62,539 nt of DNA from a virus (lineage: Duplodnaviria > Heunggongvirae > Uroviricota > Caudoviricetes). This document shows, in pieces, positions 1-62,539 of this stretch. The first letter of the stretch is position 1. Each line of letters begins with the position of its first letter. The notes below the pieces were generated by a model that did no database searches, had not been told where the DNA came from, and saw only the letters and a list, made by a program, of their open reading frames with translations. Location of the stretch: IMG/VR virus record IMGVR_UViG_3300032167_000057, positions 68,886 through 131,424 of that record. One strand, written 5' to 3'. The position numbers and the translations under genes were made by a program.

Positions 1-275
1 TCTTTGAAATAAATATTTTGAATATCTTCCCCAATAACCTCCCTTAATATATCAGGACATTCTCTGTCGTTAAACTCATATTCTGAGAACCTATCTACAT
101 GGCAATCATCAACGGTTACAATTTCACCACAATGCTTGAGCATATCCGTATTCATAGTAAAAGGTATATTATAATACCCTGCGCTTTCATTAGGTTCTCC
201 ATAAATACAAGTTAATTCTTTCAAAGTTTTAATTCTAACTTTGTCACCAACTTTGAGCGGACGACACATTAACAT
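1..275 (-). CDS. hypothetical protein, partial (runs off window); paralog of 269..670
   Basis: Not in ORF track. ATG at 275 after SD GAGGAGG; frame open to base 1: MLMCRPLKVGDKVRIKTLKELTCIYGEPNESAGYYNIPFTMNTDMLKHCGEIVTV. Confidence 0.7.
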   Translation of the reverse strand, partial: MLMCRPLKVGDKVRIKTLKELTCIYGEPNESAGYYNIPFTMNTDMLKHCGEIVTVDDCHVDRFSEYEFNDRECPDILREVIGEDIQNIYFK

Positions 276-670
276 AATTTATTCCTCCTCATTTGTAATG
301 CTGGGTCGTCAATGATATCTTCTAACATTAGTAAATTCCACTCCCAACTTGCTTCTCTTAAACTAATGCTATATATATGTTGATTTAGTATTGCATTTTG
401 AATCTCGGGTCTCACCTTCTTAGAAAAAGAATAATTGGTTAACACATAATCGCTACATGCTTCTATTGTGACTTCTTGACCGCATAACGCCAACATATAT
501 CTATTCATGACAAAAGGAACACCACCTAACACACCAGACTCATCTACCGCACCATAAAGACTTTCCAATTCTTTTTTGGATTTAACGCGATATTTTTTCC
601 CTACAAAGGGAGCAGAAGCTATTAACATAGTAATCTTATCCTTTCTTTTGTTTTCGATATAGTAAAGCAT
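269..670 (-). CDS. hypothetical phage protein (likely start 628)
   Basis: ORF track; SD-like AAAGGA before ATG 628; stop overlaps next start. Confidence 0.7.
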   Translation of the reverse strand: MLYYIENKRKDKITMLIASAPFVGKKYRVKSKKELESLYGAVDESGVLGGVPFVMNRYMLALCGQEVTIEACSDYVLTNYSFSKKVRPEIQNAILNQHIYSISLREASWEWNLLMLEDIIDDPALQMRRNKLC

Positions 671-962
671 TAGGAATCGGAATCGTCAGTGTAATTATAT
701 AATCGCCATTTGTTATGCTAGACAACATCTGGTGTTCGCTTATCTCGGTTACTAAGATACCCATATCATTAAATATTTCGTATCTTTCACCCCATATATC
801 ATGTATTAATTTTGCATGATATATTTTATTTACTAGAGACCTAGAAACCTGAAAATTAAATTCTTTTGGTAAATCTTTTATATCCATGTTATTTATATCC
901 TCGACAAAGCAGAGATTTCGGTATGTTGTTATTGATAATTTTATAATTTCCGTCTCGTACAC
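636..962 (-). CDS. hypothetical protein
   Basis: ORF track; co-oriented in tight operon. Confidence 0.55.
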   Translation of the reverse strand: MYETEIIKLSITTYRNLCFVEDINNMDIKDLPKEFNFQVSRSLVNKIYHAKLIHDIWGERYEIFNDMGILVTEISEHQMLSSITNGDYIITLTIPIPNALLYRKQKKG

Positions 963-1695
963 TCTCCAGAAAATCTGTTTTCTTTATATTTGTTATATAA
1001 ATTCCGTCACAATCAATTCTATATGTATTTTCTTCATCATAAGCATCATAAGTGCTTGAATTAGAAAAATAAGTTAATGTAAATTGAAATCGTTTCGGTA
1101 ATCTAATTTCTATTGCCATCTGTGTATTCTCCTCATCTTCTCTTCTGCTATCATAACCACATGAACAAAATTCATAACATATTCCGTCTTTATAAACTCC
1201 ATGATTATAGTAAGTTAATTCCCTTCCGCAGCACGGACAAGTTTTACATGGTGCGTGTGTTATGCGGATTTTAGAATGTTTGCGTTTCGGCTTTAAAGAA
1301 ATAAACATCTTCAATATCAATATTATAAACATAGCCACGCACATGATTGGTCGCCAGATAAATGACAGTAATGTACTAATAACACAAGCAAAAAACATGA
1401 GTATTGTTTCGCTTGCTGTTATATTATCATCACTTAATATATGTTTTAATGCAGTAATATCTGCTGTAAAAAAAGCAATACTACATTTTTTTGTAATCTC
1501 GTCCACCATTTCTTTAGGTAGTCCAATAACAGTACGCCTCTCTATTGGGTATAGTATTTTGATTTCACTTAACTTTGCAGCATACTCTTTTTCATCATCT
1601 GTTTTTATGACACAAATTCCTGCTCCATAGAACATACCAATTACTTCACCGCTTTTTCCTTTGTTTTCTCCTGATATAATCATTGCTCTTTCCAT
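889..1695 (-). CDS. hypothetical protein with hydrophobic segment and CxxC-PCC...CxxC cluster
   Basis: SD AAGGAGG; central hydrophobic stretch; Cys motifs. Confidence 0.65.
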   Translation of the reverse strand: MERAMIISGENKGKSGEVIGMFYGAGICVIKTDDEKEYAAKLSEIKILYPIERRTVIGLPKEMVDEITKKCSIAFFTADITALKHILSDDNITASETILMFFACVISTLLSFIWRPIMCVAMFIILILKMFISLKPKRKHSKIRITHAPCKTCPCCGRELTYYNHGVYKDGICYEFCSCGYDSRREDEENTQMAIEIRLPKRFQFTLTYFSNSSTYDAYDEENTYRIDCDGIYITNIKKTDFLESVRDGNYKIINNNIPKSLLCRGYK

Positions 1696-1734
1696 GTTTG
1701 TGTTCCTCCTTTTTTATCTTCACCTTTAAGGTAA

Positions 1735-1807
1735 TGACTCGACTTGGATTCGAACCAAGGTTTTCCGTTGGAGAAACGGATGTCTTAAACCACTTGACTA
1801 TCGAGCC
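1735..1807 (-). tRNA. tRNA-Glu (anticodon CTC), no encoded CCA
   Basis: Minus strand folds as a cloverleaf: acceptor GGCTCGA/TCGAGTC, D-arm GTC..GAC, anticodon arm TCCGT-TTCTCCA-ACGGA, T-arm CTTGG-TTCGAAT-CCAAG. Confidence 0.93.
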
Positions 1808-1859
1808 AGAGCCTACTCAGGTTGTTCATTCCCTTTCGGCTGTCGTTGAGGTAAATATA

Positions 1860-1973
1860 CTATGGCATAACACCGTGGTAAGCCTCTTCGTATTCAGTTT
1901 CGCTTACGAATTCACAATAACCGACGTTTGGGATATACCCCATATATCCATAAGATAAGTAATAACCTTTCAT
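1860..1973 (-). CDS. small hypothetical protein, 37 aa (MKGYYLSYGYMGYIPNVGYCEFVSETEYEEAYHGVMP)
   Basis: SD AGAAAGGA just upstream of ATG 1973; fills gap in operon; below ORF-track cutoff. Confidence 0.65.
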   Translation of the reverse strand: MKGYYLSYGYMGYIPNVGYCEFVSETEYEEAYHGVMP

Positions 1974-1984
1974 ATGTTTCCTTT

Positions 1985-2245
1985 CTAGACAATCCAGCCT
2001 CTTGTAGGATAATCTAATTCTTCTAATTGTATATCTCTTGATTCCTCAACATCTCTTATCGCGGAAATTAAGGTAGAGGCAAAATCATAGTTGGTCGTAT
2101 AATAAAGCGATGGCTTGACGAACTCATCATTATACGTTTGTCTTTGTCGTTCCCTTTCTTTTTGCTTGCGCGTCTGAAATTTTGGGTCTGGTATAGACGG
2201 TTTAGAAAATATAGAATAAGGGATTTTATAATTAAACCAATTCAT
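1985..2245 (-). CDS. hypothetical protein
   Basis: ORF track; SD GAGGTG; start abuts upstream stop. Confidence 0.6.
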   Translation of the reverse strand: MNWFNYKIPYSIFSKPSIPDPKFQTRKQKERERQRQTYNDEFVKPSLYYTTNYDFASTLISAIRDVEESRDIQLEELDYPTRGWIV

Positions 2246-2667
2246 TATTTCACCTCTTCTTCCTTATCTTTACGGTAACAAAAAAGTGGATTAGCATACA
2301 TTTCTATGTATCTATCCACTACATCTATTACCTCTTGTGTTGGTAAACAATATTCTATATGAGACGAAGAAGGCTTAAACAATATTTGTAAACTAAGACG
2401 TTTATGAGTTCTGTTATATACCAAATACCACCCGCCTAATTCCCTTGCTTCAGCAAGACGAGTTATTAATAAAGATGAATCAATTGTAATACAATCCATT
2501 TCTTGCAATCGCATAAACATTTCATATATCTGTTTCTTTTCCTTTTTAGTTTTAGGTAGCAAAGCTATGAAATTGTTGTAGAATGGATAAATGCAATGTT
2601 CAACAGTTAATGCATATAATGCATCTGCCACCGCCATATGAAAGCCATTATATTTATGTTTTTGCAT
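2245..2667 (-). CDS. hypothetical protein
   Basis: ORF track; SD GGAGGG. Confidence 0.65.
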   Translation of the reverse strand: MQKHKYNGFHMAVADALYALTVEHCIYPFYNNFIALLPKTKKEKKQIYEMFMRLQEMDCITIDSSLLITRLAEARELGGWYLVYNRTHKRLSLQILFKPSSSHIEYCLPTQEVIDVVDRYIEMYANPLFCYRKDKEEEVK

Positions 2668-2871
2668 TTAATTTCCCTCCTATTTTTCTCCGAATATTAA
2701 GATAAATAAGAGCAAAGCCACACCTACATATATAGTCATCATGTTACATTCTCCTTTCCATGTTATCTTTTGCGTATTCTAAATCGAGCATAATTGTGGC
2801 GATTTCCATTGCGTCATTTTCATTTGGTTTTCTGCCATATACATGCTCAAATAAAAGTTCTGCTATGTGTT

Positions 2872-3324
2872 TCAAATTTGCGTTTCCTTTCCGTTTCCGT
2901 TTTTATAAACTCTGCATATTAATTGTGGCTGATTATATTTGTTTATGCATTGACGCATAATATTGTATATGCCGTTTCTTATAGCTGGAAAGTTTTTATA
3001 TAGGAAATCACGTTGTTCCTTGTAGATTTGTATGGATAAATAATCTAATCTTCCATTAAATTCCCAGATAAATGTACTGTCTGAATTTGCCTTGACTTCA
3101 TCTAAAGAATATAAGAAAGGCAAAACAATGATTCTTATGTCTATTCCTATATTACCCAGTTGTTCTAGTAGTTCAATTAATACGTTCCGTTCTTCCACAG
3201 TGTGAGGTTTTAAATTAATCGAAGCGAAATTTAAACCTCTTCTTCCGTTTAAACATAAGTATTCGGACAGTTGCTGTATTAATTCTTTCGTTCTATTCAT
3301 TCCACGCTCCGTTATAATGAACAT
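2872..3324 (-). CDS. hypothetical protein
   Basis: ORF track; operon context. Confidence 0.6.
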   Translation of the reverse strand: MFIITERGMNRTKELIQQLSEYLCLNGRRGLNFASINLKPHTVEERNVLIELLEQLGNIGIDIRIIVLPFLYSLDEVKANSDSTFIWEFNGRLDYLSIQIYKEQRDFLYKNFPAIRNGIYNIMRQCINKYNQPQLICRVYKNGNGKETQI

Positions 3325-3838
3325 TAATCACACAGTCATCCATTACATTAAAGTCTCTATTTTTATCCATAATCATGGAAACTTCTTCGCCTAAATGCCA
3401 GTCGTTTCCCTCAAAAGTCCAGTCATTACCAGCATAATCTGTTACGGTAACGGTTTCCTTTGTGTGGTTGATTTCCGTTATAATTCCATTTAAGGCATAT
3501 AATTCCGTTTGGGCTTTGCCTTCAAATTCTTCTATAATATATGGTTTTCCCTTTGAGGAATCCCAGATAACCATTACTTCCGTTCCATCAGTAAATTCTG
3601 GTGGGTCAAATTCCGTTAGGTCTAAGAATCCATCTTTCACAGTTGGTGTGATTATACCTACTGCTGCTGTGGTTTCATGCCAAGTACCATGATACGAATA
3701 CATCCCGTTTACATTTCCGTTACGGACTTCCGTTTCAAAGTCAGCACATCCACAAAATGCGAATGCGAATACAATAAAAATACCTGCTAATATGTAAAAT
3801 AATATTTCTGGCGGTGTTGGTGTTGCGTGTCTTGTCAT
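3293..3838 (-). CDS. membrane-anchored or secreted hypothetical protein
   Basis: N-terminal hydrophobic helix ILFYILAGIFIVFAFAFCGC followed by acidic soluble domain. Confidence 0.65.
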   Translation of the reverse strand: MTRHATPTPPEILFYILAGIFIVFAFAFCGCADFETEVRNGNVNGMYSYHGTWHETTAAVGIITPTVKDGFLDLTEFDPPEFTDGTEVMVIWDSSKGKPYIIEEFEGKAQTELYALNGIITEINHTKETVTVTDYAGNDWTFEGNDWHLGEEVSMIMDKNRDFNVMDDCVINVHYNGAWNE

Positions 3839-3842
3839 AGTT

Positions 3843-4013
3843 TTATCCCCCGATTTTGTCTTTTAATATGATTCTTACTTGTTGAATAGTTATATCTATT
3901 CGGCAACCCTTACAGTTGCGGTTACATCTAAAACAGCATTTTGCTTCTGTGACTTCCAATTCTTGTATATTGGTACACGACAAAATGCGGTCAACTTTCT
4001 GGTCGTATGTCAT
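3843..4013 (-). CDS. small Cys-rich hypothetical protein, 56 aa
   Basis: SD AAGGGGG before ATG 4013; CCFRCNRNCKGC motif; not in ORF track. Confidence 0.55.
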   Translation of the reverse strand: MTYDQKVDRILSCTNIQELEVTEAKCCFRCNRNCKGCRIDITIQQVRIILKDKIGG

Positions 4014-4184
4014 GTTAACCCCCCTTTAGTACATACTTAAAAAAGCGTTGACCACGAATTAACATTCTGGCGGTTCTACAAATTAACCGTTTTAGTGCAA
4101 ATTCCAATCTACGCTTATGCATAATATACATATTAAATTGCATAGTTATACTGTACCTCTCATTTTGATAGTTTTTATACCCAC

Positions 4185-4220
4185 AAAAAAAGCACCTATC
4201 ATTTCGATAGATGCTCTTTT
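4185..4220 (-). terminator. intrinsic terminator
   Basis: Minus strand AGCATCTATC-gaaat-GATAGGTGCT followed by T-run, just after stop of 4236..4847. Confidence 0.7.
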
Positions 4221-4235
4221 GCATAGATATAAATT

Positions 4236-4847
4236 CTATGCTTTATATGTTTTAATCTGTCCGTCTGGATAGATAGATATAACCGTTTTACTGGATGGGT
4301 AGCGTTTACCCCTATGCGGTAAAATAGGTTTTTTAGGCTGAACGAGTGACGGTTTTTGACAATCCCATTTTTCACGTTCTGCACGTCTGCGCTCTTTACG
4401 GTCAGACGTTTTAACGGCGTGACAATCTGAATATGTAAGGTTATTTTGTGCCAAATAATCGTTGATTTTTTTCGTAGTTGCATTATCTTCTACGTGTCTT
4501 TCCCATTCCAAAGTGAGCGCATTGCGACGGTATAAAACCAATGCGTCTGGATTTTTTTCGTCGTAGTAGCGAATGTGCGTATAGACATAATTACCCTGTG
4601 CGTCATGTCCATAAACGGCATTTAACGGTAAGTGAAACTCATGGAAAATAAACCCGTGCGTTTTTGCGTGGTTTATCGACTTACGACATTTTGCCAGAAA
4701 ATAGCGTGGTTTTGTTTTGGTGGGTTTTGCAGTTTCGTAGAATGTCAGTGTGCCAGTTTTATGCATGGCGTTTTTGGAGTCTGAATTTTTATTCATATTA
4801 TGTACCTCATAATTTTTTGCAATCAAAAAAAGACCTGAATAGGTCAT
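4236..4847 (-). CDS. basic hypothetical protein
   Basis: ORF track; bounded by terminators; GC-richer than neighbours. Confidence 0.6.
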   Translation of the reverse strand: MTYSGLFLIAKNYEVHNMNKNSDSKNAMHKTGTLTFYETAKPTKTKPRYFLAKCRKSINHAKTHGFIFHEFHLPLNAVYGHDAQGNYVYTHIRYYDEKNPDALVLYRRNALTLEWERHVEDNATTKKINDYLAQNNLTYSDCHAVKTSDRKERRRAEREKWDCQKPSLVQPKKPILPHRGKRYPSSKTVISIYPDGQIKTYKA

Positions 4848-4864
4848 GAATTTTTAAACATGAG

Positions 4865-4889
4865 AAAAAAGGGCTAAACGCCCTTTTTT
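4865..4889. terminator. intrinsic terminator, potentially bidirectional
   Basis: A6-GGGC-taaac-GCCC-T6. Confidence 0.7.
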
Positions 4890-4905
4890 CCTGAATATGT
4901 ACTAA

Positions 4906-5736
4906 TTATTTTGATTCTTTCGCAAGTGTGCCAGTACGTGCCTTGTCTGCTTCGGCAACTTTTAACGCCTTGTCATGTTCTAAAATACAGCCGTAAAGGT
5001 AAAGACCGAGAATCTTGCAAAACTTGTCCAGTTTGATTGTGTCAAGCGTCAAGCCTGAAGTAGAACCAATAGAAAAACCTTTTACCATGATTGACTGGAA
5101 AGCAGTTGCTACTGACATTTTACAATCTTTCAACTCTTCCAGTTCATACTCATCAAAATCTTTGGATTGTTTCACGCTGATATTATCTACTGGCAACACT
5201 TTGCAAGTGCTAAAATATGGGTTTTCCGGCAAGGTTGACACTAATTTATGCAATGCTACTTTGAGACTATCCTTTAATGACTTATCAGTACCTTTAATGA
5301 GTGCCACTCTAATAATTCTAGGTTGAATTTCCAGCAATTCTAAGTCACGCTGAGTAGTCTTTTTTGCCATCATGCGGATGATTGCTTGCACTTTATCATC
5401 CAGACTGTTAAAAATGGCAATGTTTTCGGAGTAAACCGCATAATCGGCAGACTCTTTTAATTCGTCACGCTTCACCTGATATTTGGCAAGTTTTTCGGTG
5501 TTTTCTGGTGTTGGGTTGTTGTTGTCCACATCTTCACAAGTAGCAATCTTTGCGTCAAGTGACGCAAGTTTGAATTTCACATTACAAGTGGTAACAAGTG
5601 TTTTAACCGCTTTATCGTCCCGAATAAACATTGACTCGGTAGCGGTTGCGGTTGTAGCCTTTGCTACTGGTTTTACCTTAGCGGTAGCCTTTGCGGTTGT
5701 TGTAGTTGCGGTTGTGGTTGTTGTTGTTTTACTCAT
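4906..5736 (-). CDS. hypothetical protein with Thr/Ala/Lys-rich N-terminus
   Basis: SD GAGGT; MSKTTTTTTATTTTAKATAKVKPVAK. Confidence 0.8.
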   Translation of the reverse strand: MSKTTTTTTATTTTAKATAKVKPVAKATTATATESMFIRDDKAVKTLVTTCNVKFKLASLDAKIATCEDVDNNNPTPENTEKLAKYQVKRDELKESADYAVYSENIAIFNSLDDKVQAIIRMMAKKTTQRDLELLEIQPRIIRVALIKGTDKSLKDSLKVALHKLVSTLPENPYFSTCKVLPVDNISVKQSKDFDEYELEELKDCKMSVATAFQSIMVKGFSIGSTSGLTLDTIKLDKFCKILGLYLYGCILEHDKALKVAEADKARTGTLAKESK

Positions 5737-6108
5737 AGTAATTACCTCATTCTTTCCGCCCTGATAGGGCTATGCTTGTTAGTAGTAAAGTCACACGACA
5801 GTGTGTCATGTGACTAGCACTACACGCAAGCGTGCGTGTGTGTGAGTCTATAACAACCTGATGAAAAAATCAGATACAACTTGATATCAACTAAAAAGTA
5901 ACGCCGACTATTCAAACCATGTTCGGGCTGAATGTCTGACGTGGTATGCGGTAGCACTACATCACGAGAAAAGCGAAAGAAAGTAAAACTTTCTAGTAAA
6001 GGGAAACCCTGAGGCTTGTCGGGTGTGTGTGTACGGTTGTCAATGTACTAATGAAAAATAACTAAAACCTAAACGGTCACAGATACGATATGGTCTGTGC
6101 CTGTGCTT

Positions 6109-6137
6109 AGTATATCAACTACTAAACTATAACGCAA
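6109..6137 (-). promoter_or_regulatory. sigmaA-type promoter for leftward genes
   Basis: Minus strand TTGCGT-17 nt-TATACT. Confidence 0.6.
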
Positions 6138-6923
6138 CAACTATTTTAAAATATTTTCAAAAAAATAATCAAAAAAGCCCGCAAACCCGCATAAATACGG
6201 GGTTTTTCGGACTTCAAAAAATTGAAAAAAAATCAAAAAACCTTCAAAAAAACCTTGTTATTCCCCTATAATTACATAATTACGGGGGTATTAATTATTA
6301 AAAATTTCCAATCAAATTCAATATTTATGTTGGGGGATAAATCTACACACGCACCAAAAATTTCCGTTCCTCTCACCACTTCCCCTAACATTCTCTCCTC
6401 TTCCTATCCATCCCAAAAATCCATCGACCTTAAAAATCACCACTCTCTCCTCTCCTTAATAATCCTTCCACTCTCCCACCATTCCCCAAAACATCTTCCA
6501 CCTAATTTTTTTCACCCACTCTTTATCCCCATTACCCCTGTTATTCAGTCAAATCCTCCAAAACGCTCACAAAAACATTGAACATTTCATTTCAAAATCT
6601 GTATAATGTATTAGGATGATAAAAATAGGGTAAAAATATATACCCCATCACAAATAAAAAATTACATCAAAATCGTCCAAATCCTTATAAATACTGGCTT
6701 TCAAGCCTGTCTAAAATATTTTCTTATCTTAAATCGCGTTGTACGAGGTAAAAATCGAATTAGGAATATTTAATGAGGAATTTATCAACAAACGGTTTAA
6801 AATCGTTTTTGACCCTCATTTTCTCGTCTAGAGTCCCAAAAACTCCCCCTAAAAATAATTTGTATCCTCATATAATATTTAAATAGGAAAACCAGAAAGA
6901 AAAATTTACAGAAAGGAGGTTAC

Positions 6924-8189
6924 ATGCCCAAGCTAAAAAACAAGCTAACAGATGAACAATTACAGTCTGTATTAACAAAACTAAAGCAATTACCCACGGG
7001 GTATATTTTTGATAATTATAAAGAAATGGCCTCATATTTAGATTTACCTGTATTAAAAGACTCATCAAAAGATTGTCAGTTAAAACAAATATGCAGGTGT
7101 TGTTCTTTAGGTAAAGAGGGAAAAAAGATTTATTATAAAATTTTAGATGTGTATGATGAATTAATTTCACCTTATGACCCTAGAATCGGAATTATAGATT
7201 TATCTAAACAAGACATCAGTTCTACCGAACCAGTTCTTATCAATTCAAATATCAAACCTTATAGTAAAAAAGATTCTTACTACACCCCTGTAGAAAAATA
7301 TCCAGAATTTGAAACTATGCTGCTTTATGATTTACAACAGGAATTAAAAAATAATGGTAAAGCGGAAATTAATTTAACTGAAGTACAAGCATATATAAAA
7401 TATGGGCTTGCTAATGATAACTATTATAATAAAGCAAATGCTCATATAGATGAAATAATTGGTATTACTGATGTAAGACACCATTATGCTTTTACGGATA
7501 GAATTTATTCTTTATTGCATAATTATTTGACTCGTAGTATTCAACATTTTCAAAAACGAGGATATATAGACATAATAGATGACATCTGGAAAATTAAAAC
7601 AGAACATGGACATTATGAAATTGCTTCAGATGAAGAACAAATATTTTTTCAGTTATTATTTCAAAAAATGTTAGAAAAGGCTCAAAAAAAAGACGGTGTA
7701 TTCGTATTAACCAATTATAAACAACGCAATGCATTATATCGTAAATTTAAAAGTCAAGTAAAAGAATATGGTTATCAAAATATTATTTTAAGTATGACTT
7801 TAGTTAGTATTAATAATGATTGGTTAAATAAACGAATAATTACCGAAGAAGAATTCCTTACAGCCAAAAATAGAGTAAATGAAATTATATTAAAGAAAAT
7901 AGATGATAATGCCCGTAGCCAATTAATCAATTATCAAAACAAGTTAGAACAATTATTAACAGAACAACCTGAATTAAGAATTAATAATGCATATCGTGAA
8001 GTTCAAGATGGTTTTTATTTCTATTCATATGGATATGCTAAAGAAAATGATTATTTAATTAATCAACAGATTTTAGCAAATCATTATATTCATATTTCAA
8101 CTCCATATATACCCAAAACCCAATTAATTAAATTAAGTATTGATAACGGTAAAAAGTATCATAAGAATGAAAATAACACTAACACGTAG
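6924..8189 (+). CDS. hypothetical protein, 421 aa, upstream of phage RNAP
   Basis: SD AAAGGAGG; long ORF; no motif I can name. Confidence 0.85.
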   Translation: MPKLKNKLTDEQLQSVLTKLKQLPTGYIFDNYKEMASYLDLPVLKDSSKDCQLKQICRCCSLGKEGKKIYYKILDVYDELISPYDPRIGIIDLSKQDISSTEPVLINSNIKPYSKKDSYYTPVEKYPEFETMLLYDLQQELKNNGKAEINLTEVQAYIKYGLANDNYYNKANAHIDEIIGITDVRHHYAFTDRIYSLLHNYLTRSIQHFQKRGYIDIIDDIWKIKTEHGHYEIASDEEQIFFQLLFQKMLEKAQKKDGVFVLTNYKQRNALYRKFKSQVKEYGYQNIILSMTLVSINNDWLNKRIITEEEFLTAKNRVNEIILKKIDDNARSQLINYQNKLEQLLTEQPELRINNAYREVQDGFYFYSYGYAKENDYLINQQILANHYIHISTPYIPKTQLIKLSIDNGKKYHKNENNTNT

Positions 8190-8564
8190 AAGTTATGATT
8201 TACGTATAGAACCATAAAAAAATAATAAAAACGATTAGAGGTAGAAAATATATAAAAGACCTACCCAACTCTTATTTCGAGATGTGGGTTAGTAGCTCGC
8301 CCTAATCCGAAAAGCTCCGCGTTTCGTATAAGGGCTCGCAGTGGTTTCCTTTTCGGTTCTTAGCAAATTGTTCGCTTCGCTCCAATTTGTAAGAGCCCTC
8401 AAAGATAAACAAAATAAAATTTATTTGTAAAAATATTTTTTATAACTACTTGATTAAGTCATTACAGTTAAGTCACCAGACTTAACCTGTAGCTCTGCTA
8501 CGACTACGCTTCACTAAAATTTAAAGATATTTAATATCTAAAAAACCAAAACAGAAAAAAAGGA

Positions 8565-10499
8565 GTGATATATATCGCTAAACAACAGATTTGCCATAAG
8601 TACATTTACAAGCTGCACAGCGAAAAACTCAGAAACAGTAATTGGAACTTATGGTTACCACTTGAAGAAGCTATGGCTAATGGTACAGATATTGTAGCGT
8701 TGAGTGATAGTCAAGTTCTTCGATTTATTGATGAAATTAATAATAAAAATACTGACCTTATTGCCAAAGGATTAAAATATAAAATAAAAGAAACAAAATT
8801 AAAACCGTATAGTATTGCTAATAAAAATAAAATCCAGCGGTTATATACGGAATTATATGAAACACAGTTTCAACCCGATTACATGTGTGTGATTATGGAT
8901 AATAAAGCAGATTATTTACGTGCTAATAAAGGATTTAGTGTAAATGGTATTCGGTATAAACGCTTTTTAGGAACTAACGGGGGTATTAAAAATTCCACTA
9001 TAGTTTATGTTAGCGAACGGGTATACCCTATTTTAAAAGAACGCTTAGATTGCGGACGTAATAAAGAAATACCTTTAGTACCTGCTAAATTAGAAGCATA
9101 TCAAGCATTAATTTGTTCGGGTTCAATTCCTGTTAGTATGCCAAAAGGTATTATTGTAGTACCTGATTGTGAGACCGTCTTTCATGAAGATATTATTACT
9201 ATAGATGATTCCAATAGTGATGAACCTATTCTTGAAGAAGTTAAGGACGCAGAAATACATTTAACAGACAGTGACGGATATGGATTAATGTTACCTAGTA
9301 TTTCAAAACAGTGGAATAAAGAGTTGGGCATGAGCCGTGATGGAGAATATTTATCAGGAGTAAATACTAGAGGTCTTCCATGGACTAAAGGAATGTTATT
9401 TACTTTTGACTTTATTCAGTTTGCGGAAGAAGTTGCTGGTACTTATGAAATCACAGATATTTGGGGACATAAAAGAGATATTCGTGATGCAGAAGTTATT
9501 TTAACTGGTAGTATGCTAAAATTATGGGATTCCTACTCTTCTTTTGAAGATTATTGGGAGAATGTAATTAAGTATAATTATCAATTTGCGATTGCTAAGA
9601 CTGCTCCACATGAGTTAGAAGGTGAACGACAAACCAATTATCAGTTCTTACAGAGCTATGATTTAACAGATGAACAGATTGCGGAATTTATAGCTCCTAC
9701 TGTAGACTGGATAAATGATGTTCTTGGTATGGATTATAGAAGAAGTTTATTATACTTACTTGGAGGTTATTTAACTGACCGTAAAGCATTATCGCACGAA
9801 CCTGATTTTGTAAAAGCCTTGATGATTGAACCGCAAATGATTAATGACCCATTTGTTCGCAATCGGATTCGTATGATGATAAATACTACAATTAATAATG
9901 CTAAAAAAGGTGTTATTAATGTAAAAGGTAATTTTGCCATTATTGGCGGAGACCCCTACGCTTTACTTCAGTCCGTATTTGGTCTTGAAATTACTGGTTT
10001 ATTACAAGCTGGTGAATGCTATCATAAATATTGGAGTGACCAAGGAGTTCCTGAAGTTGTTTGCTTTAGAGCTCCTATGACCAGTCATAATAATATTCGT
10101 AAATTAAAATGTGTAACAAATGATGAAATTAATAAATGGTTTCGATATATCAGTACCTGTATGTTGCTTAATGCGTGGGATACTACATGTGATGCTTTGA
10201 ATGGTGCTGATAAGGATGGAGACCTATTCTTTACAACTAATAATCAAATCTTAATGGACAACACTCGTCCAACTTTATCAATTCATTGTGTGCAACGTAA
10301 AGCACCAAAAATAATTCCAACAGAACAAGATATTGTACAAGCTAATTTATTAAGTTTCGGAGATGAAATCGGAGCAACTACTAACACCATTACTTCTCAA
10401 ATTGATATTCAAGCTAATTTTAAAAAAGATTCAGAAGAATATAAAGTATTAGATTACAGAATCAAGTGTGGACAATTATACCAACAGAATGCTATCGAT
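8565..10499 (+). CDS. yonO: YonO-like single-subunit (RdRP-like fold) DNA-dependent RNA polymerase, exon 1
   Basis: Catalytic NGADKDGD (DxDGD) motif, FRAP motif; SPbeta-like synteny (RNAP-HU-phosphoesterase-terminase-portal); ends QQNAID at predicted splice site. Confidence 0.9.
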
Positions 10500-11621
10500 T
10501 AATTTTGAGTCGCCTTACACAGCGATGTGTATTGAATAACAAGGTGAACCTATAAATATAGGGTGTACATTACACGTTTAGGAGTTGTAGGAAATGACGA
10601 CTAGGTAATGTGCTAACTGGGAAAATCTAAATATATAACAATACTATGCGAAATATTTTACAAGACAGGATGTGATTATATAAGTTTATATAAAACATAT
10701 GGAATTTATGGAATAAGAAATAAAACCAATAATAAAGTCTACGTTGGTAAGACAGAAATGAATTTTGGTGATAGAAAAGATTGTCACTTTACAAGTCTTC
10801 GTGGTGGATATCATATTAATCCACACCTACAAAAATCTTTCAATAAATATGGAGAAGATAACTTTGAATTTATTGTATTGTACGAATGTAAAGATGGCGA
10901 AGATACTCATATAGTTAATAAGTTGGAACAAAAATATATTAAATTATATAAAGATAAAGGTCTTGCCTATAATATTGGAGATGGTGGCGATGGTGGTCAT
11001 AATCTAGGAAAACATTTATCAGAAGAAACCAAAAGAAAAATTGGTAATAAAAATAGAATTAATATGACAGGCCGTAAAGCCACTAATGAAACTAAAAAAA
11101 GGATGTCTGAATCACAGAAGAAACGATTTAAAAATCTTTCCGATGAAGAACGAAAAGAATACGGCAGACAAATCTCTGAATATGCTTCTGGATATCAATG
11201 GTCAGCAGAAGCAAAGAAAAATTTTTCAAAAATCCAACAAACTAAACCTAATGGTGCAAAATATGACGTAGAAACAGTAAAAGAAATAAGACGCTTACAT
11301 AAAGAAGAAAACTTAACATACACAGAAATTTCAAATCTACTAGATATACCAAGACCTGCTGTGTATTTAATTGCTACATATAGAAGATGGAAACATATCG
11401 CATAGTCCATCAAGACTGTTATATACAAGATAATCCAGTGCCAAGCTAAAATGGTGACATTTTAGAAGGTCTAACGAGCAAGATATACCGTCTCATTGAG
11501 ATGATGAAATCTGTATGATTAAGGTGAAATTCCTTAATCAGAAGTGCCTTGCCCTCATTATTATGAGGTGATGATGTGCTCTACTCCCCTAATAAATATC
11601 GGGAAACCGAGGGTATAAAGG
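10500..11621 (+). mobile_element. group I intron in RNAP gene, with GIY-YIG homing endonuclease
   Basis: Exon ends in U; P1 CGAU/GUCG (10509-12) with U.G pair; P7 GAGCA(11476)/TGCTC(11577); ends in G; joined frame reads QQNAID|KAKGIICKPMPAEW. Confidence 0.9.
10680..11405 (+). CDS. GIY-YIG homing endonuclease with NUMOD3-like repeats (track start 10758 misses the GIY-YIG motif)
   Basis: In-frame upstream extension gives YGIYGIRNKTNNKVYVGKT; HLSEETKRKI and ATNETKKRMS repeats; likely ATA start after AGGATGTGA. Confidence 0.88.
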   Translation: MSLYKTYGIYGIRNKTNNKVYVGKTEMNFGDRKDCHFTSLRGGYHINPHLQKSFNKYGEDNFEFIVLYECKDGEDTHIVNKLEQKYIKLYKDKGLAYNIGDGGDGGHNLGKHLSEETKRKIGNKNRINMTGRKATNETKKRMSESQKKRFKNLSDEERKEYGRQISEYASGYQWSAEAKKNFSKIQQTKPNGAKYDVETVKEIRRLHKEENLTYTEISNLLDIPRPAVYLIATYRRWKHIA

Positions 11622-12479
11622 AAAGCCAAAGGTATTATTTGTAAACCAATGCCCGCCGAATGGAAACGTATCAAGCCAAATGAAATTTTGGAGACCGATG
11701 AAGCGTGCACTATATTACAAAAACAATTTAACCAGCGTATAGTTGCTGATAAATATCCATATTTCTTTATCTATAATTATCTTTCATTAAAACAAGAATT
11801 TGATAGATATTTTAAAACAATGAATTATATTTGTTATGATGAATTATCTGTTTTCTTATCTGATTTAATTTCTAAATATAAAAATCATGAATTTTTATCC
11901 CCAGTAGAACAAAATTTTCTAAATAATTATTTTAAAAATTGCCCAGTTTCTTATGCCCCTTCAATAATGAATAGACTTTGTTGGCAATTAGAACAAAAAT
12001 TAGGAAAAACCAAAAAAGATAATAAAGAGTTTGATTATGCATTATTATTGTCTGAAAATAAAATAAATAAACGTATTAAAAAAGAAGTCGAAGCAATTTA
12101 CGACGAATATAAGCGACGTTCTGTTGAGTGTCAAGTTCGTTTACAAAGACATCAAATTACTAAAGACGAGTATACTGCTTTTTATACTTTAACTCTGGAT
12201 TGGTTTAAACAACAAATTTTTAGTATTTGTAATAATGCCGAAACAGTAACGGATGCGTTAATTGATTTGTGTTACACCCATTCAAATTCAAAACAGTTTG
12301 TTTGGGATGTATGTGGTGAACAAATCATTCGTAATTTATTAAATAGACATAATAATTTAATTTCTTATCCAGTACAAGACCGTGAAGGTGAAATTGAATT
12401 TTGGGGAGAAAAATTTAGTATGCGTACTATTAATTATGATAATTATATGGATATGTCAGAGGAGGAAAAAAATGGGTAA
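11622..12479 (+). CDS. yonO: YonO-like RNA polymerase, exon 2 (spliced product about 930 aa)
   Basis: Frame open from 11622 and in phase with exon 1; no SD before track ATG 11649. Confidence 0.88.
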   Translation, partial: KAKGIICKPMPAEWKRIKPNEILETDEACTILQKQFNQRIVADKYPYFFIYNYLSLKQEFDRYFKTMNYICYDELSVFLSDLISKYKNHEFLSPVEQNFLNNYFKNCPVSYAPSIMNRLCWQLEQKLGKTKKDNKEFDYALLLSENKINKRIKKEVEAIYDEYKRRSVECQVRLQRHQITKDEYTAFYTLTLDWFKQQIFSICNNAETVTDALIDLCYTHSNSKQFVWDVCGEQIIRNLLNRHNNLISYPVQDREGEIEFWGEKFSMRTINYDNYMDMSEEEKNG

Positions 12480-13239
12480 ATTTATATTAAATGAAAAAAA
12501 ATACGTAGAAGAAGAACTTCTAACGGGTAAAAATATCCACGCAAAAATGTCTCGTGCTATGTTATTACTGTCCAAGTATTATATATATGAATTACATAAA
12601 ACTGATGATGAAGTTCGACAGTTAATAAAGGAATTATATAATAATTATGATTCACCTATCACTTCGGAATATTTATTAAAACAATTAGATTATGCGATTT
12701 CTTATGCACATGAGAGACCTTTAGTGTGTATTGATTATATTAATATTACAAAAGAAGAACAGAAAATAATTAAAAAAATTGAAAATGAGGAATTACAAAA
12801 ATTATTATTTACAATGCTTTGTTTATGTAAATTCCATGATTTCCGCAATTCTGAAAATAATCATTGGGTAAATTACTTTTCAGATGGTATTGCGCCCTTA
12901 TTTGCATTAGCTAATGTGAGAGGCTCTTCTGAAGCCAAATTAGAATTGTTACGTGAGTTGCGAATCGCGGGATTTATTACTCGCACAAATAGTTATGCCC
13001 GTTATAATTGGCAAATTAATATTGTAGATGAAAATCCAGATAGTGAAGTGTTTTATCAAGTTGTCAACATGGATAATCTTGGCTATCAATGGCTGGTTGC
13101 CACTAAACAGGGTAAATTTTGTGCGGATTGTGGTCAATACATTCCTAAATATAAACCACGAAAAGGACATATGAAAACTAGAAATGAGGCACAAATTCGT
13201 TATAAATATTGTAAAAAATGTCGTGAAAAACGCAAATAA
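12472..13239 (+). CDS. hypothetical protein with C-terminal zinc finger, coupled to RNAP gene
   Basis: SD GGAGGA before ATG 12472 overlapping RNAP stop; CADCG...CKKC. Confidence 0.8.
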   Translation: MGKFILNEKKYVEEELLTGKNIHAKMSRAMLLLSKYYIYELHKTDDEVRQLIKELYNNYDSPITSEYLLKQLDYAISYAHERPLVCIDYINITKEEQKIIKKIENEELQKLLFTMLCLCKFHDFRNSENNHWVNYFSDGIAPLFALANVRGSSEAKLELLRELRIAGFITRTNSYARYNWQINIVDENPDSEVFYQVVNMDNLGYQWLVATKQGKFCADCGQYIPKYKPRKGHMKTRNEAQIRYKYCKKCREKRK

Positions 13240-13474
13240 TGGGTAGTACCACTACCCTTATTTGTAGCGTAAATATGTGTGATTTTTATAGTATAAAATT
13301 TTTTTCATACTTTGAAAGAGAGAGAATAAAGTATCATTATTTTTCTCTCAATAATACGCTCCGCGAGTAAGGCGCACGCTGATGTCTATATTAAATTTAT
13401 TATAATAGTGCGTACACAGGAGCGATTATAATAGGAAATAATAAAAACGGATATAAAGGATTAAAAGGAACAAC

Positions 13475-13822
13475 ATGAGTACAACAAAAAATATAAAAGC
13501 GATTACTTATAAAGAATTTCTTAAAAATATTTCCCAAAGAACTGGTTATGTCCAGACAGATGTGGCTAATATTTTTGATTCTATGAGTGATTTATTATTA
13601 GAAGAATTTTTAAAATTGGAAGAAAATGAAGAACTGAAAATTAAAATCTGTGGCTGTATTATGGTTACTGGAAAATATGTGCCAGAACGCGTAATGCCAA
13701 ACAATGTAGTCTCTTCTCTTCCACTTAAAACACCAGAAAATATTATTATTAAAGCGAAATTTGCTAATAGATTTAAAGATAAATTAAAACATGAATATCG
13801 TAGATTACGAGGAATTGAGTAA
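13475..13822 (+). CDS. HU/IHF-like DNA-binding protein
   Basis: ITYKEFLKNISQRTG helical N-terminus, beta-arm ending IKAKFANRFK; position after RNAP as in SPbeta. Confidence 0.75.
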   Translation: MSTTKNIKAITYKEFLKNISQRTGYVQTDVANIFDSMSDLLLEEFLKLEENEELKIKICGCIMVTGKYVPERVMPNNVVSSLPLKTPENIIIKAKFANRFKDKLKHEYRRLRGIE

Positions 13823-13921
13823 ATATCCTTTCTTTTTTTCTTTTTGGTTGGAGGTCGTATCACTTTATAAAGTGATGCGGCCTTTATTTTATGTGGATAT
13901 TGGATATAAAGGAGTTAATAC

Positions 13922-14887
13922 ATGGATTTATTGAGACAGCCGAATGAAACGGCTTTTGAACATAAAGTTAGATTGTGTAAAGCAAAAATAAATAAAGAAA
14001 TTAAAGTGGATTGGAATACTATTGTAGATATTCTTGAGTTGGACGAAAGCGCAGATTCTTTGCGTCATAAAGGGTATGCTTATGCAGAATATGATGATTA
14101 TATTTTAAGTGATAAAGGTGTAGCTACAAGAATTTTAAGTATTTCTGATTTACATATTCCATTCCAACTAGATTATACTTTGTTATCAGATTATAAAAAC
14201 ATAGATATTTTACAAATCAATGGTGATGTGGTTGATTGTCAGGCACTTTCGAAATGGAGTAAACAATATAGAATTTCTCCTATGGAAGAATTAATTCTTG
14301 GTAGACAATATTTAATTGATTTACTTGAATACTTAAAACCTAAAAAAGTAGTTTGTAATTATGGTAATCATGATAAAAGATTTGCAAATTATTTTGCCAA
14401 AAATTTAGATACAGATATTTTAGAACTATTACCAGATACGTCATTAGAATTAATATTTAAAGATGGTTTTTATCATTATGATAAACGCAGTAAATCTAAA
14501 AGCTGGTATGAACCACTGTGTAATATTTTTACAGATATTGAAATTATTTATATCGACGATTGGAAATGTAAAATTGGTAAAACATGGTTTGTCCACCCCC
14601 TTGCATTTCGGTCTGGAATTTTGGCAACTGCAAATAAAGCTAAAGATTATTTACAAGATACAGATAAAGAATCTTTCGATTGTGTTGTAATGGCACATAC
14701 ACATTCTATTGGAGATAGTAAATGTGGTTATGTACGTTTATTTGAACAAGGCGCTTTTGCCAATGTAGCCAAAATGGAATATATGGATGGAAAATTATCA
14801 CGACCACAACAGATGGGTTATGCATTAATTTGTCAAGATAAAGATGGAAATTTGATTTCAGATAAATCTAAAGTTGTGGCTTTATAG
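13922..14887 (+). CDS. calcineurin-like metallophosphoesterase
   Basis: SDLH, GDVVD, GNHD and AHTH motifs. Confidence 0.85.
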   Translation: MDLLRQPNETAFEHKVRLCKAKINKEIKVDWNTIVDILELDESADSLRHKGYAYAEYDDYILSDKGVATRILSISDLHIPFQLDYTLLSDYKNIDILQINGDVVDCQALSKWSKQYRISPMEELILGRQYLIDLLEYLKPKKVVCNYGNHDKRFANYFAKNLDTDILELLPDTSLELIFKDGFYHYDKRSKSKSWYEPLCNIFTDIEIIYIDDWKCKIGKTWFVHPLAFRSGILATANKAKDYLQDTDKESFDCVVMAHTHSIGDSKCGYVRLFEQGAFANVAKMEYMDGKLSRPQQMGYALICQDKDGNLISDKSKVVAL

Positions 14888-14917
14888 GAATACAAAGATT
14901 AAAGAGGTAAAGGAATT

Positions 14918-15328
14918 ATGAGAGTTATTACAAATGTTAATGAGGTTGTAGAATTAATGTCTCAAGAAATTGATATCGAGAGTTTAAGTTCTACCCTTGT
15001 TGCAGATTTTGATTATATTTATAAAACATTAAAGAAATTTTTAACATATGACAATGTTGAATTGACTTATTGTGACGTTGATACATTTGAATATGACAGA
15101 GAATATGGCTTAACGTTACATTTAGATATTTGCCGTAATGTGTGGGAAATTGATGTATGGCAAACATATAATGAAGATAAAAATATGTATTATGGAATGG
15201 ATGGATTTGTTATTTATCACGAGGATGTTAACAGTAAATGTATGCTGGATATGTTAAATAATAAAACACTTCGTCCATCTAGAACAGAATGGATTGTAAT
15301 TGCTAATTCTCCTCATTTAACGCGTTAA
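14918..15328 (+). CDS. hypothetical protein
   Basis: ORF track; SD AAGGA. Confidence 0.75.
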   Translation: MRVITNVNEVVELMSQEIDIESLSSTLVADFDYIYKTLKKFLTYDNVELTYCDVDTFEYDREYGLTLHLDICRNVWEIDVWQTYNEDKNMYYGMDGFVIYHEDVNSKCMLDMLNNKTLRPSRTEWIVIANSPHLTR

Positions 15329-15348
15329 GTTAGAAGGAATGGTGAATT

Positions 15349-16503
15349 ATGGCGAAACATATGGTGCGAATTGAAGATGAGCTTCTTCAACAAGCAGTAG
15401 AAAAAGAAAAAGTTATAGAAGCAAAGGCAAAAGCAAAAGCTCGGGCCGCTGCTAAAGCAATTATAAACAATCCTGAAGATGATTATAAAAAATATACTTT
15501 AACTGAATTACGAAAAGCATATGGCAATCTTTTAAAAGATTATAAAAAAGAATGTCAAAAAAATGCTGATACCGCTTATTGTCATTGGTGCGGTGAGTGG
15601 TTACCTAAAGCTAAATTTTATAAAAGTTCTACATACGCTTCTGGCTTATGCCCTGCTTGTAAATCTTGTCTATTTAAAATCGCCACAAATTATAACGACA
15701 AAACTAAAGAAGTAGCTGAAACAAGACAATCTATACAGAGCGCATTAAAAATTATGAATAAACCATTTTCGAATGAATTATATAATTCCGCTATTCGCGC
15801 TATTAGTGATGAAACTTCTTTAAGTCGTCGTGGTAATATCTGGGGACAATATGTAACCATGGTTAATAGTTTGCCACAATATCAAGAACAAACTTGGCTG
15901 GATTCTGATTTGGAAATTTTTGAAGAAGATGGCGCTAATGAATTAGAAACAAAGAAAATTACAAAGCGAATGAAAGAATTTTGGGGTTATGAATTTTCAG
16001 ACCGAGATTTAATTTTCTTAGATACACAATATAAAGATTGGGTAACTCGACATGAGTGTAATACTAAAGCGCAGGAAGAAGTATTTAAGAGATTGTGTTT
16101 TATTCAGTTAAAATTATTAAATGCCGATAAGGTAGGGGCTCAAACCAAAGATTTAGACCGAACCTTCCAAGAATTGTTGGATACGGCTAATTTAAAACCA
16201 AAACAAAATGCTTTGGATACTTTATCAGATGCTCAAACACTGGGCACATTAATAGATAAATGGGAAAACGAACGACCTATTCCTGAAGTGGATGATGATT
16301 TAAAAGATGTTGATAAGATTGGTTTATATTTAGATGTGTTCTTTAAAGGACATCTGGCTAAAATGCTTAAATTAAAAAATCCACTGAGTAGATTATATGA
16401 CAGTTTTATACATAAATATACTGTTACCAAACCTGAATATAGTGAAGAAGAAGACACAGAAGGTTTGTTTGAACAGATATTTGGAATGTCGGATGAAGAT
16501 TAA
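15349..16503 (+). CDS. zinc-finger protein, possible terminase small subunit
   Basis: CHWC...CPACKSC; stop overlaps terminase start; small-subunit call is positional only. Confidence 0.55.
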   Translation: MAKHMVRIEDELLQQAVEKEKVIEAKAKAKARAAAKAIINNPEDDYKKYTLTELRKAYGNLLKDYKKECQKNADTAYCHWCGEWLPKAKFYKSSTYASGLCPACKSCLFKIATNYNDKTKEVAETRQSIQSALKIMNKPFSNELYNSAIRAISDETSLSRRGNIWGQYVTMVNSLPQYQEQTWLDSDLEIFEEDGANELETKKITKRMKEFWGYEFSDRDLIFLDTQYKDWVTRHECNTKAQEEVFKRLCFIQLKLLNADKVGAQTKDLDRTFQELLDTANLKPKQNALDTLSDAQTLGTLIDKWENERPIPEVDDDLKDVDKIGLYLDVFFKGHLAKMLKLKNPLSRLYDSFIHKYTVTKPEYSEEEDTEGLFEQIFGMSDED

Positions 16504-18290
16504 TGGCTAATCTGAAAAAGAAAACTGCTACCGAGGTCGTTCAAGAAAAATCAGAAAAAATAATGAATGGAATAGCTTTATGGGCTGGTTTTTATAGAGA
16601 AAATCCACATCGATTGTGTAAAGATTATCTTAATATTACCTTAAAACTATTCCAAAAAATATTGTTATATGCCATGATGCATAACAATTATTTTATGTAC
16701 ATCGCTGCTCGTGGCCAAGGCAAGACTTGGCTTACAGCATTGTTTTGTGTTGTGCGATGTATATTATTTCCAAAAACAAAAATATGTATCTCTTCTGCTA
16801 CTCGTCCGCAGGCCAATGAGGTACTGTTAAAAATCAAAGATGATTTTTGTAAAAATTACACTTGGGGTTCATCAAATTTATGCGCCGAAATTTCCAATAT
16901 TAGTATAGGACAAAATAATGCAGTAATTTCATTTAAAAACGGTTCTTGGATTAAGGTTGTGACTGCTTCAGATAGTGGACGTGGTTCTCGTGCAAACATT
17001 TTGATTTGTGACGAATTTAGAATGGTTGACTTAGATATTATTAATACAGTTTTAAGAAAATTCTTAACCGCTCCAAGAACACCAAACTATCTAAATAAAC
17101 CAGAATATGCTCATCTTGTAGAACGTAACAAAGAAATATATATGTCTTCTGCTTGGTATCAAAGCCATTGGTCGTATGCTAAGGCTCAAGCATATTTTGT
17201 TAATATGATGGATACTGCTAAAAAATATTTTATATGTAGTCTACCATATCAAATTTCAATTAAAGAAGGTTTATTATCTCGTTCGCAAATTGAAGATGAA
17301 TTCAGTGAAGCAGACTTTGACCCCGTAAAATTTTCTATGGAGATGGAAGCGTTATTTTTTGGAGATACTGACGGTTCTTTCTTTAAATTTGAAGATTTAG
17401 TAAAACGTCGTAAATTAAAAAAAGCTTATCCTTCGTTGGAATTAAGTGTAACAAAAAATATAAAAGTACCTGATTTGGTTACAAATGAAAAAAGAATTTT
17501 ATCAGCCGATATTGCTTTATTATCTTCTAAAAAAAACAAAAACGACGCAGCTAGTTTAATGATTAATAGCTGTATACCGTCTAATAATAATAGGTATATT
17601 GGTAATTTTTTCTTTATGGAAAATCATGAAGGTATGACAACTGATGAATTAGGATTACGTATCATGCGCCTATTTTATCATTATAAATGTACTGATTTAG
17701 CTCTGGACGTTAAAGGTGTGGGCGTTGGTATATTTGATTTTATTATCAAAGACCAATATGACCCTGAAACTGGTGAAACGTATGGAGCTTTAACTTTGCA
17801 TAAAGATTATACTGATGCAAAGTATCAAGTATATACTGAGCGTTGTAAAGTAAAAAATGCGCTCAAGGTAATACATCCTATTTTTGGTTCACCTTCATTT
17901 AATACAGAGTGTTGTACTCTATTACGAAGTGGAATTCAAGAAGGACGTTTAAATTTATTAATATCTGAATTTGAAGCAGAAGAAGTTTTAAAAACTGAAA
18001 TTAAAGGGTACTCAAAATCGAATGTTGTTGAACAAGCGACATATAAAGCGCCTTATGTACAAACTACCATGGCTATTAATGAATTAATATATTTAGACCA
18101 TGAAGTAAAAGGTACTAATATTAAATTAATGGAAAAATCAGGCGCTCGAAAAGACCGTTATTCTTCTATGGCTTATAACTATTATGTTCAAGTTATATTA
18201 GAACGTAAATTACGTCCGCAGAAAAATACGGAACAGAACATATTAAATCAGCTTCAATTTAGACAGGCTACTAAACATAGATTTTTTTAG
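16503..18290 (+). CDS. terL: terminase large subunit
   Basis: Walker A AARGQGKT, Walker B ILICDEF, RNase H-like nuclease motifs SADIA and KDRYS. Confidence 0.95.
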   Translation: MANLKKKTATEVVQEKSEKIMNGIALWAGFYRENPHRLCKDYLNITLKLFQKILLYAMMHNNYFMYIAARGQGKTWLTALFCVVRCILFPKTKICISSATRPQANEVLLKIKDDFCKNYTWGSSNLCAEISNISIGQNNAVISFKNGSWIKVVTASDSGRGSRANILICDEFRMVDLDIINTVLRKFLTAPRTPNYLNKPEYAHLVERNKEIYMSSAWYQSHWSYAKAQAYFVNMMDTAKKYFICSLPYQISIKEGLLSRSQIEDEFSEADFDPVKFSMEMEALFFGDTDGSFFKFEDLVKRRKLKKAYPSLELSVTKNIKVPDLVTNEKRILSADIALLSSKKNKNDAASLMINSCIPSNNNRYIGNFFFMENHEGMTTDELGLRIMRLFYHYKCTDLALDVKGVGVGIFDFIIKDQYDPETGETYGALTLHKDYTDAKYQVYTERCKVKNALKVIHPIFGSPSFNTECCTLLRSGIQEGRLNLLISEFEAEEVLKTEIKGYSKSNVVEQATYKAPYVQTTMAINELIYLDHEVKGTNIKLMEKSGARKDRYSSMAYNYYVQVILERKLRPQKNTEQNILNQLQFRQATKHRFF

Positions 18291-18305
18291 AAAAGGAGAC
18301 ATAAT

Positions 18306-19856
18306 GTGATGGTAACCGAATCTACTACGAAGGCATCCTCTATGTCTTCTGTCGATGCCAAGACCCCTCGCACAGCCAAAGAAATTGAAAAATATTGGCT
18401 TGATAAAGGGTCTGTTATTGAGCGTTTTGAAAATGCTCAAAAAGCCGTACAACTTATTAATGCGGCTAAAAACGAAACACGTACATATTCTACGTTTTCT
18501 AAAGAAACACTACGAACCTACTTACAAAATCCAGCAAGTTATTATAAAATGCTGAGAAATTTAAGTAGGTTTTTATATTATCGGTGTCAATCATATCGTA
18601 GGTTAATTTGGTATAATGCGGGAATGGTTGATACAAAATCGCGTGTAGTAATACCCTTGATTGATTTAGTAAAAGAAAATAATCCAGAAAAGGTAACTAA
18701 GTCATATTATAATACTTTAAAAATTTTACAACCTATTAATCTCGAATCTGAATTATTTAAGATGCGTGTTATAGCATGGCGAGAAGACTGTGCTTATGGT
18801 TGTGTATATTATGACGATACTGGTTTGTTTATCTTACCATTAGACCCAGACTATTGCAAAGTTACTTCTATGTATTATGATGGTACGCTTGGTTTTAGTA
18901 TGGATATGTCATATTTTGATAAATATACTGAACAATTAGCGTTCTATGGAGCTCCGTTTGATAAGATGTATAAAGCTTATCAGGCAGATAAAGTAAATGG
19001 TAAGTGGCAACCAATGCCTGATGAACATTGTTTTTGTTTAAAAATTAATCTGGATGATGCTACTCTTCCACTTCCACCTTATTTCAGTTTATTTAATGCT
19101 ATTATTTCTTTATGCGATAGTGAAGAATTACAAGCTGTAAGAGACGAAGCGGATATTTATAAATTGTTGGTTTTAGAAATGGAAACTATTGATGGAGCAA
19201 TGAATCCTGATGAGTTTACAGTAGACCCAAGTACTGCGGTTGGATATTATAACAAATTGGTGTCTTTCCTGCCAGAATATGTAAATGCTGCCATCTCACC
19301 AGTAAAAATTACTCCAATTGAATTTAATCAAGACCAGACAAGTGATATTAATTATATCCAAAATTCAACCGCTGCTTTATTTAATAGTTCGGGCGGTGGA
19401 CAAATTTTAAATAGTGCTAATATTACAACTGCTACACCATGGGCTGATGCTATGATTAGTGATGGTGTATACGCTACTTCCACTGTACGTCCACAATTAG
19501 AAAAATGGATAAATAGATGGTTATCATATGTAGATGCTAAACATGCTACTGTTAAACTTTTAGATGTAACACCATACACAAAACAAGCTGTTGTTAAAAC
19601 AATGAAAGAAGATGCCACTTATGGTCTTCCATTAAAATTGGCATTAAACAGTTTAAATGGTTTTTCAGAATTGGAAACATTAAGTCTAAATTACTTAGAA
19701 GAAGATTGTTTACAATTATCTACTAAATTTGTACCTTTACAATCTTCTAATACTCAGTCTGGTTCTCCTTCTGAATCTACAGAACCTTCAGGTGCGCCAG
19801 AAAAAGATTCTGGTGAATTATCAGATTCTGGTGAAGCCGCCAAAGCCAACAGATAA
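18306..19856 (+). CDS. portal protein
   Basis: 516 aa directly after terL; size and synteny. Confidence 0.8.
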   Translation: MMVTESTTKASSMSSVDAKTPRTAKEIEKYWLDKGSVIERFENAQKAVQLINAAKNETRTYSTFSKETLRTYLQNPASYYKMLRNLSRFLYYRCQSYRRLIWYNAGMVDTKSRVVIPLIDLVKENNPEKVTKSYYNTLKILQPINLESELFKMRVIAWREDCAYGCVYYDDTGLFILPLDPDYCKVTSMYYDGTLGFSMDMSYFDKYTEQLAFYGAPFDKMYKAYQADKVNGKWQPMPDEHCFCLKINLDDATLPLPPYFSLFNAIISLCDSEELQAVRDEADIYKLLVLEMETIDGAMNPDEFTVDPSTAVGYYNKLVSFLPEYVNAAISPVKITPIEFNQDQTSDINYIQNSTAALFNSSGGGQILNSANITTATPWADAMISDGVYATSTVRPQLEKWINRWLSYVDAKHATVKLLDVTPYTKQAVVKTMKEDATYGLPLKLALNSLNGFSELETLSLNYLEEDCLQLSTKFVPLQSSNTQSGSPSESTEPSGAPEKDSGELSDSGEAAKANR

Positions 19857-19867
19857 CAATATAGGAG

Positions 19868-20053
19868 GTGACGTGCATGGGCAATAATAAAACTTTTGTT
19901 ATTACCACTGACGAACAAACAGCCAATTTGTTACAAAGTGAAGGCTTTGAAATGATTGGTTCTAATAATGGACAATGGATATTTATAAATAATCCACAGT
20001 TAAATTTTAGTCGAAGTAATAAAATTGCTTATACTAACACTTTAACTTTTTAA
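19868..20053 (+). CDS. small hypothetical protein
   Basis: SD AGGAGGTG; between portal and protease/scaffold. Confidence 0.7.
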   Translation: MTCMGNNKTFVITTDEQTANLLQSEGFEMIGSNNGQWIFINNPQLNFSRSNKIAYTNTLTF

Positions 20054-20080
20054 GGGCGCTATTTAATTAGCGTCCTTTTT
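20052..20080 (+). terminator. intrinsic terminator
   Basis: AAGGGCGCTA-tttaat-TAGCGTCCTT-TTT. Confidence 0.7.
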
Positions 20081-20109
20081 ATATATCTAATCTAAGAAAG
20101 GAGGAAAAC

Positions 20110-21801
20110 ATGAGTAAAAAGAAGAAAATAATGACCATTTCTGATTTATATAATTTTTGTGTAAAAAACAAATTTTATCATTTTAGTTCTATAGAAAATC
20201 AAGAAGAAATATGTGTAAGTTTACCTGCTTCATTTGAATCTGAAGAAAATGCAGATAAAGATAAAGAAGGCTTAATACCTTTTGTTGCAAAAGCTTATCA
20301 TGACCATATTAATCTTAACAAATCGGAAATTAAACCAGAAGTATTAGAATCCACTCTCCCATCAGCAATGTTACGTCCTATTCTTGCTAATATCGTTGTA
20401 AATGAAGAAACGGGTGAAAAAGATTTTGGTTCACATGATATGGAAATTGTTGAAGACCAAGATGGTAACACTACAATCAAATATATTGAGCAACCAGTCG
20501 GCGTTATTTTTGGAGAAAATTCGATTGAATATGATGCCGAAGATGATGTGAATCGAGCAATTTTACATGGTTTTCTTTTTAGTGGATATTGTCAGGACGC
20601 GGTAGATATTATGAATAGGCGACAAACTGTAGCTTGTAGTGTCGAGTTATGTGTTAGAGAAATGAGCTTTAACGCTGACGATAAAGTACTGACTTTAGAT
20701 GATTTTTATGTTTCAGGCTTAACTTTACTTGGAGAAAGTGTAAAAGAAGGTATGAAAGGAAGTCGTTTAACTATAAAAGACTTTTGTAAAAATCCACATA
20801 CTCAATTTACACAAGGTCAAGAACAATTAATAGAAATGTTAGAGCAGTTAAATGCAAAAATTGATAACTTATCTAACTTTACTATACAGGGGAATACCCA
20901 AACAAATAATAAGGAAGGAGGAATCCAAGCGGTGAAATTTAACGAATTACTTGAAAAATACGGTAAAACTGTTGAAGAAATCGACTTTGAATACGAAGGA
21001 TTGTCAGATGCAGAATTAGAAGCTAAATTTATCGAAAAATTTGGAGAATTGGAAGAAACCGATGGCCAATCTGATGATGAACCTGCTTCCGATGAAAATA
21101 ATACAGATAATACTGGTACTGAAGAAAACTTTGGTGCTGAAGATTCTAAAGCTGCAACACCAGAAAAATATTCAGTTACATTATCTGATGGTTCTGTAAA
21201 AGAATATGCTTTAACTTTAGATGATATTACCACTTCATTATGGAGTTTGGTAGATGTTACATACGCCCAACCTGAAGATACTTATTATTATGTTTCTGTT
21301 TTTGAAGACGGCACTTTAGTAATGCATGATTATTGGAGTGGTCGTTCATATAGACAGAATTATTCTCGTGAAGATAATAATTTCGCTTTAGTAGGTGAAC
21401 GAGTAGAAGTATATGCAAATTGGTTAACAAAGGAAGAGGAACAGGCATTAGAAACATTAAAGTCTGATTTTGCTCAGTTGACTTCTGAATTTGCAGAAAT
21501 TACAGAACGAATCAATAAATATGAAGCGGCAGAAAAAGAAGCAGATGAAGCTCGTAAAACAGATTTATTTGCAGACGAAGGCTACGCTTCTATTGCTGAT
21601 ACCGCCGAATTTAAACAATTAGAAAAAGACCGTGCTTCTTTCACTTCGACAGAATTAGAGGAAAGAATGAATGGTATTTTAGGTAAATATAGCAAGCTCG
21701 CATTTCATGCTCAAACCCCGACAACTAAACACGTTAGTGTTTATGGTGCGGCTACTCAGGCAGTAGATGACGAACCATATGGCGGTTTATTTAAAAAATA
21801 A
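20110..21801 (+). CDS. prohead protease/scaffold fusion
   Basis: Position between portal and capsid; CSVEL motif; acidic coiled-coil C-terminal half. Confidence 0.7.
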   Translation: MSKKKKIMTISDLYNFCVKNKFYHFSSIENQEEICVSLPASFESEENADKDKEGLIPFVAKAYHDHINLNKSEIKPEVLESTLPSAMLRPILANIVVNEETGEKDFGSHDMEIVEDQDGNTTIKYIEQPVGVIFGENSIEYDAEDDVNRAILHGFLFSGYCQDAVDIMNRRQTVACSVELCVREMSFNADDKVLTLDDFYVSGLTLLGESVKEGMKGSRLTIKDFCKNPHTQFTQGQEQLIEMLEQLNAKIDNLSNFTIQGNTQTNNKEGGIQAVKFNELLEKYGKTVEEIDFEYEGLSDAELEAKFIEKFGELEETDGQSDDEPASDENNTDNTGTEENFGAEDSKAATPEKYSVTLSDGSVKEYALTLDDITTSLWSLVDVTYAQPEDTYYYVSVFEDGTLVMHDYWSGRSYRQNYSREDNNFALVGERVEVYANWLTKEEEQALETLKSDFAQLTSEFAEITERINKYEAAEKEADEARKTDLFADEGYASIADTAEFKQLEKDRASFTSTELEERMNGILGKYSKLAFHAQTPTTKHVSVYGAATQAVDDEPYGGLFKK

Positions 21802-21818
21802 TAAATATACAGTTAATC

Positions 21819-21850
21819 AACCTCTGAATTTAATTCAGGGGTTTTTATTT
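21819..21850 (+). terminator. intrinsic terminator
   Basis: AACCTCTGAA-ttta-attcAGGGGTT then T-run. Confidence 0.65.
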
Positions 21851-21869
21851 TAATTAAGGAGGAAACACA

Positions 21870-22346
21870 ATGGCTGTTAATTTTTTACAATACACTAAAC
21901 ATGCTGTAGCTGGCAGTTCAAAATTATCTGCCACAACCGCTACAGGTGGTGCTGGTATTATTAACGTCAAGTTATCAGCAGACCGTGACAACGGAGTAAT
22001 TATTGGTAAGGGCGCTTATGTAGATATGGAATATTATGCAGAAGACGCTGCTACAACTTTCGAAGGAAAGATTCTTGATGTAGCTGCCAACGGTAATTAC
22101 TACGTAGAAGTTACAAATGCTGAAAATGCTTATCTTGTATTACAAGTTCCAATGATTTACGAAGCAATGACGACTCGTATGCAGGAAGAAAGCAATTTCT
22201 ATAATGCAAAAGATGATATCGTTAGATGTTATCCATTAGTAGCTGGTGATATCTTTGAACTTTCTGTAGAAGGTTTCAGCGGTGACCCAGTTAAAGGCGC
22301 TGAAGTAACTGTAGACCCTGCAACAAAACAGGTTGCAATTGCGTAA
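21870..22346 (+). CDS. head decoration or minor capsid protein
   Basis: 158 aa directly before major capsid gene; SD AAGGAGG. Confidence 0.6.
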   Translation: MAVNFLQYTKHAVAGSSKLSATTATGGAGIINVKLSADRDNGVIIGKGAYVDMEYYAEDAATTFEGKILDVAANGNYYVEVTNAENAYLVLQVPMIYEAMTTRMQEESNFYNAKDDIVRCYPLVAGDIFELSVEGFSGDPVKGAEVTVDPATKQVAIA

Positions 22347-22363
22347 GGAAGGAGGCTGGAATA

Positions 22364-22854
22364 ATGGCAACAGCAAATAAAGTATTTTTCGGATTAGACA
22401 ATGTTCAGGCTGTATTTTCTAAAGAAGATTGTTCTTACGCTTCTTTCTCAAAATTAATGTATGATACAGCTGTTGAAAAGTTCGAAGGTGGTATTACTAA
22501 AGAACAGGCTAACAAGAAAATTAGAGAGGTTATGTTTGAAATTATTGGTCTTCCACAGGACGCTTCAAACAGAGAAATTAAGAAAGCTCTCAAATCTACT
22601 GCTGTTAGAGAAGCTGTATTTGCAGTTATCGAAGAGACAGTTGAAGATTTGTTAGTAACAGGATGGGGTAATGACCCGTTCTTCAAACAGTTTGTTGAAT
22701 ATAAGTCAGTTGCTGACGGTGATACAAACGAATTCTATACAAAAGATGAAGTAATCTTAACTTTATCTGAACTTGCTGGTAACCATCATAACTTGATTAG
22801 ACAGAGATTGGGTGCTGGTAAGGCATTTAATGTTCATACTTCATGGTACGGGGT
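22364..22854 (+). CDS. major capsid protein, exon 1
   Basis: Position in head module; ends HTSWYG-GT at predicted splice site. Confidence 0.85.
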
Positions 22855-23254
22855 TAGAAATATAGCTCCCCTTGCAGTGTAAACTGCTTGGCAATAATTA
22901 ACGCATTGAAATGCTGGAAAACCCTAAAGGTAATTAAGCTACAACGTAATGGTGAAATAAACATAGGCGTGAATGCGGTGAAAACAGAAAAAATTAATTA
23001 CATGGGAACGAGGTGTAAACCCCTGTTCTTTTTTTAATGGGTAATCAGCAGGTAAGTTCCGAATAGGAAAAACCTCAACGACTATTCCTTTAAGGAAGTA
23101 GGGTCATAAGCGATTGATGACTCGAAGTGGTGCGCCCCTCAATCGAGGGTGAAGATATAGTCTAATCTTTAATGAAAATTAAAGGGTTTTAATAACCGAC
23201 ACGGAGTAGCGTCCGCAGATAATATTATATAAGTTATCGTGTTAAATAAAAATG
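22855..23254 (+). mobile_element. ORF-less group I intron (400 nt) in major capsid gene
   Basis: P1 GGGGU/GCUCC; AATGCTGGAAA, AATCAGCAGG, TCAACGACTA(23080) and AAGATATAGTCT(23158) core motifs; ends in G; joined frame SWYGV|KIYAEYELFMAGRVDW. Confidence 0.93.
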
Positions 23255-23879
23255 AAAAATCTACGCAGAATATGAACTCTTCATGGCTGGTCGTGTAGAC
23301 TGGGCAGAATTCGTTCAGAAAATCTATGAAGCATATGACAAGAAAGTAAATGACATGCTTTATGGTGCATTTACTAACATTGGTGATTCTTTACCAGCTG
23401 GTACACAGTGGGTTAAGACATCTCCATTGACAGCATCTACAAAAGATACATTTGATACATTGGTTGAAGATGTACAGATGGTTAATGGTTCTGATGTTGT
23501 TATCATGGGTACACGTTCAGCTTTAGCTAAGTTAAGTTCTTTAGATGAAATTGACTGGGTATCTGATGCTATGAAGCAGGAAAGATATACAACTGGCAGA
23601 CTTGGCTTCTATCAGGGTATTACATTATTCGAAATCCCTCAGGCTTTCGTTAAGAATGATACAACTCAGAAGCTCGTTGATAATACTAAGTTATATATCA
23701 TGCCAGTAGCTGATAACAAGTTTATCAAGATGTTCAACGAAGGTGAAACACAGATTAAAGAAGTATCTGATGGTAACACAAACGTTGATAAGACTATTGA
23801 ATACGAATTCCAGACCAAGATGGGTGTGGCTGCTGTAATCAATAGACTGTTCGGTATCTGGAATATCGAAACACCGTAA
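23255..23879 (+). CDS. major capsid protein, exon 2 (spliced product 371 aa)
   Basis: 491+625 nt = 372 codons in frame; HK97-like C-terminal half. Confidence 0.85.
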
Positions 23880-23977
23880 TTTTTTACAATTGAATAAATA
23901 ATTGATTAGGCATAAATATGGGGCTAGGGTTTTGTGCTCTAGCCCTACTATAAAAAAGGATATAAAGGAGACTAATA

Positions 23978-24562
23978 ATGGGAGAAACAAAACGACCAGT
24001 TAGAAAAATTACACCGAAAAAGAATACAAACACACAGGTTAAACAGACAGAGAATGTAGCTACAGTTAATTCTACTATACCTGCACAGCCAGTAACAGTA
24101 TCATATAATCCAGACGACACAATTTGGACAACTTCGGTCACTGCTGGCGAGTTAATTATGATTGGTAAGAAAACCAAAAATATTTATACATGGTCTAACT
24201 ATGGTGACCGTACTGAAATCGAATATCAGGACTTAGCTGCCGCTAAATCTAGTAAAAACTCTTATATTTTTGCTCCTCGTTTTATCATTGAAGACGAAGA
24301 TTTATTGAATTCTAAGGGATGGGAAAGTGTTAAAGAAGTATATGACAACTTCTCTTCCATTTCAGAAATTGAAAGCATTTTTGATTTAAACATTGGTGCT
24401 TTCAATCGTGCGATTCAGAATTTACCACAGGGTTTAGTGGGTACTGTAAAATCTATTGCGGCTGAAAAAATTAATAACCGTACATTAGATAGTATTAGTA
24501 AAATTGAAGTTTTAGACAGAGAATTAGGCACTGAGTTTAAATTATATATTGCTAATATGTAA
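23978..24562 (+). CDS. hypothetical head-associated protein
   Basis: ORF track; synteny after capsid gene. Confidence 0.7.
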   Translation: MGETKRPVRKITPKKNTNTQVKQTENVATVNSTIPAQPVTVSYNPDDTIWTTSVTAGELIMIGKKTKNIYTWSNYGDRTEIEYQDLAAAKSSKNSYIFAPRFIIEDEDLLNSKGWESVKEVYDNFSSISEIESIFDLNIGAFNRAIQNLPQGLVGTVKSIAAEKINNRTLDSISKIEVLDRELGTEFKLYIANM

Positions 24563-24585
24563 CATATCAATGGAGGGATAAGCGA

Positions 24586-25050
24586 ATGGCTTCAATTAGT
24601 TATAGTGATATTTATTCCAGTTTCCTATCAAAAGTTGAAGCTTATGATTTAACTGACATGGTTGAAGATAAAGCTTATTTAATGATGGAAGAATGGTTAA
24701 AGTCTATCAAATCAAACCCACGAGTGCGAAAAATGTTTAGTATGTTCACTTTTGATAATGAAATTCAAACATTAGAATTTAAATTAAATCACAGCCAAGG
24801 TGATGATGAAAGTGATACAGGGTATGTTATAGAATTACTTGGTTTTGGAATTGCTTGGCGTTGGGTAACTCCAAAATATTTATCTATTTTAAATACGGCG
24901 CAAATGTTAACAGGTAAGGAAGTTAAATTTTATTCACAGGCTAATCATATGGCCGAATTACAGAATATGTACAATCAAACCAAAACCGAATTTTATAATT
25001 TAATTAGAGATTATGGTGTGTTGTACAATGGTTATTTGAGTGAGAGTTAA
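24586..25050 (+). CDS. putative head-tail adaptor
   Basis: Position and size only. Confidence 0.5.
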   Translation: MASISYSDIYSSFLSKVEAYDLTDMVEDKAYLMMEEWLKSIKSNPRVRKMFSMFTFDNEIQTLEFKLNHSQGDDESDTGYVIELLGFGIAWRWVTPKYLSILNTAQMLTGKEVKFYSQANHMAELQNMYNQTKTEFYNLIRDYGVLYNGYLSES

Positions 25051-25389
25051 ATGCCAGAACAGACAAATTATCATTTTACTCCACGTCAATTAACAGAATA
25101 TAAGAAAAAATTACATTCTGCTATCCATAGACTTTTGGTAGACGTGGAAACAAATAATATACATGACTTACCTACCAGTTATAAAACTTTATTATTAAAA
25201 ATCGACTCACTTAATCAAATTTTGGGCGACCAAGATGCGATTATTTATCTATTTACTACTCTTCTAGCTGCCTATGAAGCAAGTAGAGATGTTGAAACAG
25301 AATTTGCTGTTTATAGAAAATTGATATTAGACGCTCATACTGCTTTGGATAATATTAATTTTCATATAGGAGAATTGTGTAATGATTAG
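25051..25389 (+). CDS. hypothetical protein
   Basis: ORF track; abuts neighbours. Confidence 0.7.
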   Translation: MPEQTNYHFTPRQLTEYKKKLHSAIHRLLVDVETNNIHDLPTSYKTLLLKIDSLNQILGDQDAIIYLFTTLLAAYEASRDVETEFAVYRKLILDAHTALDNINFHIGELCND

Positions 25390-26638
25390 TTTAAACACTT
25401 ATCGTCAAGTATTAACTCCTAATCCTTTAACCGTTGGCAATGCACATAGGGCGCAAGCTAATTTGGTTATGGAAAAAACATGGAATCGAGATTTACAAGC
25501 AAAGATTTGTTACATATACGACTATTTACATGATAGTGAACCAGACAAAAATTATCATTTACATCCAGAAAAAGATGAATTAAAAACTCCAATTGAAGCC
25601 AAATATGTAGTAAGTCAATATGGTTCTTTGTCTAAAGACCAAGTTGAATATCACATACAGTTTAGACCTTCTCAAGAATGTCCGATTGGATATTACTCAC
25701 AGACTTTTGAAAAAATGTATGGTGCTGAATTTCCTATAGGATTATATATTGATATTCCTGATGAAAAAGGAATTTATCGTCGTTGGATGATTTGTAGTCG
25801 AGACCATGATTTACAGTTTGTTAGTTACAGTGTATTACCATGTAATTATTATTTTCATTGGATTAATAATAATAAGAAATGCAAAATGTGGGGAATAGCC
25901 AGACTACGAAATTCGTATAATAGTGGACTTTGGGCAGAATATAGGACGACCTCTGTTGAAAACCAAGACCAAATTTGGCTACCGCAAAATCCATTATCTG
26001 ATACTCTTGAATATGTAGAAAACCAAATAAATCAACGTATTATTATTTCTGCCAGACGAACACAACCACTTGTTTGGAAAGTGTCAAAAGTGGAAAATTT
26101 ACATCCGTTGGGAATTAATAAAATCACTGTAATGCAAACTCAGTTTAATCAGCATACAGACTATGTTGTTCCCGTAGATGAGGCGGATAGTGTTTTTGAA
26201 ATGTATGCTGATTATTATTCATCTCCTATCTTACCAGATGAAGATGAAATAATTAATCCAACATCTGATTATTCAGAAATCGTTTCAATTACTAAACCTC
26301 CAACAATTTATATTGGCGGTGGCTATAAAACTTTCTCGGTGAATTTTTACAATGTAAATAACGAGTTAGTTAATAATGCTCATACAATGAGTAATTGTAA
26401 TTGGAAGTTATTAATGAAGGATGAGGACATATTACCAAACACTGATTTGGTAAATTGTGAACCAGTCCAGAACGATAATTATTATCAAATAAAAATTAAA
26501 TTTTACGGCAATAATAATCGTCCTGACGACTGTAAAGATATAAATTATAATGAATATCGCAATCAAGTATTAACATTAGAAGTCACAGATGATAATGGAG
26601 AATGTTTATCCTCCATTAATGTGGCATTAGTTCGTTAG
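25382..26638 (+). CDS. putative neck or head-closure protein
   Basis: Position in neck module. Confidence 0.5.
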   Translation: MISLNTYRQVLTPNPLTVGNAHRAQANLVMEKTWNRDLQAKICYIYDYLHDSEPDKNYHLHPEKDELKTPIEAKYVVSQYGSLSKDQVEYHIQFRPSQECPIGYYSQTFEKMYGAEFPIGLYIDIPDEKGIYRRWMICSRDHDLQFVSYSVLPCNYYFHWINNNKKCKMWGIARLRNSYNSGLWAEYRTTSVENQDQIWLPQNPLSDTLEYVENQINQRIIISARRTQPLVWKVSKVENLHPLGINKITVMQTQFNQHTDYVVPVDEADSVFEMYADYYSSPILPDEDEIINPTSDYSEIVSITKPPTIYIGGGYKTFSVNFYNVNNELVNNAHTMSNCNWKLLMKDEDILPNTDLVNCEPVQNDNYYQIKIKFYGNNNRPDDCKDINYNEYRNQVLTLEVTDDNGECLSSINVALVR

Positions 26639-26646
26639 GAGGGTAT

Positions 26647-27258
26647 ATGGCAAATACAAAAAATACTCCTAATAAGGCCTCTGTATTAGATTTTACAGAT
26701 TTAAAATGCGGAGAAAATGATAATATTCGTTTAAAAGAAATTGTACGTAGAATATTAACTGAAGACCAAGATATTTTATCTGTCTTACAGAATTTAGAAA
26801 TTGAAAAACAATGCGAATCATTAGGTTATTTAGACGGCGAGCTGTATTTTTATAAAAACATCTTGCCGTTTTATACATTAAATAACAGTATTGTAGATAA
26901 GCAAAATTATATTTGTTATACAACAGGTTTTTCAGAAATTCCTCGTTATAATAAAACTGATAAATATGGCTTATTAACTTTTTACATTTTATGTGATGTA
27001 GAAACGATTAATTATGAGGGTATGCCAAGACATGATGTGTTAGCACAATTAATATCCAATATTTTTAATTGGAGTCATGTATATGATACTCAGATGGTAT
27101 TAGTAGATGATGCCGAAAATACTGTAGATAACCGCTATGTAACACGTATTCTAACTTTTCAATTTACAAAACCAAATGGTATTATTCAGTCAAATAAGCA
27201 TGGTCAAGAAATTATTAATCGTGTAGTTAATAAAACAAAGGGGTTAGAACGTAAATAA
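26647..27258 (+). CDS. putative tail completion/terminator protein
   Basis: Position before tail tube gene. Confidence 0.45.
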   Translation: MANTKNTPNKASVLDFTDLKCGENDNIRLKEIVRRILTEDQDILSVLQNLEIEKQCESLGYLDGELYFYKNILPFYTLNNSIVDKQNYICYTTGFSEIPRYNKTDKYGLLTFYILCDVETINYEGMPRHDVLAQLISNIFNWSHVYDTQMVLVDDAENTVDNRYVTRILTFQFTKPNGIIQSNKHGQEIINRVVNKTKGLERK

Positions 27259-27259
27259 T

Positions 27260-28063
27260 ATGGCTGAAACCTATACTCCTCTATTTGAATTTGATGTTTT
27301 ACAAATGTATTTCGGAGATGACTATAAGATTAATGATAAAATAATTATTCATCAGCCTAGTATTCAAGAAATTGTAGATTGGGGTGAACATAGATATTAT
27401 TCAATGGTACATACTTTATGCTCTATTCCATCAGATGCTAAATCTGCACTTTATGACGACGGTATAGATTGGGAAGAAATCAGTGATTTTGAATATTTTA
27501 TCAAAGTCGCTCAAAACTATCAAAAGTCTGAAACATCAATTATTTTTGGCGAATTAGATTTTACATCTATGATTATTACTGTGGATTCTACAAATGGTCA
27601 ATTAATATTATATGATACAGTTAATGATATTAAGATTGATACATATATGTATCAAAAGATGATTGACTATGTTCGACAAATGCATCAAATAGTACCAAGT
27701 CCTGAAAAGGCCTTTAATAAACGTACAAAGCTGGCATTAATAGAGTTTGACCGCGCAGAAAAACGCAAAGCTTCGCAAGAAAAACGTAAATCAATTTTAC
27801 AACCATTGATTTCGGCCATGGTTAATAGTGCTGGTTTTAAATATAAATTAAACGAATTAAGAGAAATCAAAATTGTAGAATTTATGGATTCGGTAAAACG
27901 AATTCAAGTTATTAAGTCTGCCGACGCTCTCCTATCGGGAACATATAGTATGGTAGACACTAAGAAAATCAACAAAAAAGATTATGATTGGACACGAGAA
28001 CTTACATCTAGCGGAAACCGTGGAGAAAATCTACGTATTCCTAATAAGGAAAATAAAGCCTAA
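27260..28063 (+). CDS. hypothetical morphogenesis protein
   Basis: ORF track; operon context. Confidence 0.7.
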   Translation: MAETYTPLFEFDVLQMYFGDDYKINDKIIIHQPSIQEIVDWGEHRYYSMVHTLCSIPSDAKSALYDDGIDWEEISDFEYFIKVAQNYQKSETSIIFGELDFTSMIITVDSTNGQLILYDTVNDIKIDTYMYQKMIDYVRQMHQIVPSPEKAFNKRTKLALIEFDRAEKRKASQEKRKSILQPLISAMVNSAGFKYKLNELREIKIVEFMDSVKRIQVIKSADALLSGTYSMVDTKKINKKDYDWTRELTSSGNRGENLRIPNKENKA

Positions 28064-28071
28064 TCAATTAC

Positions 28072-28096
28072 GAACCTTTCTGTAGGTTCTTTTTTT
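28072..28096 (+). terminator. intrinsic terminator
   Basis: GAACCT-ttctgt-AGGTTC-T7. Confidence 0.7.
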
Positions 28097-28161
28097 ATGC
28101 CCAAAAATCTTTTTGTTATAGAAAATGCAACCCATTAATTATTAATTAAGGAGGAAATATA

Positions 28162-28196
28162 ATGGCACAGACAAAATTTGACATTAATAACTTCGT
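28162..28196 (+). CDS. major tail (tube) protein, 35-nt exon 1
   Basis: SD AAGGAGG then ATG GCA CAG ACA AAA TTT GAC ATT AAT AAC TTC GT (MAQTKFDINNFV). Confidence 0.8.
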
Positions 28197-28552
28197 TGAT
28201 TTGATGTAGTCATGCATCATCACAGCGCACCATGTTTGGAAACGGCATGGTGAAATGTTCCTTAATTGCTGGAAACCCCTTAGAGTCTCACAAACTACAA
28301 CGTAAGAATGAAATATATCTAAGCGTGAATGTTTGAAAATTGTGAGAATTGGGCAATCAGCAGCCAAGCCTCGAATAGAGGAAGGTTCGACGGTCAGATG
28401 TAGTGATTGTAGGATAAGTATCCGAAATGGGAACGACCTAAACCATTAAACATGGCATGGTAATGATATGACCTCGACTTATATGAAAGTATAAGAAAAC
28501 TGTATTTATACAGTCTTTATTAGCATAACGAACTAATAAAGTAAGATAATCG
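28197..28552 (+). mobile_element. ORF-less group I intron (356 nt) in tail tube gene
   Basis: AATTGCTGGAAA and AATCAGCAGCCAAG motifs; P7 GGTCA(28392)/TGACC(28469); ends in G; joined frame NNFV|IDHVLRGTMVST; P1 not cleanly resolved, so the 5' site is less certain. Confidence 0.88.
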
Positions 28553-29369
28553 AATTGACCACGTACTCAGAGGTACTATGGTATCTACTGCTGACAGTTC
28601 AGTATTATGGAGTTTAACACAGATTCAGTCTCCGTCTTTATCCATGACTTCAGAAACAGTAGATGCAACTGATGCTCTTGGTACAACAATTATGACTTTT
28701 GAAAGAGCCAAATCCGCTACTTTCTCTGGTGAAAATGCCATTTTAGACTTGGGCTTATTAGCTGCTCAGGCTGGTACAGTGAAAGAATATTCTGGTTCTG
28801 ATAATAAGATTTTAGCACCTATTTTCGATACAATTACTTTAACAGCACAGAACATTTCTGATGGTAAAGTTGAATTATCTAAGCTTCCTGTATCAGTACA
28901 GGCTGATGGTGCGGCTGCTAGTTCATTAACAGAAATCTTCAAGCTTTCTTCTGATAGCACATTAGGCCAGTCTTTCAAGGTTGGTACTGCTGCTTCTGAT
29001 ACAGAATTTGCTATTGCTGCTGACTCTAAGGAATTACAGTTGCCAACAGGTTTGGTTGCAGGTGACCAGATTTTTGCAATGTATGACTATGAAGCAGATG
29101 ACGCAGAAGGTAATGGTGCTGTACAGATTGTTAACAGTGCTTCTGAGTTCCCTAAGAATGGTAAGTTTATTCTTGAAGTATTGGGCGCAGATGTTTGCGA
29201 TTCCACAACTAAGGTTTATGCTTACTTAATCTTCCCGAACTGTAAGTTAAGCTCTGCTACAGATTTAACCCTTGAAACAGAAATGAGTCAGGGATTTGAA
29301 ATCGTGGCTAACCAGAGCTACTGCTCTAAGACAAACGAACTTTGGAGATTAGTAATCCCTGAAGCGTAA
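28553..29369 (+). CDS. major tail (tube) protein, exon 2 (spliced product 283 aa)
   Basis: 35+817 nt = 284 codons; Ala/Thr/Ser-rich beta protein between neck genes and TMP. Confidence 0.75.
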
Positions 29370-29411
29370 AACATATTTGAGGGTGGGTAACCACCCTCTT
29401 AGTAATAAAGG

Positions 29412-29762
29412 ATGGATTCTATGAATCAAGAATTAAATGCAATTTGTAAGGTGTGTGGAACTCCTTATCACAGATGTGATTCATGTGATGAGAAAAAAGG
29501 ATTAATTCATTATAAATATTTTGTTGACACACCTGAATGTTTTAAGATTTTTGCTACTATTACTTCTAAAGAATCAGATGAAGAAAAGCGTGCATATTTA
29601 TCAAGATGTGACCTGAAATCATATCCGCCTTTCTTGCCTGAAATTCAAGCAGAAATTAATAGATTGTTAAAACCAAAAAAGAAAGTGAAGTTAGATAAGG
29701 TAGAAAACCCTTTAGCTTCTGAATCTGAACCTCTTATTGTAATTGTAGAGGACGCAGAATGA
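29412..29762 (+). CDS. zinc-finger hypothetical protein
   Basis: CKVCG..YHRCDSC and ECF motifs. Confidence 0.75.
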   Translation: MDSMNQELNAICKVCGTPYHRCDSCDEKKGLIHYKYFVDTPECFKIFATITSKESDEEKRAYLSRCDLKSYPPFLPEIQAEINRLLKPKKKVKLDKVENPLASESEPLIVIVEDAE

Positions 29763-29839
29763 GCATGTAATTAAGGGTGTTATACAAAAATAGTTTTTGC
29801 GACACCCTTATTTTTTTTTCGGATATAAAGGAGATAATA

Positions 29840-30091
29840 ATGCAACTGAAAAGAATAAGAAGTAAAATTACTGGAATTGAATACGACCCAACTCCTAATA
29901 AGGAAGTGGTTTATGTTGGTAATATAGAACAATTTACTCGTTATATGGCAAATGGCGGAGATGATTATTTTATTGATATGTTCTTTGACCGTCATAACGG
30001 GAAAAATAAGATGACATTTGTATTTTTAAGAAATGAATATACTAAATTACTCTATGAAAGATGGAATAACTATATTCTACCCAAGGAGTAA
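29840..30091 (+). CDS. hypothetical protein (start revised from 29777)
   Basis: SD AAAGGAG before ATG 29840. Confidence 0.7.
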   Translation: MQLKRIRSKITGIEYDPTPNKEVVYVGNIEQFTRYMANGGDDYFIDMFFDRHNGKNKMTFVFLRNEYTKLLYERWNNYILPKE

Positions 30092-30112
30092 TTGTATAAA
30101 TAGAGGGTAAAT

Positions 30113-31066
30113 ATGGCTACAAGAAGTAAACGAATTACTATGTATGACGCGGAAAAATTAAAGTTAATTAATCCTGAGTCATTAAAAATGATTCATAAAT
30201 ATAAACAGGATATGAGTATCAGAGAACTCTCTCCTAAAACTGTATACAATTATTTAACTGATTTAAACCAATGGTTAATTTATGTATATGATAATCAGTT
30301 TAATCAGAGCGTATTAGAACTGAACGAGGATGACATTACAGAGTTTATCTATTGGTGCAAAATCCAAGGAAATAACACTGAACGTATTAAACGTAGAATG
30401 TCTTCTATTTCAGCGTTTTATATATATTTACATAAAAAACGCTTGATAAAGGAAAACCCGATGACTTTTATTGACCGCCCTAAAAAGGGAAGTCCAGTTG
30501 TCACACAAACGTTTTTAACACTAGAACAAGTTGAATTAATGAAACAAAAATTACAGGAGCATGGAGATTTGCAGTTGCAAACCTATGCTCTTTTTTCATT
30601 ATCTACTATGGCTCGTGTAAATGCTGTTGCTAATTTAAAATGGGAACAAGTAGATTTAGAACGTCGTACTTGTACTAATGTATTAGAAAAAGAAGGTAAA
30701 TTGGTTGATTTATTCTTTTCTGAAGAAGTGCGTGATTTATTAATTGCAATTAAGGAAAAACGTGCTAATGAAGGAATTGATGACCACGGATGGGTATTTA
30801 CTACTCCACAAGCAACTGCTACTACTCCTATTCAAAATAGTACATTGAACGAATGGTGTAAAAAGATTGGAGCAATGATTAATGTACCAACTTTACACTG
30901 TCACGATTTTAGGCATTCTGGTGCGACTTTGTTAAAGAATTTGGGTATGCCATTAGAAGACGTATCTGCTTTATTAAATCATAGTGGTACTGATGTCACT
31001 AGAAAATTTTATATCAAAGAAGATACGAGTCGTTTATCTGCCGCAAAAGACCGATTTAAAATTTAA
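30113..31066 (+). CDS. tyrosine recombinase/integrase within tail module
   Basis: ARVNAV (R), EKEGK (K), HDFRH, LNH, FY catalytic residues; N-terminal SAM-like domain. Confidence 0.92.
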   Translation: MATRSKRITMYDAEKLKLINPESLKMIHKYKQDMSIRELSPKTVYNYLTDLNQWLIYVYDNQFNQSVLELNEDDITEFIYWCKIQGNNTERIKRRMSSISAFYIYLHKKRLIKENPMTFIDRPKKGSPVVTQTFLTLEQVELMKQKLQEHGDLQLQTYALFSLSTMARVNAVANLKWEQVDLERRTCTNVLEKEGKLVDLFFSEEVRDLLIAIKEKRANEGIDDHGWVFTTPQATATTPIQNSTLNEWCKKIGAMINVPTLHCHDFRHSGATLLKNLGMPLEDVSALLNHSGTDVTRKFYIKEDTSRLSAAKDRFKI

Positions 31067-31536
31067 TGACTAAATATATTAGTTTTGACCAGAGTACAAC
31101 TGCTACTGCTTATTGTATATGGATTGATGGAAAATATTTTCAACACGGAGTTATCAATCTCAAGAAAATCAAAGAGGCAGATTTGAGATTTGACCAAATG
31201 GCTCGGTCTATTATACAATTATTAGAACAGGAAAAGCCACAAGTAATTACTATTGAAGATACCGCCTTACAGACAAATGCTAAAACACTGAAAGATTTGG
31301 CTCAATTACAAGGTGTTATTATGGGTTATTGCTTGGCAAATAATATTAGTTTTACAGTGTATTCGCCAACTAAATGGCGTGCTATTTTACATTTTAAAAC
31401 TGGTAAAGGGGTGAAGCGCCCTGAATTAAAACAGCAGGCAATTGATTATGTGTTAGAAAAATATAATATAACTGCTTCTGAAGATGAATGTGAAGCTATT
31501 GCAATTGGGTCTGCTGTTTTGTTAGAATATCAATAA
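31066..31536 (+). CDS. ruvC: RuvC-like Holliday junction resolvase
   Basis: SFDQSTTATAY, ITIED and EDECEAIAIG acidic motifs. Confidence 0.8.
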   Translation: MTKYISFDQSTTATAYCIWIDGKYFQHGVINLKKIKEADLRFDQMARSIIQLLEQEKPQVITIEDTALQTNAKTLKDLAQLQGVIMGYCLANNISFTVYSPTKWRAILHFKTGKGVKRPELKQQAIDYVLEKYNITASEDECEAIAIGSAVLLEYQ

Positions 31537-31559
31537 AGGATTTAAAGGAAAGAAGGATT

Positions 31560-31766
31560 ATGCGTATGAAAACTGCAAAGATAAATCAATTATTACAAGA
31601 CCAAAATTATAAAGTGGATATTGAGACTTATTTAGATATTTCTGAATCTCCACAAGTATTGTCATGTGTACGAGTAGATGATGAATCTGACCCGTATGAA
31701 TATGAATATGAAGTGCAAACCAAAGATAATTATTTATTCAGATTTAAAGTAATAATTAACCAGTAA
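31560..31766 (+). CDS. small hypothetical protein
   Basis: ORF track; SD. Confidence 0.65.
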   Translation: MRMKTAKINQLLQDQNYKVDIETYLDISESPQVLSCVRVDDESDPYEYEYEVQTKDNYLFRFKVIINQ

Positions 31767-31782
31767 ATAAAACCATTATTTT

Positions 31783-31815
31783 AAACCTCTCTGTTTTATA
31801 ACAGGGAGGTTTTTT
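31783..31815 (+). terminator. intrinsic terminator
   Basis: AAACCTCTCTG-ttttata-CAGGGAGGTTT-TTT. Confidence 0.75.
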
Positions 31816-31851
31816 ATTGTAAAAAATAAGGATATAAAGGAGTTTATAATT

Positions 31852-32412
31852 ATGACAATTGATAAATTAATCGAAATTGGAAATAAAGATGTTAAGTCTC
31901 TTGAAGATGCAAAATCTGTGTTGGCAAAAGAAATTAAAATCACACCGTATGTTGGTTATGCTACAAAATGTGCTATGGCAGATAATATTGTGCGACAGTG
32001 CGGATATAAAGATGGACAACTTTACATAGATTCTGCAAAGCGCTATTACTTCCATATGTTAACACTTATTATGTTATATACAAATATTGAATTAGATATG
32101 GAACACGGTGTTGCTGAATATGACAGATTAAAAGAGACAGGATTATTAGAAGCAATTATTAGCTTGATTCCTCAAAGTGAAGTGCAAGAATTTTCTATGA
32201 TTTTATCTATGAAGATGGAAGATTTTATGACAAATGAGTACAGCGCTCAATCGTTTATTGGTACTCAGTTGGAAAATATGTCGCTTATTTTTTCTACTGC
32301 TCTCGCTTCTGGATTGGAACAAGTTGCAGAAAAATTAAATAACATTGACAATAAGACTTTGGAACAGTTTGTACAAAAAGCTGTAAAACTAACAAACAAA
32401 GTTAAGAAATAA
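31852..32412 (+). CDS. hypothetical protein, possible tail assembly chaperone
   Basis: Helical protein upstream of TMP; chaperone call is positional. Confidence 0.5.
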   Translation: MTIDKLIEIGNKDVKSLEDAKSVLAKEIKITPYVGYATKCAMADNIVRQCGYKDGQLYIDSAKRYYFHMLTLIMLYTNIELDMEHGVAEYDRLKETGLLEAIISLIPQSEVQEFSMILSMKMEDFMTNEYSAQSFIGTQLENMSLIFSTALASGLEQVAEKLNNIDNKTLEQFVQKAVKLTNKVKK

Positions 32413-32438
32413 ATATAAACGGATAAAGGGGTGAGGGA

Positions 32439-33086
32439 GTGAGTACAAAATTAAATATTGTAACTAAGGCTACGGATAAGTATTATACCAGTTTTAGGGA
32501 ATCAATGAAGCGCGAATTTCTTAAACAGGCCCAAAAGGCTAAACATGCAATTACTGAAGAATTATCCAATCGTGTTGCTAATTATGTGCGAGATGAAGCT
32601 GCTAAAATGTACGAACAAATCATATATGATTATTATATGGATTATACCCCTTCTGTTTATCAACGAACATATAATTTACAAACATATCATCAAACTATTG
32701 ATGGCCAAACATATCTCGATACATTTATTCCACCAATTATAACTCATATTAATACAGGTTATGCTATTAAATTTAGAAAATGGTATACCAGCGTTTCAAT
32801 GCGCCCATATCATGTGACAACCAAATGGCAAAAACGGCATGTTACTCCAGAAAATGTATTAAATACGGTTATGGATGGAATTAGAGGTATTGACTATCAA
32901 TTATGGAAACCAACTGAAGCAAGAGCTTTTACAGATACTGCTTCTCCATTTACCTTTCGTGGTACACCAAACGATATGTTTCAAAAATTTGAAAGACATG
33001 TGGGTTTATATTTTGAACGTTACATGATTGCAGAATATTATGCTCACGAGTCGGTGTACGACAAAATATGGAATAAATATCTATAG
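32439..33086 (+). CDS. hypothetical protein
   Basis: ORF track; directly upstream of TMP. Confidence 0.7.
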   Translation: MSTKLNIVTKATDKYYTSFRESMKREFLKQAQKAKHAITEELSNRVANYVRDEAAKMYEQIIYDYYMDYTPSVYQRTYNLQTYHQTIDGQTYLDTFIPPIITHINTGYAIKFRKWYTSVSMRPYHVTTKWQKRHVTPENVLNTVMDGIRGIDYQLWKPTEARAFTDTASPFTFRGTPNDMFQKFERHVGLYFERYMIAEYYAHESVYDKIWNKYL

Positions 33087-33101
33087 AAAGGAAGTGGTTA
33101 A

Positions 33102-35459
33102 ATGTCTACAACAATAGGCCCTAGTGGTGGTTTTGATAAAGCGTTAGATGATATTTTGGGTAAGAAATTTGACCAATCATTTGATAAATTTATAAAGAAA
33201 CAGGCTCAAAAAGAATATACTGTGCCTACCAATATCAATGTTCGTCTTGTAGACAATATTGAAAAAGTACTTGAAGAAGAACGTAAAGAAATTGATGCTC
33301 AGATTCAACACTTTAAGAAAACTATTCAGTCAAATATTAATTCTTATACAAGACACGCTGGTTCGTTGCCACAATCTGTAAATAGATGGATGGGGCGGCA
33401 AAGCAATCAAGAGGATTTACGCAAATCAATAGCTCAAGAATCTGAAGCAGTCTACGGTAGAGCAACACATTATAAACATGATAATTTAAATGCGGAATTA
33501 AAAGCCGCTATTGAAGAACGTACTAAATTAATACGTTATTTACAAGCTCAAGACGACCAGATAAATAATATTAATTATGCTGGTAAAACGACTAAAGGAC
33601 AAATCGCAAAGGCGGCCGCTGAAGAAGAAGAAGCTTTAAACCGCAAATATTTAGCGATTCAGAGAATATATGAAATCGAGCAAAAATATCGTAAACAGTT
33701 ACATGCAAATGACCGACATGCTTTAGGTGTTGAACAATATCAAGCTGGTAGGCAGTCTATTGAACAATACCGTGGTCAAGCGGCACAACATGGTGTCAGT
33801 GCTTATGAGGCTTTGCTCAAATCTAGAGTGGATAGTGCGCAAGGAATGTTTACTCAGTTAGCGCCTCATTTACAGGCCGCTGAGTCTGATGCAGAACGTG
33901 GTCAAATATTGGCTGATTTTAAACAGGGTGTTGAAACTGCAAATTCATTAAGTAAACAAGCACTTGATGGTTTATCTGCTGTTGCAAAAGGTATTGCTCA
34001 AGTTCAAATACCTGACGAAGTAATTGATACTGAAGCAGTAAATATTAGTACAGATGAAATTCAAGAATCTATGCAGGCTACTACTGCTACAGAACAGAAT
34101 ACACAAGCAATAAAAGAGAATATTGAAGCTAAACAAAAGTTAGATTCTCAAGAAGATGAATTAATTGCTGACCAATCGGCTTTAAAATCTGCTATTGATT
34201 CGGCCACTAAAGAATTACAAGACCAAGGACAAGAATTGGCCAATACTGCTCAACAATATAAAAAGGTTGGAGATGCGGCTGATGAAGCGAATTCTAGCAT
34301 ATTGAAACAGACCAAAAAAAGCTCTAGGTCTGGTAATGGGACAGGCGGTGGGTCTGGTTCTGGTAGTACTGGTAAAAAAGAATTAAGTGATAAACAGAAA
34401 TATCTTGCGTTGGTTTCTAAAGAAACGCGTGAGTTAAAGAATTTATTACGTTTAAAAGTAGAATTGGCGAACACTTCTTCTACTGATAAAAATACAATTA
34501 AGACATATGAAAAATTAATAGATTTTTCTGAACAACGTCGTACTGTTTTACGAGCAGAGGGTCAAGCATTATTAGCTAATGTTGATGCAGAGGAACAAGA
34601 AAATTTAGCTCTGCAACGTAAAGCAAAATTACAAGAAGCTTCGATTTCTTATACTCAAAAACTAGCATTAATATCTGCCAAAAAAGAAGATAAATCTATC
34701 AATGCCGCTAATGCTGAATTGGATAAAGCTTTAAAAAAGCAACAACGGTTTGGCACAGTAGTTAAACAGCAAATTGATAATTATCAGATGGCGGCAGATG
34801 CAATACAAGAATTATTATCGACACAAAAATTATTGGGTAGTCCAAGTATTGATACCGCAAAATTAAATTCTGAAGGTATTGCTACTTTTACCCATAAAGT
34901 AAAAACTTCAAGTAACGAAGTACAGACTTGGGCCTTTACTTGGGACGCGGCCACTGGTCAAATATATCAAAACACAAAACGAATTACCACTGTTGGTAGT
35001 AGATTAGAAAAATTCATGGATAGTCTCCGAGGCAAATTTACTGCTTTGGGGACTTATTTATTGAGTTTCGCAAGTTTTTATGATATTGTAAACGCTTTTC
35101 GGTCAGGTATTACAACTATACGTGAGTTGAATACCGAATTAGGTAATATGCGAAAAGTAGCAGATGAATCATTGTCTGTTTTGCAAGAATATCAACTAGC
35201 GGCTCATGATATAGCTTTTGAATTAGCTTCTACTTCTAAACAGGTAATGAGTTCAACCACAGACTTCTTACGTCTTGGCTATTCGTTACAAGAGGCAGCT
35301 TCACTTGCTCAAGATGCTAACATTTATGCAAATGTTGGTGATATGCAAATAGATGAAGCCACTGAACATATGATTTCATCTGTTCAAGCTTGGAAAAGTG
35401 AATTTAACAGTGCTGTTGAAGCATCAACTGCTTTGATTGATAAGTATAATGAAGTGGGT
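33102..35459 (+). CDS. tape measure protein, exon 1 (786 codons)
   Basis: Helical Ala/Gln/Lys-rich; TP901-type core LRLGYSLQEA...IDKYNEVG. Confidence 0.88.
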
Positions 35460-36930
35460 AAACAAATTATTGCCCAAACATACAGTAATGTATGGTGCTA
35501 CTTAATAGTGGCATAGTAGATAACTATATCGGTTAAAAAATGGGGACATTTTAGACCGAGGAAAGACTTAATGTTTACTATCGTCAAAGGGAGGCGATAG
35601 TTATTTCAAAAAAATTAGATTTAACAAATCAAAAATTTGGTAAATTGTTAGTCATTGAAAAAACAAAATCTCCTAATAAAAAACATAAAAGAATATATTG
35701 GTTGTGCCAATGCAATTGTGGAAATACATATGTTACAGATACTACTTCTTTAACTTCTGGTGCTACAACTCAGTGTTTAGAATGCGCTCATAACGCATCT
35801 GGTATCGGTAGAAGAAAAGATTTAACTGGACAAAAATTTGGTCATTTAACTGTTGTAAAAATGTTATATAATTACAACAATACTAAACGAACCAAATGTT
35901 TGTGTGATTGTGATTGCGGTACGATTAACCATTTAACTTCTCCAGATTCATTGGCTCGTGCAACAGAAAATACATCTTGTGGATGTCAAAAAGCAAATTA
36001 TGTTAGAAAATATTGTGCGCGTGACATAGATGGACAACGTTTTGGAAAATTGATTGTATTAGAAACGATTTGGGATAATGGAAAACCTAAAGTACGTTGC
36101 AAATGTGACTGTGGTAATGAAATTATATTAAACAAAAATGATGTACAAAGTGGTCACACATTATCTTGTGGATGTTTACATAAAGAAGTTACATCAAAAA
36201 CAAATACAAAAGATTGGACTAATATCGTTTCTGATTATGGAGTAGAATTTATTAGTCAATCTAGACAGAATAAAGCTGGACAGTGGTTATGGTATTGTAA
36301 ATGTCCTATTTGCAATGATATATTTGAAGCTTTGCCAGCAAAAATTATGGGAGGTCATACTACATCATGTGGATGTAAAATTCAATCATCAGGTGAAAGA
36401 TTAATAAAAAAGACTTTAGATGAATTGAATATAAAATATATCCAACAATATAGTTTTAATGACAACGTATATAAATATAAATTAAAATTCGACTTCGCAT
36501 TATTAAATGATAATGACGAAGTTTTTTGTTTGCTTGAATATGATGGTAGACAACATTATGATTCAATTGAATTTTTTGGTGGAGAAGAACAATTTATAGA
36601 AACTCAAAAAAGAGATTTAATTAAAGATGAATATTGTAAAAATAATAAATTATTATTAATACGTTTACCTTATTATTTAACAACAGATGAAATTCAAGAA
36701 AAGATAGTAAACATTATTTATCCGTAACGACTACAGGGTATATATGGTAACATATGTACTGAAGTTATCCACCCTACTCTTCTGTTTATGAAGATAAGAG
36801 GGTGTAATATATAGTCTGGACTCACGCTATAATCTAACAAAATATGAAACGTGAGAGTTAGCCAGAAATGACTAACCGCTATATTTATATATAGTCAGTA
36901 ACTTAGAATATAAGTGAAAGTAACAGAACG
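35460..36930 (+). mobile_element. group I intron 1 in TMP gene, with endonuclease ORF
   Basis: P1 GGGU/GCCC(35472); P10 AAUUAUU/AACAAUU; P7 GACTA(36729)/TAGTC(36812); ends in G; joined frame DKYNEVG|NNYAITSADIG. Confidence 0.92.
35603..36727 (+). CDS. intron-encoded putative homing endonuclease (CxCxCG repeats plus Vsr/DUF559-like nuclease domain)
   Basis: Repeated DLTGQKFG.L.V...CxCDCG units; C-terminal KFDFA...EYDGRQH; likely ATT start after GGGAGG. Confidence 0.8.
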   Translation: MSKKLDLTNQKFGKLLVIEKTKSPNKKHKRIYWLCQCNCGNTYVTDTTSLTSGATTQCLECAHNASGIGRRKDLTGQKFGHLTVVKMLYNYNNTKRTKCLCDCDCGTINHLTSPDSLARATENTSCGCQKANYVRKYCARDIDGQRFGKLIVLETIWDNGKPKVRCKCDCGNEIILNKNDVQSGHTLSCGCLHKEVTSKTNTKDWTNIVSDYGVEFISQSRQNKAGQWLWYCKCPICNDIFEALPAKIMGGHTTSCGCKIQSSGERLIKKTLDELNIKYIQQYSFNDNVYKYKLKFDFALLNDNDEVFCLLEYDGRQHYDSIEFFGGEEQFIETQKRDLIKDEYCKNNKLLLIRLPYYLTTDEIQEKIVNIIYP

Positions 36931-37641
36931 AACAATTATGCAATTACTTCAGCAGATATCGGTTCAGCCATGGAACGTTCTGCTGCCGCTTTAAAAGCTG
37001 GTGGTAATACACTTAACGAATCAATTGCGTTAATTACTGCTGGTAACCTTATACAACAAGATGCTGATACTACTGCGAATGCTTTAAAGGTTATGTCACT
37101 GAGAATTCGTGGCAGTAAAGCAGAATTAGAAGCCATGGGCGAAGAAACTGATACTCTTGCTGATTCTACTTCTAAACTGCGTGATGAAATTAAAGCATTA
37201 ACTGGTGTAGATATTATGCTGGATGATGATACGTATAAATCAACCACACGTATTATTCAAGAAATTGGTGCAGTTTTTGATAAACTTACTGATGTTTCTC
37301 AGGCTACAGTTTTGGAAAAACTTGCGGGCAAGACACGTTCATCAACAGTAGCTGGTTTGCTTGAGAATTATGAAGTTATTGCTCAGGTAATGGAAACAGC
37401 AGCTAATGCTGAAGGTTCGGCCCAAGAAGAAATGAGCCGATATATGGAAACAATTGATGCTCACTATAATCAACTATTGACAAAATGGGCTCAATTTTGG
37501 GATGTTACCTTAGACACCGATGCAGTTATTGCCATTATAGATGCTTTAACCAATTTGTTGGATAAAGGTATTGAGGCTGGTGGTTTATTAGGTATATTAG
37601 GCGATTTGCTTCCAGCTTTGGCGATATTTAAAGGCAGCGGT
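36931..37641 (+). CDS. tape measure protein, exon 2 (237 codons)
   Basis: In frame with exon 1; TALKVMSLRIRG and EKLAGK TMP-core motifs. Confidence 0.85.
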
Positions 37642-38051
37642 AGACCTAAAATGTTTGGTCTCAAATATGCCGCTATTATTATGTGCCCTTATAGATATAT
37701 AAGTTTTCATAATAAGCTTATTGAAATACAATAAGTAAAAATGCTCGATATGGTCTGAATAGACTTGTGTTTATAATTACACAACTGGGAAGCGGGTTAA
37801 AATTATAGTACTCTCCTATTTCAGTGATGGAATAAGGTTCGTGAAAATCTATAATCTCTCGTGGTCAGCAGGTAAGCTTCTCTCTGAGAAGAAACCCCAC
37901 TGTAATGAAATGGGCATTACACATTAGATGAAACGCTGTGTGTAAAATAGACATTCGAAACTACACCAAGCACGATGGTTAATTATAAGTAGGAATCTAT
38001 CTTCTACTTTCGTGTGTGCGAAACTTGTTTTACTCAAGTCGATAGAAAAGT

Positions 38052-38081
38052 AAAAAAAGACACCGTGTTGTACAGTGTCTT
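38052..38081 (-). terminator. terminator of antisense cargo gene
   Basis: Minus strand GACAC-tgtacaacacg-GTGTC-T7, 16 nt after cargo stop. Confidence 0.7.
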
Positions 38082-38097
38082 AATTATTGATATATAC

Positions 38098-38604
38098 TTA
38101 GAAATTACTTCCGCATTTATTACAATGCCATTGTTTACCGATTTTACCACTACCAAAACCAAACAAACTAAATGAAGTCGCTCGTCCAACCATAGAAATC
38201 TTCTTAGTATCTTTTGATTTACAATATGGACATTCTGCTGAGTCTGGAATAAATTGTGCCAATGCTTGCAAGGATTGGGTCATTCCTTCTCTTTCAGGTA
38301 TATATTCTCTTGGTACTTCTTTGTTATCTACGATTTCAGAAATTAAGTGTATTACATCAAAAATATCTAGTTCTATTACTGAATGAATTTTTGCTTCTAT
38401 TTTATCAGTATTTTCTGAAGAAGATTGACCATGTTTTAATATAAATGCAAATTCATCAGTTAAATCAAAATCAACCCCTTTAATATTACAAATGGTATTT
38501 TTATTTTTAACAAGTAAACGTATTAATGGATATCCACAATGAACACAATTTTCAGTTTGGTCAGAAATTTCTTTTTTACATTCTGGGCATATAATTAAAC
38601 TCAT
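38098..38604 (-). CDS. double zinc-ribbon protein, antisense within TMP intron 2
   Basis: CPEC..CVHCG N-terminus; CPYC...CNKCG C-terminus flanking a Gly-rich hydrophobic patch; SD AAGGTGG. Confidence 0.85.
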   Translation of the reverse strand: MSLIICPECKKEISDQTENCVHCGYPLIRLLVKNKNTICNIKGVDFDLTDEFAFILKHGQSSSENTDKIEAKIHSVIELDIFDVIHLISEIVDNKEVPREYIPEREGMTQSLQALAQFIPDSAECPYCKSKDTKKISMVGRATSFSLFGFGSGKIGKQWHCNKCGSNF

Positions 38605-38632
38605 ATACTATTACCACCTTATTTTTATGTTT

Positions 38633-38662
38633 AATATACCACATTTTTAAAGTGTTTCGCAA
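38633..38662 (-). promoter_or_regulatory. sigmaA-type promoter of cargo gene
   Basis: Minus strand TTGCGA-18 nt-TATATT with TGn extended -10. Confidence 0.6.
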
Positions 38663-38680
38663 CTTTAAATATATAGTTTG

Positions 38681-41600
38681 ATATTACGAATAATAAACGG
38701 ATTAAAAGACTCAGGTTTGAGTGGTAATATTGTCAAACTTGGTCAGGAATTTCAAAAATCGGGTAAATCCGCAGAATATTTAGCAGATGTTACAGGATTA
38801 ACAGTTGAGCAAGTTACCAAATTAACTAAGCTAAAACCTAATTTAGTTTCTTTTGGAAAAACTTTAGGTACAATAGCTGTTGCATATGTAGCTATGTGGA
38901 CAGCATCAAAAGTTTGGGATGCTGTTAATACTACTGTTGACGAAGCCCAAGAAAAAATTGATAATGTTAATTCTAAAATTTCTACGCTTAATAAGGAAAT
39001 TCAAAAGTTAGAAAGTATTGGTTACCGTAACGAGGCTCAAAATAATCGTTTAAATGCTTTGCAAAGAGAATTGGAGTTGCAAGAAAGTTTATTAGCGATT
39101 GAACAAAAACGATATTATCAAGAATTAACTGGAAATCAATTTACTGATAAATTTGATTCAGATAATTTATACACCAAATATTATCAAGAAGCGCCTTATC
39201 TCACTGATGGTTTTGCTGAACAGAATGAAGTTGGAATGATGAAACAACGTTATTCTGTTAATGAGCATAAAATTGCAGAATATGATGAGAAAATTGTCAG
39301 CACTGCTAATGATAATAAGAAAGCTAAATTAATTGAAAAACGAAACAAACTGTTAGAGAAACAAGTTGATTTAGCTGGTCAATTAGCAGAAAAAGAAGTA
39401 GAATATCTTGATTATTATACACAAGCTCAAGAAGCAGTTGATAGTGGCCTATTATATGGTAGTGATTTAGAAGATGCTAAAGAATTAGCTTCTTTATGGA
39501 AAGCGGCTTATGAAGATATCAGTTCAATTAGCACTGAAATTCAAAAAGCCAATGATACTTTTGATTATTCTGCTCAGATAGCTGGTATTTTAGGTAAAGT
39601 TGATTATAAAGATTTAAAAGACCCATTAATAGAATTAGCGAAAAATGGTGATTTATCGGTCAACTTACTTGAAACTGAGTATACAGCTTTGACAGAAGCG
39701 TTAGAAGCTGCTGGTATTGAAGCGTCTGAATTATATTATTATTTATTAAATTTAGCTGACCCTCAAATGGCTCAGCGTACTAAAGATATTGCCGCTTTAA
39801 ACACACGTGTTGGTATAGATAGTAATATTGATAGTGCTGGTGAAGCGCAAGCCCATTCTTTATTATATAATGCTGGTGCTTATACTGATGAAGGGTTAAC
39901 CGCATGGGCAACAATTCAAACAGAAATTGATACTTCTAATTGGACTGTTGAAGATATTGCTGCTGCCATCCAAGAAAAACTGGACGGACAGGTTATCGAA
40001 CCCGAAATCAATGTTACGCCTACTATTACTTCTTCTGTTCAAGAAATTGCAAAACAGCTTGAACCGCAAATGTCGGCTTTGGAGGAAGTATATAATTCTA
40101 TCTTCAATGGTGAAGGTGGTTTTAATGCTGATATAATTGACCATTCTATGATGGCTAATTTAGAAGCATCCTTTAATCAACTTGAGGAAGATTTGGGAGT
40201 CACTTTTGATTCACAAGCGCTTGAAGATTTCTTTAGGGTTCTGGGTGATGGTGTTTATACTGCCGATGAAGCTCAAAATGCTTTCAATGATTTAGCAACG
40301 GCTTGGTTTTATAGCACAGACGTTTTAGACCATTTGAGCAAAGAAACTGCTGGTGCTATTACACAACAGTTAGAATTAATGGGTGTAACTAATGCTGCTG
40401 AAGTGGTACAAACCCAATTAAACAATATAACAGCAGAAAAGAAATATGCTGCTCAAGTAGGTAAAGAATTAGCAGAGGCTACTTATTCAGAAGCTTATGC
40501 TTTTATTTCTGATGAAATTGCTCTTGGTAATGCAGATAAGAGTTTATATACTTATTATTTAACAAAACTAGCTGTTAATGGTGCTACGGTTAATACAATA
40601 GATGATTGCCGAAATGTATTGGCATTAGCTAACGCGGCTGATATTTCTGGTGAGGCACTTGATCAACTTGCTTCTTTGATGGCTTCCTATGATAAAGCAA
40701 TGGCACAAGGTAATTATACCGGTGCTACTGTTATTGCTAATGAAATTAATAAAATGAAAGCTAAAGTTGATGCGGAAATTGCCAACTTTAAACCTACTGA
40801 AATTAATTGGTCTCCTGTTGTTGATTCCGCTGGTAAAGCAGGTAAAGATGCTGGTGAAGAACTTAAAGACCAGTTAGAACAGGAACTTAATGACCTAGAT
40901 TCAGTTATTAGTTCTGTAACCAATATTATTGGTGATAGAATTGATGATTTACAGAATCAAATGGATGCAGCTATTGATGCATTAGAAGCAGAACGTGACG
41001 CGGCAATTGAGGCTTTAGAAGATGAGAAAAAGGCTCTTGAAGACGCAGTAAAAGCAAAACAAGACCAGATAGATGCTATTCGTGAAGCTCGTGAAGAAAG
41101 GTCTGCTGAACTAGATTTACAACGCAAGGAATATGAACTAGAACGTTTACAGAATCAAAGAACACTTTTAATCTATAGTGACTCTAAAGGTTTTCATTAC
41201 GAGAACGATTCTAAGGAAGTAAGAGATGCTAAAGAAGCTGTTGATGAAGCTAAAGAAGAAATTGAAATTCTTAAAATTGAAAAAGAAATTTCTGCTTTGG
41301 AAGATTCCATAGATAACATTGATGATAAAATCGAAGAAGTCAATGACCACTATGATAAACTTATTGAACAAACCGAGCAATACTGGCAATCTCTCATTGA
41401 TAGCCTAGAGGCATATAAATCACGTTGGGAAGAATTAGCAGAACTTAAAGAGCAAGCCGAATTCCAAAGACAATTAGAAGAACTTGGTTTATCTTCTGTT
41501 GATATTCTCAATATGAGTGAAGAGGCTTTCCAATCATTTAAGACACAATATTCAGAAGCTCTTAACGCTTATTTAGCCGCTTCAGGTGCTACGGAAGAAG

Positions 41601-43057
41601 AATTAGCTAACATGGCTGGTTCTGTTGATAAATTAGGCAGTTCCTCTTCTACTGCTTCATCTGGTATTAAATCTGCCGCAGGCGCTACGCAAGAATTAAA
41701 AGACAGTGCTCAAGGCATTTCAGATGAAATGTCCAATACTGTAACTGCTATTGAAGGTTTAAATTCAGTAAGTCTAAAAGGTTTGCAATTAACTTTTACT
41801 AATTTGATTAATACAATCCAATCAGTTTCAGAAGCCATAGGCGCGTTATCTACTGGTGCTACTGAAAGTGGAGTTGGTGGATTGGTCGGCGCTATTTCTG
41901 CATTAAATGCTGTTAATTTAGGTGGGGATGGAGAAGGTATTATTGATAAATTCAATAAACTGAAAGAGGCAGTATCTCAGGTTAGTGCGGCTATTACAGG
42001 CGGTGCTGGTGCAGCTGATACTGGTATAGATTTAACCGATAGAGGTTTTCCATCTGCTACTGGTCAGTCTACTACATCTGGTTCTGATGGTAGTGCTGGA
42101 TTAATTGGTGCTATTGAAGAGCAAGGTCAAATTGCCGAAACAGTTTTATCAGAGGAAATTCCTAGATTCAATGGTGAAGAAGAATCATTATTAGGTGCGG
42201 TAACAGATGTTACTACCGCTATTGCTGGTTCTGGAGACTCAGAAGAAGGTTCTGGCGAAGAAATAGATGCTACTAATCTTATGGGTGCAATTGAGGCACA
42301 ATATGATAAAGCCTTAGAAGTTCTACCAGATGAGAAATCCAAATTTGAAGAACTGCTAGAAGTAATTAAATCATGTGTTACTGAGTTAAATAATATGGTA
42401 ACTGCAATGCAGAATATGTCAGAAATGGAGTTTAATTTTGGTGGTGGCTCTACTGGCGGTGGATATAAAGGTACTGTTGGTAATGCTTTTGCTAAAGGTA
42501 CAATGAATATCAGAAGTTTACCTATTACTGGATATAAAGGTTTGCCACATGATGAGAAAAATGCGATGCGTTCTGAGTATGGTCAACCAGAATTGACAGT
42601 ATATCCAGACGGTACAACTGAACTCACAAGTAAACCTGTAATGTCAGACTTACCGAAAGGTACTGTAATTTTCAATGAAGAACAAACAAAGCGCATTATG
42701 CATAACCAAGGTACTGTTCTTGGTAAAGCTCATGCGGAAGGTACACTTCCTGCTGGTCTTATCCCGCTTGAAGCTGTTGACCCAGCAAAATATAAGATGC
42801 TGTCTGGTTCTTCTTTGGTTAAATTAACTGGTGTTGCTTTAGAAAAAGCTTTTGATAAACAAAATTCAGTATTAACTGAAACGGTTAATCAGGCATTGAA
42901 TTTACGTACAAATACTCCTGCTAAAGCACCAATTCATATGGGTGACATACAGTTTATTTGTAACGGAATTACTGCTGACCAAGTTGAAAAACAAATTAGC
43001 GGACATTTTGAAGGGCTGTTTACAGACGCTTATCAAAAATCAATGACCCGTCAATAA
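38681..43057 (+). CDS. tape measure protein, exon 3 (spliced product about 2480 aa)
   Basis: 1458-aa coiled-coil ORF without a good SD; C-terminal AFAKGT and GQPELT motifs. Confidence 0.8.
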   Translation: MLRIINGLKDSGLSGNIVKLGQEFQKSGKSAEYLADVTGLTVEQVTKLTKLKPNLVSFGKTLGTIAVAYVAMWTASKVWDAVNTTVDEAQEKIDNVNSKISTLNKEIQKLESIGYRNEAQNNRLNALQRELELQESLLAIEQKRYYQELTGNQFTDKFDSDNLYTKYYQEAPYLTDGFAEQNEVGMMKQRYSVNEHKIAEYDEKIVSTANDNKKAKLIEKRNKLLEKQVDLAGQLAEKEVEYLDYYTQAQEAVDSGLLYGSDLEDAKELASLWKAAYEDISSISTEIQKANDTFDYSAQIAGILGKVDYKDLKDPLIELAKNGDLSVNLLETEYTALTEALEAAGIEASELYYYLLNLADPQMAQRTKDIAALNTRVGIDSNIDSAGEAQAHSLLYNAGAYTDEGLTAWATIQTEIDTSNWTVEDIAAAIQEKLDGQVIEPEINVTPTITSSVQEIAKQLEPQMSALEEVYNSIFNGEGGFNADIIDHSMMANLEASFNQLEEDLGVTFDSQALEDFFRVLGDGVYTADEAQNAFNDLATAWFYSTDVLDHLSKETAGAITQQLELMGVTNAAEVVQTQLNNITAEKKYAAQVGKELAEATYSEAYAFISDEIALGNADKSLYTYYLTKLAVNGATVNTIDDCRNVLALANAADISGEALDQLASLMASYDKAMAQGNYTGATVIANEINKMKAKVDAEIANFKPTEINWSPVVDSAGKAGKDAGEELKDQLEQELNDLDSVISSVTNIIGDRIDDLQNQMDAAIDALEAERDAAIEALEDEKKALEDAVKAKQDQIDAIREAREERSAELDLQRKEYELERLQNQRTLLIYSDSKGFHYENDSKEVRDAKEAVDEAKEEIEILKIEKEISALEDSIDNIDDKIEEVNDHYDKLIEQTEQYWQSLIDSLEAYKSRWEELAELKEQAEFQRQLEELGLSSVDILNMSEEAFQSFKTQYSEALNAYLAASGATEEELANMAGSVDKLGSSSSTASSGIKSAAGATQELKDSAQGISDEMSNTVTAIEGLNSVSLKGLQLTFTNLINTIQSVSEAIGALSTGATESGVGGLVGAISALNAVNLGGDGEGIIDKFNKLKEAVSQVSAAITGGAGAADTGIDLTDRGFPSATGQSTTSGSDGSAGLIGAIEEQGQIAETVLSEEIPRFNGEEESLLGAVTDVTTAIAGSGDSEEGSGEEIDATNLMGAIEAQYDKALEVLPDEKSKFEELLEVIKSCVTELNNMVTAMQNMSEMEFNFGGGSTGGGYKGTVGNAFAKGTMNIRSLPITGYKGLPHDEKNAMRSEYGQPELTVYPDGTTELTSKPVMSDLPKGTVIFNEEQTKRIMHNQGTVLGKAHAEGTLPAGLIPLEAVDPAKYKMLSGSSLVKLTGVALEKAFDKQNSVLTETVNQALNLRTNTPAKAPIHMGDIQFICNGITADQVEKQISGHFEGLFTDAYQKSMTRQ

Positions 43058-43062
43058 ATATT

Positions 43063-43094
43063 AAAGGGCTATTACTATTGTGATAGTCCTTTTT
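43063..43094 (+). terminator. intrinsic terminator
   Basis: AAAGGGCTAT...ATAGTCCTTT-TT after TMP stop. Confidence 0.6.
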
Positions 43095-43115
43095 ATATAT
43101 AAGAAAGGTATACGC

Positions 43116-43376
43116 ATGACCATTAAAGAAGAAATTATCAACGCAATTGAATTGTTGATTGATAAGAAATTATCCACTTACGCAAGTGATATAACTTATA
43201 TTTCAGCAATCAAAAAAGTAAATGCCAATGGTACATATGTAATTACCGACAGAGGAGGCACAGAACGAGCGGTTAAATGTTGTATACCTAATCTTGCTTT
43301 GTCTGTTGGACAAATTGTTTATATTAAAGTTCCAGCTGGCAAATTGAAATACACACATATTTGTGGTGTGGTATAA
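43116..43376 (+). CDS. small tail or baseplate-region protein
   Basis: SD AGAAAGG before ATG 43116; position after TMP. Confidence 0.65.
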   Translation: MTIKEEIINAIELLIDKKLSTYASDITYISAIKKVNANGTYVITDRGGTERAVKCCIPNLALSVGQIVYIKVPAGKLKYTHICGVV

Positions 43377-43474
43377 AATAACAGTTTTATTTCGTTTTTG
43401 ATACTATATATAGAGGTATCATCGTTGTGCGACCACTATATATAGTGGCAAATATTAAAGAAAGGAAACTTATA

Positions 43475-44416
43475 ATGGATAGAATTAGATTTATTAAGAA
43501 TCCGTCTAGTATTTATGCAGTTGAACTCAAAACAATTGGTAGCAATGTTATTAGTTTGACATTCTTAAACGCTGGTGCTCCTGCATATGTAGCAGATGGT
43601 TTTGAACTGATTAACGAAAACAATGGTAAAGTCATGGGTTCATTCCTTGACTATACAACAAAATATAGAACATATACAGATAAGATTAATGTAGTGGAAT
43701 TATCTAATGATGGTAGTGTTTATAAAGAACCAGAACCAGTGATTCCTACTATTACTTTTGTGGCAAATGAAGGTGGTACATTAGCTGGCGATTTAGTTCA
43801 GCAAGTTGCTACTTATGATGCATTAGTTGTTCCTACTGTAAAAGCAAAAGAAAATTATAACTTCATTGGTTGGAATCCAGAAATTCCTACAAGCGGAAAA
43901 ATTGAAAATAATCAGACATTCTATGCTACTTTTGAATATATTCCAACCGAAGAAGAAATCGCTGCGCAGTTAGCGGAAGCAAAAAAGAATAAGATTAATT
44001 ATTCTAAGTTAGAACTCGCAAACTTCTTAGAAGAACATCCTATTACTTCTACTGCTCATAATGGAGTTGAAGGTGTTTATTCTGTAACCAATGAAAAACA
44101 GATGTTAATGATGAGTCAGTATACAACTTATCAGATTGAAAAAGAAGTAAATCCTGATGCTGTATTAACATGGAATGAAACTGGTAAGGCTTGTGAAGTA
44201 TGGAAAGAGGAAGAATTCTTACAGTTGGTACTTGAAATCAAGGCTTATGTATATCCTCTCGTTTCTTACCAGCAGACTACCGAAGAAGCAATTAATGCTT
44301 GTTCTTCCATTGAAGAAGTTGAAGCAATTGTAATTGATTATTCTGCAATTGCTTTCCCCGAAGTTCCTGAAGAAACAGAGCCAGAAGATACAGAAAGTGA
44401 AGTAACAGAAGAATAA
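43475..44416 (+). CDS. tail-associated protein with InlB B-repeat-like domain
   Basis: TITFVANEGG...YNFIGWN repeat-like unit; SD GAAAGGA before ATG 43475. Confidence 0.6.
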   Translation: MDRIRFIKNPSSIYAVELKTIGSNVISLTFLNAGAPAYVADGFELINENNGKVMGSFLDYTTKYRTYTDKINVVELSNDGSVYKEPEPVIPTITFVANEGGTLAGDLVQQVATYDALVVPTVKAKENYNFIGWNPEIPTSGKIENNQTFYATFEYIPTEEEIAAQLAEAKKNKINYSKLELANFLEEHPITSTAHNGVEGVYSVTNEKQMLMMSQYTTYQIEKEVNPDAVLTWNETGKACEVWKEEEFLQLVLEIKAYVYPLVSYQQTTEEAINACSSIEEVEAIVIDYSAIAFPEVPEETEPEDTESEVTEE

Positions 44417-44439
44417 TTGAGCTAGAAAGGAAGCTACAT

Positions 44440-45519
44440 ATGTTGTTAACCAAAGAAGTAACAACTACTTTATCTGCGAAAAATGTTAAATATTATGAAA
44501 AATTGGGTTATAAAATTCCTATGCGAAAAGCATCTACATTAAATATGAAAAATAATAATGTAGATTATGTATATGATATACCAATCAAAGATTTTGTTGT
44601 CAAAACCGAAGATTTGCCACTTCAAAGTAATGTAAAAGTAGATGTTTTATGTGATTGTTGTAAAAATAACATATGTCGTACTTCGTATGCTTGTTATATC
44701 AATGCTATAAAAAAAACTGGAAGTTATTATTGTAAACACTGTAATCATATAAAGGCTCAACAAACTATGTTAGAAAGATATGGATGTGAAAGTCCCATAC
44801 AAAACGAAACAATAAGAAAGAAAATTTATGAAACAAACATAAAAAAATATGGCTATAAAATACCGACTAAAAACAAAAAAGTTAAAGAAAAAATACGTGA
44901 AACAAATATAGAAAAATATGGGTTTTCATCTTCTTTTTCAAACAAGGATGTGCAAGAAAAATATCGAAAAAACTGTTTAGAAAAATATGGATACGAGTAT
45001 GCTTTACAAATTCCAGAAGTAAGAGAAAAAATATCTCAAACATTTTATAAAAACGGGACTCAAAAAATTTCTATTCAACAAAATTATTTATGTAAATTGT
45101 TTGATGGTGTATTAAATTATCCAATCAAAAAATATTGTGCTGATATATATATAAAAAAATACAATATTGTAATTGAATACGATGGTGGCGGTCATAAACT
45201 TAATGTAAAATCTGGAAGACAAACAGAAGAAGAATATAAAAAAAGTGAAATTATTCGTAATAATATTATAACACGTGAAGGTTATAAGCAAATTCGTATC
45301 ATTTCATCTAAAGATTATCTTCCATCGGACGAGATTCTATTACAAATGTTAGAACAAGCAAAAGAATATTTTAATACAACCAATCATACATGGGTTGAAT
45401 ATATTATAGACACCTCTCTTATACGAAATGCAGAATATAAAGATGGTGTCTTTTTTGATTATGGGAAATTAAGAAAAATAAGGAAGGAGGAATTTGAAAA
45501 TGTCGAAGCCGTATCTTGA
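44440..45519 (+). CDS. free-standing putative homing endonuclease (Vsr/DUF559-like C-terminus)
   Basis: CDCC and CKHC zinc motifs, KYGY repeats, CADIY...IEYDGGGH; no intron motifs in flanks. Confidence 0.7.
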   Translation: MLLTKEVTTTLSAKNVKYYEKLGYKIPMRKASTLNMKNNNVDYVYDIPIKDFVVKTEDLPLQSNVKVDVLCDCCKNNICRTSYACYINAIKKTGSYYCKHCNHIKAQQTMLERYGCESPIQNETIRKKIYETNIKKYGYKIPTKNKKVKEKIRETNIEKYGFSSSFSNKDVQEKYRKNCLEKYGYEYALQIPEVREKISQTFYKNGTQKISIQQNYLCKLFDGVLNYPIKKYCADIYIKKYNIVIEYDGGGHKLNVKSGRQTEEEYKKSEIIRNNIITREGYKQIRIISSKDYLPSDEILLQMLEQAKEYFNTTNHTWVEYIIDTSLIRNAEYKDGVFFDYGKLRKIRKEEFENVEAVS

Positions 45520-46906
45520 TAAAATTATACCCTTTGATGCCAATTATAATCATGTAATTAACTTCTCATGGTCTGGTTCAAGGTCTTATGGTAATCGTTG
45601 TGTTATTAGTTATATAGACACATTAGCAGAAGTCTATAATCAAGTTTCAAATCCTAATTTTCTTCTTTCTCATACAATTCCTGCTGGTACTTTAACAAAT
45701 GGTAATAAGTATGTAATACAGATTAGTACGTTTGACGCAGATGGTAATGAAAGTCCTTTATCTGATAAAGAATACTTCTATTGTGTGGAAACTCCGCGAT
45801 ATGGTTTTGTTGGTTTAACAACAACTGGCCGTACAGAAATAGACAACGCGTCTTATACGGCTACAATTGCTTATTCACAACCAGATTGGGAAGATGTACG
45901 TTCGTATCGTTTTCATTTATATAATGCAGGCAAAACACTGTTATTAACAAGTGATGAAATGTACGACCAAGCCAATATTACATATACTTATCGAGGTCTT
46001 GAGACCAGTTCCACTTATTATCTAAGATGGACTGGTGTTACGATAAATGGTATTGAATTAGATACTGGCTATGTTGAAATTTTTGTGAAATACCAAAATC
46101 CTTCCACATATGCCAGTATTTATGCTGAAAACGTACCCTTACGCGGATATATTAAATACAACACCAATATCAAAATAGTTCAATATAATGGTGATACAGA
46201 TTTTACATTTGATTATGGTAAAATCAATCTCTTAGATGATGTGCTCTATTACGATGAAGGTTTTACTATTCCAGATAATTTTACACTCAAGATTAAAGGT
46301 GTGGATATGTGGAAAAACGCCGAAGTCTTTAAAGCCCAAAATGTAGACGGTCAATCATTTTATATTACTTCTTATATCTATGAGGATGATATTCGTCCTA
46401 CCCTTCGATTTAAACTTACAGTTCCCAACGTGTTATGTAATTACATAATTTACAGTGAACCAATGGTTTTTGAACCTGAAGACATGGTTATTATTGTTGT
46501 GCGCAGAATTAATAATGTGTGGGGTATTTATACTTATCTTTCTATCGGAGAACTGGAGGAAGAAGAAGTTGCTACGTACTTCTCAGATACTAGACCTATT
46601 GATGGTGTAGTCACTGGAGATTATTGGATTGAAAATGGTGAAACCGAAATTTTAAGAATCGCTTATGAAGATAGAGTTGTCATCACTCAAGAAAATGAGC
46701 CTGTAAATCCTCCACTTAACGCGATATGGATAGCTGGTGGAGAATTAACTGATAAGTATATTTTGTATGTGAGAAATGGGGTTGGTTCTTATGGAAGTTC
46801 TACTCTTTCACTTACAGATACAAACAGTTCAATAATTGAAGAAACAATGAATCTTGTGTGTACAGATGATACATATGAGACAGAACGTTGGATAAAGGAG
46901 GTATAG
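45494..46906 (+). CDS. baseplate/tail protein with FN3-like beta domains
   Basis: Position; YTYRGLETSSTYYLR FN3-like motif. Confidence 0.55.
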   Translation: MKMSKPYLDKIIPFDANYNHVINFSWSGSRSYGNRCVISYIDTLAEVYNQVSNPNFLLSHTIPAGTLTNGNKYVIQISTFDADGNESPLSDKEYFYCVETPRYGFVGLTTTGRTEIDNASYTATIAYSQPDWEDVRSYRFHLYNAGKTLLLTSDEMYDQANITYTYRGLETSSTYYLRWTGVTINGIELDTGYVEIFVKYQNPSTYASIYAENVPLRGYIKYNTNIKIVQYNGDTDFTFDYGKINLLDDVLYYDEGFTIPDNFTLKIKGVDMWKNAEVFKAQNVDGQSFYITSYIYEDDIRPTLRFKLTVPNVLCNYIIYSEPMVFEPEDMVIIVVRRINNVWGIYTYLSIGELEEEEVATYFSDTRPIDGVVTGDYWIENGETEILRIAYEDRVVITQENEPVNPPLNAIWIAGGELTDKYILYVRNGVGSYGSSTLSLTDTNSSIIEETMNLVCTDDTYETERWIKEV

Positions 46907-46909
46907 TAT

Positions 46910-47830
46910 ATGTATCTAATGGGTACTAACTTTGTTGGTGGAAATTTAGCATGTGCTTTATCTCCTACTGATGTTAAAGACTCGACTTATGTTGAATTAA
47001 AAAATGGTTTATATGATTGTTTATATGTTACTGCTGATGTTGAAAGCGTACCAGATGACCAGTGTATTGAAGGTTGGGATTGGAATACAATTTTACATGC
47101 AGAATTTGAAGATTCTACAAATGCTGGTAATATGGATTGGAATTTATCTACTGTTTCTCACTTGTTAATAAAGAGAAAGAAAAAGGATGAATTTAAATGG
47201 AAAACAATTGATGTTATTGCAATTAACTCAATTGAGGACTTTGAACTTATTGGTATTGATTACACAAACGAATCCAATGTTACATATCAATATGCGGTTG
47301 TGCCATCTCTTTATGGTATAGAAGGCCCATATTCAATTGTAGAAGTTGATTCACAGTTTAATGGAATTTTCATCGTTGAAAAAGACCGTATATATGGTAC
47401 AAATATAACAGATGGATTTTGTGATTATACACGAAGCCATCCGAATAGTCCTACGCCAACTATCCTTAATAAATATCCTACGACCATAAAAACAACTATG
47501 GCTAATTATGATAGTGGTACATGCAGTGGTGTTTTTGTAGATGTATCTGATGATAATTGTGAAATTTTAACCCAACAAGATTCTTATCGAGTTGCTTATC
47601 AAAAAGAACTTATTGATTTCTTATCTAACGGTAAAGTAAAGCTGTTGAAAAATATAGATGGTTATTTGAGGATGGTAACCATAAATGACCAAATTCAAGA
47701 CAGTGCTGATAGTGTCTATAATAATCGCAAATTAACTTTTTCATGGACTGAAGTGGGCGATGCTCAGAATGAAGAAGATTTATATTACGCAGGTCTCTCA
47801 GATGTGAGTCCAGAGTGGTGGAGCGCATAA
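46910..47830 (+). CDS. putative distal tail or baseplate protein
   Basis: Position in tail-tip module. Confidence 0.5.
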   Translation: MYLMGTNFVGGNLACALSPTDVKDSTYVELKNGLYDCLYVTADVESVPDDQCIEGWDWNTILHAEFEDSTNAGNMDWNLSTVSHLLIKRKKKDEFKWKTIDVIAINSIEDFELIGIDYTNESNVTYQYAVVPSLYGIEGPYSIVEVDSQFNGIFIVEKDRIYGTNITDGFCDYTRSHPNSPTPTILNKYPTTIKTTMANYDSGTCSGVFVDVSDDNCEILTQQDSYRVAYQKELIDFLSNGKVKLLKNIDGYLRMVTINDQIQDSADSVYNNRKLTFSWTEVGDAQNEEDLYYAGLSDVSPEWWSA

Positions 47831-47845
47831 GGGAGGGGTTGCTAA

Positions 47846-49498
47846 ATGAAAATTACTAATGTTGATTTATTATTATTAAAACAACCCGTATTAGAGTATG
47901 CGATTAAAGTAGAAGTATTAGAAAACAACGCTGTAATAGATGTGTTGCAAGGTATTATACAAGGTGGTTCATCTTCTATTAATGCTGATTCAGATATAAG
48001 AAGAACATTTAGTGCCACTATTATTCCTACGTGGAAGAACTCAATTAAAGTAAATGAAAATGGGTTAATTTGGCTTAATAAAGATGTACATCTGCATGTA
48101 GGTATTAAAAATTTACGGACTGATAAGTTTGTTTGGTACTCACAAGGTTATTTTGTGTTTTCCAACTGTTCTGGAACTTACGACATTCAAACCAATCAAT
48201 TATCTATTTCATGTAATGATTTCATCAGTTATTTAGATGGAACGAAAAATGGACAAATTGGAGCGCTTACTACTCTCATTCCCGCATATGAAGAGAATGA
48301 AGAAACGGGTGAAGTTATTAAGCGTAATATTATCCGCGAAGCGGTAATTCAAATAATAGCCCAACTTGGTCGCTTTAAAAATTATATGATAGATGACATT
48401 GGTGAATTTTACGCCATGTCAGAACATAATAAAGATTGGAAAAAATATAGAGAAGAAAATGAACTATGGAACACTATCCCTTATGATTTAGAATTTGCTG
48501 CTGGGTGTAGTGTTCTTTCTATCTTAAAAGAATTAATTAATTTATATCCAAACTATGAAATATTTGTAGATGAAAATGGTACATTAATTGTACAAATGAT
48601 TCCGAGTTGTTATGAAGATGATGTATTGTTGAAGAATGATTATTTACAAAGTGTGTTGATTTCTGAAAGTAGTTCACTTGATTTAACTACGGTGCGCAAC
48701 ATTTGTGAAGTATGGGGAGAAGTAATTGAAACTGATTTTTATACTGATAATAGTACATATAGTGGTAACTGTTACTCTTGTACGATTGATGGCTATGAAG
48801 ACACATATTTCAATGGGGATATTATATCAATTAAAGTGCCAGCGATTAACGAAGCTGGGGCAAAGTTGAATGTTAATTCTTTTGGTGTTCTTCCAATTAT
48901 GGATGAAAATACAGACGCTCCAATTGTAGCTGGACGTATTGCAAACGCAAATACAGTATATTCATTTAAGATTAAAAAGAAACATGTTAATGGCAGTGAT
49001 GTAGTTCAGGCTTATTTATTAGGCCAGTGGCAACCGCACGCCATTAGCGTATTAACTGATGGCACAACTGGTGAAGATTATACCAGTACCAGTGGTGTAA
49101 CTGCTCCTCGTTGGAGTAAAGAATATTTTCAAACAATTTATAATTGTGAAACAGTTGAATTGATTGTAATTCCAGATTCTCCATTCACCGTACAAAAGTT
49201 AGGTGAAATTTTAGATGTTAAGCAAGGTGGAGAATTTGAGAATATTACTTCTGATTCATTAGCGCTTGCTAGGGCTGGTTATGAAAACTGGAAAAATTCT
49301 CGTTTAACCGATTCAATTACTATTACTACATTATTAATGCCGTTTTTAGATGTAAATGTAAAAGTGGAATATCAGCCCAATGGTGTGGATGAAGTGCGGC
49401 AATATATTATTAAATCTGTTAATCACAATTTTGACAGTGGCCAATCTACGATTCAAATGTCTAGATTTTATCCACTATATATCCCAGAGAGTGAGTAA
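47846..49498 (+). CDS. putative baseplate hub (Tal-like) protein
   Basis: DSDIRRTF motif; hub-like C-terminus LDVNVKVEY...YIIKSV. Confidence 0.6.
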   Translation: MKITNVDLLLLKQPVLEYAIKVEVLENNAVIDVLQGIIQGGSSSINADSDIRRTFSATIIPTWKNSIKVNENGLIWLNKDVHLHVGIKNLRTDKFVWYSQGYFVFSNCSGTYDIQTNQLSISCNDFISYLDGTKNGQIGALTTLIPAYEENEETGEVIKRNIIREAVIQIIAQLGRFKNYMIDDIGEFYAMSEHNKDWKKYREENELWNTIPYDLEFAAGCSVLSILKELINLYPNYEIFVDENGTLIVQMIPSCYEDDVLLKNDYLQSVLISESSSLDLTTVRNICEVWGEVIETDFYTDNSTYSGNCYSCTIDGYEDTYFNGDIISIKVPAINEAGAKLNVNSFGVLPIMDENTDAPIVAGRIANANTVYSFKIKKKHVNGSDVVQAYLLGQWQPHAISVLTDGTTGEDYTSTSGVTAPRWSKEYFQTIYNCETVELIVIPDSPFTVQKLGEILDVKQGGEFENITSDSLALARAGYENWKNSRLTDSITITTLLMPFLDVNVKVEYQPNGVDEVRQYIIKSVNHNFDSGQSTIQMSRFYPLYIPESE

Positions 49499-49509
49499 GG
49501 AAGGTAATA

Positions 49510-50067
49510 ATGTATACTATATTAATTAACAAAGATAACTCGCTTACCACCTCGGTTAGAGAACGTATAACGCAGGGAAGCAATTTAGTTGATTCCTTGC
49601 GTTTTTTAGTTGAACCAGTATATGCAAATATTGAAATGAAAGATTTCGTTGTAGAGATGGAATATGTAATACCTAATCCTGAATTGGTACAACAAAAAAC
49701 AGTGCAATTAGAACTGGTTACAGATGAAAACGGTGAGCCCGTGTTATATAAAAATAGATTGGATTATAGATTACCTGTAACAAACGAATTTACTACTTAC
49801 GCAGGACGAATTAAAATCAATCTAATATTTACTAAAACCGAATTTGAAGAAGAAACTGAGAACGTTTATATTAGAAAAACTACTAATACTTATTTAGAAA
49901 TTACACCTGTAGACCACGATATGCCTGTGGAAATGGCTTATAAAGCAGATAGTATTGTTATTAATGAAGATAATACTATCCAATTAACAGCCAATGATGT
50001 TCCCATTGGAGATAAAATTGCTACTACTTCTATCGTGGACACTGGACTACATATTGTAGAAGTGTAG
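49510..50067 (+). CDS. BppU-like baseplate upper protein, N-terminal-type domain
   Basis: ITQGSNLVDSLRF...FTTYAGRIKINL pattern. Confidence 0.5.
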   Translation: MYTILINKDNSLTTSVRERITQGSNLVDSLRFLVEPVYANIEMKDFVVEMEYVIPNPELVQQKTVQLELVTDENGEPVLYKNRLDYRLPVTNEFTTYAGRIKINLIFTKTEFEEETENVYIRKTTNTYLEITPVDHDMPVEMAYKADSIVINEDNTIQLTANDVPIGDKIATTSIVDTGLHIVEV

Positions 50068-50077
50068 GAGGTGTAAT

Positions 50078-50542
50078 ATGAGTGAAGTAAAAACTATGTT
50101 GTCAGTATTGGTAACGGATAATGCCAAACTGTATGACATTCCTATATCTAATAATTCTCAGATGATTTTTGTAAGAGATTTACGCACTATAGTATTAGAT
50201 TATCATGGTACGAGGCATTTTTTTAATCAGATAATTACAATTAATACAGAAGCGGAAAAAGGTGAAATAGCTCCTATTAATGGATGTTATTATTTTGTAA
50301 AAGATTCTGTAGTGTTATATACCTACCAAGATGATAATTGGATACCATTAACACAAAATTCTGCTGGTACAATTTATATCGGAATTGCGAAACCTAGTGT
50401 TGGTGTAAATGGAATTTTATATGTAGATACAATGAATCAAGATATTTCGGTTTGGGATTTGAACAGACAAGAATATACTATTGTGGGCAATGTATCACAA
50501 AGTATAACCGAAGCTGAATTATTACAACTTTTTAACAACTAA
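50078..50542 (+). CDS. tail-tip hypothetical protein
   Basis: ORF track; SD AGGAGGTG. Confidence 0.7.
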   Translation: MSEVKTMLSVLVTDNAKLYDIPISNNSQMIFVRDLRTIVLDYHGTRHFFNQIITINTEAEKGEIAPINGCYYFVKDSVVLYTYQDDNWIPLTQNSAGTIYIGIAKPSVGVNGILYVDTMNQDISVWDLNRQEYTIVGNVSQSITEAELLQLFNN

Positions 50543-50562
50543 GGAAAGGACATATATATATT

Positions 50563-51450
50563 ATGGCAAATCAAGCATTTTTAGACATAACTGGCGTTGG
50601 CGTATTAAAAACTGAATTAGAAAAGGTAATGGACAATAAAGACGCTGCGATTCTTGCTCAGGCTGACCCAGCAGGTACTGCTGCCACCAAGGTACAGGAA
50701 TTAGCAGATGGTGCGGTAAAGACAAATACAGAATCTATTGCTAAATTAAATGGTGATGCTTCTACTGAAGGTTCTGTGGCAAAAGCGGTTAAAGATTCTG
50801 CTGATGCTCTTGATGCAAAAATTGGTACTCTTGCCGATTTGGATACAACTGCTAAAACAGACCTTGTAAATGCGATTAATGAAGTTAGAGCCGCAGTGGA
50901 TGCTGGCGGTACTGGAAGTCAGGTTACAATTGATACTTCTGCAACAACAGCAGGTTATTTAAAGTCTTACACAATTAAACAGGGCGATAATACTGTAGGT
51001 GTTATTGATATCCCGAAAGATTTAGTTGTAACTGCTGGTGAAGTTGTTGTAGACCCAGATGGACAGGCTGCTGGTACATATGTAAAATTAACAATTGCTA
51101 ATCAGGAAACACCTATTTATATTAACGTTGCTGATTTAGTAGATGCTTATACAGCACAGGCTAGCGCTACGCAGGTTCAGTTAGCAATTTCTGCTACTAA
51201 CGAAATCTCTGCTACTATCGTTGCTGGTTCTATTACTGCAACAGAATTAGCAGCTGATGCGGTTACTACTGTGAAGATTGCAGATGCTAATGTTACTGCT
51301 GCTAAACTTGCCGATGATGCAAAAGCTTTATTTGATGCGACTGGTTCTTCTGCACAAGCATTAACAGATGCTAAAGCATATACAGATGAACAGATGGCTA
51401 CCATTTCCGCAATTGAAACAAGTGCTATCGAAGCATTGTTTACACCATAA
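50563..51450 (+). CDS. Ala/Thr-rich fibre-like structural protein
   Basis: LAADAVTTVKIADANVTAAKLADD repeats; DLTTTAKTDLVNAINE motif. Confidence 0.65.
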   Translation: MANQAFLDITGVGVLKTELEKVMDNKDAAILAQADPAGTAATKVQELADGAVKTNTESIAKLNGDASTEGSVAKAVKDSADALDAKIGTLADLDTTAKTDLVNAINEVRAAVDAGGTGSQVTIDTSATTAGYLKSYTIKQGDNTVGVIDIPKDLVVTAGEVVVDPDGQAAGTYVKLTIANQETPIYINVADLVDAYTAQASATQVQLAISATNEISATIVAGSITATELAADAVTTVKIADANVTAAKLADDAKALFDATGSSAQALTDAKAYTDEQMATISAIETSAIEALFTP

Positions 51451-51515
51451 TTAAAACATAAAACTAAAGGCTGTGGCTTCGTGTCACAGCCTTATTTATA
51501 TTGGAGGACTTAATC

Positions 51516-51668
51516 ATGAACGAACAAGAATTTTTAGATTATGTTGGCCTTCAGGTTGTTGTAAACAAGTTAATGGAAAAGATAAACCAAATGGGTAATA
51601 GTGCATTTAATCTAGTATTAAATGAAGATGGAAGCCTGTCTCTAGTTTACAATGATGCAAATTCGTAG
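51516..51668 (+). CDS. small protein, 50 aa
   Basis: SD GGAGG; MNEQEFLDYVGL resembles N-terminus of 50563 (QAFLDITGV). Confidence 0.6.
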   Translation: MNEQEFLDYVGLQVVVNKLMEKINQMGNSAFNLVLNEDGSLSLVYNDANS

Positions 51669-51682
51669 AGAGGAGGATTATT

Positions 51683-52333
51683 GTGAGTCAAACCATTGAT
51701 TTACTTAAAAATAGTTCTTTTGAACAAGGTATGGCCGACTTGGTTACTGCTATACAAACACAATCAAACCACTCTCACGCTAATCTCGCTATCCTGAATG
51801 CTACTACTGCTCCATATACAACAGAAGAAAAGGCAGAAGTAAGCACTATTAGAAACAAGCCAAATACTTCAGAATTGTCAGAAGTGGCTTTTTCTGGTGA
51901 TTATCATGATTTATTAAATATTCCTGAAGAATTCACTGTCCCTATGGCAAGCACTACTACGTTGGGTGGTGTTAAAGTAGGTTCTGGTTTATCTATAGAT
52001 GGTAATGGTATTTTATCTGCTTCTGGTGCTGTTTCTTCTGTTAATGGTAAAACAGGTGCGGTTACCCTATCTGCTGACGATGTAAATGCTTATTCAAAAA
52101 CTGAAGTTGATGAAGCATTAGACCAATTTTATGCCGACCCATATATTGCCACAAGTATCGAAGGAGAAACTTTATCAATCAGAGCACAAGCAAGTGAAAG
52201 CGAAGTTAGCACTGTGATTGATTCAATCTATGCGAGATTAAATGCCGTAGAAGGTTCTGTTGTTGGAATTATTTATGACACTGAAGAACCTCCAGCTACT
52301 ACTGCTGTAGGTGTTACTTGGATAGATGGATAG
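51683..52333 (+). CDS. fibre-like protein
   Basis: ASTTTLGGVKVGSGLSIDGNG and VSSVNGKTGAVTL motifs typical of phage fibres. Confidence 0.7.
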   Translation: MSQTIDLLKNSSFEQGMADLVTAIQTQSNHSHANLAILNATTAPYTTEEKAEVSTIRNKPNTSELSEVAFSGDYHDLLNIPEEFTVPMASTTTLGGVKVGSGLSIDGNGILSASGAVSSVNGKTGAVTLSADDVNAYSKTEVDEALDQFYADPYIATSIEGETLSIRAQASESEVSTVIDSIYARLNAVEGSVVGIIYDTEEPPATTAVGVTWIDG

Positions 52334-52347
52334 AAAGGAAATTCATA

Positions 52348-52776
52348 ATGAGTGAAATTAATAAAATAAAATTAAATGAAGTGGAGTATGATATCGAAGA
52401 TATTACTGCACGCGAAAATATTGTTAATATGCAGGCTAACGTAGCGAATGATTTAGATGCTTGTTCGCTCGTGGCTGAAGAAGATAAAACATTAGCTGGT
52501 GCTTATGCAGTTCAACAGCTAAGCGACAGTTTAGATTGCGGTGTAGCAGAAGAAATAAGTTTAAACGCAAACAGTGGAACTGATTTTACTGTTAATTTTT
52601 CTTCCGCATTTAAAAATCCACCAGTTGTTTCGATGACTGCTATTGCTAATCATAATCAAGGCGTTCCCATATTGCGTGTTAAAGAAGTAACAACTAATGG
52701 TTTTACAGGTAGACTCTTTAACAATGATGGAACATCGCTAACTTGTAAAATCGGGTGGATTGCCGTATGTAAATAA
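52348..52776 (+). CDS. small fibre/receptor-binding-like protein with H-type-lectin-like C-terminus (cassette A)
   Basis: SD AGAAAGGA before ATG 52348; VNFSSAFKNPPVV...VTTNGF...IGWIA pattern. Confidence 0.7.
   Translation: MSEINKIKLNEVEYDIEDITARENIVNMQANVANDLDACSLVAEEDKTLAGAYAVQQLSDSLDCGVAEEISLNANSGTDFTVNFSSAFKNPPVVSMTAIANHNQGVPILRVKEVTTNGFTGRLFNNDGTSLTCKIGWIAVCK
52524..52534 (+). repeat. left inverted repeat CGACAGTTTAG (putative recombination site)
   Basis: Exact reverse complement at 53056..53066; lies within CTAA-GCGACAGT-TTAG dyad. Confidence 0.75.
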
Positions 52777-52780
52777 TTAA

Positions 52781-53066
52781 TTACCTTAATTGCATTTTAT
52801 AAACATTGCTACCAGATACAAAATTTTTCGTCGCAATTATATCGCCAGCCTTGCAATATATAGGTGGAAAAACAAAATTTATACTTGACGAACCACTACC
52901 ACCAATAGCAATAACATCAATTCCATTTATTGATACGGATTGATTATTGCTACTAGAATTAGCGGAAAAATACGCTCTAATAAAGCAATTTTCAGTAAGA
53001 GTAATAGTTGTATTTATTCCATCAATAATTTTTTCACGATTAGTAAAATCACACGCTAAACTGTCG
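52781..53066 (-). other. silent alternative C-terminal cassette B (91 aa after the repeat)
   Basis: Open frame reads DSL across the repeat in the same phase as cassette A; no SD; stop 4 nt from cassette A stop. Confidence 0.7.
53056..53066 (-). repeat. right inverted repeat CGACAGTTTAG
   Basis: Plus strand CTAAACTGTCG. Confidence 0.75.
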
Positions 53067-53146
53067 TTTTGTATGGGTATTATCAAAATACAATAGAATA
53101 AATATAACACATTGACAGTATCAAATAATATCTAAGGATAAATTAA

Positions 53147-53254
53147 ATGAAACGAATTACTTTGTATAGTTTGGCTATGATAGTATTAGTTTTAATATTA
53201 CTGCATACGGGTATTATAAATGAAAAACAATACGCTTATATACCTATTCCATAA
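53147..53254 (+). CDS. possible 35-aa hydrophobic peptide
   Basis: MKRITLYSLAMIVLVLILLHTGIINEKQYAYIPIP; SD-like TAAGGA. Confidence 0.4.
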   Translation: MKRITLYSLAMIVLVLILLHTGIINEKQYAYIPIP

Positions 53255-53376
53255 TAGCCAAATTATGTTTTGAAAAAATAAAATAAAAATTTTATATTTT
53301 TTTCTCACTTTTTGTACATAGTCCGCCTATTACTATATGTAACAAAAAATTGCAAAAGAAATAGGAGTACAAAAGT

Positions 53377-54384
53377 ATGAAAATGGACAAAGACCAATTA
53401 TTTAGAACTATTGTTAGGATGATGGCAGACCAAATGGATTTATCAACTACGCAAATGCATCAGGGATTAAACATCCTAACAAATATGTTCCAAAATATTG
53501 AATTAGTATGTGAGAAAGAATTACCTGCTACATTTGACAATACTAATGAAATGTTGATTAAAAACTACTTAGGTTGTAAACGTATGCAGGGTTGTTCGGA
53601 AAGCACATTAAAAGCTTATTATAATACTTTAATTACATTTGAACGCTATAGCAAAAAAGAATTTATTCATGTTGATACAAATCTTATTCGTAGATTTTTA
53701 ATGGATTATGAATCTAGAGTCCGCCGTACTACAGCAGATAATTGTAGACGTAATCTGAATACTTTCTTTCAATTTTTAGAAGATGAAAATTATATAGCGA
53801 AAAATCCATGTCGTAGAATACCAAAGATTAAAGATGATAGTCGAATCAAACGTTTTTATAATGACATGGAAATTGAAACAATGCGAGACTGTTGTAACAC
53901 TAAACGTGAATTAGCACTTGTAGATTTATTGATTTCTACAGGTCTTCGAGTAAGTGAAGTCCCAAAAATTCGTATAGATGAAATAGATTGGGAACAGAGA
54001 ACTATATTAATTCATGGGAAAGGCGGCAAAGACCGTATCGTACCATTCAGTACACGTTGTAAGAAACATTTATTAGAATATATAGAAGACCCTTCTCACG
54101 GTTCTAGTAATTATATCTTCTGCTCTTCTCACTCTCCTCATTATCAGCTTAGAAAAGAATCCGTACAACAGATAATTAAAACAGTAGGTAAACGTGCCAA
54201 TTTACCGCAAATTACTGTGCATTGTTTTAGACGTTGGTTTGCTACCGACCTTAATAAAAAAGGTGTAGAACCAGCCGTTATCCAGCAATTATTAGGACAC
54301 GAAAGCTTTGCGACTACGCAGAAGCATTATCTGGATAACCCTATTAGTAAAACAATTATGGCACATAATATATATGCAGCTTAA
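53377..54384 (+). CDS. XerD-like tyrosine recombinase, candidate invertase
   Basis: TGLRVSE, GKGGKDR, HCFRR, LLGH, KHY catalytic set. Confidence 0.92.
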   Translation: MKMDKDQLFRTIVRMMADQMDLSTTQMHQGLNILTNMFQNIELVCEKELPATFDNTNEMLIKNYLGCKRMQGCSESTLKAYYNTLITFERYSKKEFIHVDTNLIRRFLMDYESRVRRTTADNCRRNLNTFFQFLEDENYIAKNPCRRIPKIKDDSRIKRFYNDMEIETMRDCCNTKRELALVDLLISTGLRVSEVPKIRIDEIDWEQRTILIHGKGGKDRIVPFSTRCKKHLLEYIEDPSHGSSNYIFCSSHSPHYQLRKESVQQIIKTVGKRANLPQITVHCFRRWFATDLNKKGVEPAVIQQLLGHESFATTQKHYLDNPISKTIMAHNIYAA

Positions 54385-54390
54385 TAAACC

Positions 54391-54419
54391 TAAAAGAGAG
54401 TTTTCGGACTCTCTTTTTT
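54391..54419 (+). terminator. intrinsic terminator
   Basis: AAAGAGAGT-tttcgg-ACTCTCTTT-TTT. Confidence 0.7.
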
Positions 54420-54441
54420 AATGCAAAAAGGAGGTAGTGTT

Positions 54442-54675
54442 ATGGCTGTACTGTGTTCCAAATTTGGCGAAAAGATGAACGCTACAATTATGGAATTTGT
54501 ATTAGATACTGAAGACGAAATTCAGTATCTTCCAACTACTGAAAAGCAAGGAACTGGCGAATTTGAACAGTTTAATCATGTTGCTCCAATTGGTTCTATT
54601 GCCGTGGTTGGTAATGATGGGGGCGATTTATTGATATATGAACTATTCAGTTTTGGATGGAAAAAATTAAGTTAA
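54442..54675 (+). CDS. small hypothetical protein
   Basis: SD AAGGAGGT before ATG 54442. Confidence 0.7.
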   Translation: MAVLCSKFGEKMNATIMEFVLDTEDEIQYLPTTEKQGTGEFEQFNHVAPIGSIAVVGNDGGDLLIYELFSFGWKKLS

Positions 54676-54798
54676 TGAATACAAGAAAATAATAAAGAGG
54701 GATAATAAAGGACTTGCAAACCTTATGAATGGTAGTGCCTCGTATCTACCGTCCCTCTTTTGATTATATCTAAATACGAGGAAATACGAGGAATAATA

Positions 54799-56163
54799 AT
54801 GGGATTAATTACAAAAGAAGTTGAAGCTGGAATAAATAGTTCAAATTTGATTCATTATCAAAATTTAGGATATGAAATTCCAGAATTTACAAATAAAAGT
54901 GGTAAATCTTATGTAAAATGGGGCACAAAAATAAAAGTTAAAACAAGTGATTTATTACCTAATAGTGAAGTACGTGTAAATGTGCAATGCGATTGTTGTA
55001 ATAAAAATTATGATTTAACATATGGTGCTTATACTAGACAAAATCATGAAGGGAAAATATATTGTCAAAATTGTGCACCAAAAGTGTTAAATAGCGGTGA
55101 AAATCATTGGAACTGGAAATCGTATAAAACGCGAGAAGAAAGAATAAATGAAAGAAATTACCCAGAATACAAGGATTTTGTAAAATCTGTAATGGCTAGA
55201 GATAAATATATTTGTCAATGTTGTGGTAAATCGGCAACAGATGTACATCATTTATTTGGATATGCGGGATTTCCAGAATATAGAACAGACCAAACACAAG
55301 CATTGGCAATATGTTCAGCGTGTCATGATTCTTTTCATAAATGGCATCGTGAAAATTTTGGAGTTAAAAATAAAGGTTATTGCACTAGGTCTGATTATGA
55401 AAAATGGCTAGGGGATGCATTAGTTAAATTAAAGAAATACGACGGAGAACTTCTTGCCAGTTCTGAAATTATTTGTTTAGATACAAAAGAAATTAAAACT
55501 GCAAACGAATTTATGATTGATTTAGGTGATATATATCATGGTGGAATTTATGGTTGTTGTAATAAAAAATTGAGAAGTCATAAAGGAAAACATTTTTTAT
55601 ATTATTCTGAATATAAAGATATGACCGAAGAAGATTTGGAAAGATATTGGGATTGGTGTAATGAATTAAAAAAACAAAGAACAGTCATTTGTATTACCAC
55701 AAATCAAATATTTGATAGTGCGTTGAGCGCTGCTAAATACTTTAATCATGAAAATTGGCATGGACGCATACTTAAAGTTTGCAAAGGAAATAATTTTTCT
55801 GCTGGAAAATTACAAGATGGAACTCCTCTTCAATGGATGTTTTATAAAGACTATCTAAATAAAATAGAAAACGGAGAAGAAATTGTTTTCAATGCCAACA
55901 CACATAACAAAAAAGTTATTTGTATTACCACTGGTAAAATATTTAATGCAATTAAAGATGGTGCGTTATATTACAATATACAAAGCAAATCTACTATATC
56001 TGGTGTGTGTAATGGTAAACATAATTTTTGTGGAAAACTTGCTGATGGTACTCCCTTAGTGTGGATGTATTATGAAGATTTTTTAAAAATTCCTGTGGAA
56101 GAACAACAAAAAATATTGGGTAGAAACAAAGAGTCGTTAATTAATGACTCTTTTATTATGTGA
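54799..56163 (+). CDS. free-standing HNH endonuclease with NUMOD1-like repeats
   Basis: CQCCG..DVHH...ICSACHDSFH HNH core; three (V/I)ICL/ITT repeats; SD GAGG before ATG 54799. Confidence 0.85.
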   Translation: MGLITKEVEAGINSSNLIHYQNLGYEIPEFTNKSGKSYVKWGTKIKVKTSDLLPNSEVRVNVQCDCCNKNYDLTYGAYTRQNHEGKIYCQNCAPKVLNSGENHWNWKSYKTREERINERNYPEYKDFVKSVMARDKYICQCCGKSATDVHHLFGYAGFPEYRTDQTQALAICSACHDSFHKWHRENFGVKNKGYCTRSDYEKWLGDALVKLKKYDGELLASSEIICLDTKEIKTANEFMIDLGDIYHGGIYGCCNKKLRSHKGKHFLYYSEYKDMTEEDLERYWDWCNELKKQRTVICITTNQIFDSALSAAKYFNHENWHGRILKVCKGNNFSAGKLQDGTPLQWMFYKDYLNKIENGEEIVFNANTHNKKVICITTGKIFNAIKDGALYYNIQSKSTISGVCNGKHNFCGKLADGTPLVWMYYEDFLKIPVEEQQKILGRNKESLINDSFIM

Positions 56164-56206
56164 ATAAAATAATATATAAAATACTAAAGAAAGGCGGTGC
56201 ATCATC

Positions 56207-57181
56207 ATCGACATTATTACATATAGTTTACTTTTAAAAAAAATAAAAGGTGTTGCTACTGGTGTATCCACTGCTACATATGACGGTGATACTAGGTGTA
56301 TTGTATTCCGTTGTAATGACAATACCATTCTTAATATTCCAGTGCCCAATGGATTATCAAATGCAGAAATTGAAATGATTTCACATATGACTCTTGAAGA
56401 AAATGAAGATGGTTCATTTTATCTTGCTCTTGACGGAGAACGTATTGGTTCAAAAACTTGTGATTTTACTACTAGCGTTGAAGTCGGTGCTTTAAAGTCT
56501 GGCACAAAGTTCGAATCTGTAGAATGTGCAGATGTTTTAGAACAAATTTTAGTAGCTAAATTTCCACCATCTATTAAATTTACTTCTTCTCTCGCAGAAA
56601 GCGGTACATATGAAATCGGTGAAGTAAAAGATATAACATTGGATATTGAAGCAATTAAACAGAGTTACGATATTAAAAAAGTAGAAATCACTTCTACCCC
56701 ATCTATTGCCGAATTTACAACGAGTATTACTACTAGCCCTTGGGAACATAATGGTGAATTATCTATTAGCGATACACAGACTATAACTGTAAAAGCGACT
56801 GACGTTGAAGGTTTAATAAGTAGCAAATCTATCAAATGGAATTTTGTATACCCTATGTATGCAAGCTATGTTGATACTACTGTTACCACTTTAGAAGAAG
56901 CAGATATTATTAGTGGACAGAAAGTAATCAAACCTAAGAGTGCGGTTACTCTGGCTTATACATCCAACGACATTTTATTACGTCCAGTATTTGCTTATCC
57001 CAAAAACTATGGACAACTTAAAAGTGTTCTTGATGTGTTGAATCAGATTGAGTTAATTACTAATTATGATGTTCAAGAATTACAGATAGAATGTTTGGAC
57101 GGCAATATGGTCGATTACTATGTTTATGTAGCAAAAACCGAGGCCATATTAGATAACTTTGAAATTAAATTCAGTTGGTAG
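56207..57181 (+). CDS. tail-associated hypothetical protein (start extended from 56342)
   Basis: Frame open from ATC GAC ATT ATT (IDIITYSLLLKKIK) after SD AAAGGCGGTG. Confidence 0.65.
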   Translation: MDIITYSLLLKKIKGVATGVSTATYDGDTRCIVFRCNDNTILNIPVPNGLSNAEIEMISHMTLEENEDGSFYLALDGERIGSKTCDFTTSVEVGALKSGTKFESVECADVLEQILVAKFPPSIKFTSSLAESGTYEIGEVKDITLDIEAIKQSYDIKKVEITSTPSIAEFTTSITTSPWEHNGELSISDTQTITVKATDVEGLISSKSIKWNFVYPMYASYVDTTVTTLEEADIISGQKVIKPKSAVTLAYTSNDILLRPVFAYPKNYGQLKSVLDVLNQIELITNYDVQELQIECLDGNMVDYYVYVAKTEAILDNFEIKFSW

Positions 57182-57194
57182 GAGGAAATGACAA

Positions 57195-57665
57195 ATGTTT
57201 GATGGAAAGAAAATTAACTCCTTGGAAACGAGTGTCGCCACTCTTACCGAGGAATTAAATAGAACAAATGAAACGATTGCTTCTTTATATGAAAATATGA
57301 AGAATATCGTTACAGAATTAAATAAAATAAAATCTGAAAAAGATGTATTAGAAAATAAATATGATTCGTTATGTGACGCAATCAAAGAAATGAAAGAAAA
57401 TGCTGAAGCTGCGGCAATTAAATCTAATACTGCTGACGTGGAACATGAAACTCAACTTCAGATGCTTCGTGATAATAATGACAGACTTATTAAGAAATGC
57501 GAAGAATTGCAAATGAGCAATGTTCAGATTATGAATCAGCACAATGATATGATTAAACGTTATGAACAATCAATTTTGGGCTATGCGGAGCAGGCAGAAC
57601 ACATGAAGAATAATGTTTTAAAGAAAATGAACGCGAACAATATTATTAGTGTTGTTGAAGAATAA
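57195..57665 (+). CDS. coiled-coil protein
   Basis: Heptad-rich sequence; SD AGGAGG. Confidence 0.7.
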   Translation: MFDGKKINSLETSVATLTEELNRTNETIASLYENMKNIVTELNKIKSEKDVLENKYDSLCDAIKEMKENAEAAAIKSNTADVEHETQLQMLRDNNDRLIKKCEELQMSNVQIMNQHNDMIKRYEQSILGYAEQAEHMKNNVLKKMNANNIISVVEE

Positions 57666-57679
57666 ATGGGGGTGAGATA

Positions 57680-58666
57680 ATGGCAAAGTTTTTAGTCGGA
57701 AGTCAAGTGTCTGCCCCACTTAGCCTTAGAGCCCCATATAGTCTTGACTCTCGTGCTACTGCAAACACTATTGAAGAAGTATTAACACAATACCCTGTTT
57801 CTTGTCGTTATCTCGGCATGAAAGTATTTGTTGAAACAGAGAATAAATATTACGTGTTCTCAAAACATCAATTACCTGATGGCACTATGAGTACTGGTTT
57901 GACTGATGATGATTTTAGACCGTTTGAAAGTCAGATTGATGTTGATAACGTGTTATCCGATACTTCGCAAAATCCAGTTGAAAACCGTATTATTACTGGT
58001 CAAATTAATACACTTCAGAAGAAGTTGGTTATTGGTGAAAACCTTGATGATGAACTTTCTGAGGAATCTGAAAATCCAATAACTGCTAAAGGTGTATATA
58101 ATGCCTTGAAATCAGTACGTGGAGAATTGACGTATCGAGGTTATTATCCTGACAGGGCTTCGCTTGATACTATTACTGGAGCTGTTGTTAATGACTTCGT
58201 AACAGTTGAGAACGATGAAGATTTTGGAAACCAAAAAACAAAGTATATTTACGGTACTGTAGATGATGAAGGAAATCTTGGTTGGGTATTTAGTGGTTAT
58301 CTAGGTTCAACAGAAGTACAAATTAACGATGATGGTATTTCTAATTCTGAGGTTTGGTCTTCTGAAAAAGTAAGTAATGAGATTGAAAAACAGCACCAAC
58401 CATATCAAGCTGGTATCCCATTGGTTATGGGTGAAATGTATGTGGAAAGTCACTCTCTTTACAGGTGTTTAGTAGACGTAAGTTCTGATGAAAACTTGGC
58501 TTTCACTCTCCTACCAGATGGAACTATGGAATTGGTTATTGGTAATGGAGATATTAAACAATGCGAATACGATGAGCCAAGTGAAACATTGTATTTGAAT
58601 AAGCTGACTATGGATTCTATTGAATATAATGAGTCAACACAAACAATAAATATATTTGAAACTTAA
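57680..58666 (+). CDS. tail fibre-associated protein
   Basis: LDSR...RYLGMKVFV motif; two D..LS..S.NP(V/I) repeats. Confidence 0.65.
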   Translation: MAKFLVGSQVSAPLSLRAPYSLDSRATANTIEEVLTQYPVSCRYLGMKVFVETENKYYVFSKHQLPDGTMSTGLTDDDFRPFESQIDVDNVLSDTSQNPVENRIITGQINTLQKKLVIGENLDDELSEESENPITAKGVYNALKSVRGELTYRGYYPDRASLDTITGAVVNDFVTVENDEDFGNQKTKYIYGTVDDEGNLGWVFSGYLGSTEVQINDDGISNSEVWSSEKVSNEIEKQHQPYQAGIPLVMGEMYVESHSLYRCLVDVSSDENLAFTLLPDGTMELVIGNGDIKQCEYDEPSETLYLNKLTMDSIEYNESTQTINIFET

Positions 58667-58683
58667 TTGGAAAGGAGTCAGAA

Positions 58684-61296
58684 ATGGCTGATAAAAAAGT
58701 TAGATATATTAATCTGAATAATCAGATTTTAACTTTAGGTGGTGACGGTATTTTGTCATTCCCTGATATAGCGACAATGGCTTCCGAGCCTATCGCAAAT
58801 TTACAAAACGGAGCTATTGGATGGGTAGACAGCGAACAGAAATACTTCCAATGGCTTGATACAAATGAAATTTCTGAAATGGGATATTGGAAAGAACTTA
58901 TCTTTGGTTCTGACTTTCAGATTTCAGACCCTACTACTTCTGCTGACGATGATAGATATAAGGGCAAGGTTGTACAGTATGTTGGTGAAGATGATTTGAC
59001 GACTGGATTTAAGAAAGGTTATTTCTACGAATCAAGATTGTCAAATACTATTAATTATGTTGAAACTGTGTGTACAGAAACATCAACAGGAACATATTAT
59101 ATTCTTCGTGATGGGGAATATTTAGAAGTAGTTTTACTCGGCGATGGTACTACTTTTGACCCTAATGAAACTTATTATAAGAAACAAGATGTCGAGGTCT
59201 ATGGTTGGTTTTATATCAATGCATTACGTGTCGACACTGAATTAGCTGATACTGATTATGCAATTGCAAACAAGACTGTAAAAGCAAAGTTTGAAGAAGT
59301 AATCCAAGACTACACAGACAAAAACGATGAATTAAGAGAATATGTAGATAATGACCTTACTACTTCTCTTCAACAGTACACAGATAATAAAATTGATGAT
59401 ACTGATGAAGAAATTTTTGAGGATAAAACTTGGTCAAGCAGTAAGATAAACACTAAGTTTGAGGAAGTCACTCAGACTATTACAGATGGAAATGACGCAC
59501 TCACTGAATATGTAGATACTTCTTTAGAGGGATACGAGAAGAAATTTGTTGAGTGTACATTTGAAGAATATAAACAGATGGAAACAGATGGTACTGTAGA
59601 ATCAGATGTTGATTACATTATTACAACTAATGAATCAGGTGCTCTATTGAGTGGCCTTGACACAAATCACGGTGATTCTGAAATTTCAACATATGAAGTT
59701 ATTGAGGAATTAAAGAGTGATGTAGAAAATCTTATTGATGATACAGACCTTACTTCTACAACAAGCACATTTTCAGCAAATAAGATAAAAAATGCTGTTA
59801 CTTATAGTTTTGATACTCAATCTGGTAATGTAAAATATGTTAAATTCAAGCCAAGTGTAACTGCAATTTCTGTTGCTGATATATATGGTGGAAAAATAGA
59901 AATTCTTGGTGCAAGTAAGTCTGTCTCTAATCCAGACTATAAAACAGTAAAAGTTGTTAGACTTAGTTATGGCGATTGGGGTTCATATGATGCAACACAA
60001 GTTCCATCTGTAGTACATACAAAGATAGGAGAGTTATATTATTATCCTACCGATGAATATTACTATTTGAAACTTTATAATTATGCTTCCTTCACTATGA
60101 CAGGTTTAGCAACTGCTCCTGAGATGGTTACAAGCTTACCTGCTGAAGAAAGTGCAATGACTTTGATACCTGAAAGTGTGTTTACTACTAAAAGTGACCT
60201 TGCAGCACAAACAGCTAACAGACAAGTTAAGACATTTGACAATACTGGTGCATCAACAGAAAAATGGTACAAAATTTGTTCTGCCATAACAGGAGGAATA
60301 GGTTGTAATATTAAACTTACTGCAAGTAGGGCAGACTCTACCGCTACAGTGCAATATTTTTCAGCTTTATTTAGAGATAATAGATATAGATATACAAGTT
60401 CCTATATTTTAAGAGAAAGAACCGTATATGAATCTGAATTAGTTGCAGAGTATAGTGCTTATATTATAGCAGATGCAAATAATGATATTTGGGTTCACAT
60501 ACCAAGCTACGGAAAAGCAATCATTGAGATAGATACAAGAGCAATTACCATTGATGGAACAGCAGGTACTCCTGTTAAAGATTATGTTTATAGTTCTTTT
60601 GAAAGTCAGATGCTTAAAGACAAGTTTGATAAAATTAACATCAAACAATTTAATCAGCCTGGTAGTAATACATCTTTTAAATATGTAACTATTACATCAG
60701 GTGGGAATGGAGTTGGTGGATTAGAACTTAATGTTCCTTATGCTGGAAAGTATATGTTCTCTACTCCGAAGTCAGAACCAGTTTATTTTGGTAGTAGCAC
60801 CCATAGAGGATATACTTTAAATGGTTGGGCTTGGTCTGATGATGGTAAAACTTTATATTTAAGAGTTGCGGGATTTGCACCATTCTCAATATCTGTTCTT
60901 GGCTCTGTCCCTAAAGATACAAGCCCTAATAATGTAGTTACAATATCTGATATGACCTCTACTGCTCCAGAGGGTGTTACTTTTGTTTCGTCACCAGTTT
61001 ATAGTAATGCTACTACTAACGATATTGTCGGCTCAAAGACACAGTATCGTGGTAGTCGAAGTATAGACATAAGCACTGGTGGTAAACTTACGATTATCTA
61101 CTCAAGTGAGTATGCATCACAAGCAGGTTGTTATATGTTATTATCTAACTTCAATACTGAACCACTATTGATTGAATTAGGAAGAACTAATATTGGTCAA
61201 TTTAGCGTAACTGCAAAACATAAATCACAAAATGTAGATACAATTACTGTTACAGCTGCTGGTGACGAATATAGTTGGTATGTATTACAGTTTTAA
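58684..61296 (+). CDS. tail fibre or receptor-binding protein, 870 aa
   Basis: TWSSSKI-type repeats; beta-rich C-terminal modules. Confidence 0.7.
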   Translation: MADKKVRYINLNNQILTLGGDGILSFPDIATMASEPIANLQNGAIGWVDSEQKYFQWLDTNEISEMGYWKELIFGSDFQISDPTTSADDDRYKGKVVQYVGEDDLTTGFKKGYFYESRLSNTINYVETVCTETSTGTYYILRDGEYLEVVLLGDGTTFDPNETYYKKQDVEVYGWFYINALRVDTELADTDYAIANKTVKAKFEEVIQDYTDKNDELREYVDNDLTTSLQQYTDNKIDDTDEEIFEDKTWSSSKINTKFEEVTQTITDGNDALTEYVDTSLEGYEKKFVECTFEEYKQMETDGTVESDVDYIITTNESGALLSGLDTNHGDSEISTYEVIEELKSDVENLIDDTDLTSTTSTFSANKIKNAVTYSFDTQSGNVKYVKFKPSVTAISVADIYGGKIEILGASKSVSNPDYKTVKVVRLSYGDWGSYDATQVPSVVHTKIGELYYYPTDEYYYLKLYNYASFTMTGLATAPEMVTSLPAEESAMTLIPESVFTTKSDLAAQTANRQVKTFDNTGASTEKWYKICSAITGGIGCNIKLTASRADSTATVQYFSALFRDNRYRYTSSYILRERTVYESELVAEYSAYIIADANNDIWVHIPSYGKAIIEIDTRAITIDGTAGTPVKDYVYSSFESQMLKDKFDKINIKQFNQPGSNTSFKYVTITSGGNGVGGLELNVPYAGKYMFSTPKSEPVYFGSSTHRGYTLNGWAWSDDGKTLYLRVAGFAPFSISVLGSVPKDTSPNNVVTISDMTSTAPEGVTFVSSPVYSNATTNDIVGSKTQYRGSRSIDISTGGKLTIIYSSEYASQAGCYMLLSNFNTEPLLIELGRTNIGQFSVTAKHKSQNVDTITVTAAGDEYSWYVLQF

Positions 61297-61448
61297 CAAT
61301 AACATAACCACTCTAACAAGAGAACAAACAATAAACAATACAAACCCCTTGTAACCTTAATCGGTTGCAAGGGGACTTTTAATATACAACCTCGGACAAT
61401 GGGGTTGACAACAATCCCAGAAAATTAAGAAAGAGGTGAAAGAAAATT

Positions 61449-62539
61449 ATGGAAAATAAACGTGGATTCATTATACGAAATGGCGTTAAAATCGGTGCGG
61501 TAGGCGATAAGAACTTTTCTACTTTGCACATTGGTTGTATCACACCGTATTTAGGTACAAAAGACAATGTTCCAAGAGGTTATTTACTCGCAGATGGTGC
61601 TAGTTATAAAACAACAGATTATCCTGAGTTATTTGATATTATCGGATATACCTATGGTGGTTCAGATGGCACATTCAATGTACCTAACCTTTGTGATGGA
61701 CGTTTCCTTGAAGGTTCTGATACAAGTGGTGAATATGTTGAAGCAGGATTGCCTAATATTACTGGTTACTTAGATATGGACGTAGGTGGTGCTCAAAACG
61801 TAGAAGGTGCTTTTTATAAAGGTACAACTTTTAATGCTCTTTATGGTGGAAACCCCACAACAGTTACTGATGTAGCATTTGACGCTTCCAAATCCAACCC
61901 TATTTACGGCAACGCTGATACAGTACAACCAAAATCATTGAGAGTTTTATATATCATCAAGGCTTTCCATACTAATGAGGGCGTGGATAGTGGTGTTAGT
62001 GATGATGTGGTTGATTATGTGGATAATAAGGTTGCCACAAAGAAAGATGCTGTAAAACTTCTTAACAATGCAACAGATTCAACAAAATGGCTTAAACTTA
62101 AATTAGGTAGTTCCGCAACGTGCCAACCTATTATAGTTTCAGACCAATATGGTGGAAAAGTTGAAATTACTGGTATGACTAATGATGGTACATATAAATC
62201 TGCGAAATTGGTTAGATATAGTTATGGTGATTGGACTACACACAGCGCAACAGATTATACTCTGTATAATGGAGTTGACCCTAATTATAAGATTCAGAAA
62301 TTTTATTATTATCCTACTGATGGTTATTACTATCTTGAAATTAGACAGTGGGCAACCATTAAAGTTGAGGGAAATAGCGCTGCGGAACTGGTTACAAGCT
62401 TACCTGCTGAAGAAAGTGAAATGACTTTAATACCTGAGAGTAATTGGGGCAGAATTGATGATACTTCAACAAAGACATCTTCAACTTGGAGCAGTAGCAA
62501 AATTGCTCAACAGATTAATAGTGCAACTACTATTAAGTA
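61449..62539 (+). CDS. tail fibre protein with tail-collar domain, partial (runs off window)
   Basis: Not in ORF track (no stop). IGCITPY..VPRGYLLADG..YPELFDIIGYTYGG..FNVPNL collar motif; GLPNITG. Confidence 0.85.
   Translation, partial: MENKRGFIIRNGVKIGAVGDKNFSTLHIGCITPYLGTKDNVPRGYLLADGASYKTTDYPELFDIIGYTYGGSDGTFNVPNLCDGRFLEGSDTSGEYVEAGLPNITGYLDMDVGGAQNVEGAFYKGTTFNALYGGNPTTVTDVAFDASKSNPIYGNADTVQPKSLRVLYIIKAFHTNEGVDSGVSDDVVDYVDNKVATKKDAVKLLNNATDSTKWLKLKLGSSATCQPIIVSDQYGGKVEITGMTNDGTYKSAKLVRYSYGDWTTHSATDYTLYNGVDPNYKIQKFYYYPTDGYYYLEIRQWATIKVEGNSAAELVTSLPAEESEMTLIPESNWGRIDDTSTKTSSTWSSSKIAQQINSATTIK

Follow-up and report, generated by a model that had tools for sequence, protein, structure and literature searches.

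Group I introns at conserved sites of a large Clostridia-type phage are very probably an ordinary load of mobile elements

Five interruptions in the rightward gene block

The window (the whole stretch of 62,539 nt that was analysed) is the right half of the 131-kb genome of a large phage of the gut-Clostridia type with a YonO-type RNA polymerase. The rightward gene block is interrupted five times, once each in the genes for RNA polymerase (RNAP), the major capsid protein and the tail tube protein, and twice in the tape measure (TMP) gene, where the insertions are termed TMP-1 and TMP-2. The features are as follows.

8565..10499, plus strand: RNAP exon 1 (YonO-type, single-subunit; Pfam RdRP PF05183, phrog_25339), ending ...QQNAID
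10500..11621, plus strand: RNAP group I intron, 1122 nt
10650..11405, plus strand: RNAP intron P5 loop, ORF for a homing endonuclease of the GIY-YIG/NUMOD3 type (PF01541, 43.7 bits; NUMOD3; phrog_314 homing endonuclease, E 7e-33)
11622..12479, plus strand: RNAP exon 2, starting KAKGIICKPMP (phrog_35857; tblastn)
22364..22854, plus strand: major capsid exon 1 (tblastn matches to Bacillus phage major capsid proteins and Lactococcus 949-type structural proteins; phrog_4088)
22855..23254, plus strand: capsid group I intron, 400 nt, no ORF
23255..23879, plus strand: major capsid exon 2
28162..28196, plus strand: tail tube exon 1, 35 nt
28197..28552, plus strand: tail-tube group I intron, 356 nt, no ORF
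28553..29369, plus strand: tail tube exon 2
33102..35459, plus strand: tape measure exon 1, ending ...KYNEVG (phrog_4211)
35460..36930, plus strand: TMP-1 group I intron, 1471 nt
35597..36727, plus strand: HNH-type homing endonuclease ORF within TMP-1 (phrog_374, E 2e-48; phrog_559; phrog_7140 'intron encoded nuclease')
36931..37641, plus strand: tape measure exon 2, NNYAITSADI...FKGSG (PF10145; phrog_4211)
37642..38680, plus strand: TMP-2 insertion (1039 nt), probably a group I intron of divergent type
38098..38604, minus strand: ORF of 168 aa lying antisense within TMP-2 and encoding two zinc ribbons
38681..43057, plus strand: tape measure exon 3, ILRIINGLKD... (TMP homologues)

Intron removal gives one intact, in-phase frame at all five interruptions, and the joined exons are open with no internal stop (RNAP 930 aa, capsid 371 aa, tail tube 283 aa, tape measure 2481 aa). 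Uninterrupted homologues run collinear through four of the junctions, those of RNAP, capsid, tail tube and TMP-1, and at all five a U precedes the 5′ splice site and pairs with a G in P1, while the final intron base is G. On sequence grounds, the insertions at 10500-11621, 22855-23254, 28197-28552 and 35460-36930 are canonical group I introns; two of these four carry endonuclease genes (GIY-YIG in RNAP, HNH in TMP-1), and the capsid and tail-tube introns carry none.

The first-pass annotation had proposed group I covariance models as a check, with a result that was positive in part. Using the Rfam model RF00028 (gathering threshold 50 bits), the capsid intron scored 79 bits (E 2e-18) and the tail-tube intron 46.7 bits (E 8.5e-11), slightly under the cut-off, whereas the Rfam search gave no direct match to the RNAP, TMP-1 or TMP-2 introns. 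For RNAP and TMP-1 this can be attributed to the 0.75-1.1 kb ORFs that split the core, and they are assigned to group I from their motifs, their junctions and introns homologous to them. In agreement with the first-pass annotation, the RF00028 search revealed no sixth intron within the window; a 22-bit match at 46530-46701 was considered as a possible intron and rejected, as it lies within one uninterrupted ORF. Two stand-alone endonuclease-like ORFs are present in the window, neither of which splits a gene.

Junctions and paired elements of the four canonical introns

In the RNAP gene, tblastn alignments of exon 1 with Enterocloster phage PMBT24 and Bacillus phage BUCT082 stop precisely at 10499, and those of exon 2 resume at the base adjoining the exon 1 match, the two homologues being contiguous over the junction. 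P1 is formed by CGAU (10496-99) and GUCG (10509-12), with a U.G pair at the splice site, P7 by the fully complementary strands GAGCA (11476-80) and UGCUC (11577-81), and the terminal G is 11621. The same site is empty in PMBT24 and BUCT082 and occupied in CB457P1, CB473P1 and CB457P2; the ORF-less CB457P1 homologue of the intron scores 46.8 bits with RF00028. The 3′ part of the intron has blastn matches in 201 records of Staphylococcus, Listeria, Enterococcus, Bacillus and Brochothrix phages. Reading the translation of the GIY-YIG ORF showed no ATG, GTG or TTG 5′ of the GIY motif, and the earliest canonical start is at 10758.

The capsid genes of Lactococcus phages P1048 and AM1 run collinear over the capsid junction (...SWYG-V-KIYAEY). 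The intron has P1 GGGGU (22850-54)/GCUCC (22865-69), a fully complementary P7, GACUA (23080-84)/UAGUC (23158-62), and terminal G 23254.

Tail tube exon 1, preceded by AAGGAGG, encodes MAQTKFDINNF and the first two bases of a Val codon, and over 20 homologues that lack the interruption have matching N-termini (MAxTxFDINNFVIDHVLRGTM), which fix the junction. The site is empty in most homologues, some of whose gene calls start at MVST, as here. Exon 2 (AlphaFold pLDDT 86) has tail tube proteins as its best Foldseek matches, 8xkn_B (E 5e-12) and 8ygm_A (SPR), with TM of 0.62-0.71. In the intron, P1 is CGU-UG (28194-98, hyphen at the splice site)/CAGCG (28223-27), with U28196.G28225, and P7 is GGUCA (28392-96)/UGACC (28469-73), fully complementary, its strands aligning to the GACUA and UAGUC positions of the model in the Rfam alignment; the terminal G is 28552.

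The end of tape measure exon 1 is matched by PMBT24 TMP residues 79-215 and P0010 residues 205-344, which align up to 35459, and every tblastn match to exon 2 begins at 36931. The TMPs of PMBT24, P0010 and MT837120 cross the junction (NEVG-NNYAITSADI) unbroken, so the TMP-1 site is empty there. The core motifs include P1 UGGGU (35455-59)/GCCCA (35472-76) and a fully complementary P7, GACUA (36729-33)/UAGUC (36812-16), and the terminal G is 36930. The stop codon of the HNH ORF abuts P7. AAAGGGAGG lies upstream of this ORF, and homology already extends 5′ of TTG 35645, the first canonical start, so translation probably starts at ATA or ATT. Neither in-window endonuclease ORF has a canonical start 5′ of its conserved N-terminal residues, and both may be weakly expressed or decaying.

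In all four introns P7 carries the G-C guanosine-binding pair, with G first and C last, beside conserved J6/7 and J8/7 (contexts AAC-G... and GAUR-...), and the earlier observation of three different, fully compensated P7 helices was confirmed for RNAP, capsid, TMP-1 and tail tube.

Introns in replication genes and intron ancestry

Two further genes, nrdD and the DNA polymerase III alpha gene (dnaE), are split by group I introns in a leftward, oppositely oriented replication block outside the window, bringing the genome-wide count to at least seven. The dnaE intron is ORF-less (RF00028 62.5 bits), and the nrdD intron carries an HNH_3/NUMOD1 endonuclease gene. Both are early-type genes on the strand opposite to the late block. 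The first-pass annotation had described five interruptions confined to essential late genes: the analysis bears out all five, at or close to the places given, but the restriction to late genes fails genome-wide, as nrdD and Pol III alpha are also split.

Differences between P7 helices had been taken to indicate independent origin, which is overstated, as several introns are paralogues and P7 varies within one homologous lineage. Identity between the RNAP and nrdD introns is 70% over 115 nt, and between the capsid and tail-tube introns 73.5% over 68 nt. At the RNAP site, P7 is GACUA/UAGUC in the Enterocloster phages and GAGCA/UGCUC here, and P1 is GGAU/GUCC there and CGAU/GUCG here, compensated. 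P7 thus differs between clear homologues at one site, and the difference therefore reflects pairing constraint, not separate origin. As read from sequence comparison, the covariation of P7 and P1 shows purifying selection for splicing competence and is not evidence of a regulatory role. The description of the introns as real ribozymes fits at least the four canonical ones, which are selectively maintained and whose P1 and P7 covary, including against the Enterocloster RNAP-site introns. In TMP-2 no canonical core was found.

The second tape measure insertion

TMP-2 is most likely, as judged from its paired elements and junctions, a divergent group I intron whose periphery now carries an independently transcribed antisense gene. 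Exon 3 is matched by PMBT24 TMP residues 1136-1300 (at 40844-41404) and by the full-length TMPs P0005 and P0007, and relatives P0002 and P0003 have their beginning, MILQFITALKD, at the point where exon 3 starts; no uninterrupted close homologue spanning the TMP-2 junction was found. An alternative is that TMP-2 is a decayed intron or another kind of insertion, with the tape measure made as two polypeptides (~1020 and ~1450 aa) or broken. A separate 1446-aa protein is indeed predicted by gene callers here and in two relatives. However, no Shine-Dalgarno sequence precedes exon 3, in contrast to the AAGGAGG of the tail-tube gene, and the split is kept in relatives at 80-86% protein identity. Also against this alternative are a 6-bp P1 (AGCGGU 37636-41/GCCGCU 37669-74) that has U.G at the splice site, a P10 of 5 bp in register (AAUAU 37664-68/AUAUU 38681-85) and a terminal G (38680), all in phase and giving the intact 2481-aa product. 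A P4′-P6 motif at ~37865-37896 is similar to that of the capsid intron.

In favour of the alternative, no RF00028 match to a catalytic core was obtained, including in a 491-nt search, and a model built from the related TMP-site family (R1) gave 3.4 bits (E 0.56), aligned as if P8 were absent. Against this, a complete core can be tentatively modelled, with P3 37730-36/38023-29, P7 GUGUA (37940-44)/UAUAC (38093-97) and P8 38056-82; it was the sole solution found and such solutions are rare in shuffles, 2 of 400 of which also gave one, under criteria set post hoc after the candidate had been seen. Moreover, ten other phage records have, at the same TMP codon position, a structured RNA whose P3, P7 and P8 are group I-like and whose P1 (GCUGGGU/GCCCAGC) is compensated relative to that of TMP-2.

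The antisense ORF forms a complete transcription unit within the insertion, a point in favour of TMP-2 not being a functional intron, with its own promoter-like site (TTGCGA-18-TGgTATATT, 38662-38633) and intrinsic terminator (38081-38057). Its C-terminal 44 aa share 68% identity (E 7e-20) with an antisense ORF adjoining the 3′ exon in the L010-type TMP insertion, and searches for PADLOC and NCBIfam families and for nuclease motifs gave no match. Taken together, a decayed intron or unrelated insertion is unlikely, and a divergent group I intron is the preferred reading.

Homing elements or a splicing checkpoint

The introns are very probably mobile group I elements of an ordinary kind, carried in a heavy load at conserved sites, and not a means of late-gene control. 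Each intron would be transcribed inside its host gene and fold into a P1-P9 core, and guanosine-initiated self-splicing, as expected from the structure, would remove it to give mRNA for the normal protein. The insertion sites, at highly conserved codons, would be those recognised by homing endonucleases, and only precise loss would restore the gene. The endonuclease-bearing RNAP, TMP-1 and nrdD introns are probably mobile now or were recently, and the capsid, tail-tube and dnaE introns are ORF-less passengers. Both intron-encoded endonucleases and intron-plus and intron-minus alleles at the same site among relatives were found, as expected of homing introns.

The first-pass annotation suggested that the need for five splicing events forms a possible checkpoint on virion production, sensitive to GTP, Mg2+ or RNA chaperones; the intron load would then be retained as a regulatory gate. 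In its favour, group I splicing requires guanosine and Mg2+, virion production depends, directly or via late transcription, on every gene interrupted in the window, and selection keeps the ribozymes foldable. The nrdD and Pol III alpha introns, however, lie in the replication block, so it is sequence conservation that the distribution tracks, and not timing. At the RNAP, capsid, tail-tube and TMP-1 sites, four of the five, relatives function with alleles that lack the intron, the endonuclease genes suffice for a selfish explanation, and no element tying splicing to a signal was found. A capsid intron of Cluster J mycobacteriophages is, moreover, efficiently spliced during late expression (PMC3706429). 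No positive evidence for a checkpoint was found, and it is very improbable. The caveat that accompanied the suggestion, that homing elements simply persist at conserved essential sites, is the better, textbook explanation; introns target functionally critical sequences (PMC2988022).

A third reading is that the endonuclease introns are kept as co-infection weapons that would cut the intron-less RNAP, tape measure and nrdD alleles of rivals, as has been shown for the intron endonuclease gp210 of PhiPA3, which also provides a precedent in a phage RNAP gene (PMC11620839). The endonuclease genes inside the RNAP, TMP-1 and nrdD introns and the intron-free alleles circulating among relatives would suit such a role, but both in-window endonuclease ORFs are without canonical start codons and half of the introns have no endonuclease, making it possible yet somewhat unlikely.

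Comparison with known phage introns

Among the closest counterparts of the mobile introns described here are the RNAP introns of Enterocloster phages CB457P1 and CB473P1. These introns, which GenBank leaves unannotated, have the same insertion point (…D-K…GII) and 5′ and 3′ halves homologous to the RNAP intron here (69-76% identity), with an intron ORF present in CB473P1. They differ in P7 (GACUA/UAGUC, not GAGCA/UGCUC) and in P1, which is compensated for a different exon sequence. Staphylococcus phage Twort reportedly has many group I introns (Landthaler and Shub 1999), as are other Herelleviridae said to have; the likeness is in many such introns per Firmicutes phage genome, several in one gene, whereas the phage lineage and host genes are different.

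The T4 introns in td, nrdB and nrdD (sunY), with I-TevI, I-TevII and I-TevIII, are likewise phage IA-type group I introns in conserved essential genes (PMC2988022), some with GIY-YIG or HNH ORFs in peripheral loops whose 3′ end reaches the core, and nrdD is interrupted in both phages. T4 has three introns; the present phage has at least seven, and among their host genes are a YonO-type RNAP and genes for virion structure.

Cluster J mycobacteriophages (LittleE, BAKA) have efficiently spliced introns in late-expressed capsid and tail genes, with, as here, insertions in the major capsid and a tail gene, a U ending the 5′ exon and a G ending the intron (PMC3706429). The LittleE intron has an ORF on the opposite strand, as in TMP-2 (PMC3706429), but that ORF is endonuclease-like and the TMP-2 ORF encodes a zinc-ribbon protein. 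The host phylum and the introns also differ, with one intron per phage against five in the late block here.

The RNAP beta-subunit gene of PhiPA3 contains a group I intron with the HNH endonuclease gp210, and is thus alike in having a mobile intron at a conserved site of a phage RNA polymerase gene (PMC11620839). PhiPA3 is a jumbo phage with a multisubunit polymerase, whereas the polymerase here is single-subunit and YonO/RdRP-like and the intron endonuclease is of the GIY-YIG type.

Group I introns in the RNA polymerase, capsid and tail-tube genes

The record bearing the window (131,424 bp, with direct terminal repeats) has as its nearest annotated relatives, by protein, Enterocloster phages PMBT24, CB457P1 and CB473P1, Clostridium phage c-st and Bacillus phage BUCT082. 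Most window ORFs from 6.2 kb on are on the + strand, including those for RNA polymerase (RNAP), terminase, portal, capsid, tail tube, tape measure and baseplate. The leftward block contains a tRNA gene (1735-1807, - strand; Rfam tRNA, 60.9 bits), and two tyrosine-recombinase genes lie within the structural block (30113-31066 and 53377-54384), the first directly followed by a RuvC-like gene (31066-31536).

Interruptions of window genes (RF00028, Rfam group I intron model, cut-off 50 bits)
10499/11622, +, RNAP gene: end of exon 1 (…QQNAID) and start of exon 2 (KAKGIICKPMP), 1122 nt between
22855-23254, +, capsid intron: RF00028 79 bits; P1 including U22854.G22865; P7 GACUA/UAGUC
28197-28552, +, tail-tube intron: RF00028 46.7 bits, E 8.5e-11, slightly below the cut-off
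35460-36930, +, first tape measure intron (TMP-1): P1 UGGGU/GCCCA; P7 GACUA/UAGUC; terminal G
37642-38680, +, second tape measure insertion (TMP-2)

The RNAP gene, from 8565, is of the YonO type (Pfam RdRP, PF05183). Matches of its two exons by tblastn adjoin in both PMBT24 (…11396 / 11397…) and BUCT082 (…5200 / 5201…), and the 1122 nt between the exons are therefore an insertion. At the junction, U is the final base of exon 1 and G the final base of the intron; P1 is CGAU/GUCG with a U.G pair at the splice site, J6/7-P7 is UAAC-GAGCA and J8/7-P7′ is GAUGAUG-UGCUC. Homologous introns (69-76% identity, in both halves) occupy the identical RNAP site in CB457P1 and CB473P1, and RF00028 gives the CB457P1 copy, which has no ORF, 46.8 bits. 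P7 at this site is GACUA/UAGUC in CB457P1 and CB473P1 versus GAGCA/UGCUC in the window phage, and P1 tracks the exon change (GGAU/GUCC versus CGAU/GUCG); both are double compensatory changes inside one intron lineage. The intron ORF encodes a GIY-YIG/NUMOD3 homing endonuclease, with no ATG, GTG or TTG upstream of the GIY motif (window 10650-10760). A permissive E-value Rfam search of 10400-11750 gave no group I match in the RNAP intron, as expected because a 0.75-kb ORF sits in P5.

The c-st YonO homologue (L006, 163615-167548) is annotated 'YonO-homolog' as separate N-terminal and C-terminal genes, kept apart by a gap of 370 nt and an ORF of 355 aa labelled 'hypothetical'; an RF00028 search of c-st gave no match. 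CB457P1 (L005; 8285-8616 and 47745-48006) and CB473P1 (L004; 8371-8701) have further RF00028 matches, of 94-96 bits and 36.6 bits, without intron annotation in GenBank.

The first capsid exon resembles proteins annotated as major capsid proteins. When both exons are matched to Lactococcus phages P1048 and AM1, the two alignments share one codon, as the spliced model …SWYG-V-KIYAEY predicts with the Val codon split gt/a. The tail-tube gene starts at ATG 28162, preceded by AAGGAGG, and more than 20 uninterrupted homologues begin MAxTxFDINNFVIDHVLRGTM…, fixing the junction as MAQTKFDINNF-V-IDHVLRGT and thus the intron as 28197-28552. In its P1, U28196 pairs with G28225, and in the covariance model alignment its GGUCA and UGACC fall on the GACUA and UAGUC positions of the model. 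An AlphaFold model of the protein (pLDDT 86) finds its structural matches among tail tube proteins, one of them from the SPbeta-like phage SPR (E 5e-12 to 1e-11, TM 0.62-0.71); on this prediction the name 'tail tube' is correct.

Two insertions in the tape measure gene

The tape measure of PMBT24 is contiguous over the TMP-1 junction (…VNEV-A-NNFAVSSGDIS versus …YNEV-G/NNYAITSADIG in the window phage), as are those of MT837120 and a further relative (protein P0010). The TMP-1 ORF encodes an HNH-type homing endonuclease, and its stop codon adjoins P7. Homology of this ORF starts 5′ of the first canonical start, after a strong AAAGGGAGG; within window 35586-35650 no ATG, GTG or TTG precedes the conserved N-terminal residues, and ATA and ATT follow the AAAGGGAGG. 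The missing canonical starts in both intron endonuclease ORFs suggest non-canonical, weak initiation or decay.

At TMP-2, the tape measure frame is broken after exon 2 and open again at 38669. A 5′ site at U37641 gives a 6-bp P1 (AGCGGU/GCCGCU), and splicing between U37641 and G38680 is in phase (…FKGSG/ILRIING…), with a P10 (AAUAU/AUAUU) that is in register and adjoins the guide sequence. No Shine-Dalgarno sequence was found for exon 3; MILQFITALKD, at the same residue as exon 3, is the start of two relatives' proteins (P0002 and P0003). In ten other phage records the tape measure gene is interrupted at this position as well.

Antisense gene and related insertions
38098-38604, -, antisense gene in TMP-2: promoter-like site with extended -10, Shine-Dalgarno sequence, 168-aa two-zinc-ribbon ORF, intrinsic terminator
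Ten-record family: nine IMG/VR loci and MT837120 (L001, L007-L010, L012-L014, L016, L017), insertion at the TMP-2 position

The best P1 of the ten-record family is a 7-bp helix (GCUGGGU/GCCCAGC) at the equivalent place, fully compensated relative to TMP-2; the shared 'PKMxG' is therefore conserved intron sequence (the P1 loop). An alternative 5′ site at U37659 (P1 UGGU/GCCG), suggested by MT837120 aligning through RPKMFG, was rejected in favour of the longer P1 at U37641. The family folds with compensated helices, group I-like P1, P3 (CCGAC/GUCGG), P7 (GAGCA/UGCUC), P8 and P9, and a highly structured 5′ RNA; five of its loci gave no match to any Rfam family.

TMP-2 itself gave no RF00028 match over 37620-38110 at permissive E-values, and only 3.4 bits with R1, a covariance model from the family's 3′ domain. 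Its core found no match by blastn against phage records, and no closer relatives turned up in the viral, metagenome or genome contigs scanned; minimum free energy folding was uninformative (z = -2.0). Three P7 candidates were rejected: AACUA/UAGUU, in which A-U would occupy the guanosine-binding pair and which adjoins the terminal G; GCGAA/UUCGC, straddling the antisense gene, for which no P8 was found; and GUGUA/UACAC, with strands just 17 nt apart. A constrained core search used criteria from the co-resident introns (J8/7 ending GAUR or UAUA, P7 of the form G…C, a closely preceding hairpin to serve as P8, and P3′ complementary to the stretch before J3/4) and returned one solution: P3 37730-36/38023-29, P7 GUGUA 37940-44/UAUAC 38093-97 and P8 38056-82. 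Only two of 400 dinucleotide shuffles gave any solution, the criteria having been set after the candidate was seen, so the core model is suggestive only. If it is right, the terminator hairpin of the antisense gene would double as P8. Taken as a whole, TMP-2 is probably a functional intron.

The C-terminal ribbon of the antisense ORF is 68% identical to the ribbon of an antisense ORF at the same relative position in the ten-record family, and an ORF on the opposite strand of a phage capsid intron is a precedent (PMC3706429). The window ORF gave no PADLOC, NCBIfam or nuclease match; its promoter is host-type. Promoter-driven forward genes also occur in the family. The L010 insertion (L010:1460-4284, ~2.8 kb), the only one followed as far as the 3′ exon, has after the 5′ RNA a consensus TTGACA-17-TATAAT promoter leading to a 112-aa coiled-coil ORF, and past it more ORFs, including the antisense zinc-ribbon ORF adjoining the 3′ exon. 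More speculatively, insertions of the TMP-2 type and the ten-record family may represent an Rfam-invisible group I lineage carrying promoter-driven cargo genes.

Introns elsewhere in the window and genome

The absence of other introns from the window, noted by the first-pass annotation, agrees with Rfam searches, which gave no further group I signal; a 22-bit match at 46530-46701 lies within an uninterrupted ORF. A genome scan for J6/7-P7 and J8/7-P7′ motifs gave 18 matches versus 12 expected, and is neither specific nor proof against further introns.

Free-standing ORFs in the window, and introns outside it
44440-45519, DUF7487 + DUF559, Vsr-like ORF; phrog_12131 'homing endonuclease'
54760-56163, HNH/DUF968 ORF
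C1:33588-33810 = L003:11589-11811, -, ORF-less intron in the Pol III alpha gene; RF00028 62.5 bits
C1:26523-27407 = L003:4523-5407, -, nrdD intron with HNH_3/NUMOD1 endonuclease ORF

A tail-fibre-like gene and the baseplate hub gene flank the ORF at 44440-45519, and neither is split by it; the gene after the free-standing endonuclease-like ORFs aligns with its PMBT24 homologue from the first codons. On the opposite strand of the whole-genome record (C1), nrdD is split, its intron separating PF13597 (NRDD) positions 2-262, upstream, from 272-560, downstream. Counting the nrdD and DNA polymerase III (Pol III) alpha introns brings the genome total to at least seven, and the idea that all are in late genes does not hold. 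The 'late' label is further blurred because the SPbeta YonO polymerase, as reportedly described by Forrest et al. in 2017, transcribes late genes yet is no late product itself.

Origin and significance of the introns

The three P7 helices had been taken as support for real ribozymes of independent origin. Judged from sequence, the P1 and P7 covariation indicates ribozymes under selection to fold; independent origin does not follow from it, because extended sequence is common to the RNAP and nrdD introns, and likewise to the capsid and tail-tube pair, and because P7 varies inside one homologous lineage at the RNAP site. The proposed check with an Infernal group I model recovered the capsid intron (79 bits), the tail-tube intron fell just under the cut-off and the RNAP, TMP-1 and TMP-2 insertions were missed. 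ORF-bearing and divergent phage introns escape Rfam, and their detection needs protein collinearity with P1/P7 logic. The present findings correct the annotation of four essential genes that gene callers had cut into eleven pieces.

The combined requirement for five splicings (the late-transcription polymerase needing one, the stoichiometric virion genes four) could also act as a physiological gate that ties late protein output to guanosine nucleotide, Mg2+ or RNA-chaperone status, a role for which the intron load would in part be kept. Such a checkpoint would be important if true, but nothing in the present evidence calls for one, and we regard it as very improbable. On present evidence, the intron pattern looks like what selfish homing elements produce. 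With at least seven introns in 131 kb, this gut-Clostridia phage lineage is a rich group I intron reservoir, and YonO-type RNA polymerase, tail tube and tape measure (twice) are additions to the phage genes hosting such introns. The features seen here, namely sites in conserved codons of essential genes whatever their temporal class, patchy occurrence among relatives and endonuclease genes, together form the standard signature of homing elements (PMC2988022), and such elements may bring a competitive benefit during co-infection (PMC11620839).

Follow-up and report, generated by a model that had tools for sequence, protein, structure and literature searches.

The tape-measure protein (TMP) gene of a tailed phage is broken by 1039 nt that carry a gene on the opposite strand, which raises the question of whether this stretch separates two genes or is an intron housing a gene of its own. 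The window analysed here comprises 62,539 nt of the virus record IMGVR_UViG_3300032167_000057, and its source is a 131-kb, SPbeta-like and probably temperate phage. The TMP gene lies on the plus strand and was divided into three exons. Exon 1 (33102..35459) matched the tape-measure family phrog_4211 with an E value of 1e-19, and residues 639-848 of the Sundance TMP aligned up to position 35459. It is followed by TMP intron 1 (35460..36930, plus strand), a separate group I-type intron with a same-strand HNH homing-endonuclease ORF at 35645-36727 (phrog_559 HNH, 8e-43). The aligned Sundance TMP is unbroken at residue 848/849, over the 35459/36931 join of the window. Intron 1 shows a U before its first base, a G as its last base and an S-like element, AUAUAGUCUGG, near 36810. 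It is optional, being missing from the relative L020 and about 310 nt long without an ORF in L021. A further intron of the same genome was found as an Rfam match at 22846 with 79 bits. Exon 2 (36931..37641; phrog_4211, E 6e-29) ends in translation with ...AIFKGSG. It is followed by the stretch in question, the putative group I-type intron 2 (37642..38680, plus strand), and by exon 3 (38681..43057), which starts with ILRIING. Gene callers reported exon 3 as a separate ORF in all relatives.

The sequence-only reading had placed a frame break after KGSG and an in-phase continuation behind an intron of about 1039 nt, and both boundaries were reproduced. The exon 2 frame ends at 37641 (GGU), continues for 31 codons into the gap and reaches a stop at 37735-37737. 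Leaving out 37642-38680 returns the reading to phase at 38681, and the final base of the intron, 38680, is a G. The predicted spliced junction is AAAGGCAGCGGU followed by AUAUUACGA, coding for KGSG and then ILRI. In the uninterrupted TMPs P0008, P0009 and P0012, the counterpart of the KGSG|ILRI junction is the unbroken sequence K[ND][SY]G-[IL]TKI; joining the exons as predicted thus re-creates a motif, G-[IL]x[KR]I, that unsplit TMPs contain without a break. Spliced exons 2 and 3 gave a single HSP against uninterrupted TMPs. A good Shine-Dalgarno (SD) sequence or start codon before exon 3 was not found in the window, and no start was conserved there across the relatives. Direct or inverted repeats were not found at the ends of intron 2.

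The pairings that had been proposed to define the splice sites were likewise present. P1 comprises 6 bp between the last exon 2 bases, 37636-37641 (AGCGGU), and the guide at 37669-37674 (GCCGCU), with a U.G pair at the splice site (37641 U, 37669 G). The whole hairpin with its guide spans 37636..37674 on the plus strand. P10 is formed by 37664-37668 (AAUAU), immediately 5' of the P1 guide, and 38681-38685 (AUAUU), the first five bases of exon 3. A P1 extension pairs 37642-46 with 37657-61 and, like P1 and P10, covaries in the relatives L006 and L027. With the window junction fixed by protein homology, the observed P1 plus P10 was reached in 117 of 20000 shuffles; at homology-fixed junctions of the relatives, it was matched in 14/20000 (L006), 3/20000 (L027) and 60/20000 (L092). 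A free scan over many candidate junctions yielded equal-score P1 plus P10 solutions elsewhere in the window, and the pairing in the window alone is therefore not decisive. The free scan was also not discriminating in L008-L012, L094, L096 and L014.

Stronger constraints came from related phages. It had been suggested that the same TMP site could hold a conserved intron with variable antisense cargo in other phages, and the survey bore this out: the site was interrupted in at least four diverged lineages with a variable interior. Homologues of intron 2 at this site were identified in L020, L021, L006, the L-type loci and L092. The close relatives L020 and L021 share this gap together with its antisense ORF. 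When the window was compared with these two, the identity profile showed ordinary mosaicism, with the intron not more conserved than its flanks. P1 tracked the exon changes, with AGCGGU/GCCGCU in the window, CGAAGGU/GCCUUCG in L006 and CUGGGU/GCCCAG in the L-type; in L092 it had only 3 bp. P10 was AAUAU/AUAUU in the window, AAAUAU/AUAUUU in L006 and AUUGU/ACA[GA]U in the L-type. The guide was situated 27-30 nt into the intron in all three. A terminal G and an in-frame join were found in all complete elements, as was P10, with differing sequences. Three further searches remained empty: megablast of the region against the phage collection, a scan of viral contigs with the exon 2 protein and a pattern scan of genome contigs.

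The putative ribozyme (P1-P9) occupies the 5' end of intron 2, about the first 400 nt, and all its elements are on the plus strand. P2 (37676-83 with 37708-15, inner hairpin 37688-703) and P2.1 (37716-23 with 37729-36) were assigned by RNAfold and manual reading within the region 37676..37736. P3 maps well, with 6 bp between 37741-46 (AUGCUC) and 37912-17 (GGGCAU). The region bounded by it (37741..37917) includes P4 (37785-88 with 37865-68), P5 (37792-96 with 37858-62), P6 (37877-91) and the 5' strand of P7 (37904-07). It also holds two extra hairpins between P3 and P4, H1 (37752-65) and H2 (37765-84), which are foreign to the textbook group I fold. The Q/P6 stretch, UCAGCAGGUAAGCUUCU, resembles that of the Rfam-validated intron at 22846. 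The region 37918..37955 comprises P8, which maps well with 6 bp (37918-23 with 37939-44), J8/7 and the tentative 3' strand of P7, 37952-55 (CAUU), which pairs with 37904-07 (AAUG) over only 4 bp; it was assigned by homology to L006 and the L-type. Peripheral P9-like hairpins at 37971-38014 and 38019-38041 would end the ribozyme part, and their hairpin AAGUAG...CUACUU is kept in L006. The core assignment in the window rests on homology, as three W-type copies are identical there and offer no within-lineage covariation, P2 and P2.1 included.

The core is well recognisable in the relatives, and P3 and P7 occur in four different sequences at homologous places with pairing maintained. P3 reads CCGAC/GUCGG in the L-type, AUCACG/CGUGAU in L006 and AAAUCGU/ACGAUUU in L092, each with a matching P7, namely GAGCAU/GUGCUC in the L-type, the canonical GACUA/UAGUC in L006 and GAGUC/GACUC in L092. 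In the L-type structure model, built on 23 distinct sequences, 97.6% of the cells were paired compared with 36-46% when the model was slid. Double changes were seen in nine pairs, all in peripheral helices, and the core strands were invariant.

The Rfam model RF00028 gave no match to intron 2, L001, L027, L092 or L006, even at E values up to 10. This miss carries little weight because the model also misses the TMP intron 1 stretch and, at the gathering threshold, recovers a single intron from the complete 62,539 nt. R1, a covariance model built on the 3' half of the L-type element, scored 4.5 bits on the window intron, which is no match; it is too lineage-specific to map the window core. An alternative core reading with R as AUUCGAAACUAC (37950-62), S as AUAUAGUU (38671-78) and the ORF in the P8 loop was dropped. 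It would place the terminal G 2 nt past P7 with no P9 and the P3 partner inside the P1 loop, and the 3' ends of the L-type elements are not conserved. Stems that would close the cargo over a long range, 38017-24 with 38654-61 for example, scored no better than shuffled controls, and the 3' strand of this stem also coincides with the antisense -35 box.

The distal part of intron 2 carries the minus-strand unit, and each of its proposed elements was located. A predicted promoter-like site, TTGCGA-18-TATATT with a TG extension, is situated at 38662-38633. It is followed by the SD sequence AAGGTGG (38620-38614), which 9 nt separate from the ATG at 38604, and by the ORF P0001 (38604-38098), which codes for 168 amino acids with zinc ribbons at the N- and C-terminus. 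An intrinsic terminator at 38081-38057 has a 10-bp stem with four GC pairs and a T-run on the minus strand only. Promoter-like sites in this AT-rich stretch were not above chance (10 found, 7.2 expected); terminator-like sites were (2 found, 0.5 expected). At the sequence level, the unit has the moron-like traits attributed to it, its own promoter-like site and terminator and a gene unrelated to the late operon.

Nuclease or transposase genes, which the sequence-only reading had not seen in the intron, were also not found by Pfam, PHROGs, PADLOC or a fold search. Pfam assigned P0001 to zinc-ribbon families only; homing-endonuclease families (LAGLIDADG, GIY-YIG, HNH, His-Cys and PD-(D/E)XK) were found neither by Pfam nor by the fold search. 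The AF2 model of P0001 had a pLDDT of 78.5, and Foldseek searches with it (PDB, AFDB), together with ESM Atlas, returned only generic zinc ribbons or uncharacterised relatives. The C-terminal module of the family has an invariant Cys4 and a near-invariant H-C-N motif. Variation is high in the middle domain, and there are members that consist of the 110-aa C-terminal module alone. We lean towards a nucleic-acid-binding role for P0001, accessory or regulatory, in preference to a nuclease.

A gene of the P0001 family is present in antisense orientation in the TMP gap of nearly all lineages and adjoins the 3' splice site in most of them. The antisense zinc-ribbon gene is the near-constant resident of the slot and probably its oldest one, and the suggestion that its loss could be constrained fits this distribution. 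The cargo as a whole varied: the window has one ORF, some relatives have 4-8 ORFs in 2.8-4.2 kb, and an interior of 7.1 kb has about 11. Cargo was located 3' of the core in the W, L006, L and L092 lineages. Among the genes of the relatives were an NsnA/GmrSD-like gene, DUF3800 and an antirepressor (Bro-N/ANT); transposase domains were found neither in P0001 nor in the scanned cargo ORFs. Cargo promoters were checked against the consensus in one relative, L027, with a gap of 2.8 kb. There, a sigma-70-type promoter with 12/12 consensus positions (TTGACA-17-TATAAT) precedes the plus-strand cargo, the minus-strand cargo promoter reaches 10/12, and the promoter of the zinc-ribbon gene straddles the splice site.

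Taken together, 37642-38680 is likely to be a group I-type intron of the TMP gene with a tolerant interior that houses an autonomous minus-strand unit. The slot for a self-contained opposite-strand gene that the sequence-only reading had described is supported by the same-site homologues, the covariation of P1 and P10 and an interior of one to about 11 ORFs. Removal of the stretch by splicing, like promoter use and expression timing of the antisense unit, is predicted from sequence. Late transcription would read through all 1039 nt. The guide would then pair with the last six bases of exon 2, including the U.G, and, through the P10 guide, with the first five bases of exon 3. After attack by guanosine, the terminal G (38680) would be brought in and the exons joined to ...KGSG-ILRI.... 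The region from the core to the distant 3' splice site would be structurally tolerant, as in IStrons, and in relatives the same stretch would be a swap site for accessory cassettes. The minus-strand unit, with promoter, SD sequence, 168-aa protein and one-way terminator, could be expressed apart from late transcription, for example in the lysogen, and its antisense RNA might damp TMP expression, as the sequence-only reading had suggested. A more far-reaching version, which we regard as possible but doubtful, is that this intron lineage, fixed at a single TMP site of SPbeta-like gut phages, is a platform for accessory and defence genes, with the peripheral 3' region as a recombination hotspot for cassettes that bring their own promoters, such as NsnA/GmrSD-like, DUF3800 and antirepressor genes. 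The zinc-ribbon protein, its promoter overlapping the 3' splice site, would then be a control or maintenance factor that couples lysogenic cargo expression to conditional splicing and TMP production.

The points against an intron are the weak P7 of the window and the dependence of its core assignment on homology, the two extra hairpins between P3 and P4, the silence of Rfam and of the R1 model, the ties in the free scan and the 3-bp P1 of L092. Transcription would also have to cross 1-7 kb of cargo, converging units included, which counts against the intron as well. The same weak P7 and Rfam result would fit a TMP that is truly split into two or three genes with separate protein products, with the gap as an intergenic accessory island and the ribozyme-like part as the decayed remnant of an intron, at least in the window lineage. 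Such a split agrees with the separate ORF that gene callers annotate for exon 3 in every relative, and splicing would be difficult across gaps that reach 7 kb and contain converging units of transcription. A dead remnant would not, however, show P1 and P10 following the exon changes in independent lineages. The core strands are invariant beside covarying peripheral hairpins, the final G and the in-frame join are found everywhere, exon 3 has neither an SD sequence nor a conserved start, and the predicted join re-creates the motif that runs unbroken through unsplit TMPs. A split gene is therefore quite unlikely.

The near-constancy of the antisense gene, mostly abutting the 3' splice site while other cargo varies, could instead mean that the zinc-ribbon protein is the mobility or maintenance factor of the intron, for example a homing endonuclease that escaped recognition or a regulator of the splicing or antisense kind. 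In that case, the element would amount to a conventional mobile intron whose endonuclease gene is unusual, joined in relatives by hitch-hiking genes. The promoter straddling the splice site in L027 and the invariant Cys4 with its near-invariant H-C-N motif are consistent with this role, and antisense endonuclease genes are known from nuclear group I introns (PMC9548176). Against it stand the lack of a detectable nuclease family or fold, the variable middle domain with members reduced to the 110-aa module, and an intron that bears no signature of higher conservation than its flanks. At least one family member, in L095, also resides in a bacterial context other than TMP. We consider such a mobility or maintenance role unlikely. 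In SPbeta-like phages, intervening elements of sporulation genes are removed by site-specific excision. Removal of the intervening DNA in this way would suit an SPbeta-like phage with its four tyrosine recombinases, but the 1039-nt element contains no recombinase, its ends have no repeats, and the RNA-type boundary signals (U.G, terminal G and guide pairings) covary with the exons. Excision at the DNA level is thus highly improbable.

The group I-type intron with antisense cargo has parallels in several known systems, and the statement that no system of this form had been described was too strong in view of IStrons (PMC4227781), the ND5-717 intron (PMC6545197) and antisense endonuclease genes (PMC9548176). 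The IStrons CdISt1 and BcISt1 are group I introns fused to an IS200/IS605 or IS607 element (PMC4227781). They resemble intron 2 in occurring in Firmicutes, in concentrating the ribozyme at the 5' end, in having a kilobase-scale non-ribozyme payload that separates the P9 region from a remote 3' splice site, and in an insertion into coding genes that is rendered harmless by splicing, which for intron 2 is a predicted event (PMC4227781). Unlike IStrons, intron 2 has no TnpA/TnpB genes and no IS ends, and the payload of this element and its relatives consists of accessory genes with predicted promoters of their own, partly on the opposite strand. It occupies a single site, fixed and homologous, in a structural gene of phages, whereas IStrons are found at many genomic sites. 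The giant ND5-717 group I intron of hexacoral and corallimorpharian mitochondria likewise serves as a container, with several unrelated functional genes in its interior (PMC6545197). It differs in its organellar host, in a cargo of core mitochondrial genes that share its strand and lack autonomous promoters, in the participation of back-splicing in its removal and in a cargo that does not vary between close relatives (PMC6545197). Nuclear rDNA L2066 group I introns carry homing-endonuclease genes in antisense, and thus a protein gene on the strand opposite the ribozyme, as in intron 2 (PMC9548176). The L2066 gene codes for a His-Cys box endonuclease for mobility (PMC9548176), whereas intron 2 has no recognisable nuclease and its relatives add further non-mobility genes.

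Ordinary phage group I introns, such as those of T4 td, nrdB and nrdD, intron 1 of this TMP gene and the intron at 22846, resemble intron 2 in their location in essential or late genes, the U.G pair, the terminal G, an ORF in a peripheral loop and the presence of several such introns per genome. Their ORF is a same-strand HNH, GIY-YIG or LAGLIDADG gene, and this mobility gene is the only cargo; in contrast to intron 2, Rfam or canonical R/S motifs reveal most of them. Phage morons and the accessory or defence islands of prophages are similar in being promoter-gene-terminator units among late genes without relation to virion assembly, and the NsnA/GmrSD-like, DUF3800 and Bro-N/ANT genes of the relatives are typical of prophage islands. 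Morons lie between genes, whereas the island of intron 2 is inside a gene and would be harmless only through RNA splicing.

Group I introns of bacteria and phages are usually viewed as selfish elements that carry their own endonuclease at most, or a transposon in the case of IStrons. Here, an essential virion gene appears to contain a slot that the ribozyme keeps silent in the phenotype, and the phages appear to use this slot for interchangeable genes with promoters of their own, some of which are recognisable as genes of anti-phage defence. If splicing takes place, introns would be a further site for accessory and defence islands of prophages, and the recurrent annotation of a 'split tape measure' in large phages of gut Clostridia would be accounted for. 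The locus would also provide a natural case, useful for RNA engineering, in which a group I ribozyme tolerates cargo of kilobase scale that is transcribed in both directions, and it would suggest that transcription of the cargo is linked to late-gene maturation in a way open to testing. The protein P0001 itself defines a widespread, mostly viral family of zinc-ribbon proteins. One L-type copy of the element was located within a 1.5-Mb contig.

The window forms the right-hand 62.5 kb of a complete virus record of 131,424 bp with direct terminal repeats and four encoded tyrosine recombinases. Its tape-measure protein (TMP) gene was present in three pieces on the plus strand. PHROGs assigned piece 1 (exon 1, 33102-35459) and piece 2 (exon 2, 36931-37641) to consecutive parts of the tape-measure family phrog_4211. 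Piece 3 (exon 3, 38681-43057) had no PHROG match and no meaningful Pfam match. It was assigned to the TMP because exons 2 and 3, once joined, aligned in a single segment with uninterrupted TMP homologues (2150-2320 aa). The junction reads ...K[ND][SY]G-[IL]TKI... in these homologues and KGSG-ILRI in the window.

Exon 2 ends in ...AIFKGSG, with GGU at 37639-37641, and is followed by the putative intron 2 (37642-38680), which comprises 1039 nt and has G as its last base. Exon 3 begins with AUAUUACGA, translated as ILR..., in phase with exon 2. The sequence-only reading had placed a frame break after KGSG, with in-phase resumption behind an intron of about 1039 nt bounded by a 6-bp P1 and a P10; the break (37641/38681) was confirmed and both pairings were present. 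On the plus strand, P1 pairs 37636-37641 with 37669-37674, with a U.G at the splice site, and P10 pairs the guide at 37664-37668, directly 5' of the P1 guide, with 38681-38685. A 5-bp P1 extension (37642-37646 with 37657-37661) is stacked on P1. The antisense unit described in the same reading was likewise recovered at the sequence level. It consists of a promoter-like site at 38662-38633 (TTGCGA-18-TATATT with a TG extension), the Shine-Dalgarno sequence AAGGTGG 9 nt ahead of the ATG, an ORF for the 168-aa zinc-ribbon protein P0001 (38604-38098) and a terminator at 38081-38057 with a 10-bp stem and a T-run on the minus strand only. In a free scan of all U/G-bounded in-frame junctions of the window, other P1 plus P10 solutions tied its score, and promoter-like sites were not enriched in the AT-rich DNA of the region. 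Considered alone, the window would exceed chance only partly, and the case depends on comparison between lineages.

A survey of the same TMP site in relatives, as earlier proposed, showed that the interruption recurs in several diverged lineages with differing cargo and an antisense zinc-ribbon gene. The 1-kb gap and its antisense ORF are common to the window and two close relatives, L020 and L021 (W lineage). The gap measures 1978 nt in L006, with a TMP about 46% identical in the aligned N-terminal part, 2792-4201 nt in about 30 viral and metagenomic loci (L-type) and 7082 nt in L092/L093. Once protein homology had set the junction, the window, L006 and the L-type locus L027 each proved to have an uninterrupted P10-plus-P1 guide at 27-30 nt from the intron start. 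P1 and P10 are AGCGGU/GCCGCU and AAUAU/AUAUU in the window, CGAAGGU/GCCUUCG and AAAUAU/AUAUUU in L006, and CUGGGU/GCCCAG and AUUGU/ACA[GA]U in the L-type. The P1 extension covaries too (AGACC/GGUCU versus AGGGU/ACCCU). When the first 120 nt of the intron were shuffled 20000 times with the junction fixed in this way, the observed P1 plus P10 score was reached by 117 shuffles for the window, 14 for L006, 3 for L027 and 60 for L092. All complete elements showed the terminal G and the in-frame join.

The Rfam group I model matched neither intron 2 nor any relative searched, nor the stretch of TMP intron 1. Across the whole window, it recovered at gathering threshold only a compact intron at 22846-23184 (RF00028, 79 bits), which separates the two parts of a phrog_4088 gene (22364-22882 and 23283-23879). 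Since Rfam was blind to the RNA of intron 2 and its relatives, the core was modelled by comparison. Among 23 distinct L-type cores, the strands assigned to P3, P4, P7 and P8 and to the joining regions were invariant, and the peripheral hairpins P2.1, H1, distal P6, inner P8, P9 and P9.1 varied with compensation. In the L-type model, 97.6% of cells were paired versus 36-46% with the partners slid, and double changes occurred in nine pairs. A ribozyme would be expected to show such an invariant core with compensating periphery. From lineage to lineage, the helices of the core hold their position while the sequence changes: P3 and P7 are CCGAC/GUCGG and GAGCAU/GUGCUC in the L-type, AUCACG/CGUGAU and the canonical GACUA/UAGUC in L006, AAAUCGU/ACGAUUU and GAGUC/GACUC in L092, and AUGCUC/GGGCAU and AAUG/CAUU in the window. 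The L-type P7 is similar to that of the phage's own RNA-polymerase intron, and the P4'-P6 stretch of the window (UCAGCAGGUAAGCUUCU...) is nearly identical to that of the Rfam-validated 22846 intron in the same genome. The assignment of P7 and P8 in the window is tentative because this P7 comprises just 4 bp and does not vary among the three W-type copies. One or two additional hairpins between P3 and P4 depart from the textbook fold in all lineages. The core takes up roughly the first 400-700 nt in every lineage, the remainder lying between the P9-region hairpins and the distant 3' splice site. IStrons, group I introns fused to an IS element, have the same layout, with a 5' core and then a payload before a remote 3' splice site (PMC4227781).

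Late transcription would pass through the gap, the 5' ribozyme would fold, P1 and P10 would bring the exons into register, and all 1-7 kb would be excised to restore an intact TMP. A TMP that is truly split, with a dead remnant of a ribozyme, is unlikely: guide and exon covary, the terminal G and in-frame join are universal, exon 3 lacks a start signal, and an invariant core is combined with a covarying periphery. Removal of the gap by excision at the DNA level is extremely improbable, as the element contains neither a recombinase nor repeats. The cargo units, with their predicted host-type promoters, could be expressed without late transcription, as with morons. The terminator in the window would be expected to halt the antisense transcript and to spare TMP transcription, since its T-run is on the minus strand only.

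P0001 comprises one zinc ribbon at each terminus and nothing further recognisable. No nuclease, transposase or defence family was detected for it, which for the first two agrees with the sequence-only reading. Its AlphaFold model (pLDDT 78.5) matched zinc ribbons and uncharacterised relatives only. The 66 relatives found were mostly viral and share two conserved parts, an N-terminal CPxC...CxxCG ribbon and a C-terminal CPYC...KQWHCNxCGSxF module, on either side of a highly variable middle. The family also occurs outside the intron, with at least one member in an unrelated bacterial setting (L095). Members were antisense in the same TMP gap in further viral contigs and prophage-bearing assemblies, including L005-L008, L010-L013, L016, L017, L094 and L096. 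In most of these, the gene directly adjoins exon 3, with a distance of a few kilobases in L011, L013, L016 and L017. Its near-constant presence and position suggest that this gene has occupied the slot longest. The protein might be the intron's own factor, for mobility or splicing control, as opposed to a simple accessory gene product; this reading has a rather small probability, is compatible with splicing and would alter only the meaning of 'cargo'.

The slot holds a single antisense gene in the window, and in L006 the zinc-ribbon gene lies within the 3' part of the intron. L027, the L-type locus scanned for promoters, has a perfect predicted promoter after the core (TTGACA-17-TATAAT, 1866-1894), followed by ORFs for a 112-aa coiled-coil protein and a 185-aa protein; the position of the latter is taken by a 207-aa gene or a DUF3800 259-aa gene in other L-type copies. 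The 3' splice site of L027 falls within a predicted minus-strand promoter (TTGACT-17-TATACT, 4303-4275). The genes behind the L-type minus-strand promoter are the zinc-ribbon gene (198-244 aa), a 309-aa gene in some copies and a 111-aa gene. The -35 box TTGACT of L027 is the reverse complement of the exon-3 codons AAG UCA AUG (K-S-M) and the -10 box lies within the last 12 nt of the intron; therefore, TMP coding sequence, P10 neighbourhood and predicted antisense promoter coincide in one stretch. Other L-type 3' ends show a similar sequence arrangement. One L-type copy is probably a prophage because it is located on a 1.5-Mb contig. In the 7.1-kb gap of L092 (ENA ERZ27287343 k141_320613, 9899-16866), the zinc-ribbon gene P0020 is accompanied by about 11 ORFs. 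P0020 is antisense, adjoins the 3' splice site and encodes a protein 38% identical to P0001. On the TMP strand are genes for a GmrSD_N protein matching PADLOC NsnA (1e-38), a DUF3800 protein and a Bro-N/ANT antirepressor, a set of defence-type genes within a putative intron; the gap also has several small ORFs.

The view that no system of this form had been described proved too strong. Broadly similar containers are on record, namely IStrons (PMC4227781), the giant mitochondrial intron ND5-717, which encloses other genes (PMC6545197), and nuclear group I introns with antisense endonuclease genes (PMC9548176). A group I intron of a phage or bacterium with autonomous, partly antisense, exchangeable accessory or defence genes was not described in any paper found in the literature searched, whose incomplete coverage makes this absence of evidence only. 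The arrangement is of interest both to intron specialists and to those working on accessory and defence islands of prophages.

A mosaic block at 38230-39030 showed only 56-81% identity to L020 and L021, phages 95-100% identical elsewhere. Within it lie the promoter of the antisense ORF and the N-terminal two thirds of that ORF, as well as the 3' splice site and 350 nt at the start of exon 3, which suggests that these parts were swapped as one module. In L094 (159-kb contig), the TMP is apparently broken a second time further downstream (646-3542). This gap carries a Fic-domain gene (2129-3352) in the orientation of the TMP and, in the other orientation, a 250-aa ORF; it may be a second cargo-bearing slot.

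A second group I-type intron, TMP intron 1 (35460-36930, plus strand), follows a U, has G as its final base and contains an S-like AUAUAGUCUGG near 36810. In the uninterrupted TMP of Brevibacillus phage Sundance, residues 848/849 meet exactly across this gap. The intron's same-strand ORF (35645-36727) encodes a 360-aa HNH homing endonuclease. The intron is ORF-less with about 310 nt in L021 and absent in L020, so the three phages form a series of presence, ORF-less state and absence. The gene that ends at 10502 has an intervening sequence (10503-11648) with a 215-aa ORF (10758-11405) and the R/S-like motifs ACGAGCA ... UGUGCUC; at gathering threshold, this sequence escaped Rfam. As in Sundance, the tail module includes a tyrosine-recombinase gene and a RuvC-like gene a short distance upstream of the TMP (genome 99397-99909, about 30512-31024 in the window; 912-1865 in L020). 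A tRNA gene lies on the minus strand near the left end of the window (1735-1807, Rfam 60.9 bits).

Follow-up and report, generated by a model that had tools for sequence, protein, structure and literature searches.

Comparative structure of a group I intron in a phage tape-measure gene with a probably ordinary catalytic core

Does a phage intron that is devoid of the sequences by which its P7 helix might be recognized still contain an ordinary guanosine site? This question is raised by the second intron of a tape-measure gene in our window, a stretch of 62,539 nucleotides from the genome of a tailed phage (Caudoviricetes), where neither GACTA nor TAGTC occurs anywhere between positions 37642 and 38680. 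An earlier note, which had rightly remarked on this absence and had correctly located the motifs AACTA (37959), TAGTT (38674), GTAATG (37902), CATTAC (37915) and ATTACG (38683), had concluded that the catalytic core was atypical, with two helices competing for the role of P7. Comparative analysis refutes this conclusion by the criterion of the note itself, since it finds an ordinary P7. It makes it probable that the region 37642–38680 is a group I intron in a phage tape-measure gene with an ordinary catalytic core, whose self-splicing and chemistry we infer, and whose secondary structure and boundaries are demonstrated by covariation.

Boundaries and overall fold of the intron

For the comparison, we assembled about 20 homologous introns residing at the same tape-measure site, with alignment statistics calculated on 14 sequences. 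Early searches for homologues required P7 motifs, and later ones with unrelated motifs retrieved the same loci together with new ones. Searches of the phage collection with the region by blastn and tblastn returned nothing but distant exon-2 matches, a search for loci in viral contigs that was seeded with protein gave none and a scan with a bare 14-mer yielded mostly chance matches. Throughout the whole fold, 91.8% of the cells in the 14 sequences are paired, compared to 33–42% if the 3' partners are slid by 1–3 columns, and both-sided changes are found in 67 of 105 pairs, with none of 500 shuffles reaching the observed values.

The intron (1039 nt, plus strand) is defined by P1, P10, its terminal G and, by comparison, a full core. 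P1 is formed by the final six nucleotides of exon 2, AGCGGU (37636–37641), which pair with GCCGCU (37669–74) and place the 5' splice site after U37641, with a U37641·G37669 wobble at this position. The boundary at 37641/37642 is located about 100 nt upstream of the start coordinate in the earlier note. Exon strand and guide sequence covary in the 14 aligned homologues, where 100% of the cells are paired and three pairs show compensatory changes with the exon. The internal guide sequence (37664–37674) starts with the P10 strand AAUAU (37664–68), which is followed by the P1 strand and is complementary to AUAUU (38681–85), the first five bases of exon 3. Its motif AAUAUGCC recurs in relatives, where over 100 database ORFs run through it and translate it as KYA or NMP. 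At the other end, the previously considered 3' splice site at G38680 holds. This terminal G is kept in all relatives with known 3' end, either directly or one nucleotide after P9.0 (the 3' ends of the introns in L127/L128 and L135 were looked for in their sequence and not found). The protein-coding substitution pattern starts at 38681 if the window is compared to the loci L004 and L005 (ILRIINGLKDSGLSGN vs ILQFITALKDQGLTGN), and the frame of the joined exons, ...FKGSG|ILRIINGLK..., can be aligned to uninterrupted tape-measure proteins of 2200 aa without a break at the junction. We predict a spliced junction that connects 37641 to 38681 and reads ...GGCAGCGGU|AUAUUACGA...

These features bear on the proposal of a 3' splice site farther downstream, for example at G38746, in combination with a P7 between C.GUAAU (37900–06) and AUUACG (38683–88). 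The 5' strand of this helix is truly that of P7 and, in the window, has a complement in AUUACG, but the proposed partner is exon sequence that varies among relatives, and the later splice site falls into coding sequence: from 38681 on, the window and L004/L005 differ in many bases with the peptide pattern being kept, and the G is already A in both loci. Relatives with an invariant GUAAUG start exon 3 with AUAUCUGG, AAAAUC, AAUAUC or AUAUUC, with no AUUAC, and a hairpin at 38709–23, which would be needed for a later splice site, is missing from L004. We regard this arrangement as exceedingly improbable. The same hairpin, taken as P9 with a splice site at 38725, was dropped because the stretch is coding and not conserved in L004.

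Within the boundaries defined by P1 and the terminal G, the intron contains P2 (37676–82/37709–15, with an inner hairpin at 37688–93/37698–703) and P2.1 (37717–23/37729–35), both with compensatory changes in most pairs. P3 connects UGCUC (37742–37746) with GGGCA (37912–37916), which is preceded by J7/3 (AAAU, 37908–11) and sits in canonical order between the 5' strand of P7 and P8. This helix is paired in 14 of 14 sequences, shows both-sided changes in three of its five pairs and is found as CGGUU/AACCG in L141. The P3 of the earlier note (37745–57/37948–58) is not conserved, being 83% paired with no compensation. We also dropped UUACACA (37777–83)/UGUGUAA (37939–45) as P3, whose strands belong to the covarying local hairpins H3b and P8, and UGCCC (37683–87) in the internal loop of P2 as its 5' strand, which encounters mismatches in L126 and L129, whereas UGCUC is 100% paired. 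Between P3 and P4 are two hairpins, H3a (37753–56/37761–64, with a GAAU loop) and H3b (37765–70/37779–84, directly abutting P4), which are both 100% paired with many compensatory changes; the homologous-site intron of L006 has one such hairpin compared to two here.

The P4-P6 domain (37785–37896) comprises P4 (37785–88/37865–68), P5 (37792–96/37858–62), P5a (37802–08/37849–55), P5b (37815–20/37831–37), P6 (37871–72/37895–96) and P6a (37877–82/37886–91), with covariation in P5, P5a, P6 and P6a and an invariant P4 in the 14 sequences. The P4/P6-like motifs AACTGGGAA (37783–91) and TCAGCAGGTAAG (37865–76) had both been recognized previously, the latter being indeed identical to positions 23045–56 in the Rfam-confirmed intron of the capsid gene. 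The two introns have this 12-mer across P4'-P6 (UCAGCAGGUAAG) and the P4/P6 layout in common. In the window, TCAGCAGGTAAG is present in four copies where none would be expected, with the two minus-strand copies located in paralogous genes, not introns. P8 (37917–23/37939–45) changes on both sides in all seven pairs among relatives.

P7 and the candidate guanosine site

The 5' strand of P7, C-[U]-G-[U]-AAUG (37900–37907), is located 3 nt after P6 and preceded by J6/7 (CCA, 37897–99), and its 3' strand CAUUCG (37952–57) follows J8/7 (AAUAGA, 37946–51). The helix contains C37900-G37957, the bulged U37901, G37902-C37956, the bulged U37903, two A-U pairs, a U-A pair and G37907-C37952. Its location, enclosing the 3' strand of P3 and P8, is canonical, and the order P7-P3'-P8-J8/7-P7' of the P3/P7 pseudoknot is present with support for all three helices. 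P7 is paired in 14 of 14 sequences, with bulge positions free to vary, and it is invariant in 11 of them. In the clade of L143, L144 and L146, A37905-U37954 is changed to G-C and G37907-C37952 to A-U, which count for about one event each because this single clade consists of three near-identical sequences. Introns at the homologous site contain P7 in the same place, with GAGAUUC/GAAUCC in L139, UCGAAUA/UAUUCA in L140 and GAGCACUAU/AUAGUCC in L006. Among other pairings in this region, a P7 register of 37906–11/37953–57 was dropped due to A·C and C·C mismatches in the L143 clade, as was UAGAC (37948–52) as 3' strand, a stretch for which no partner was found and which constitutes J8/7. The hairpin between GUAAU and CAUUAC, once suggested as on/off switch, lacks conservation, with 70% pairing. 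CATTCG, the DNA equivalent of the 3' strand, had been overlooked in the earlier note.

The location of P7 is reproduced by our own subfamily covariance model, which finds L139 (E = 7.6e-7) and L141 (E = 5e-21) with P7 placed in the same columns in both, and which matches the capsid intron over P6 only (E = 0.024). Conversely, the Rfam model RF00028 does detect the capsid intron of the same phage (22846–23184, 79 bits), but gives no match at E ≤ 10 on either the 3.9-kb region or the 381-nt core alone, nor any match in four related loci.

Following C-G and the bulged U37901, and being invariant in 14 of 14 sequences, G37902-C37956 is a candidate for the guanosine-binding pair in a canonical C-G/bulge/G-C pattern. 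In the Tetrahymena ribozyme, the guanosine site is G264-C311, with an A-U specificity switch reportedly described by Michel et al. in 1989. The succession C262-G312/A263/G264-C311/A265-U310 of that ribozyme is copied by C37900-G37957/bulge/G37902-C37956/A37904-U37955, except that here a single additional base (U37903) is bulged behind the G-C pair. Because no natural A-U replacement is present, the question of nucleoside specificity falls away. Still, the core departs from the textbook form in some details, since P7 has this second bulge and J5/4 consists of GG and is not A-rich. By the standard mechanism of two steps, exogenous guanosine would bind to the G37902-C37956 pair and attack after U37641, which is engaged in the U·G wobble of P1; the terminal G38680 would then be brought into the same site by P9.0 and P10, and the exons would be ligated.

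Directly 3' of P7, AAACUA (37958–37963) pairs over 6 bp with UAGUUU (38674–79). The inner part of this helix, AACUA (37959–63)/UAGUU (38674–78), had been put forward as P7, with A-U replacing the guanosine-binding G-C; this would entail either another nucleoside as cofactor or an altered interaction with the terminal G. The pairing exists, covaries and closes the cargo loop, as had been suspected, and the intron is without GACUA or UAGUC, but the helix leaves the 3' strand of P3 and P8, both proven by covariation, outside and therefore topologically cannot be P7. It also begins about 60 nt after P6, not 2–4 nt, its sequence varies freely in close relatives (AAACUA, AGAC, GUACUA) where the true P7 is nearly invariant, and in L139, L140 and L006 the same helix comes directly after an obvious canonical P7. 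Its A-U pair is not located at the guanosine site and is no fixed feature, since the pair beside the terminal G is G-C or G·U in L009, L134 and L138. An A-U guanosine site is in our view very improbable. The helix is instead an extended P9.0, as it is located directly 3' of P7 and abuts G38680. It is found in nine different sequence versions among relatives and a further one in L146, including AGAC/GUCU (L126), GUACU/AGUAC (L009), GUACUA/UAGUAU (L138), AACUUA/UAAGUU (L139), AAACAU/AUGUUU (L140), AUCUGU/ACAGAU (L006) and GUACUA/UAGUGU (L146).

Domain 9 and the cargo

The peripheral P9 region (37965–38055) consists of P9 (37965–68/37976–79), P9.1 (37989–94/38002–07) and P9.2 (38023–27/38035–39), whose loop (38028–33) pairs with 38050–55 in a pseudoknot. 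The helices of this region (16–19 in our fold) show compensatory changes, with the last two aligned less well and 68–77% paired. The cargo loop is closed by a covarying stem of UGCGAA (38017–38022) and UUCGCA (38656–61), for which counterparts are found in GUGGAA/UUCCAC (L138), UGUGGAU/AUCCACA (L126), UUGUGGAG/CUCCACAA (L146) and GUGGAA/UUCCAU (L009). Its 3' strand starts the 3' tail (38656–38680), which continues with an A/U-rich linker and the P9.0 strand and ends in G38680.

The cargo bay, which is located after P9.2, holds a self-contained gene in antisense orientation (38057–38662, minus strand) with a promoter-like site (38662–38633, TTGCGA-18-TATATT with TG), an ORF of 168 aa (38604–38098) whose two ends both carry a zinc ribbon, and a terminator-like hairpin (38081–38057). 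In Pfam, PHROGs, NCBIfam and the ESM Atlas, the ORF matches zinc-ribbon families only. In L004, L005, L126, L134 and L009, homologous antisense ORFs adjoin the 3' splice site, the same core is kept without a zinc-ribbon ORF in L138, L127 and L139–L142, and a TnpB-type ORF (OrfB_IS605) occupies exactly the cargo position in L127, L128 and L137. The ribozyme part is 99.4–99.6% identical in phages whose identity drops to about 76–80% in the antisense ORF and 3' tail and to 62–85% in the exon-3 proteins. This near-identity next to diverged cargo and exons points to either strong constraint or recent spread.

These observations also bear on a reading in which the group I fold is kept but self-splicing is no longer efficient, either due to a need for a phage or host protein, with the zinc-ribbon protein as possible maturase, or because the intron is partly defective as a consequence of its antisense promoter and long cargo loop. 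The unusual J5/4, the double bulge in P7, the missing P7.1/P7.2, the lack of a match by the general Rfam model and the fact that several relatives retain the zinc-ribbon ORF beside the 3' splice site would agree with such a loss. However, the tape-measure protein is indispensable and its exons remain in frame, the ribozyme part is nearly unchanged despite diverged ORF and exons, and the core persists in the listed relatives without the ORF. We consider impaired splicing unlikely.

Relation to known introns and implications for the family

As a group I intron with a probably ordinary core, the element resembles TMP-IVS1 to IVS3 from tape-measure genes in prophages of the Bacillus cereus group (Tourasse and Kolsto, 2008, PMC2504315), which were described as IA1 or IA2. 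In either case, several introns can reside in one gene, and they hardly differ from phage to phage. Both are self-splicing-type group I introns in conserved tape-measure stretches (PMC2504315), but in the window intron P7.1/P7.2 are missing and two hairpins separate P3 from P4, and blastn against the phage collection gave no match for it. In place of the P7.1/P7.2 hairpins of subgroup IA2, only AAAU (37908–11) is found between P7 and the 3' strand of P3, and two hairpins instead follow the 5' strand of P3, whereas the extended domain 9 of IA2 (P9.0, P9.1, P9.2) is present. A literature search for the naming of P3.1/P3.2 in group I introns found no papers. The capsid-gene intron differs by GACUA/UAGUC in P7, P7.1 and P7.2 following P7, a normal J3/4 and the absence of cargo.

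A second likeness concerns IStrons of the CdISt1 and BcISt1 types (Tourasse et al., 2014, PMC4227781), whose cores are reported to belong to IA2 and to include P7.1/P7.2. In common with the window intron, they contain a complete 5' ribozyme with extended domain 9 and foreign DNA that follows P9.2 and ends close to the 3' splice site (PMC4227781). In contrast to the IS200/IS605 or IS607 transposase of IStrons, the cargo here is an antisense zinc-ribbon gene, and the element occupies a single conserved site in a single gene in the manner of a homing intron, whereas IStrons are found at transposon targets.

We tentatively suggest, as a possibility, that the intron and its relatives make up a structural subclass of group I introns that has not been described before and is fixed at one tape-measure site in phages of gut Clostridia. 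In this subclass, the two accessory hairpins would be placed beside the 5' strand of P3, before P4, instead of beside its 3' strand as P7.1/P7.2, a 6-bp P9.0 would deliver the terminal G and an exchangeable bay after P9.2 may, depending on the member, carry an antisense zinc-ribbon gene, TnpB, an HTH gene or the gene of a small membrane protein.

A natural A-U guanosine site would have been striking; its absence here spares a chase in the wet lab. The analysis yields a secondary structure, backed by covariation, for an intron family that is widespread and invisible to the standard Rfam model and that makes hundreds of metagenomic tape-measure genes look like fragments in annotation. The cargo of this family is varied and located at the position found in IStrons, and if the subclass exists as suggested, the family would be a plausible source population for IStrons.

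Relatives and extent of the second tape-measure intron

The tape-measure gene of the window, part of a 131-kb phage record that carries terminal repeats, is organized in three pieces (33102-35516, 36931-37641 and 38681-43057). Its first interruption is proven by the tape-measure protein of Brevibacillus phage Sundance, which aligns consecutively on both sides (residues 639-848 to 34836-35459 and residues 849-1062 to 36931-37563). The ORF within this first intron (35645-36727) matches PHROG families of HNH endonucleases, homing endonucleases and intron-encoded nucleases (phrog_559 at 8e-43), with an additional weak match to DUF2726. Both flanks of the second interruption match 2200-residue tape-measure proteins that are not interrupted, and upon joining of the exons at 37641|38681 these proteins run across the join as one aligned segment.

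Related contigs (handles L001-L146) were reached via exon-3 homologs (L004, L005), by scanning for four distinct sets of motifs (L009/L010, L126-L131, L134-L138, L143-L146) and through contig look-ups (L139-L142). L004 and L005 share the second intron and its antisense ORF with the window, with 99.4-99.6% identity in the ribozyme part and only 76-80% in the antisense ORF and 3' tail. At the same site in L006, the intron is shorter and the ORF is absent. The first tape-measure intron is wholly absent from L004 and apparently present without its ORF in L005. The gene in L006 contains at least three more interruptions, one of which (5851-6223) is an Rfam-recognised group I intron with a P7 of GACCA/UGGUC. 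The unverified human-gut phage scaffold L001 (MT837120, ~4677-5100) carries a more distantly related intron at the site of the second intron (P1 GCUGGGU/GCCCAGC, P7 GAGAGCA/UGCUCC) and lacks a following exon 3. In L008 (4396-5001), a homolog of the zinc-ribbon gene immediately precedes an exon-3-like tape-measure ORF, and upstream of it only unrelated genes (Bro-N/ANT, DUF2513) and neither exon 2 nor a ribozyme are visible; this arrangement may reflect either a tape-measure gene that is split or a leftover of the 3' part of the intron.

At the 5' boundary, the exon end AGCGGU (37636-41) pairs with the guide GCCGCU (37669-74) to form P1, in which the splice-site U makes a wobble pair with G. 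Exon ends vary among the relatives and their guides vary to match (UUCGGU/GCCGAA, GUCGGU/GCCGAC, GUUGGU/GCCAAC and AACGGU/GCCGUU), so that P1 is 100% paired, with three compensatory pairs. L129 (~925 and 975) carries GAGGGU/AUCCUC, where the splice-site U faces A instead of G, an uncommon situation among group I introns. Immediately 5' of the guide, AAUAU pairs with AUAUU, the first bases of exon 3, as P10. From 38681 on, the window differs from L004 and L005 at many bases while the peptide pattern is kept (ILRIINGLKDSGLSGN versus ILQFITALKDQGLTGN), and this stretch is therefore exon. The predicted intron spans 37642-38680.

Core fold and candidate guanosine site

The fold was tested on an alignment of 14 sequences with 105 proposed pairs, following an earlier version with 11 sequences. 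In this alignment, 91.8% of cells are paired, compared to 33-42% after sliding the 3' partners by 1-3 columns, and 67 of the 105 pairs show changes on both sides; the observed values were reached by no shuffle. P3 consists of UGCUC (37742-46) and GGGCA (37912-16) and is spelled UAUCC/GGAUA, CGUCC/GGACG, CGCCC/GGGCG or, in L141, CGGUU/AACCG in relatives; the P3 proposed in the earlier note is paired in 83% and shows no compensatory changes. Two covarying hairpins separate the 5' strand of P3 from P4, the second adjoining P4 with zero joining bases, and they are followed by P4 to P6 with an extended P5. Beside P4, a G.G opposition (37789/37864) becomes U-A in L130 and L131, a replacement that points to a conserved non-canonical pair where P4 meets J4-5.

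The motifs named in the earlier note all lie at the positions given there, and GACTA and TAGTC are both absent from the intron. The atypical guanosine site suggested there does not exist: the alignment of homologous introns, which the note had called for, reveals an ordinary P7 composed of C37900-[U]-G37902-[U]-AAUG, starting three bases past P6, and CAUUCG (37952-57). It encloses J7/3 (AAAU), the P3 3' strand, P8 and J8/7 (AAUAGA), as expected of P7, and displays the guanosine-site arrangement C-G / bulge / G-C / A-U, as judged by comparison with the Tetrahymena numbering. The 5' strand is unchanged in most relatives. In the clade of L143, L144 and L146 it reads C-[A]-G-[U]-AGUA with the partner UACUCG, so two pairs have both partners exchanged and the helix remains 100% paired; an alternative register breaks down in this clade. 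The bulged positions vary (37901 is U, A or G; 37903 is C in L138). Introns at the homologous site in L139, L140, L142 and L006 have a P7 of the same form and place in different spelling, and a covariance model of the subfamily core detects both L141 (E = 5e-21) and L139 (E = 7.6e-7).

Two other P7 pairings had been proposed. The partner AUUACG (38683-88) of the first is exon, and relatives with an identical P7 5' strand start exon 3 with AUAUCUGG, AAAAUC, AAUAUC or AUAUUC. The accompanying switch hairpin GUAAUG/CAUUAC is paired in 70% across relatives, and CAUUAC runs from the 3' strand of P3 into P8. The second pairing, AAACUA (37958-63) with UAGUUU (38674-79), is real, with nine sequence versions and a further one from L146, of 4-6 pairs each, and is P9.0 instead of P7 by its position directly past the P7 3' strand and abutting the terminal G38680. 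This P9.0 is unusually long. It also closes the large loop, as the earlier note had suspected.

Classification and cargo

The Rfam group I model matches the capsid intron of the same phage (22846-23184) at 79 bits and yields no match at E ≤ 10 for 37642-38680, nor for its 381-nt core alone. By its predicted structure the element is a group I intron, with all structural hallmarks examined present, recognition by the Rfam model excepted, and we infer that it is self-splicing. It does not fit subgroup IA2, as it lacks P7.1/P7.2 and instead has two hairpins between P3 and P4, an arrangement for which we found no published description among open-access papers. Tape-measure genes of Bacillus cereus-group prophages are already known to harbour group I introns (PMC2504315).

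The 12-mer TCAGCAGGTAAG, noted before as common to the capsid intron and this intron, occurs four times in the window versus zero expected. Two copies are on the minus strand (60135-60146 and 62399-62410), within ~40 nt common to a pair of paralogous genes of the plus strand; with nothing intron-like visible in their surroundings, they look like a repeated coding motif.

A second, covarying stem (38017-22/38656-61) encloses the cargo proper. Located after P9.2 on the minus strand, this cargo comprises a 168-residue ORF, with zinc ribbons at both of its ends, between a promoter-like site and a terminator-like hairpin. Homologous ORFs occupy the same position in L004, L005, L126, L134 and L009, the latter with an additional HTH gene, and L138 holds a small unrelated ORF.

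More than 100 database entries for 'TP901 family tape measure protein' (among P0038-P0157) are exon-2 fragments reading into introns of this family at the same site, with tails (G-R-x-K...KYA or ...NMP) that correspond to the guide sequence AAUAUGCC in translation. Annotation that overlooks introns in tape-measure genes appears widespread in gut metagenomes. In L127 (6045-7184), L128 and L137, the loop contains an ORF of the TnpB type with HTH_OrfB_IS605, OrfB_IS605 and Cas12f1-like TNB domains. In IStrons, the IS element sits in the loop after P9.2, where the intron of the window and its relatives hold their cargo (PMC4227781), and the TnpB-carrying member represents an element of IStron-like kind that occupies a homing-type site of the tape-measure gene.

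Follow-up and report, generated by a model that had tools for sequence, protein, structure and literature searches.

A locus in this phage genome, referred to here as locus d, is well supported as a designed inversion switch of unproven activity, in which the C-terminal domain of a small fibre-tip protein would be exchanged for another. We consider it likely that locus d is a two-cassette programmed-inversion switch of the Rin/shufflon type within a larger cassette system. The locus is one of two expression loci of a ten-site system that reaches beyond the window, the 62,539-nucleotide stretch analyzed here. The window comprises bases 68886 to 131424 of a complete virus record of 131,424 bp with a 50-bp terminal repeat, and its source is a large SPbeta-like phage of gut Clostridia/Lachnospiraceae. 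An inversion switch that swaps a fibre C-terminal domain had been proposed in an earlier note on this DNA. That architecture is supported by homology boundaries in related phages, by the change of C-terminus after x-S-L codons, by the conserved position of a recombinase gene, and by a rearrangement found in a relative. The two-state switch that the note described proved too narrow a description, in that the two inverted cassettes are present but do not stand alone and belong to the ten-site system.

The layout of locus d is summarized in Table 1. The exact 11-bp inverted repeat reported at 52524-34 and 53056-66 was confirmed, and with one mismatch allowed a repeat finder extended it to 14 nt (52521-34 and 53056-69). 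Codons D-S-L are read across both arms in the same phase (C GAC AGT TTA G), as had been claimed and as is apparent from the translations of P0001 and of the minus-strand reading P0004. The sequence CGACAGTTTAG was found as the two arms of locus d, in frame at the heads of the cassettes. P0004 begins D-S-L-ACDF.. at 53065 and stays open for 94 codons to a stop at 52781-83. The cassettes are convergent and their stops lie 4 nt apart, with 52777-52780 between them. The product lengths given in the earlier note, 142 aa with cassette A and 153 aa with cassette B, were also reproduced, the latter calculated as 62 + 91 residues.

Table 1. Features of locus d and related features elsewhere in the genome. 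Coordinates are window positions unless marked as genome positions.
Feature	Position	Strand	Basis and remarks
Upstream fibre-like protein, 216 aa	51683..52333	+	PHROG tail-fibre matches; synteny conserved; fibre gene cluster context
Fibre-tip gene P0001, 142 aa	52348-52776	+	Reads ..QQLS-D60-S61-L62-DCGV
Constant 5' segment, 62 codons ending D-S-L	52348..52534	+	AAGGA ribosome-binding site upstream
Left putative crossover site, CGACAGTTTAG	52524-52534	+	Sequence; extended form 52521-52534
Cassette A, expressed at present, H-type lectin C-terminal domain	52535..52776	+	PF09458, PHROG
Cassette B, silent, 91 codons + stop	52781..53055	-	No ribosome-binding site or credible start
Right putative crossover site	53056-53066	-	Exact reverse complement of left site; extended to 53069
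Hydrophobic 35-codon ORF between switch and recombinase gene	53148..53255	+	Gene-called in public contigs
Xer-like tyrosine recombinase P0002, 335 aa, candidate invertase	53377..54384	+	Pfam, NCBIfam
Three other tyrosine recombinases	genome 12062-13459; genome 50153-51190; window 30113-31066		PF00589
Second fibre-tip protein P0006, 166 aa, N-terminus MAINETS..	genome 4376-4876		C-terminus is a paralogue of cassette B

The suggestion that cassette A is H-type-lectin-like held up, because residues 81-140 match the Pfam family H_lectin (PF09458) above its cutoff (1.5e-6; 28.6 bits versus a cutoff of 24). The C-terminal part of P0001 matches PHROG tail-fibre families. Neither cassette B nor any of the eight other cassettes of the genome had a convincing Pfam match. 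An AlphaFold2 model of P0006 built without an alignment had a mean pLDDT of 38, and look-alikes in the ESM Atlas, which included phage fibre families and a TNF-like jelly roll, are leads only.

In the mechanism that we propose, the fixed 62-residue N-terminal part of P0001 probably attaches the fibre-tip protein to the fibre or baseplate. At the D-S-L codons the fixed part would join a C-terminal domain that may bind the receptor, and the same codons would serve as the crossover site, with the core ..CGACAGTTTAG. An inverted copy of the putative site heads a second cassette, which lacks a promoter and a start, on the opposite strand. Recombination between the inverted sites would be carried out by an Xer-like tyrosine recombinase that lacks an arm-binding domain, and the adjacent 335-aa gene most likely encodes this enzyme. 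The intervening 521 bp would flip, changing the product from the H-type-lectin form to the cassette-B form.

Taken alone, the 11-bp repeat is not above chance. About 20 exact inverted 11-mers occur within one 28-kb stretch of this 32% G+C DNA, and the repeat finder returned several other 13-14-nt inverted repeats (92-93%) in the 3 kb around locus d. What places the repeat above chance is comparison with relatives. When window 50000-56500 was compared by blastn with three related contigs, homology ended exactly at 52534 in all of them: L018 (97.7% identity in the flank), L019 (86%), and L014 (75%). In L019 the homology picks up again at 53055. Therefore, the stretch between the arms is a replaceable module bounded by the arms. 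L019 has the gene order of the window, with a 216-aa gene, a fibre-tip gene (200 aa), an inverted cassette, and a 335-aa recombinase gene. Its inverted cassette encodes an F5/8 type C lectin, and its two cassettes, unrelated to those of the window, are enclosed by a 14-bp exact repeat, AAACGACAGTTTAG, in which the CGACAGTTTAG core is also present. Both arms read CCGAAGTTTA in L018, whose contig stops precisely where the right site has its outer edge, and both read TTAAACAACAGTTTAG in L014. The arms are identical within each phage and co-vary across the four lineages. Changes of C-terminus were also apparent in database proteins, nine of which (P0022-P0030) share the N-terminus MSEINKIKLNEVEYDIED...AVQQL at 74-94% identity and carry unrelated C-termini of 21-167 residues after N-[R/D/N/E]-S-L.

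These comparisons bear on whether the minus-strand ORF might be an independent small gene and the repeat a coincidence. Gene callers do annotate a 109-aa protein on the cassette B strand (a 109-codon ORF from GTG 53110 with a hydrophobic N-terminus), and DNA of this G+C content contains many exact inverted 11-mers. However, a coincidence can scarcely be credited. GTG 53110, the only possible start for cassette B, is not preceded by a Shine-Dalgarno sequence, whereas P0001 and P0002 both have one. In three relatives the loss of homology coincides exactly with the arms, and L019 has the repeat core as well. Elsewhere in this genome, a paralogue of the domain follows an N-terminus, with the fusion at the same S-L position. 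That paralogue is the expressed C-terminus of P0006, which has 62% amino acid identity with cassette B and a dN/dS of 0.31. Cassette B is intact and under purifying selection.

The larger system to which locus d belongs became apparent from a canonical site, CAGAAGTTTA, which occurs 9 times in the genome versus 0.56 expected. Eight of the copies stand at cassette heads and form four inverted pairs outside the window (genome positions 539+/1471-, 1522+/2516-, 4606+/5192-, and 10426+/11127-). Each of the eight heads a cassette that is open in the R-S-L frame, and only the 4606 site has an N-terminal coding segment upstream. Downstream of the P0006 gene lies a convergent ORF without a start that opens with N-R-S-L, and here a 14-bp exact inverted repeat, TGAACAGAAGTTTA, is present. 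The eight cassettes headed by CAGAAGTTTA(G), which are located at genome 0.5-11 kb, would serve the P0006 gene. The ninth copy, at genome 111396 inside the tape-measure gene, is unpaired and was not considered part of the system, as one chance copy is expected. The locus d site differs from the canonical site at 3 of 11 positions (CGACAGTTTAG versus CAGAAGTTTAG). One of the silent cassettes consists of 28 codons followed by a separate ORF, an arrangement that is kept in L014.

Relatives of P0006 are 95-96% identical over their first 81 residues and have other C-termini after R/Q/D/E-S-L, some of which resemble silent cassettes of this genome. Similarly, two relatives of P0001 (P0029 and P0024) carry cassettes like silent cassettes 2 and 3 of this genome. 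Therefore, both types of N-terminus share one cassette pool across the family.

Rearrangement at comparable sites was found in a distant prophage with a P0006-like fibre gene. This prophage has ten CCAGAGTTTA (Q-S-L) sites in alternating orientation. Two of its contigs from different samples (L016 and L017) share 98-100% identity yet differ in segment order, and each of the breakpoints falls at a CCAGAGTTTA site. The expressed fibre gene encodes 259 aa in one contig and 178 aa in the other, and the C-terminus of the 178-aa form is the silent 93-aa cassette of the other contig, inverted. The positions of these breakpoints are natural evidence of site-specific rearrangement at x-S-L sites equivalent to, but not at, locus d. 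No recombinase other than a 439-aa integrase could be seen near these sites.

The intact tyrosine recombinase that the earlier note placed about 310 nt downstream of the repeat is present, and the P0002 gene starts 310 nt past the right arm. P0002 matches Phage_integrase (PF00589; 7e-36), and R191, K215/K218, H282, R285, H308, and Y318 are invariant in the family alignment. It has a SAM-like domain and a catalytic domain only, without an arm-type DNA-binding domain. NCBIfam scores are under the XerA/C/D cutoffs, and the closest solved structures are those of XerA and XerD. Matches to P0002 in the phage collection reach only ≤37% identity, with the genes unannotated or labeled as integrases.

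The genome contains four tyrosine recombinase genes with PF00589 and no serine recombinase gene (PF00239). Because there are three tyrosine recombinases other than P0002, the case for P0002 as the enzyme is one of position and orthology only. In a scan of recombinase neighborhoods limited to one genome per species, genes for recombinases 52-55% identical to P0002, from Clostridium sp. and Lachnospiraceae, including Lachnospiraceae bacterium 28-4, were flanked by 2-7 copies of 14-50-bp inverted repeats at 4 of 5 loci. Three of these four repeat-flanked loci adjoin recognizable fibre-tip genes. No such flanking repeats were found at two loci with 33%-identical recombinases. P0002 is most likely the locus d invertase, as suggested by its adjacency and by these orthologues.

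One alternative is that the switch is real and that one of the other three tyrosine recombinases inverts it, with P0002 acting elsewhere, for example in dimer resolution. The number of PF00589 genes and the Xer-like scores of P0002 could be read in this way. Furthermore, the eight canonical sites are 10-24 kb from P0002, one pair of them adjoins a 465-aa integrase, and the 439-aa integrase is the sole recombinase in view at the sites of the distant relative. Nevertheless, this alternative seems very unlikely. Orthologues 52-55% identical to P0002 lie amid fibre-shufflon repeats in four independent genomes, and the recombinase beside the L019 switch, in the same position as P0002, is 95% identical to it. 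The other three recombinases are paralogues only about 24-26% identical to P0002. The 465-aa and 439-aa proteins are located at the prophage end, like ordinary integrases. The 465-aa recombinase, which adjoins the last cassette pair and resembles the 439-aa integrase at the prophage end of the distant relative, is most likely the lysogeny integrase and distinct from P0002.

Public assemblies offered a view of the orientation of locus d in sampled populations. None of about 20 public contigs (JGI, ENA, Logan) had locus d flipped; all had the arrangement of the window, and public contigs carrying the flanking genes keep that arrangement at every locus. Contigs of 131.5 and 139.4 kb run unbroken through all ten sites, and no contig end among the public assemblies of this phage coincides with a crossover site. 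Two public contigs break in the vicinity of window 53347-53369. Among 5.8 billion proteins searched, cassette B was recovered only as an unfused ORF, on 16 contigs, and not fused to an N-terminus. When the locus, cassette B, and the P0006 N-terminus were used to search the cultured-phage collection at the DNA and protein levels, nothing useful came back. Nor did IMG/VR yield usable relatives for P0002 and cassette B, or JGI metagenome contigs for an 870-aa fibre protein; near-identical records were probably outside these searches.

The single orientation in contigs indicates that the switch is rare, conditional, or frozen in the sampled populations. If frozen, the module would have been built and exchanged on evolutionary time scales, with locus d no longer inverting and cassette B an unused remnant. 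In addition to the uniform orientation across several projects, the divergence of the locus d site core from the eight canonical sites is consistent with a fossil. So is the replacement of the whole module, including the site core, between 97.7%-identical relatives, which homologous recombination in the flanks could have accomplished. However, we regard a fossil switch as unlikely. Cassette B is intact and under purifying selection, both arms have been kept identical while co-varying across four lineages, and the recombinase is intact and 95% conserved in position. A slow switch under host selection would likewise appear in one orientation, as exemplified by Mu, whose lytically grown lysates are almost all G(+). 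Locus d probably still flips in this phage.

The crossover sites may also differ in specificity. The earlier note described a CTAA-8 nt-TTAG dyad at the left site. This dyad is real in the left arm but absent from the right arm, and as a general feature it was discarded in favor of the imperfect motif that the relatives show. When all sites are aligned, this motif is T[ATG]A[AG]C - N4 - GTTTA[GA]. The cassette-side arm, GTTTA[GA], is conserved at every site. The outer arm is well formed only where a real N-terminus adjoins it, and at silent cassettes it is degenerate. For the central 4 nt, locus d and L019 have GACA, the eight canonical sites AGAA, L018 CGAA, L014 AACA, and the distant prophage CAGA. 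These four bases are identical within each interacting set and different between sets, the pattern expected if strand exchange needs central identity.

It is possible, and we suggest it only tentatively, that one recombinase runs two mutually insulated switch circuits in one phage. Locus d, with GACA, would flip only with itself, and the eight AGAA cassettes would shuffle among themselves through inversions, some of which would span several kilobases that include lysis genes. GACA versus AGAA would then separate the two sets of sites in the manner of heterospecific lox or FRT spacer variants. Such a rule predicts that the central tetranucleotide changes in both arms together, as is seen in the relatives. 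If this is true, each virion would have two independently varied fibre tips, giving 2 x up to 8 combinations.

Switches of this kind are already known, and what is modestly new here is the presence of two N-termini and two site classes in one genome. Programmed inversions are known to act on tail fibres as one class of targets (PMC9881135). Of the described systems, the closest to locus d is Rin, a shufflon in Bifidobacterium breve/longum prophages whose recombinase was presented as the first tyrosine invertase from a phage (Mavrich et al. 2018, PMC6109161). In it, Rv cassettes accompany a constant Rc segment, the sites (rix) are 11 bp long, and the XerD-like enzyme Rin lacks an arm domain (PMC6109161). 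Shufflons of this type have also been reported in Eggerthella lenta prophages (PMC8778435). Locus d resembles Rin in having a constant N-terminal segment of a receptor-binding protein with promoter-less variable C-terminal cassettes, and in the short, asymmetric 11-bp site with which each cassette begins. It further resembles Rin in the adjacent XerD-like recombinase without an arm-binding domain, alongside a separate lambda-type integrase elsewhere in the prophage. The likeness is one of architecture. Rin is found in actinobacterial siphophages, whereas the phage studied here is a 131-kb SPbeta-like phage of Clostridia/Lachnospiraceae. The sites also differ (..AGTTTAG here versus TTCCCTAACCC for Rin). 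Furthermore, locus d has only two cassettes, with the rest of the system, which serves two constant N-termini, dispersed across about 24 kb that also contain fibre, lysis, and integration genes.

Other switches share parts of this design. The parallel with Gin and Cin drawn in the earlier note holds for the logic: in Gin (Mu), Cin (P1), and Min (p15B), inversion likewise exchanges the C-terminal, variable part of a tail fibre, and host range changes with it. Those enzymes are serine invertases that act with an enhancer and Fis, in contrast to this genome, which lacks a serine recombinase. A tyrosine enzyme in this role, which the note had presented as the distinction, is not new, Rin being an earlier phage tyrosine invertase. 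The 28-codon silent cassette with its separate ORF recalls the Sv-U / Sv'-U' arrangement. The R64/IncI shufflon (Rci, sfx sites, pilV) is similar in architecture in that multiple inversions by a tyrosine recombinase swap the C-terminus of an adhesin. Sites of the R64 shufflon have one arm and the core conserved and the other arm degenerate, much as here, where GTTTA[GA] on the cassette side is conserved and degeneracy is found in the outer arm of silent sites. R64 differs in that its target is a plasmid pilus adhesin rather than a phage fibre and in its 19-bp sites and contiguous segments. In type I restriction-modification hsdS inversion systems (PMC7672463), an Xer-like recombinase also adjoins in-frame short inverted repeats that exchange specificity domains, again a likeness of architecture, but the target there is a DNA-specificity subunit and here a virion protein.

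This locus is a clear example of a switch, probably at a receptor-binding tip, that uses a tyrosine recombinase. It comes from a large SPbeta-like phage of gut Clostridia, and the cultured-phage collection includes no relative with this fibre protein. As this genome shows, a system of this kind can combine two constant N-termini with a single shared pool of cassettes, and those cassettes can lie scattered over tens of kilobases. The site variants amount to a natural experiment on how the specificity of a simple Xer-like invertase depends on the spacer. In annotation, small antisense ORFs in such fibre regions should be read as spare ends of genes and not as genes, and therefore a single assembled genome under-reports the possible repertoire of host attachment.

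Eight further cassettes lie outside the window, at positions 539-11137 of the phage genome (locus L015), and each has CAGAAGTTTA at its head, which is read R-S-L. These eight cassettes form four inverted pairs and are interspersed with fibre genes, lysis genes (holin-like and endolysin), and Ku and integrase genes. An N-terminus is present at only one of them, the cassette at 4606, which belongs to the second small fibre-tip protein, P0006. Some of these cassettes would be usable only via inversion of 2-6 kb of DNA that holds other genes. A ninth, unpaired CAGAAGTTTA was found within the tape-measure gene (window 42511-42520; genome 111396-111405), where it is also read R-S-L. This copy is probably coincidental because one copy is expected by chance.

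One L015 cassette is just 28 codons long (RSLANGQVKFQVTDGELYYSVYTEESGV); after it, in a different frame, comes a separate 162-aa ORF, a layout that recalls Mu Sv-U. A relative expresses the same layout, the 83-aa P0024 followed by a 122-aa ORF, so the two parts appear to form a conserved two-gene cassette and not a pseudogene split by a frameshift.

Coordinates of further recombinase genes, the short cassette and the HNH-like ORF
Feature	Location	Counterpart or family matches
Further tyrosine recombinase gene	window 30113-31066	
Further tyrosine recombinase gene	genome 50153-51190	
Further tyrosine recombinase gene	genome 12062-13459	
Short cassette and separate ORF	L015:1522-2100	L014:6919-7551
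467-aa HNH-endonuclease-like ORF	window 54760-56163	DUF968 and PHROG HNH families

The phage genome encodes four tyrosine recombinases, the candidate invertase P0002 and three more, which share approximately 24-26% identity with P0002 or among themselves. Of these three, the 465-aa one is probably the integrase. In the public data, two independent contigs (JGI 3300024303 and ENA ERZ27248351) stop no more than 22 nt apart, at window 53347-53369, just upstream of the P0002 start codon; no repeat or site that would account for these contig ends was found there. The HNH-like ORF sits between P0002 and the fibre genes that come next. The equivalent position in the related contig L019 lacks it and carries different genes, so the ORF may have been inserted as a mobile element.

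A 139,366-bp contig (JGI 3300029305) that is otherwise near-identical differs in the region of window 61449-62539 and beyond. After the 467-aa tail-collar fibre gene, approximately 8 kb encoding an ADP-ribosylglycohydrolase, a 578-aa large serine recombinase, a Band_7 protein, a dUTPase, and a vWA protein takes the place of the cassette pairs. This stretch probably reflects either insertion of a mobile element or a different arrangement of the genome.

Relatives of P0002 in Clostridium sp. and Lachnospiraceae genomes (L020, L022, L023, and L024) are found in prophage fibre shufflons, with the recombinase gene within the invertible DNA. The site sequences are quite different. For example, the shufflon of Lachnospiraceae bacterium 28-4 has seven copies of TAAACAGCAATTTAA, and that of L022 has 50+29-bp repeats. 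This divergence shows rapid evolution of the site sequence within the recombinase family.
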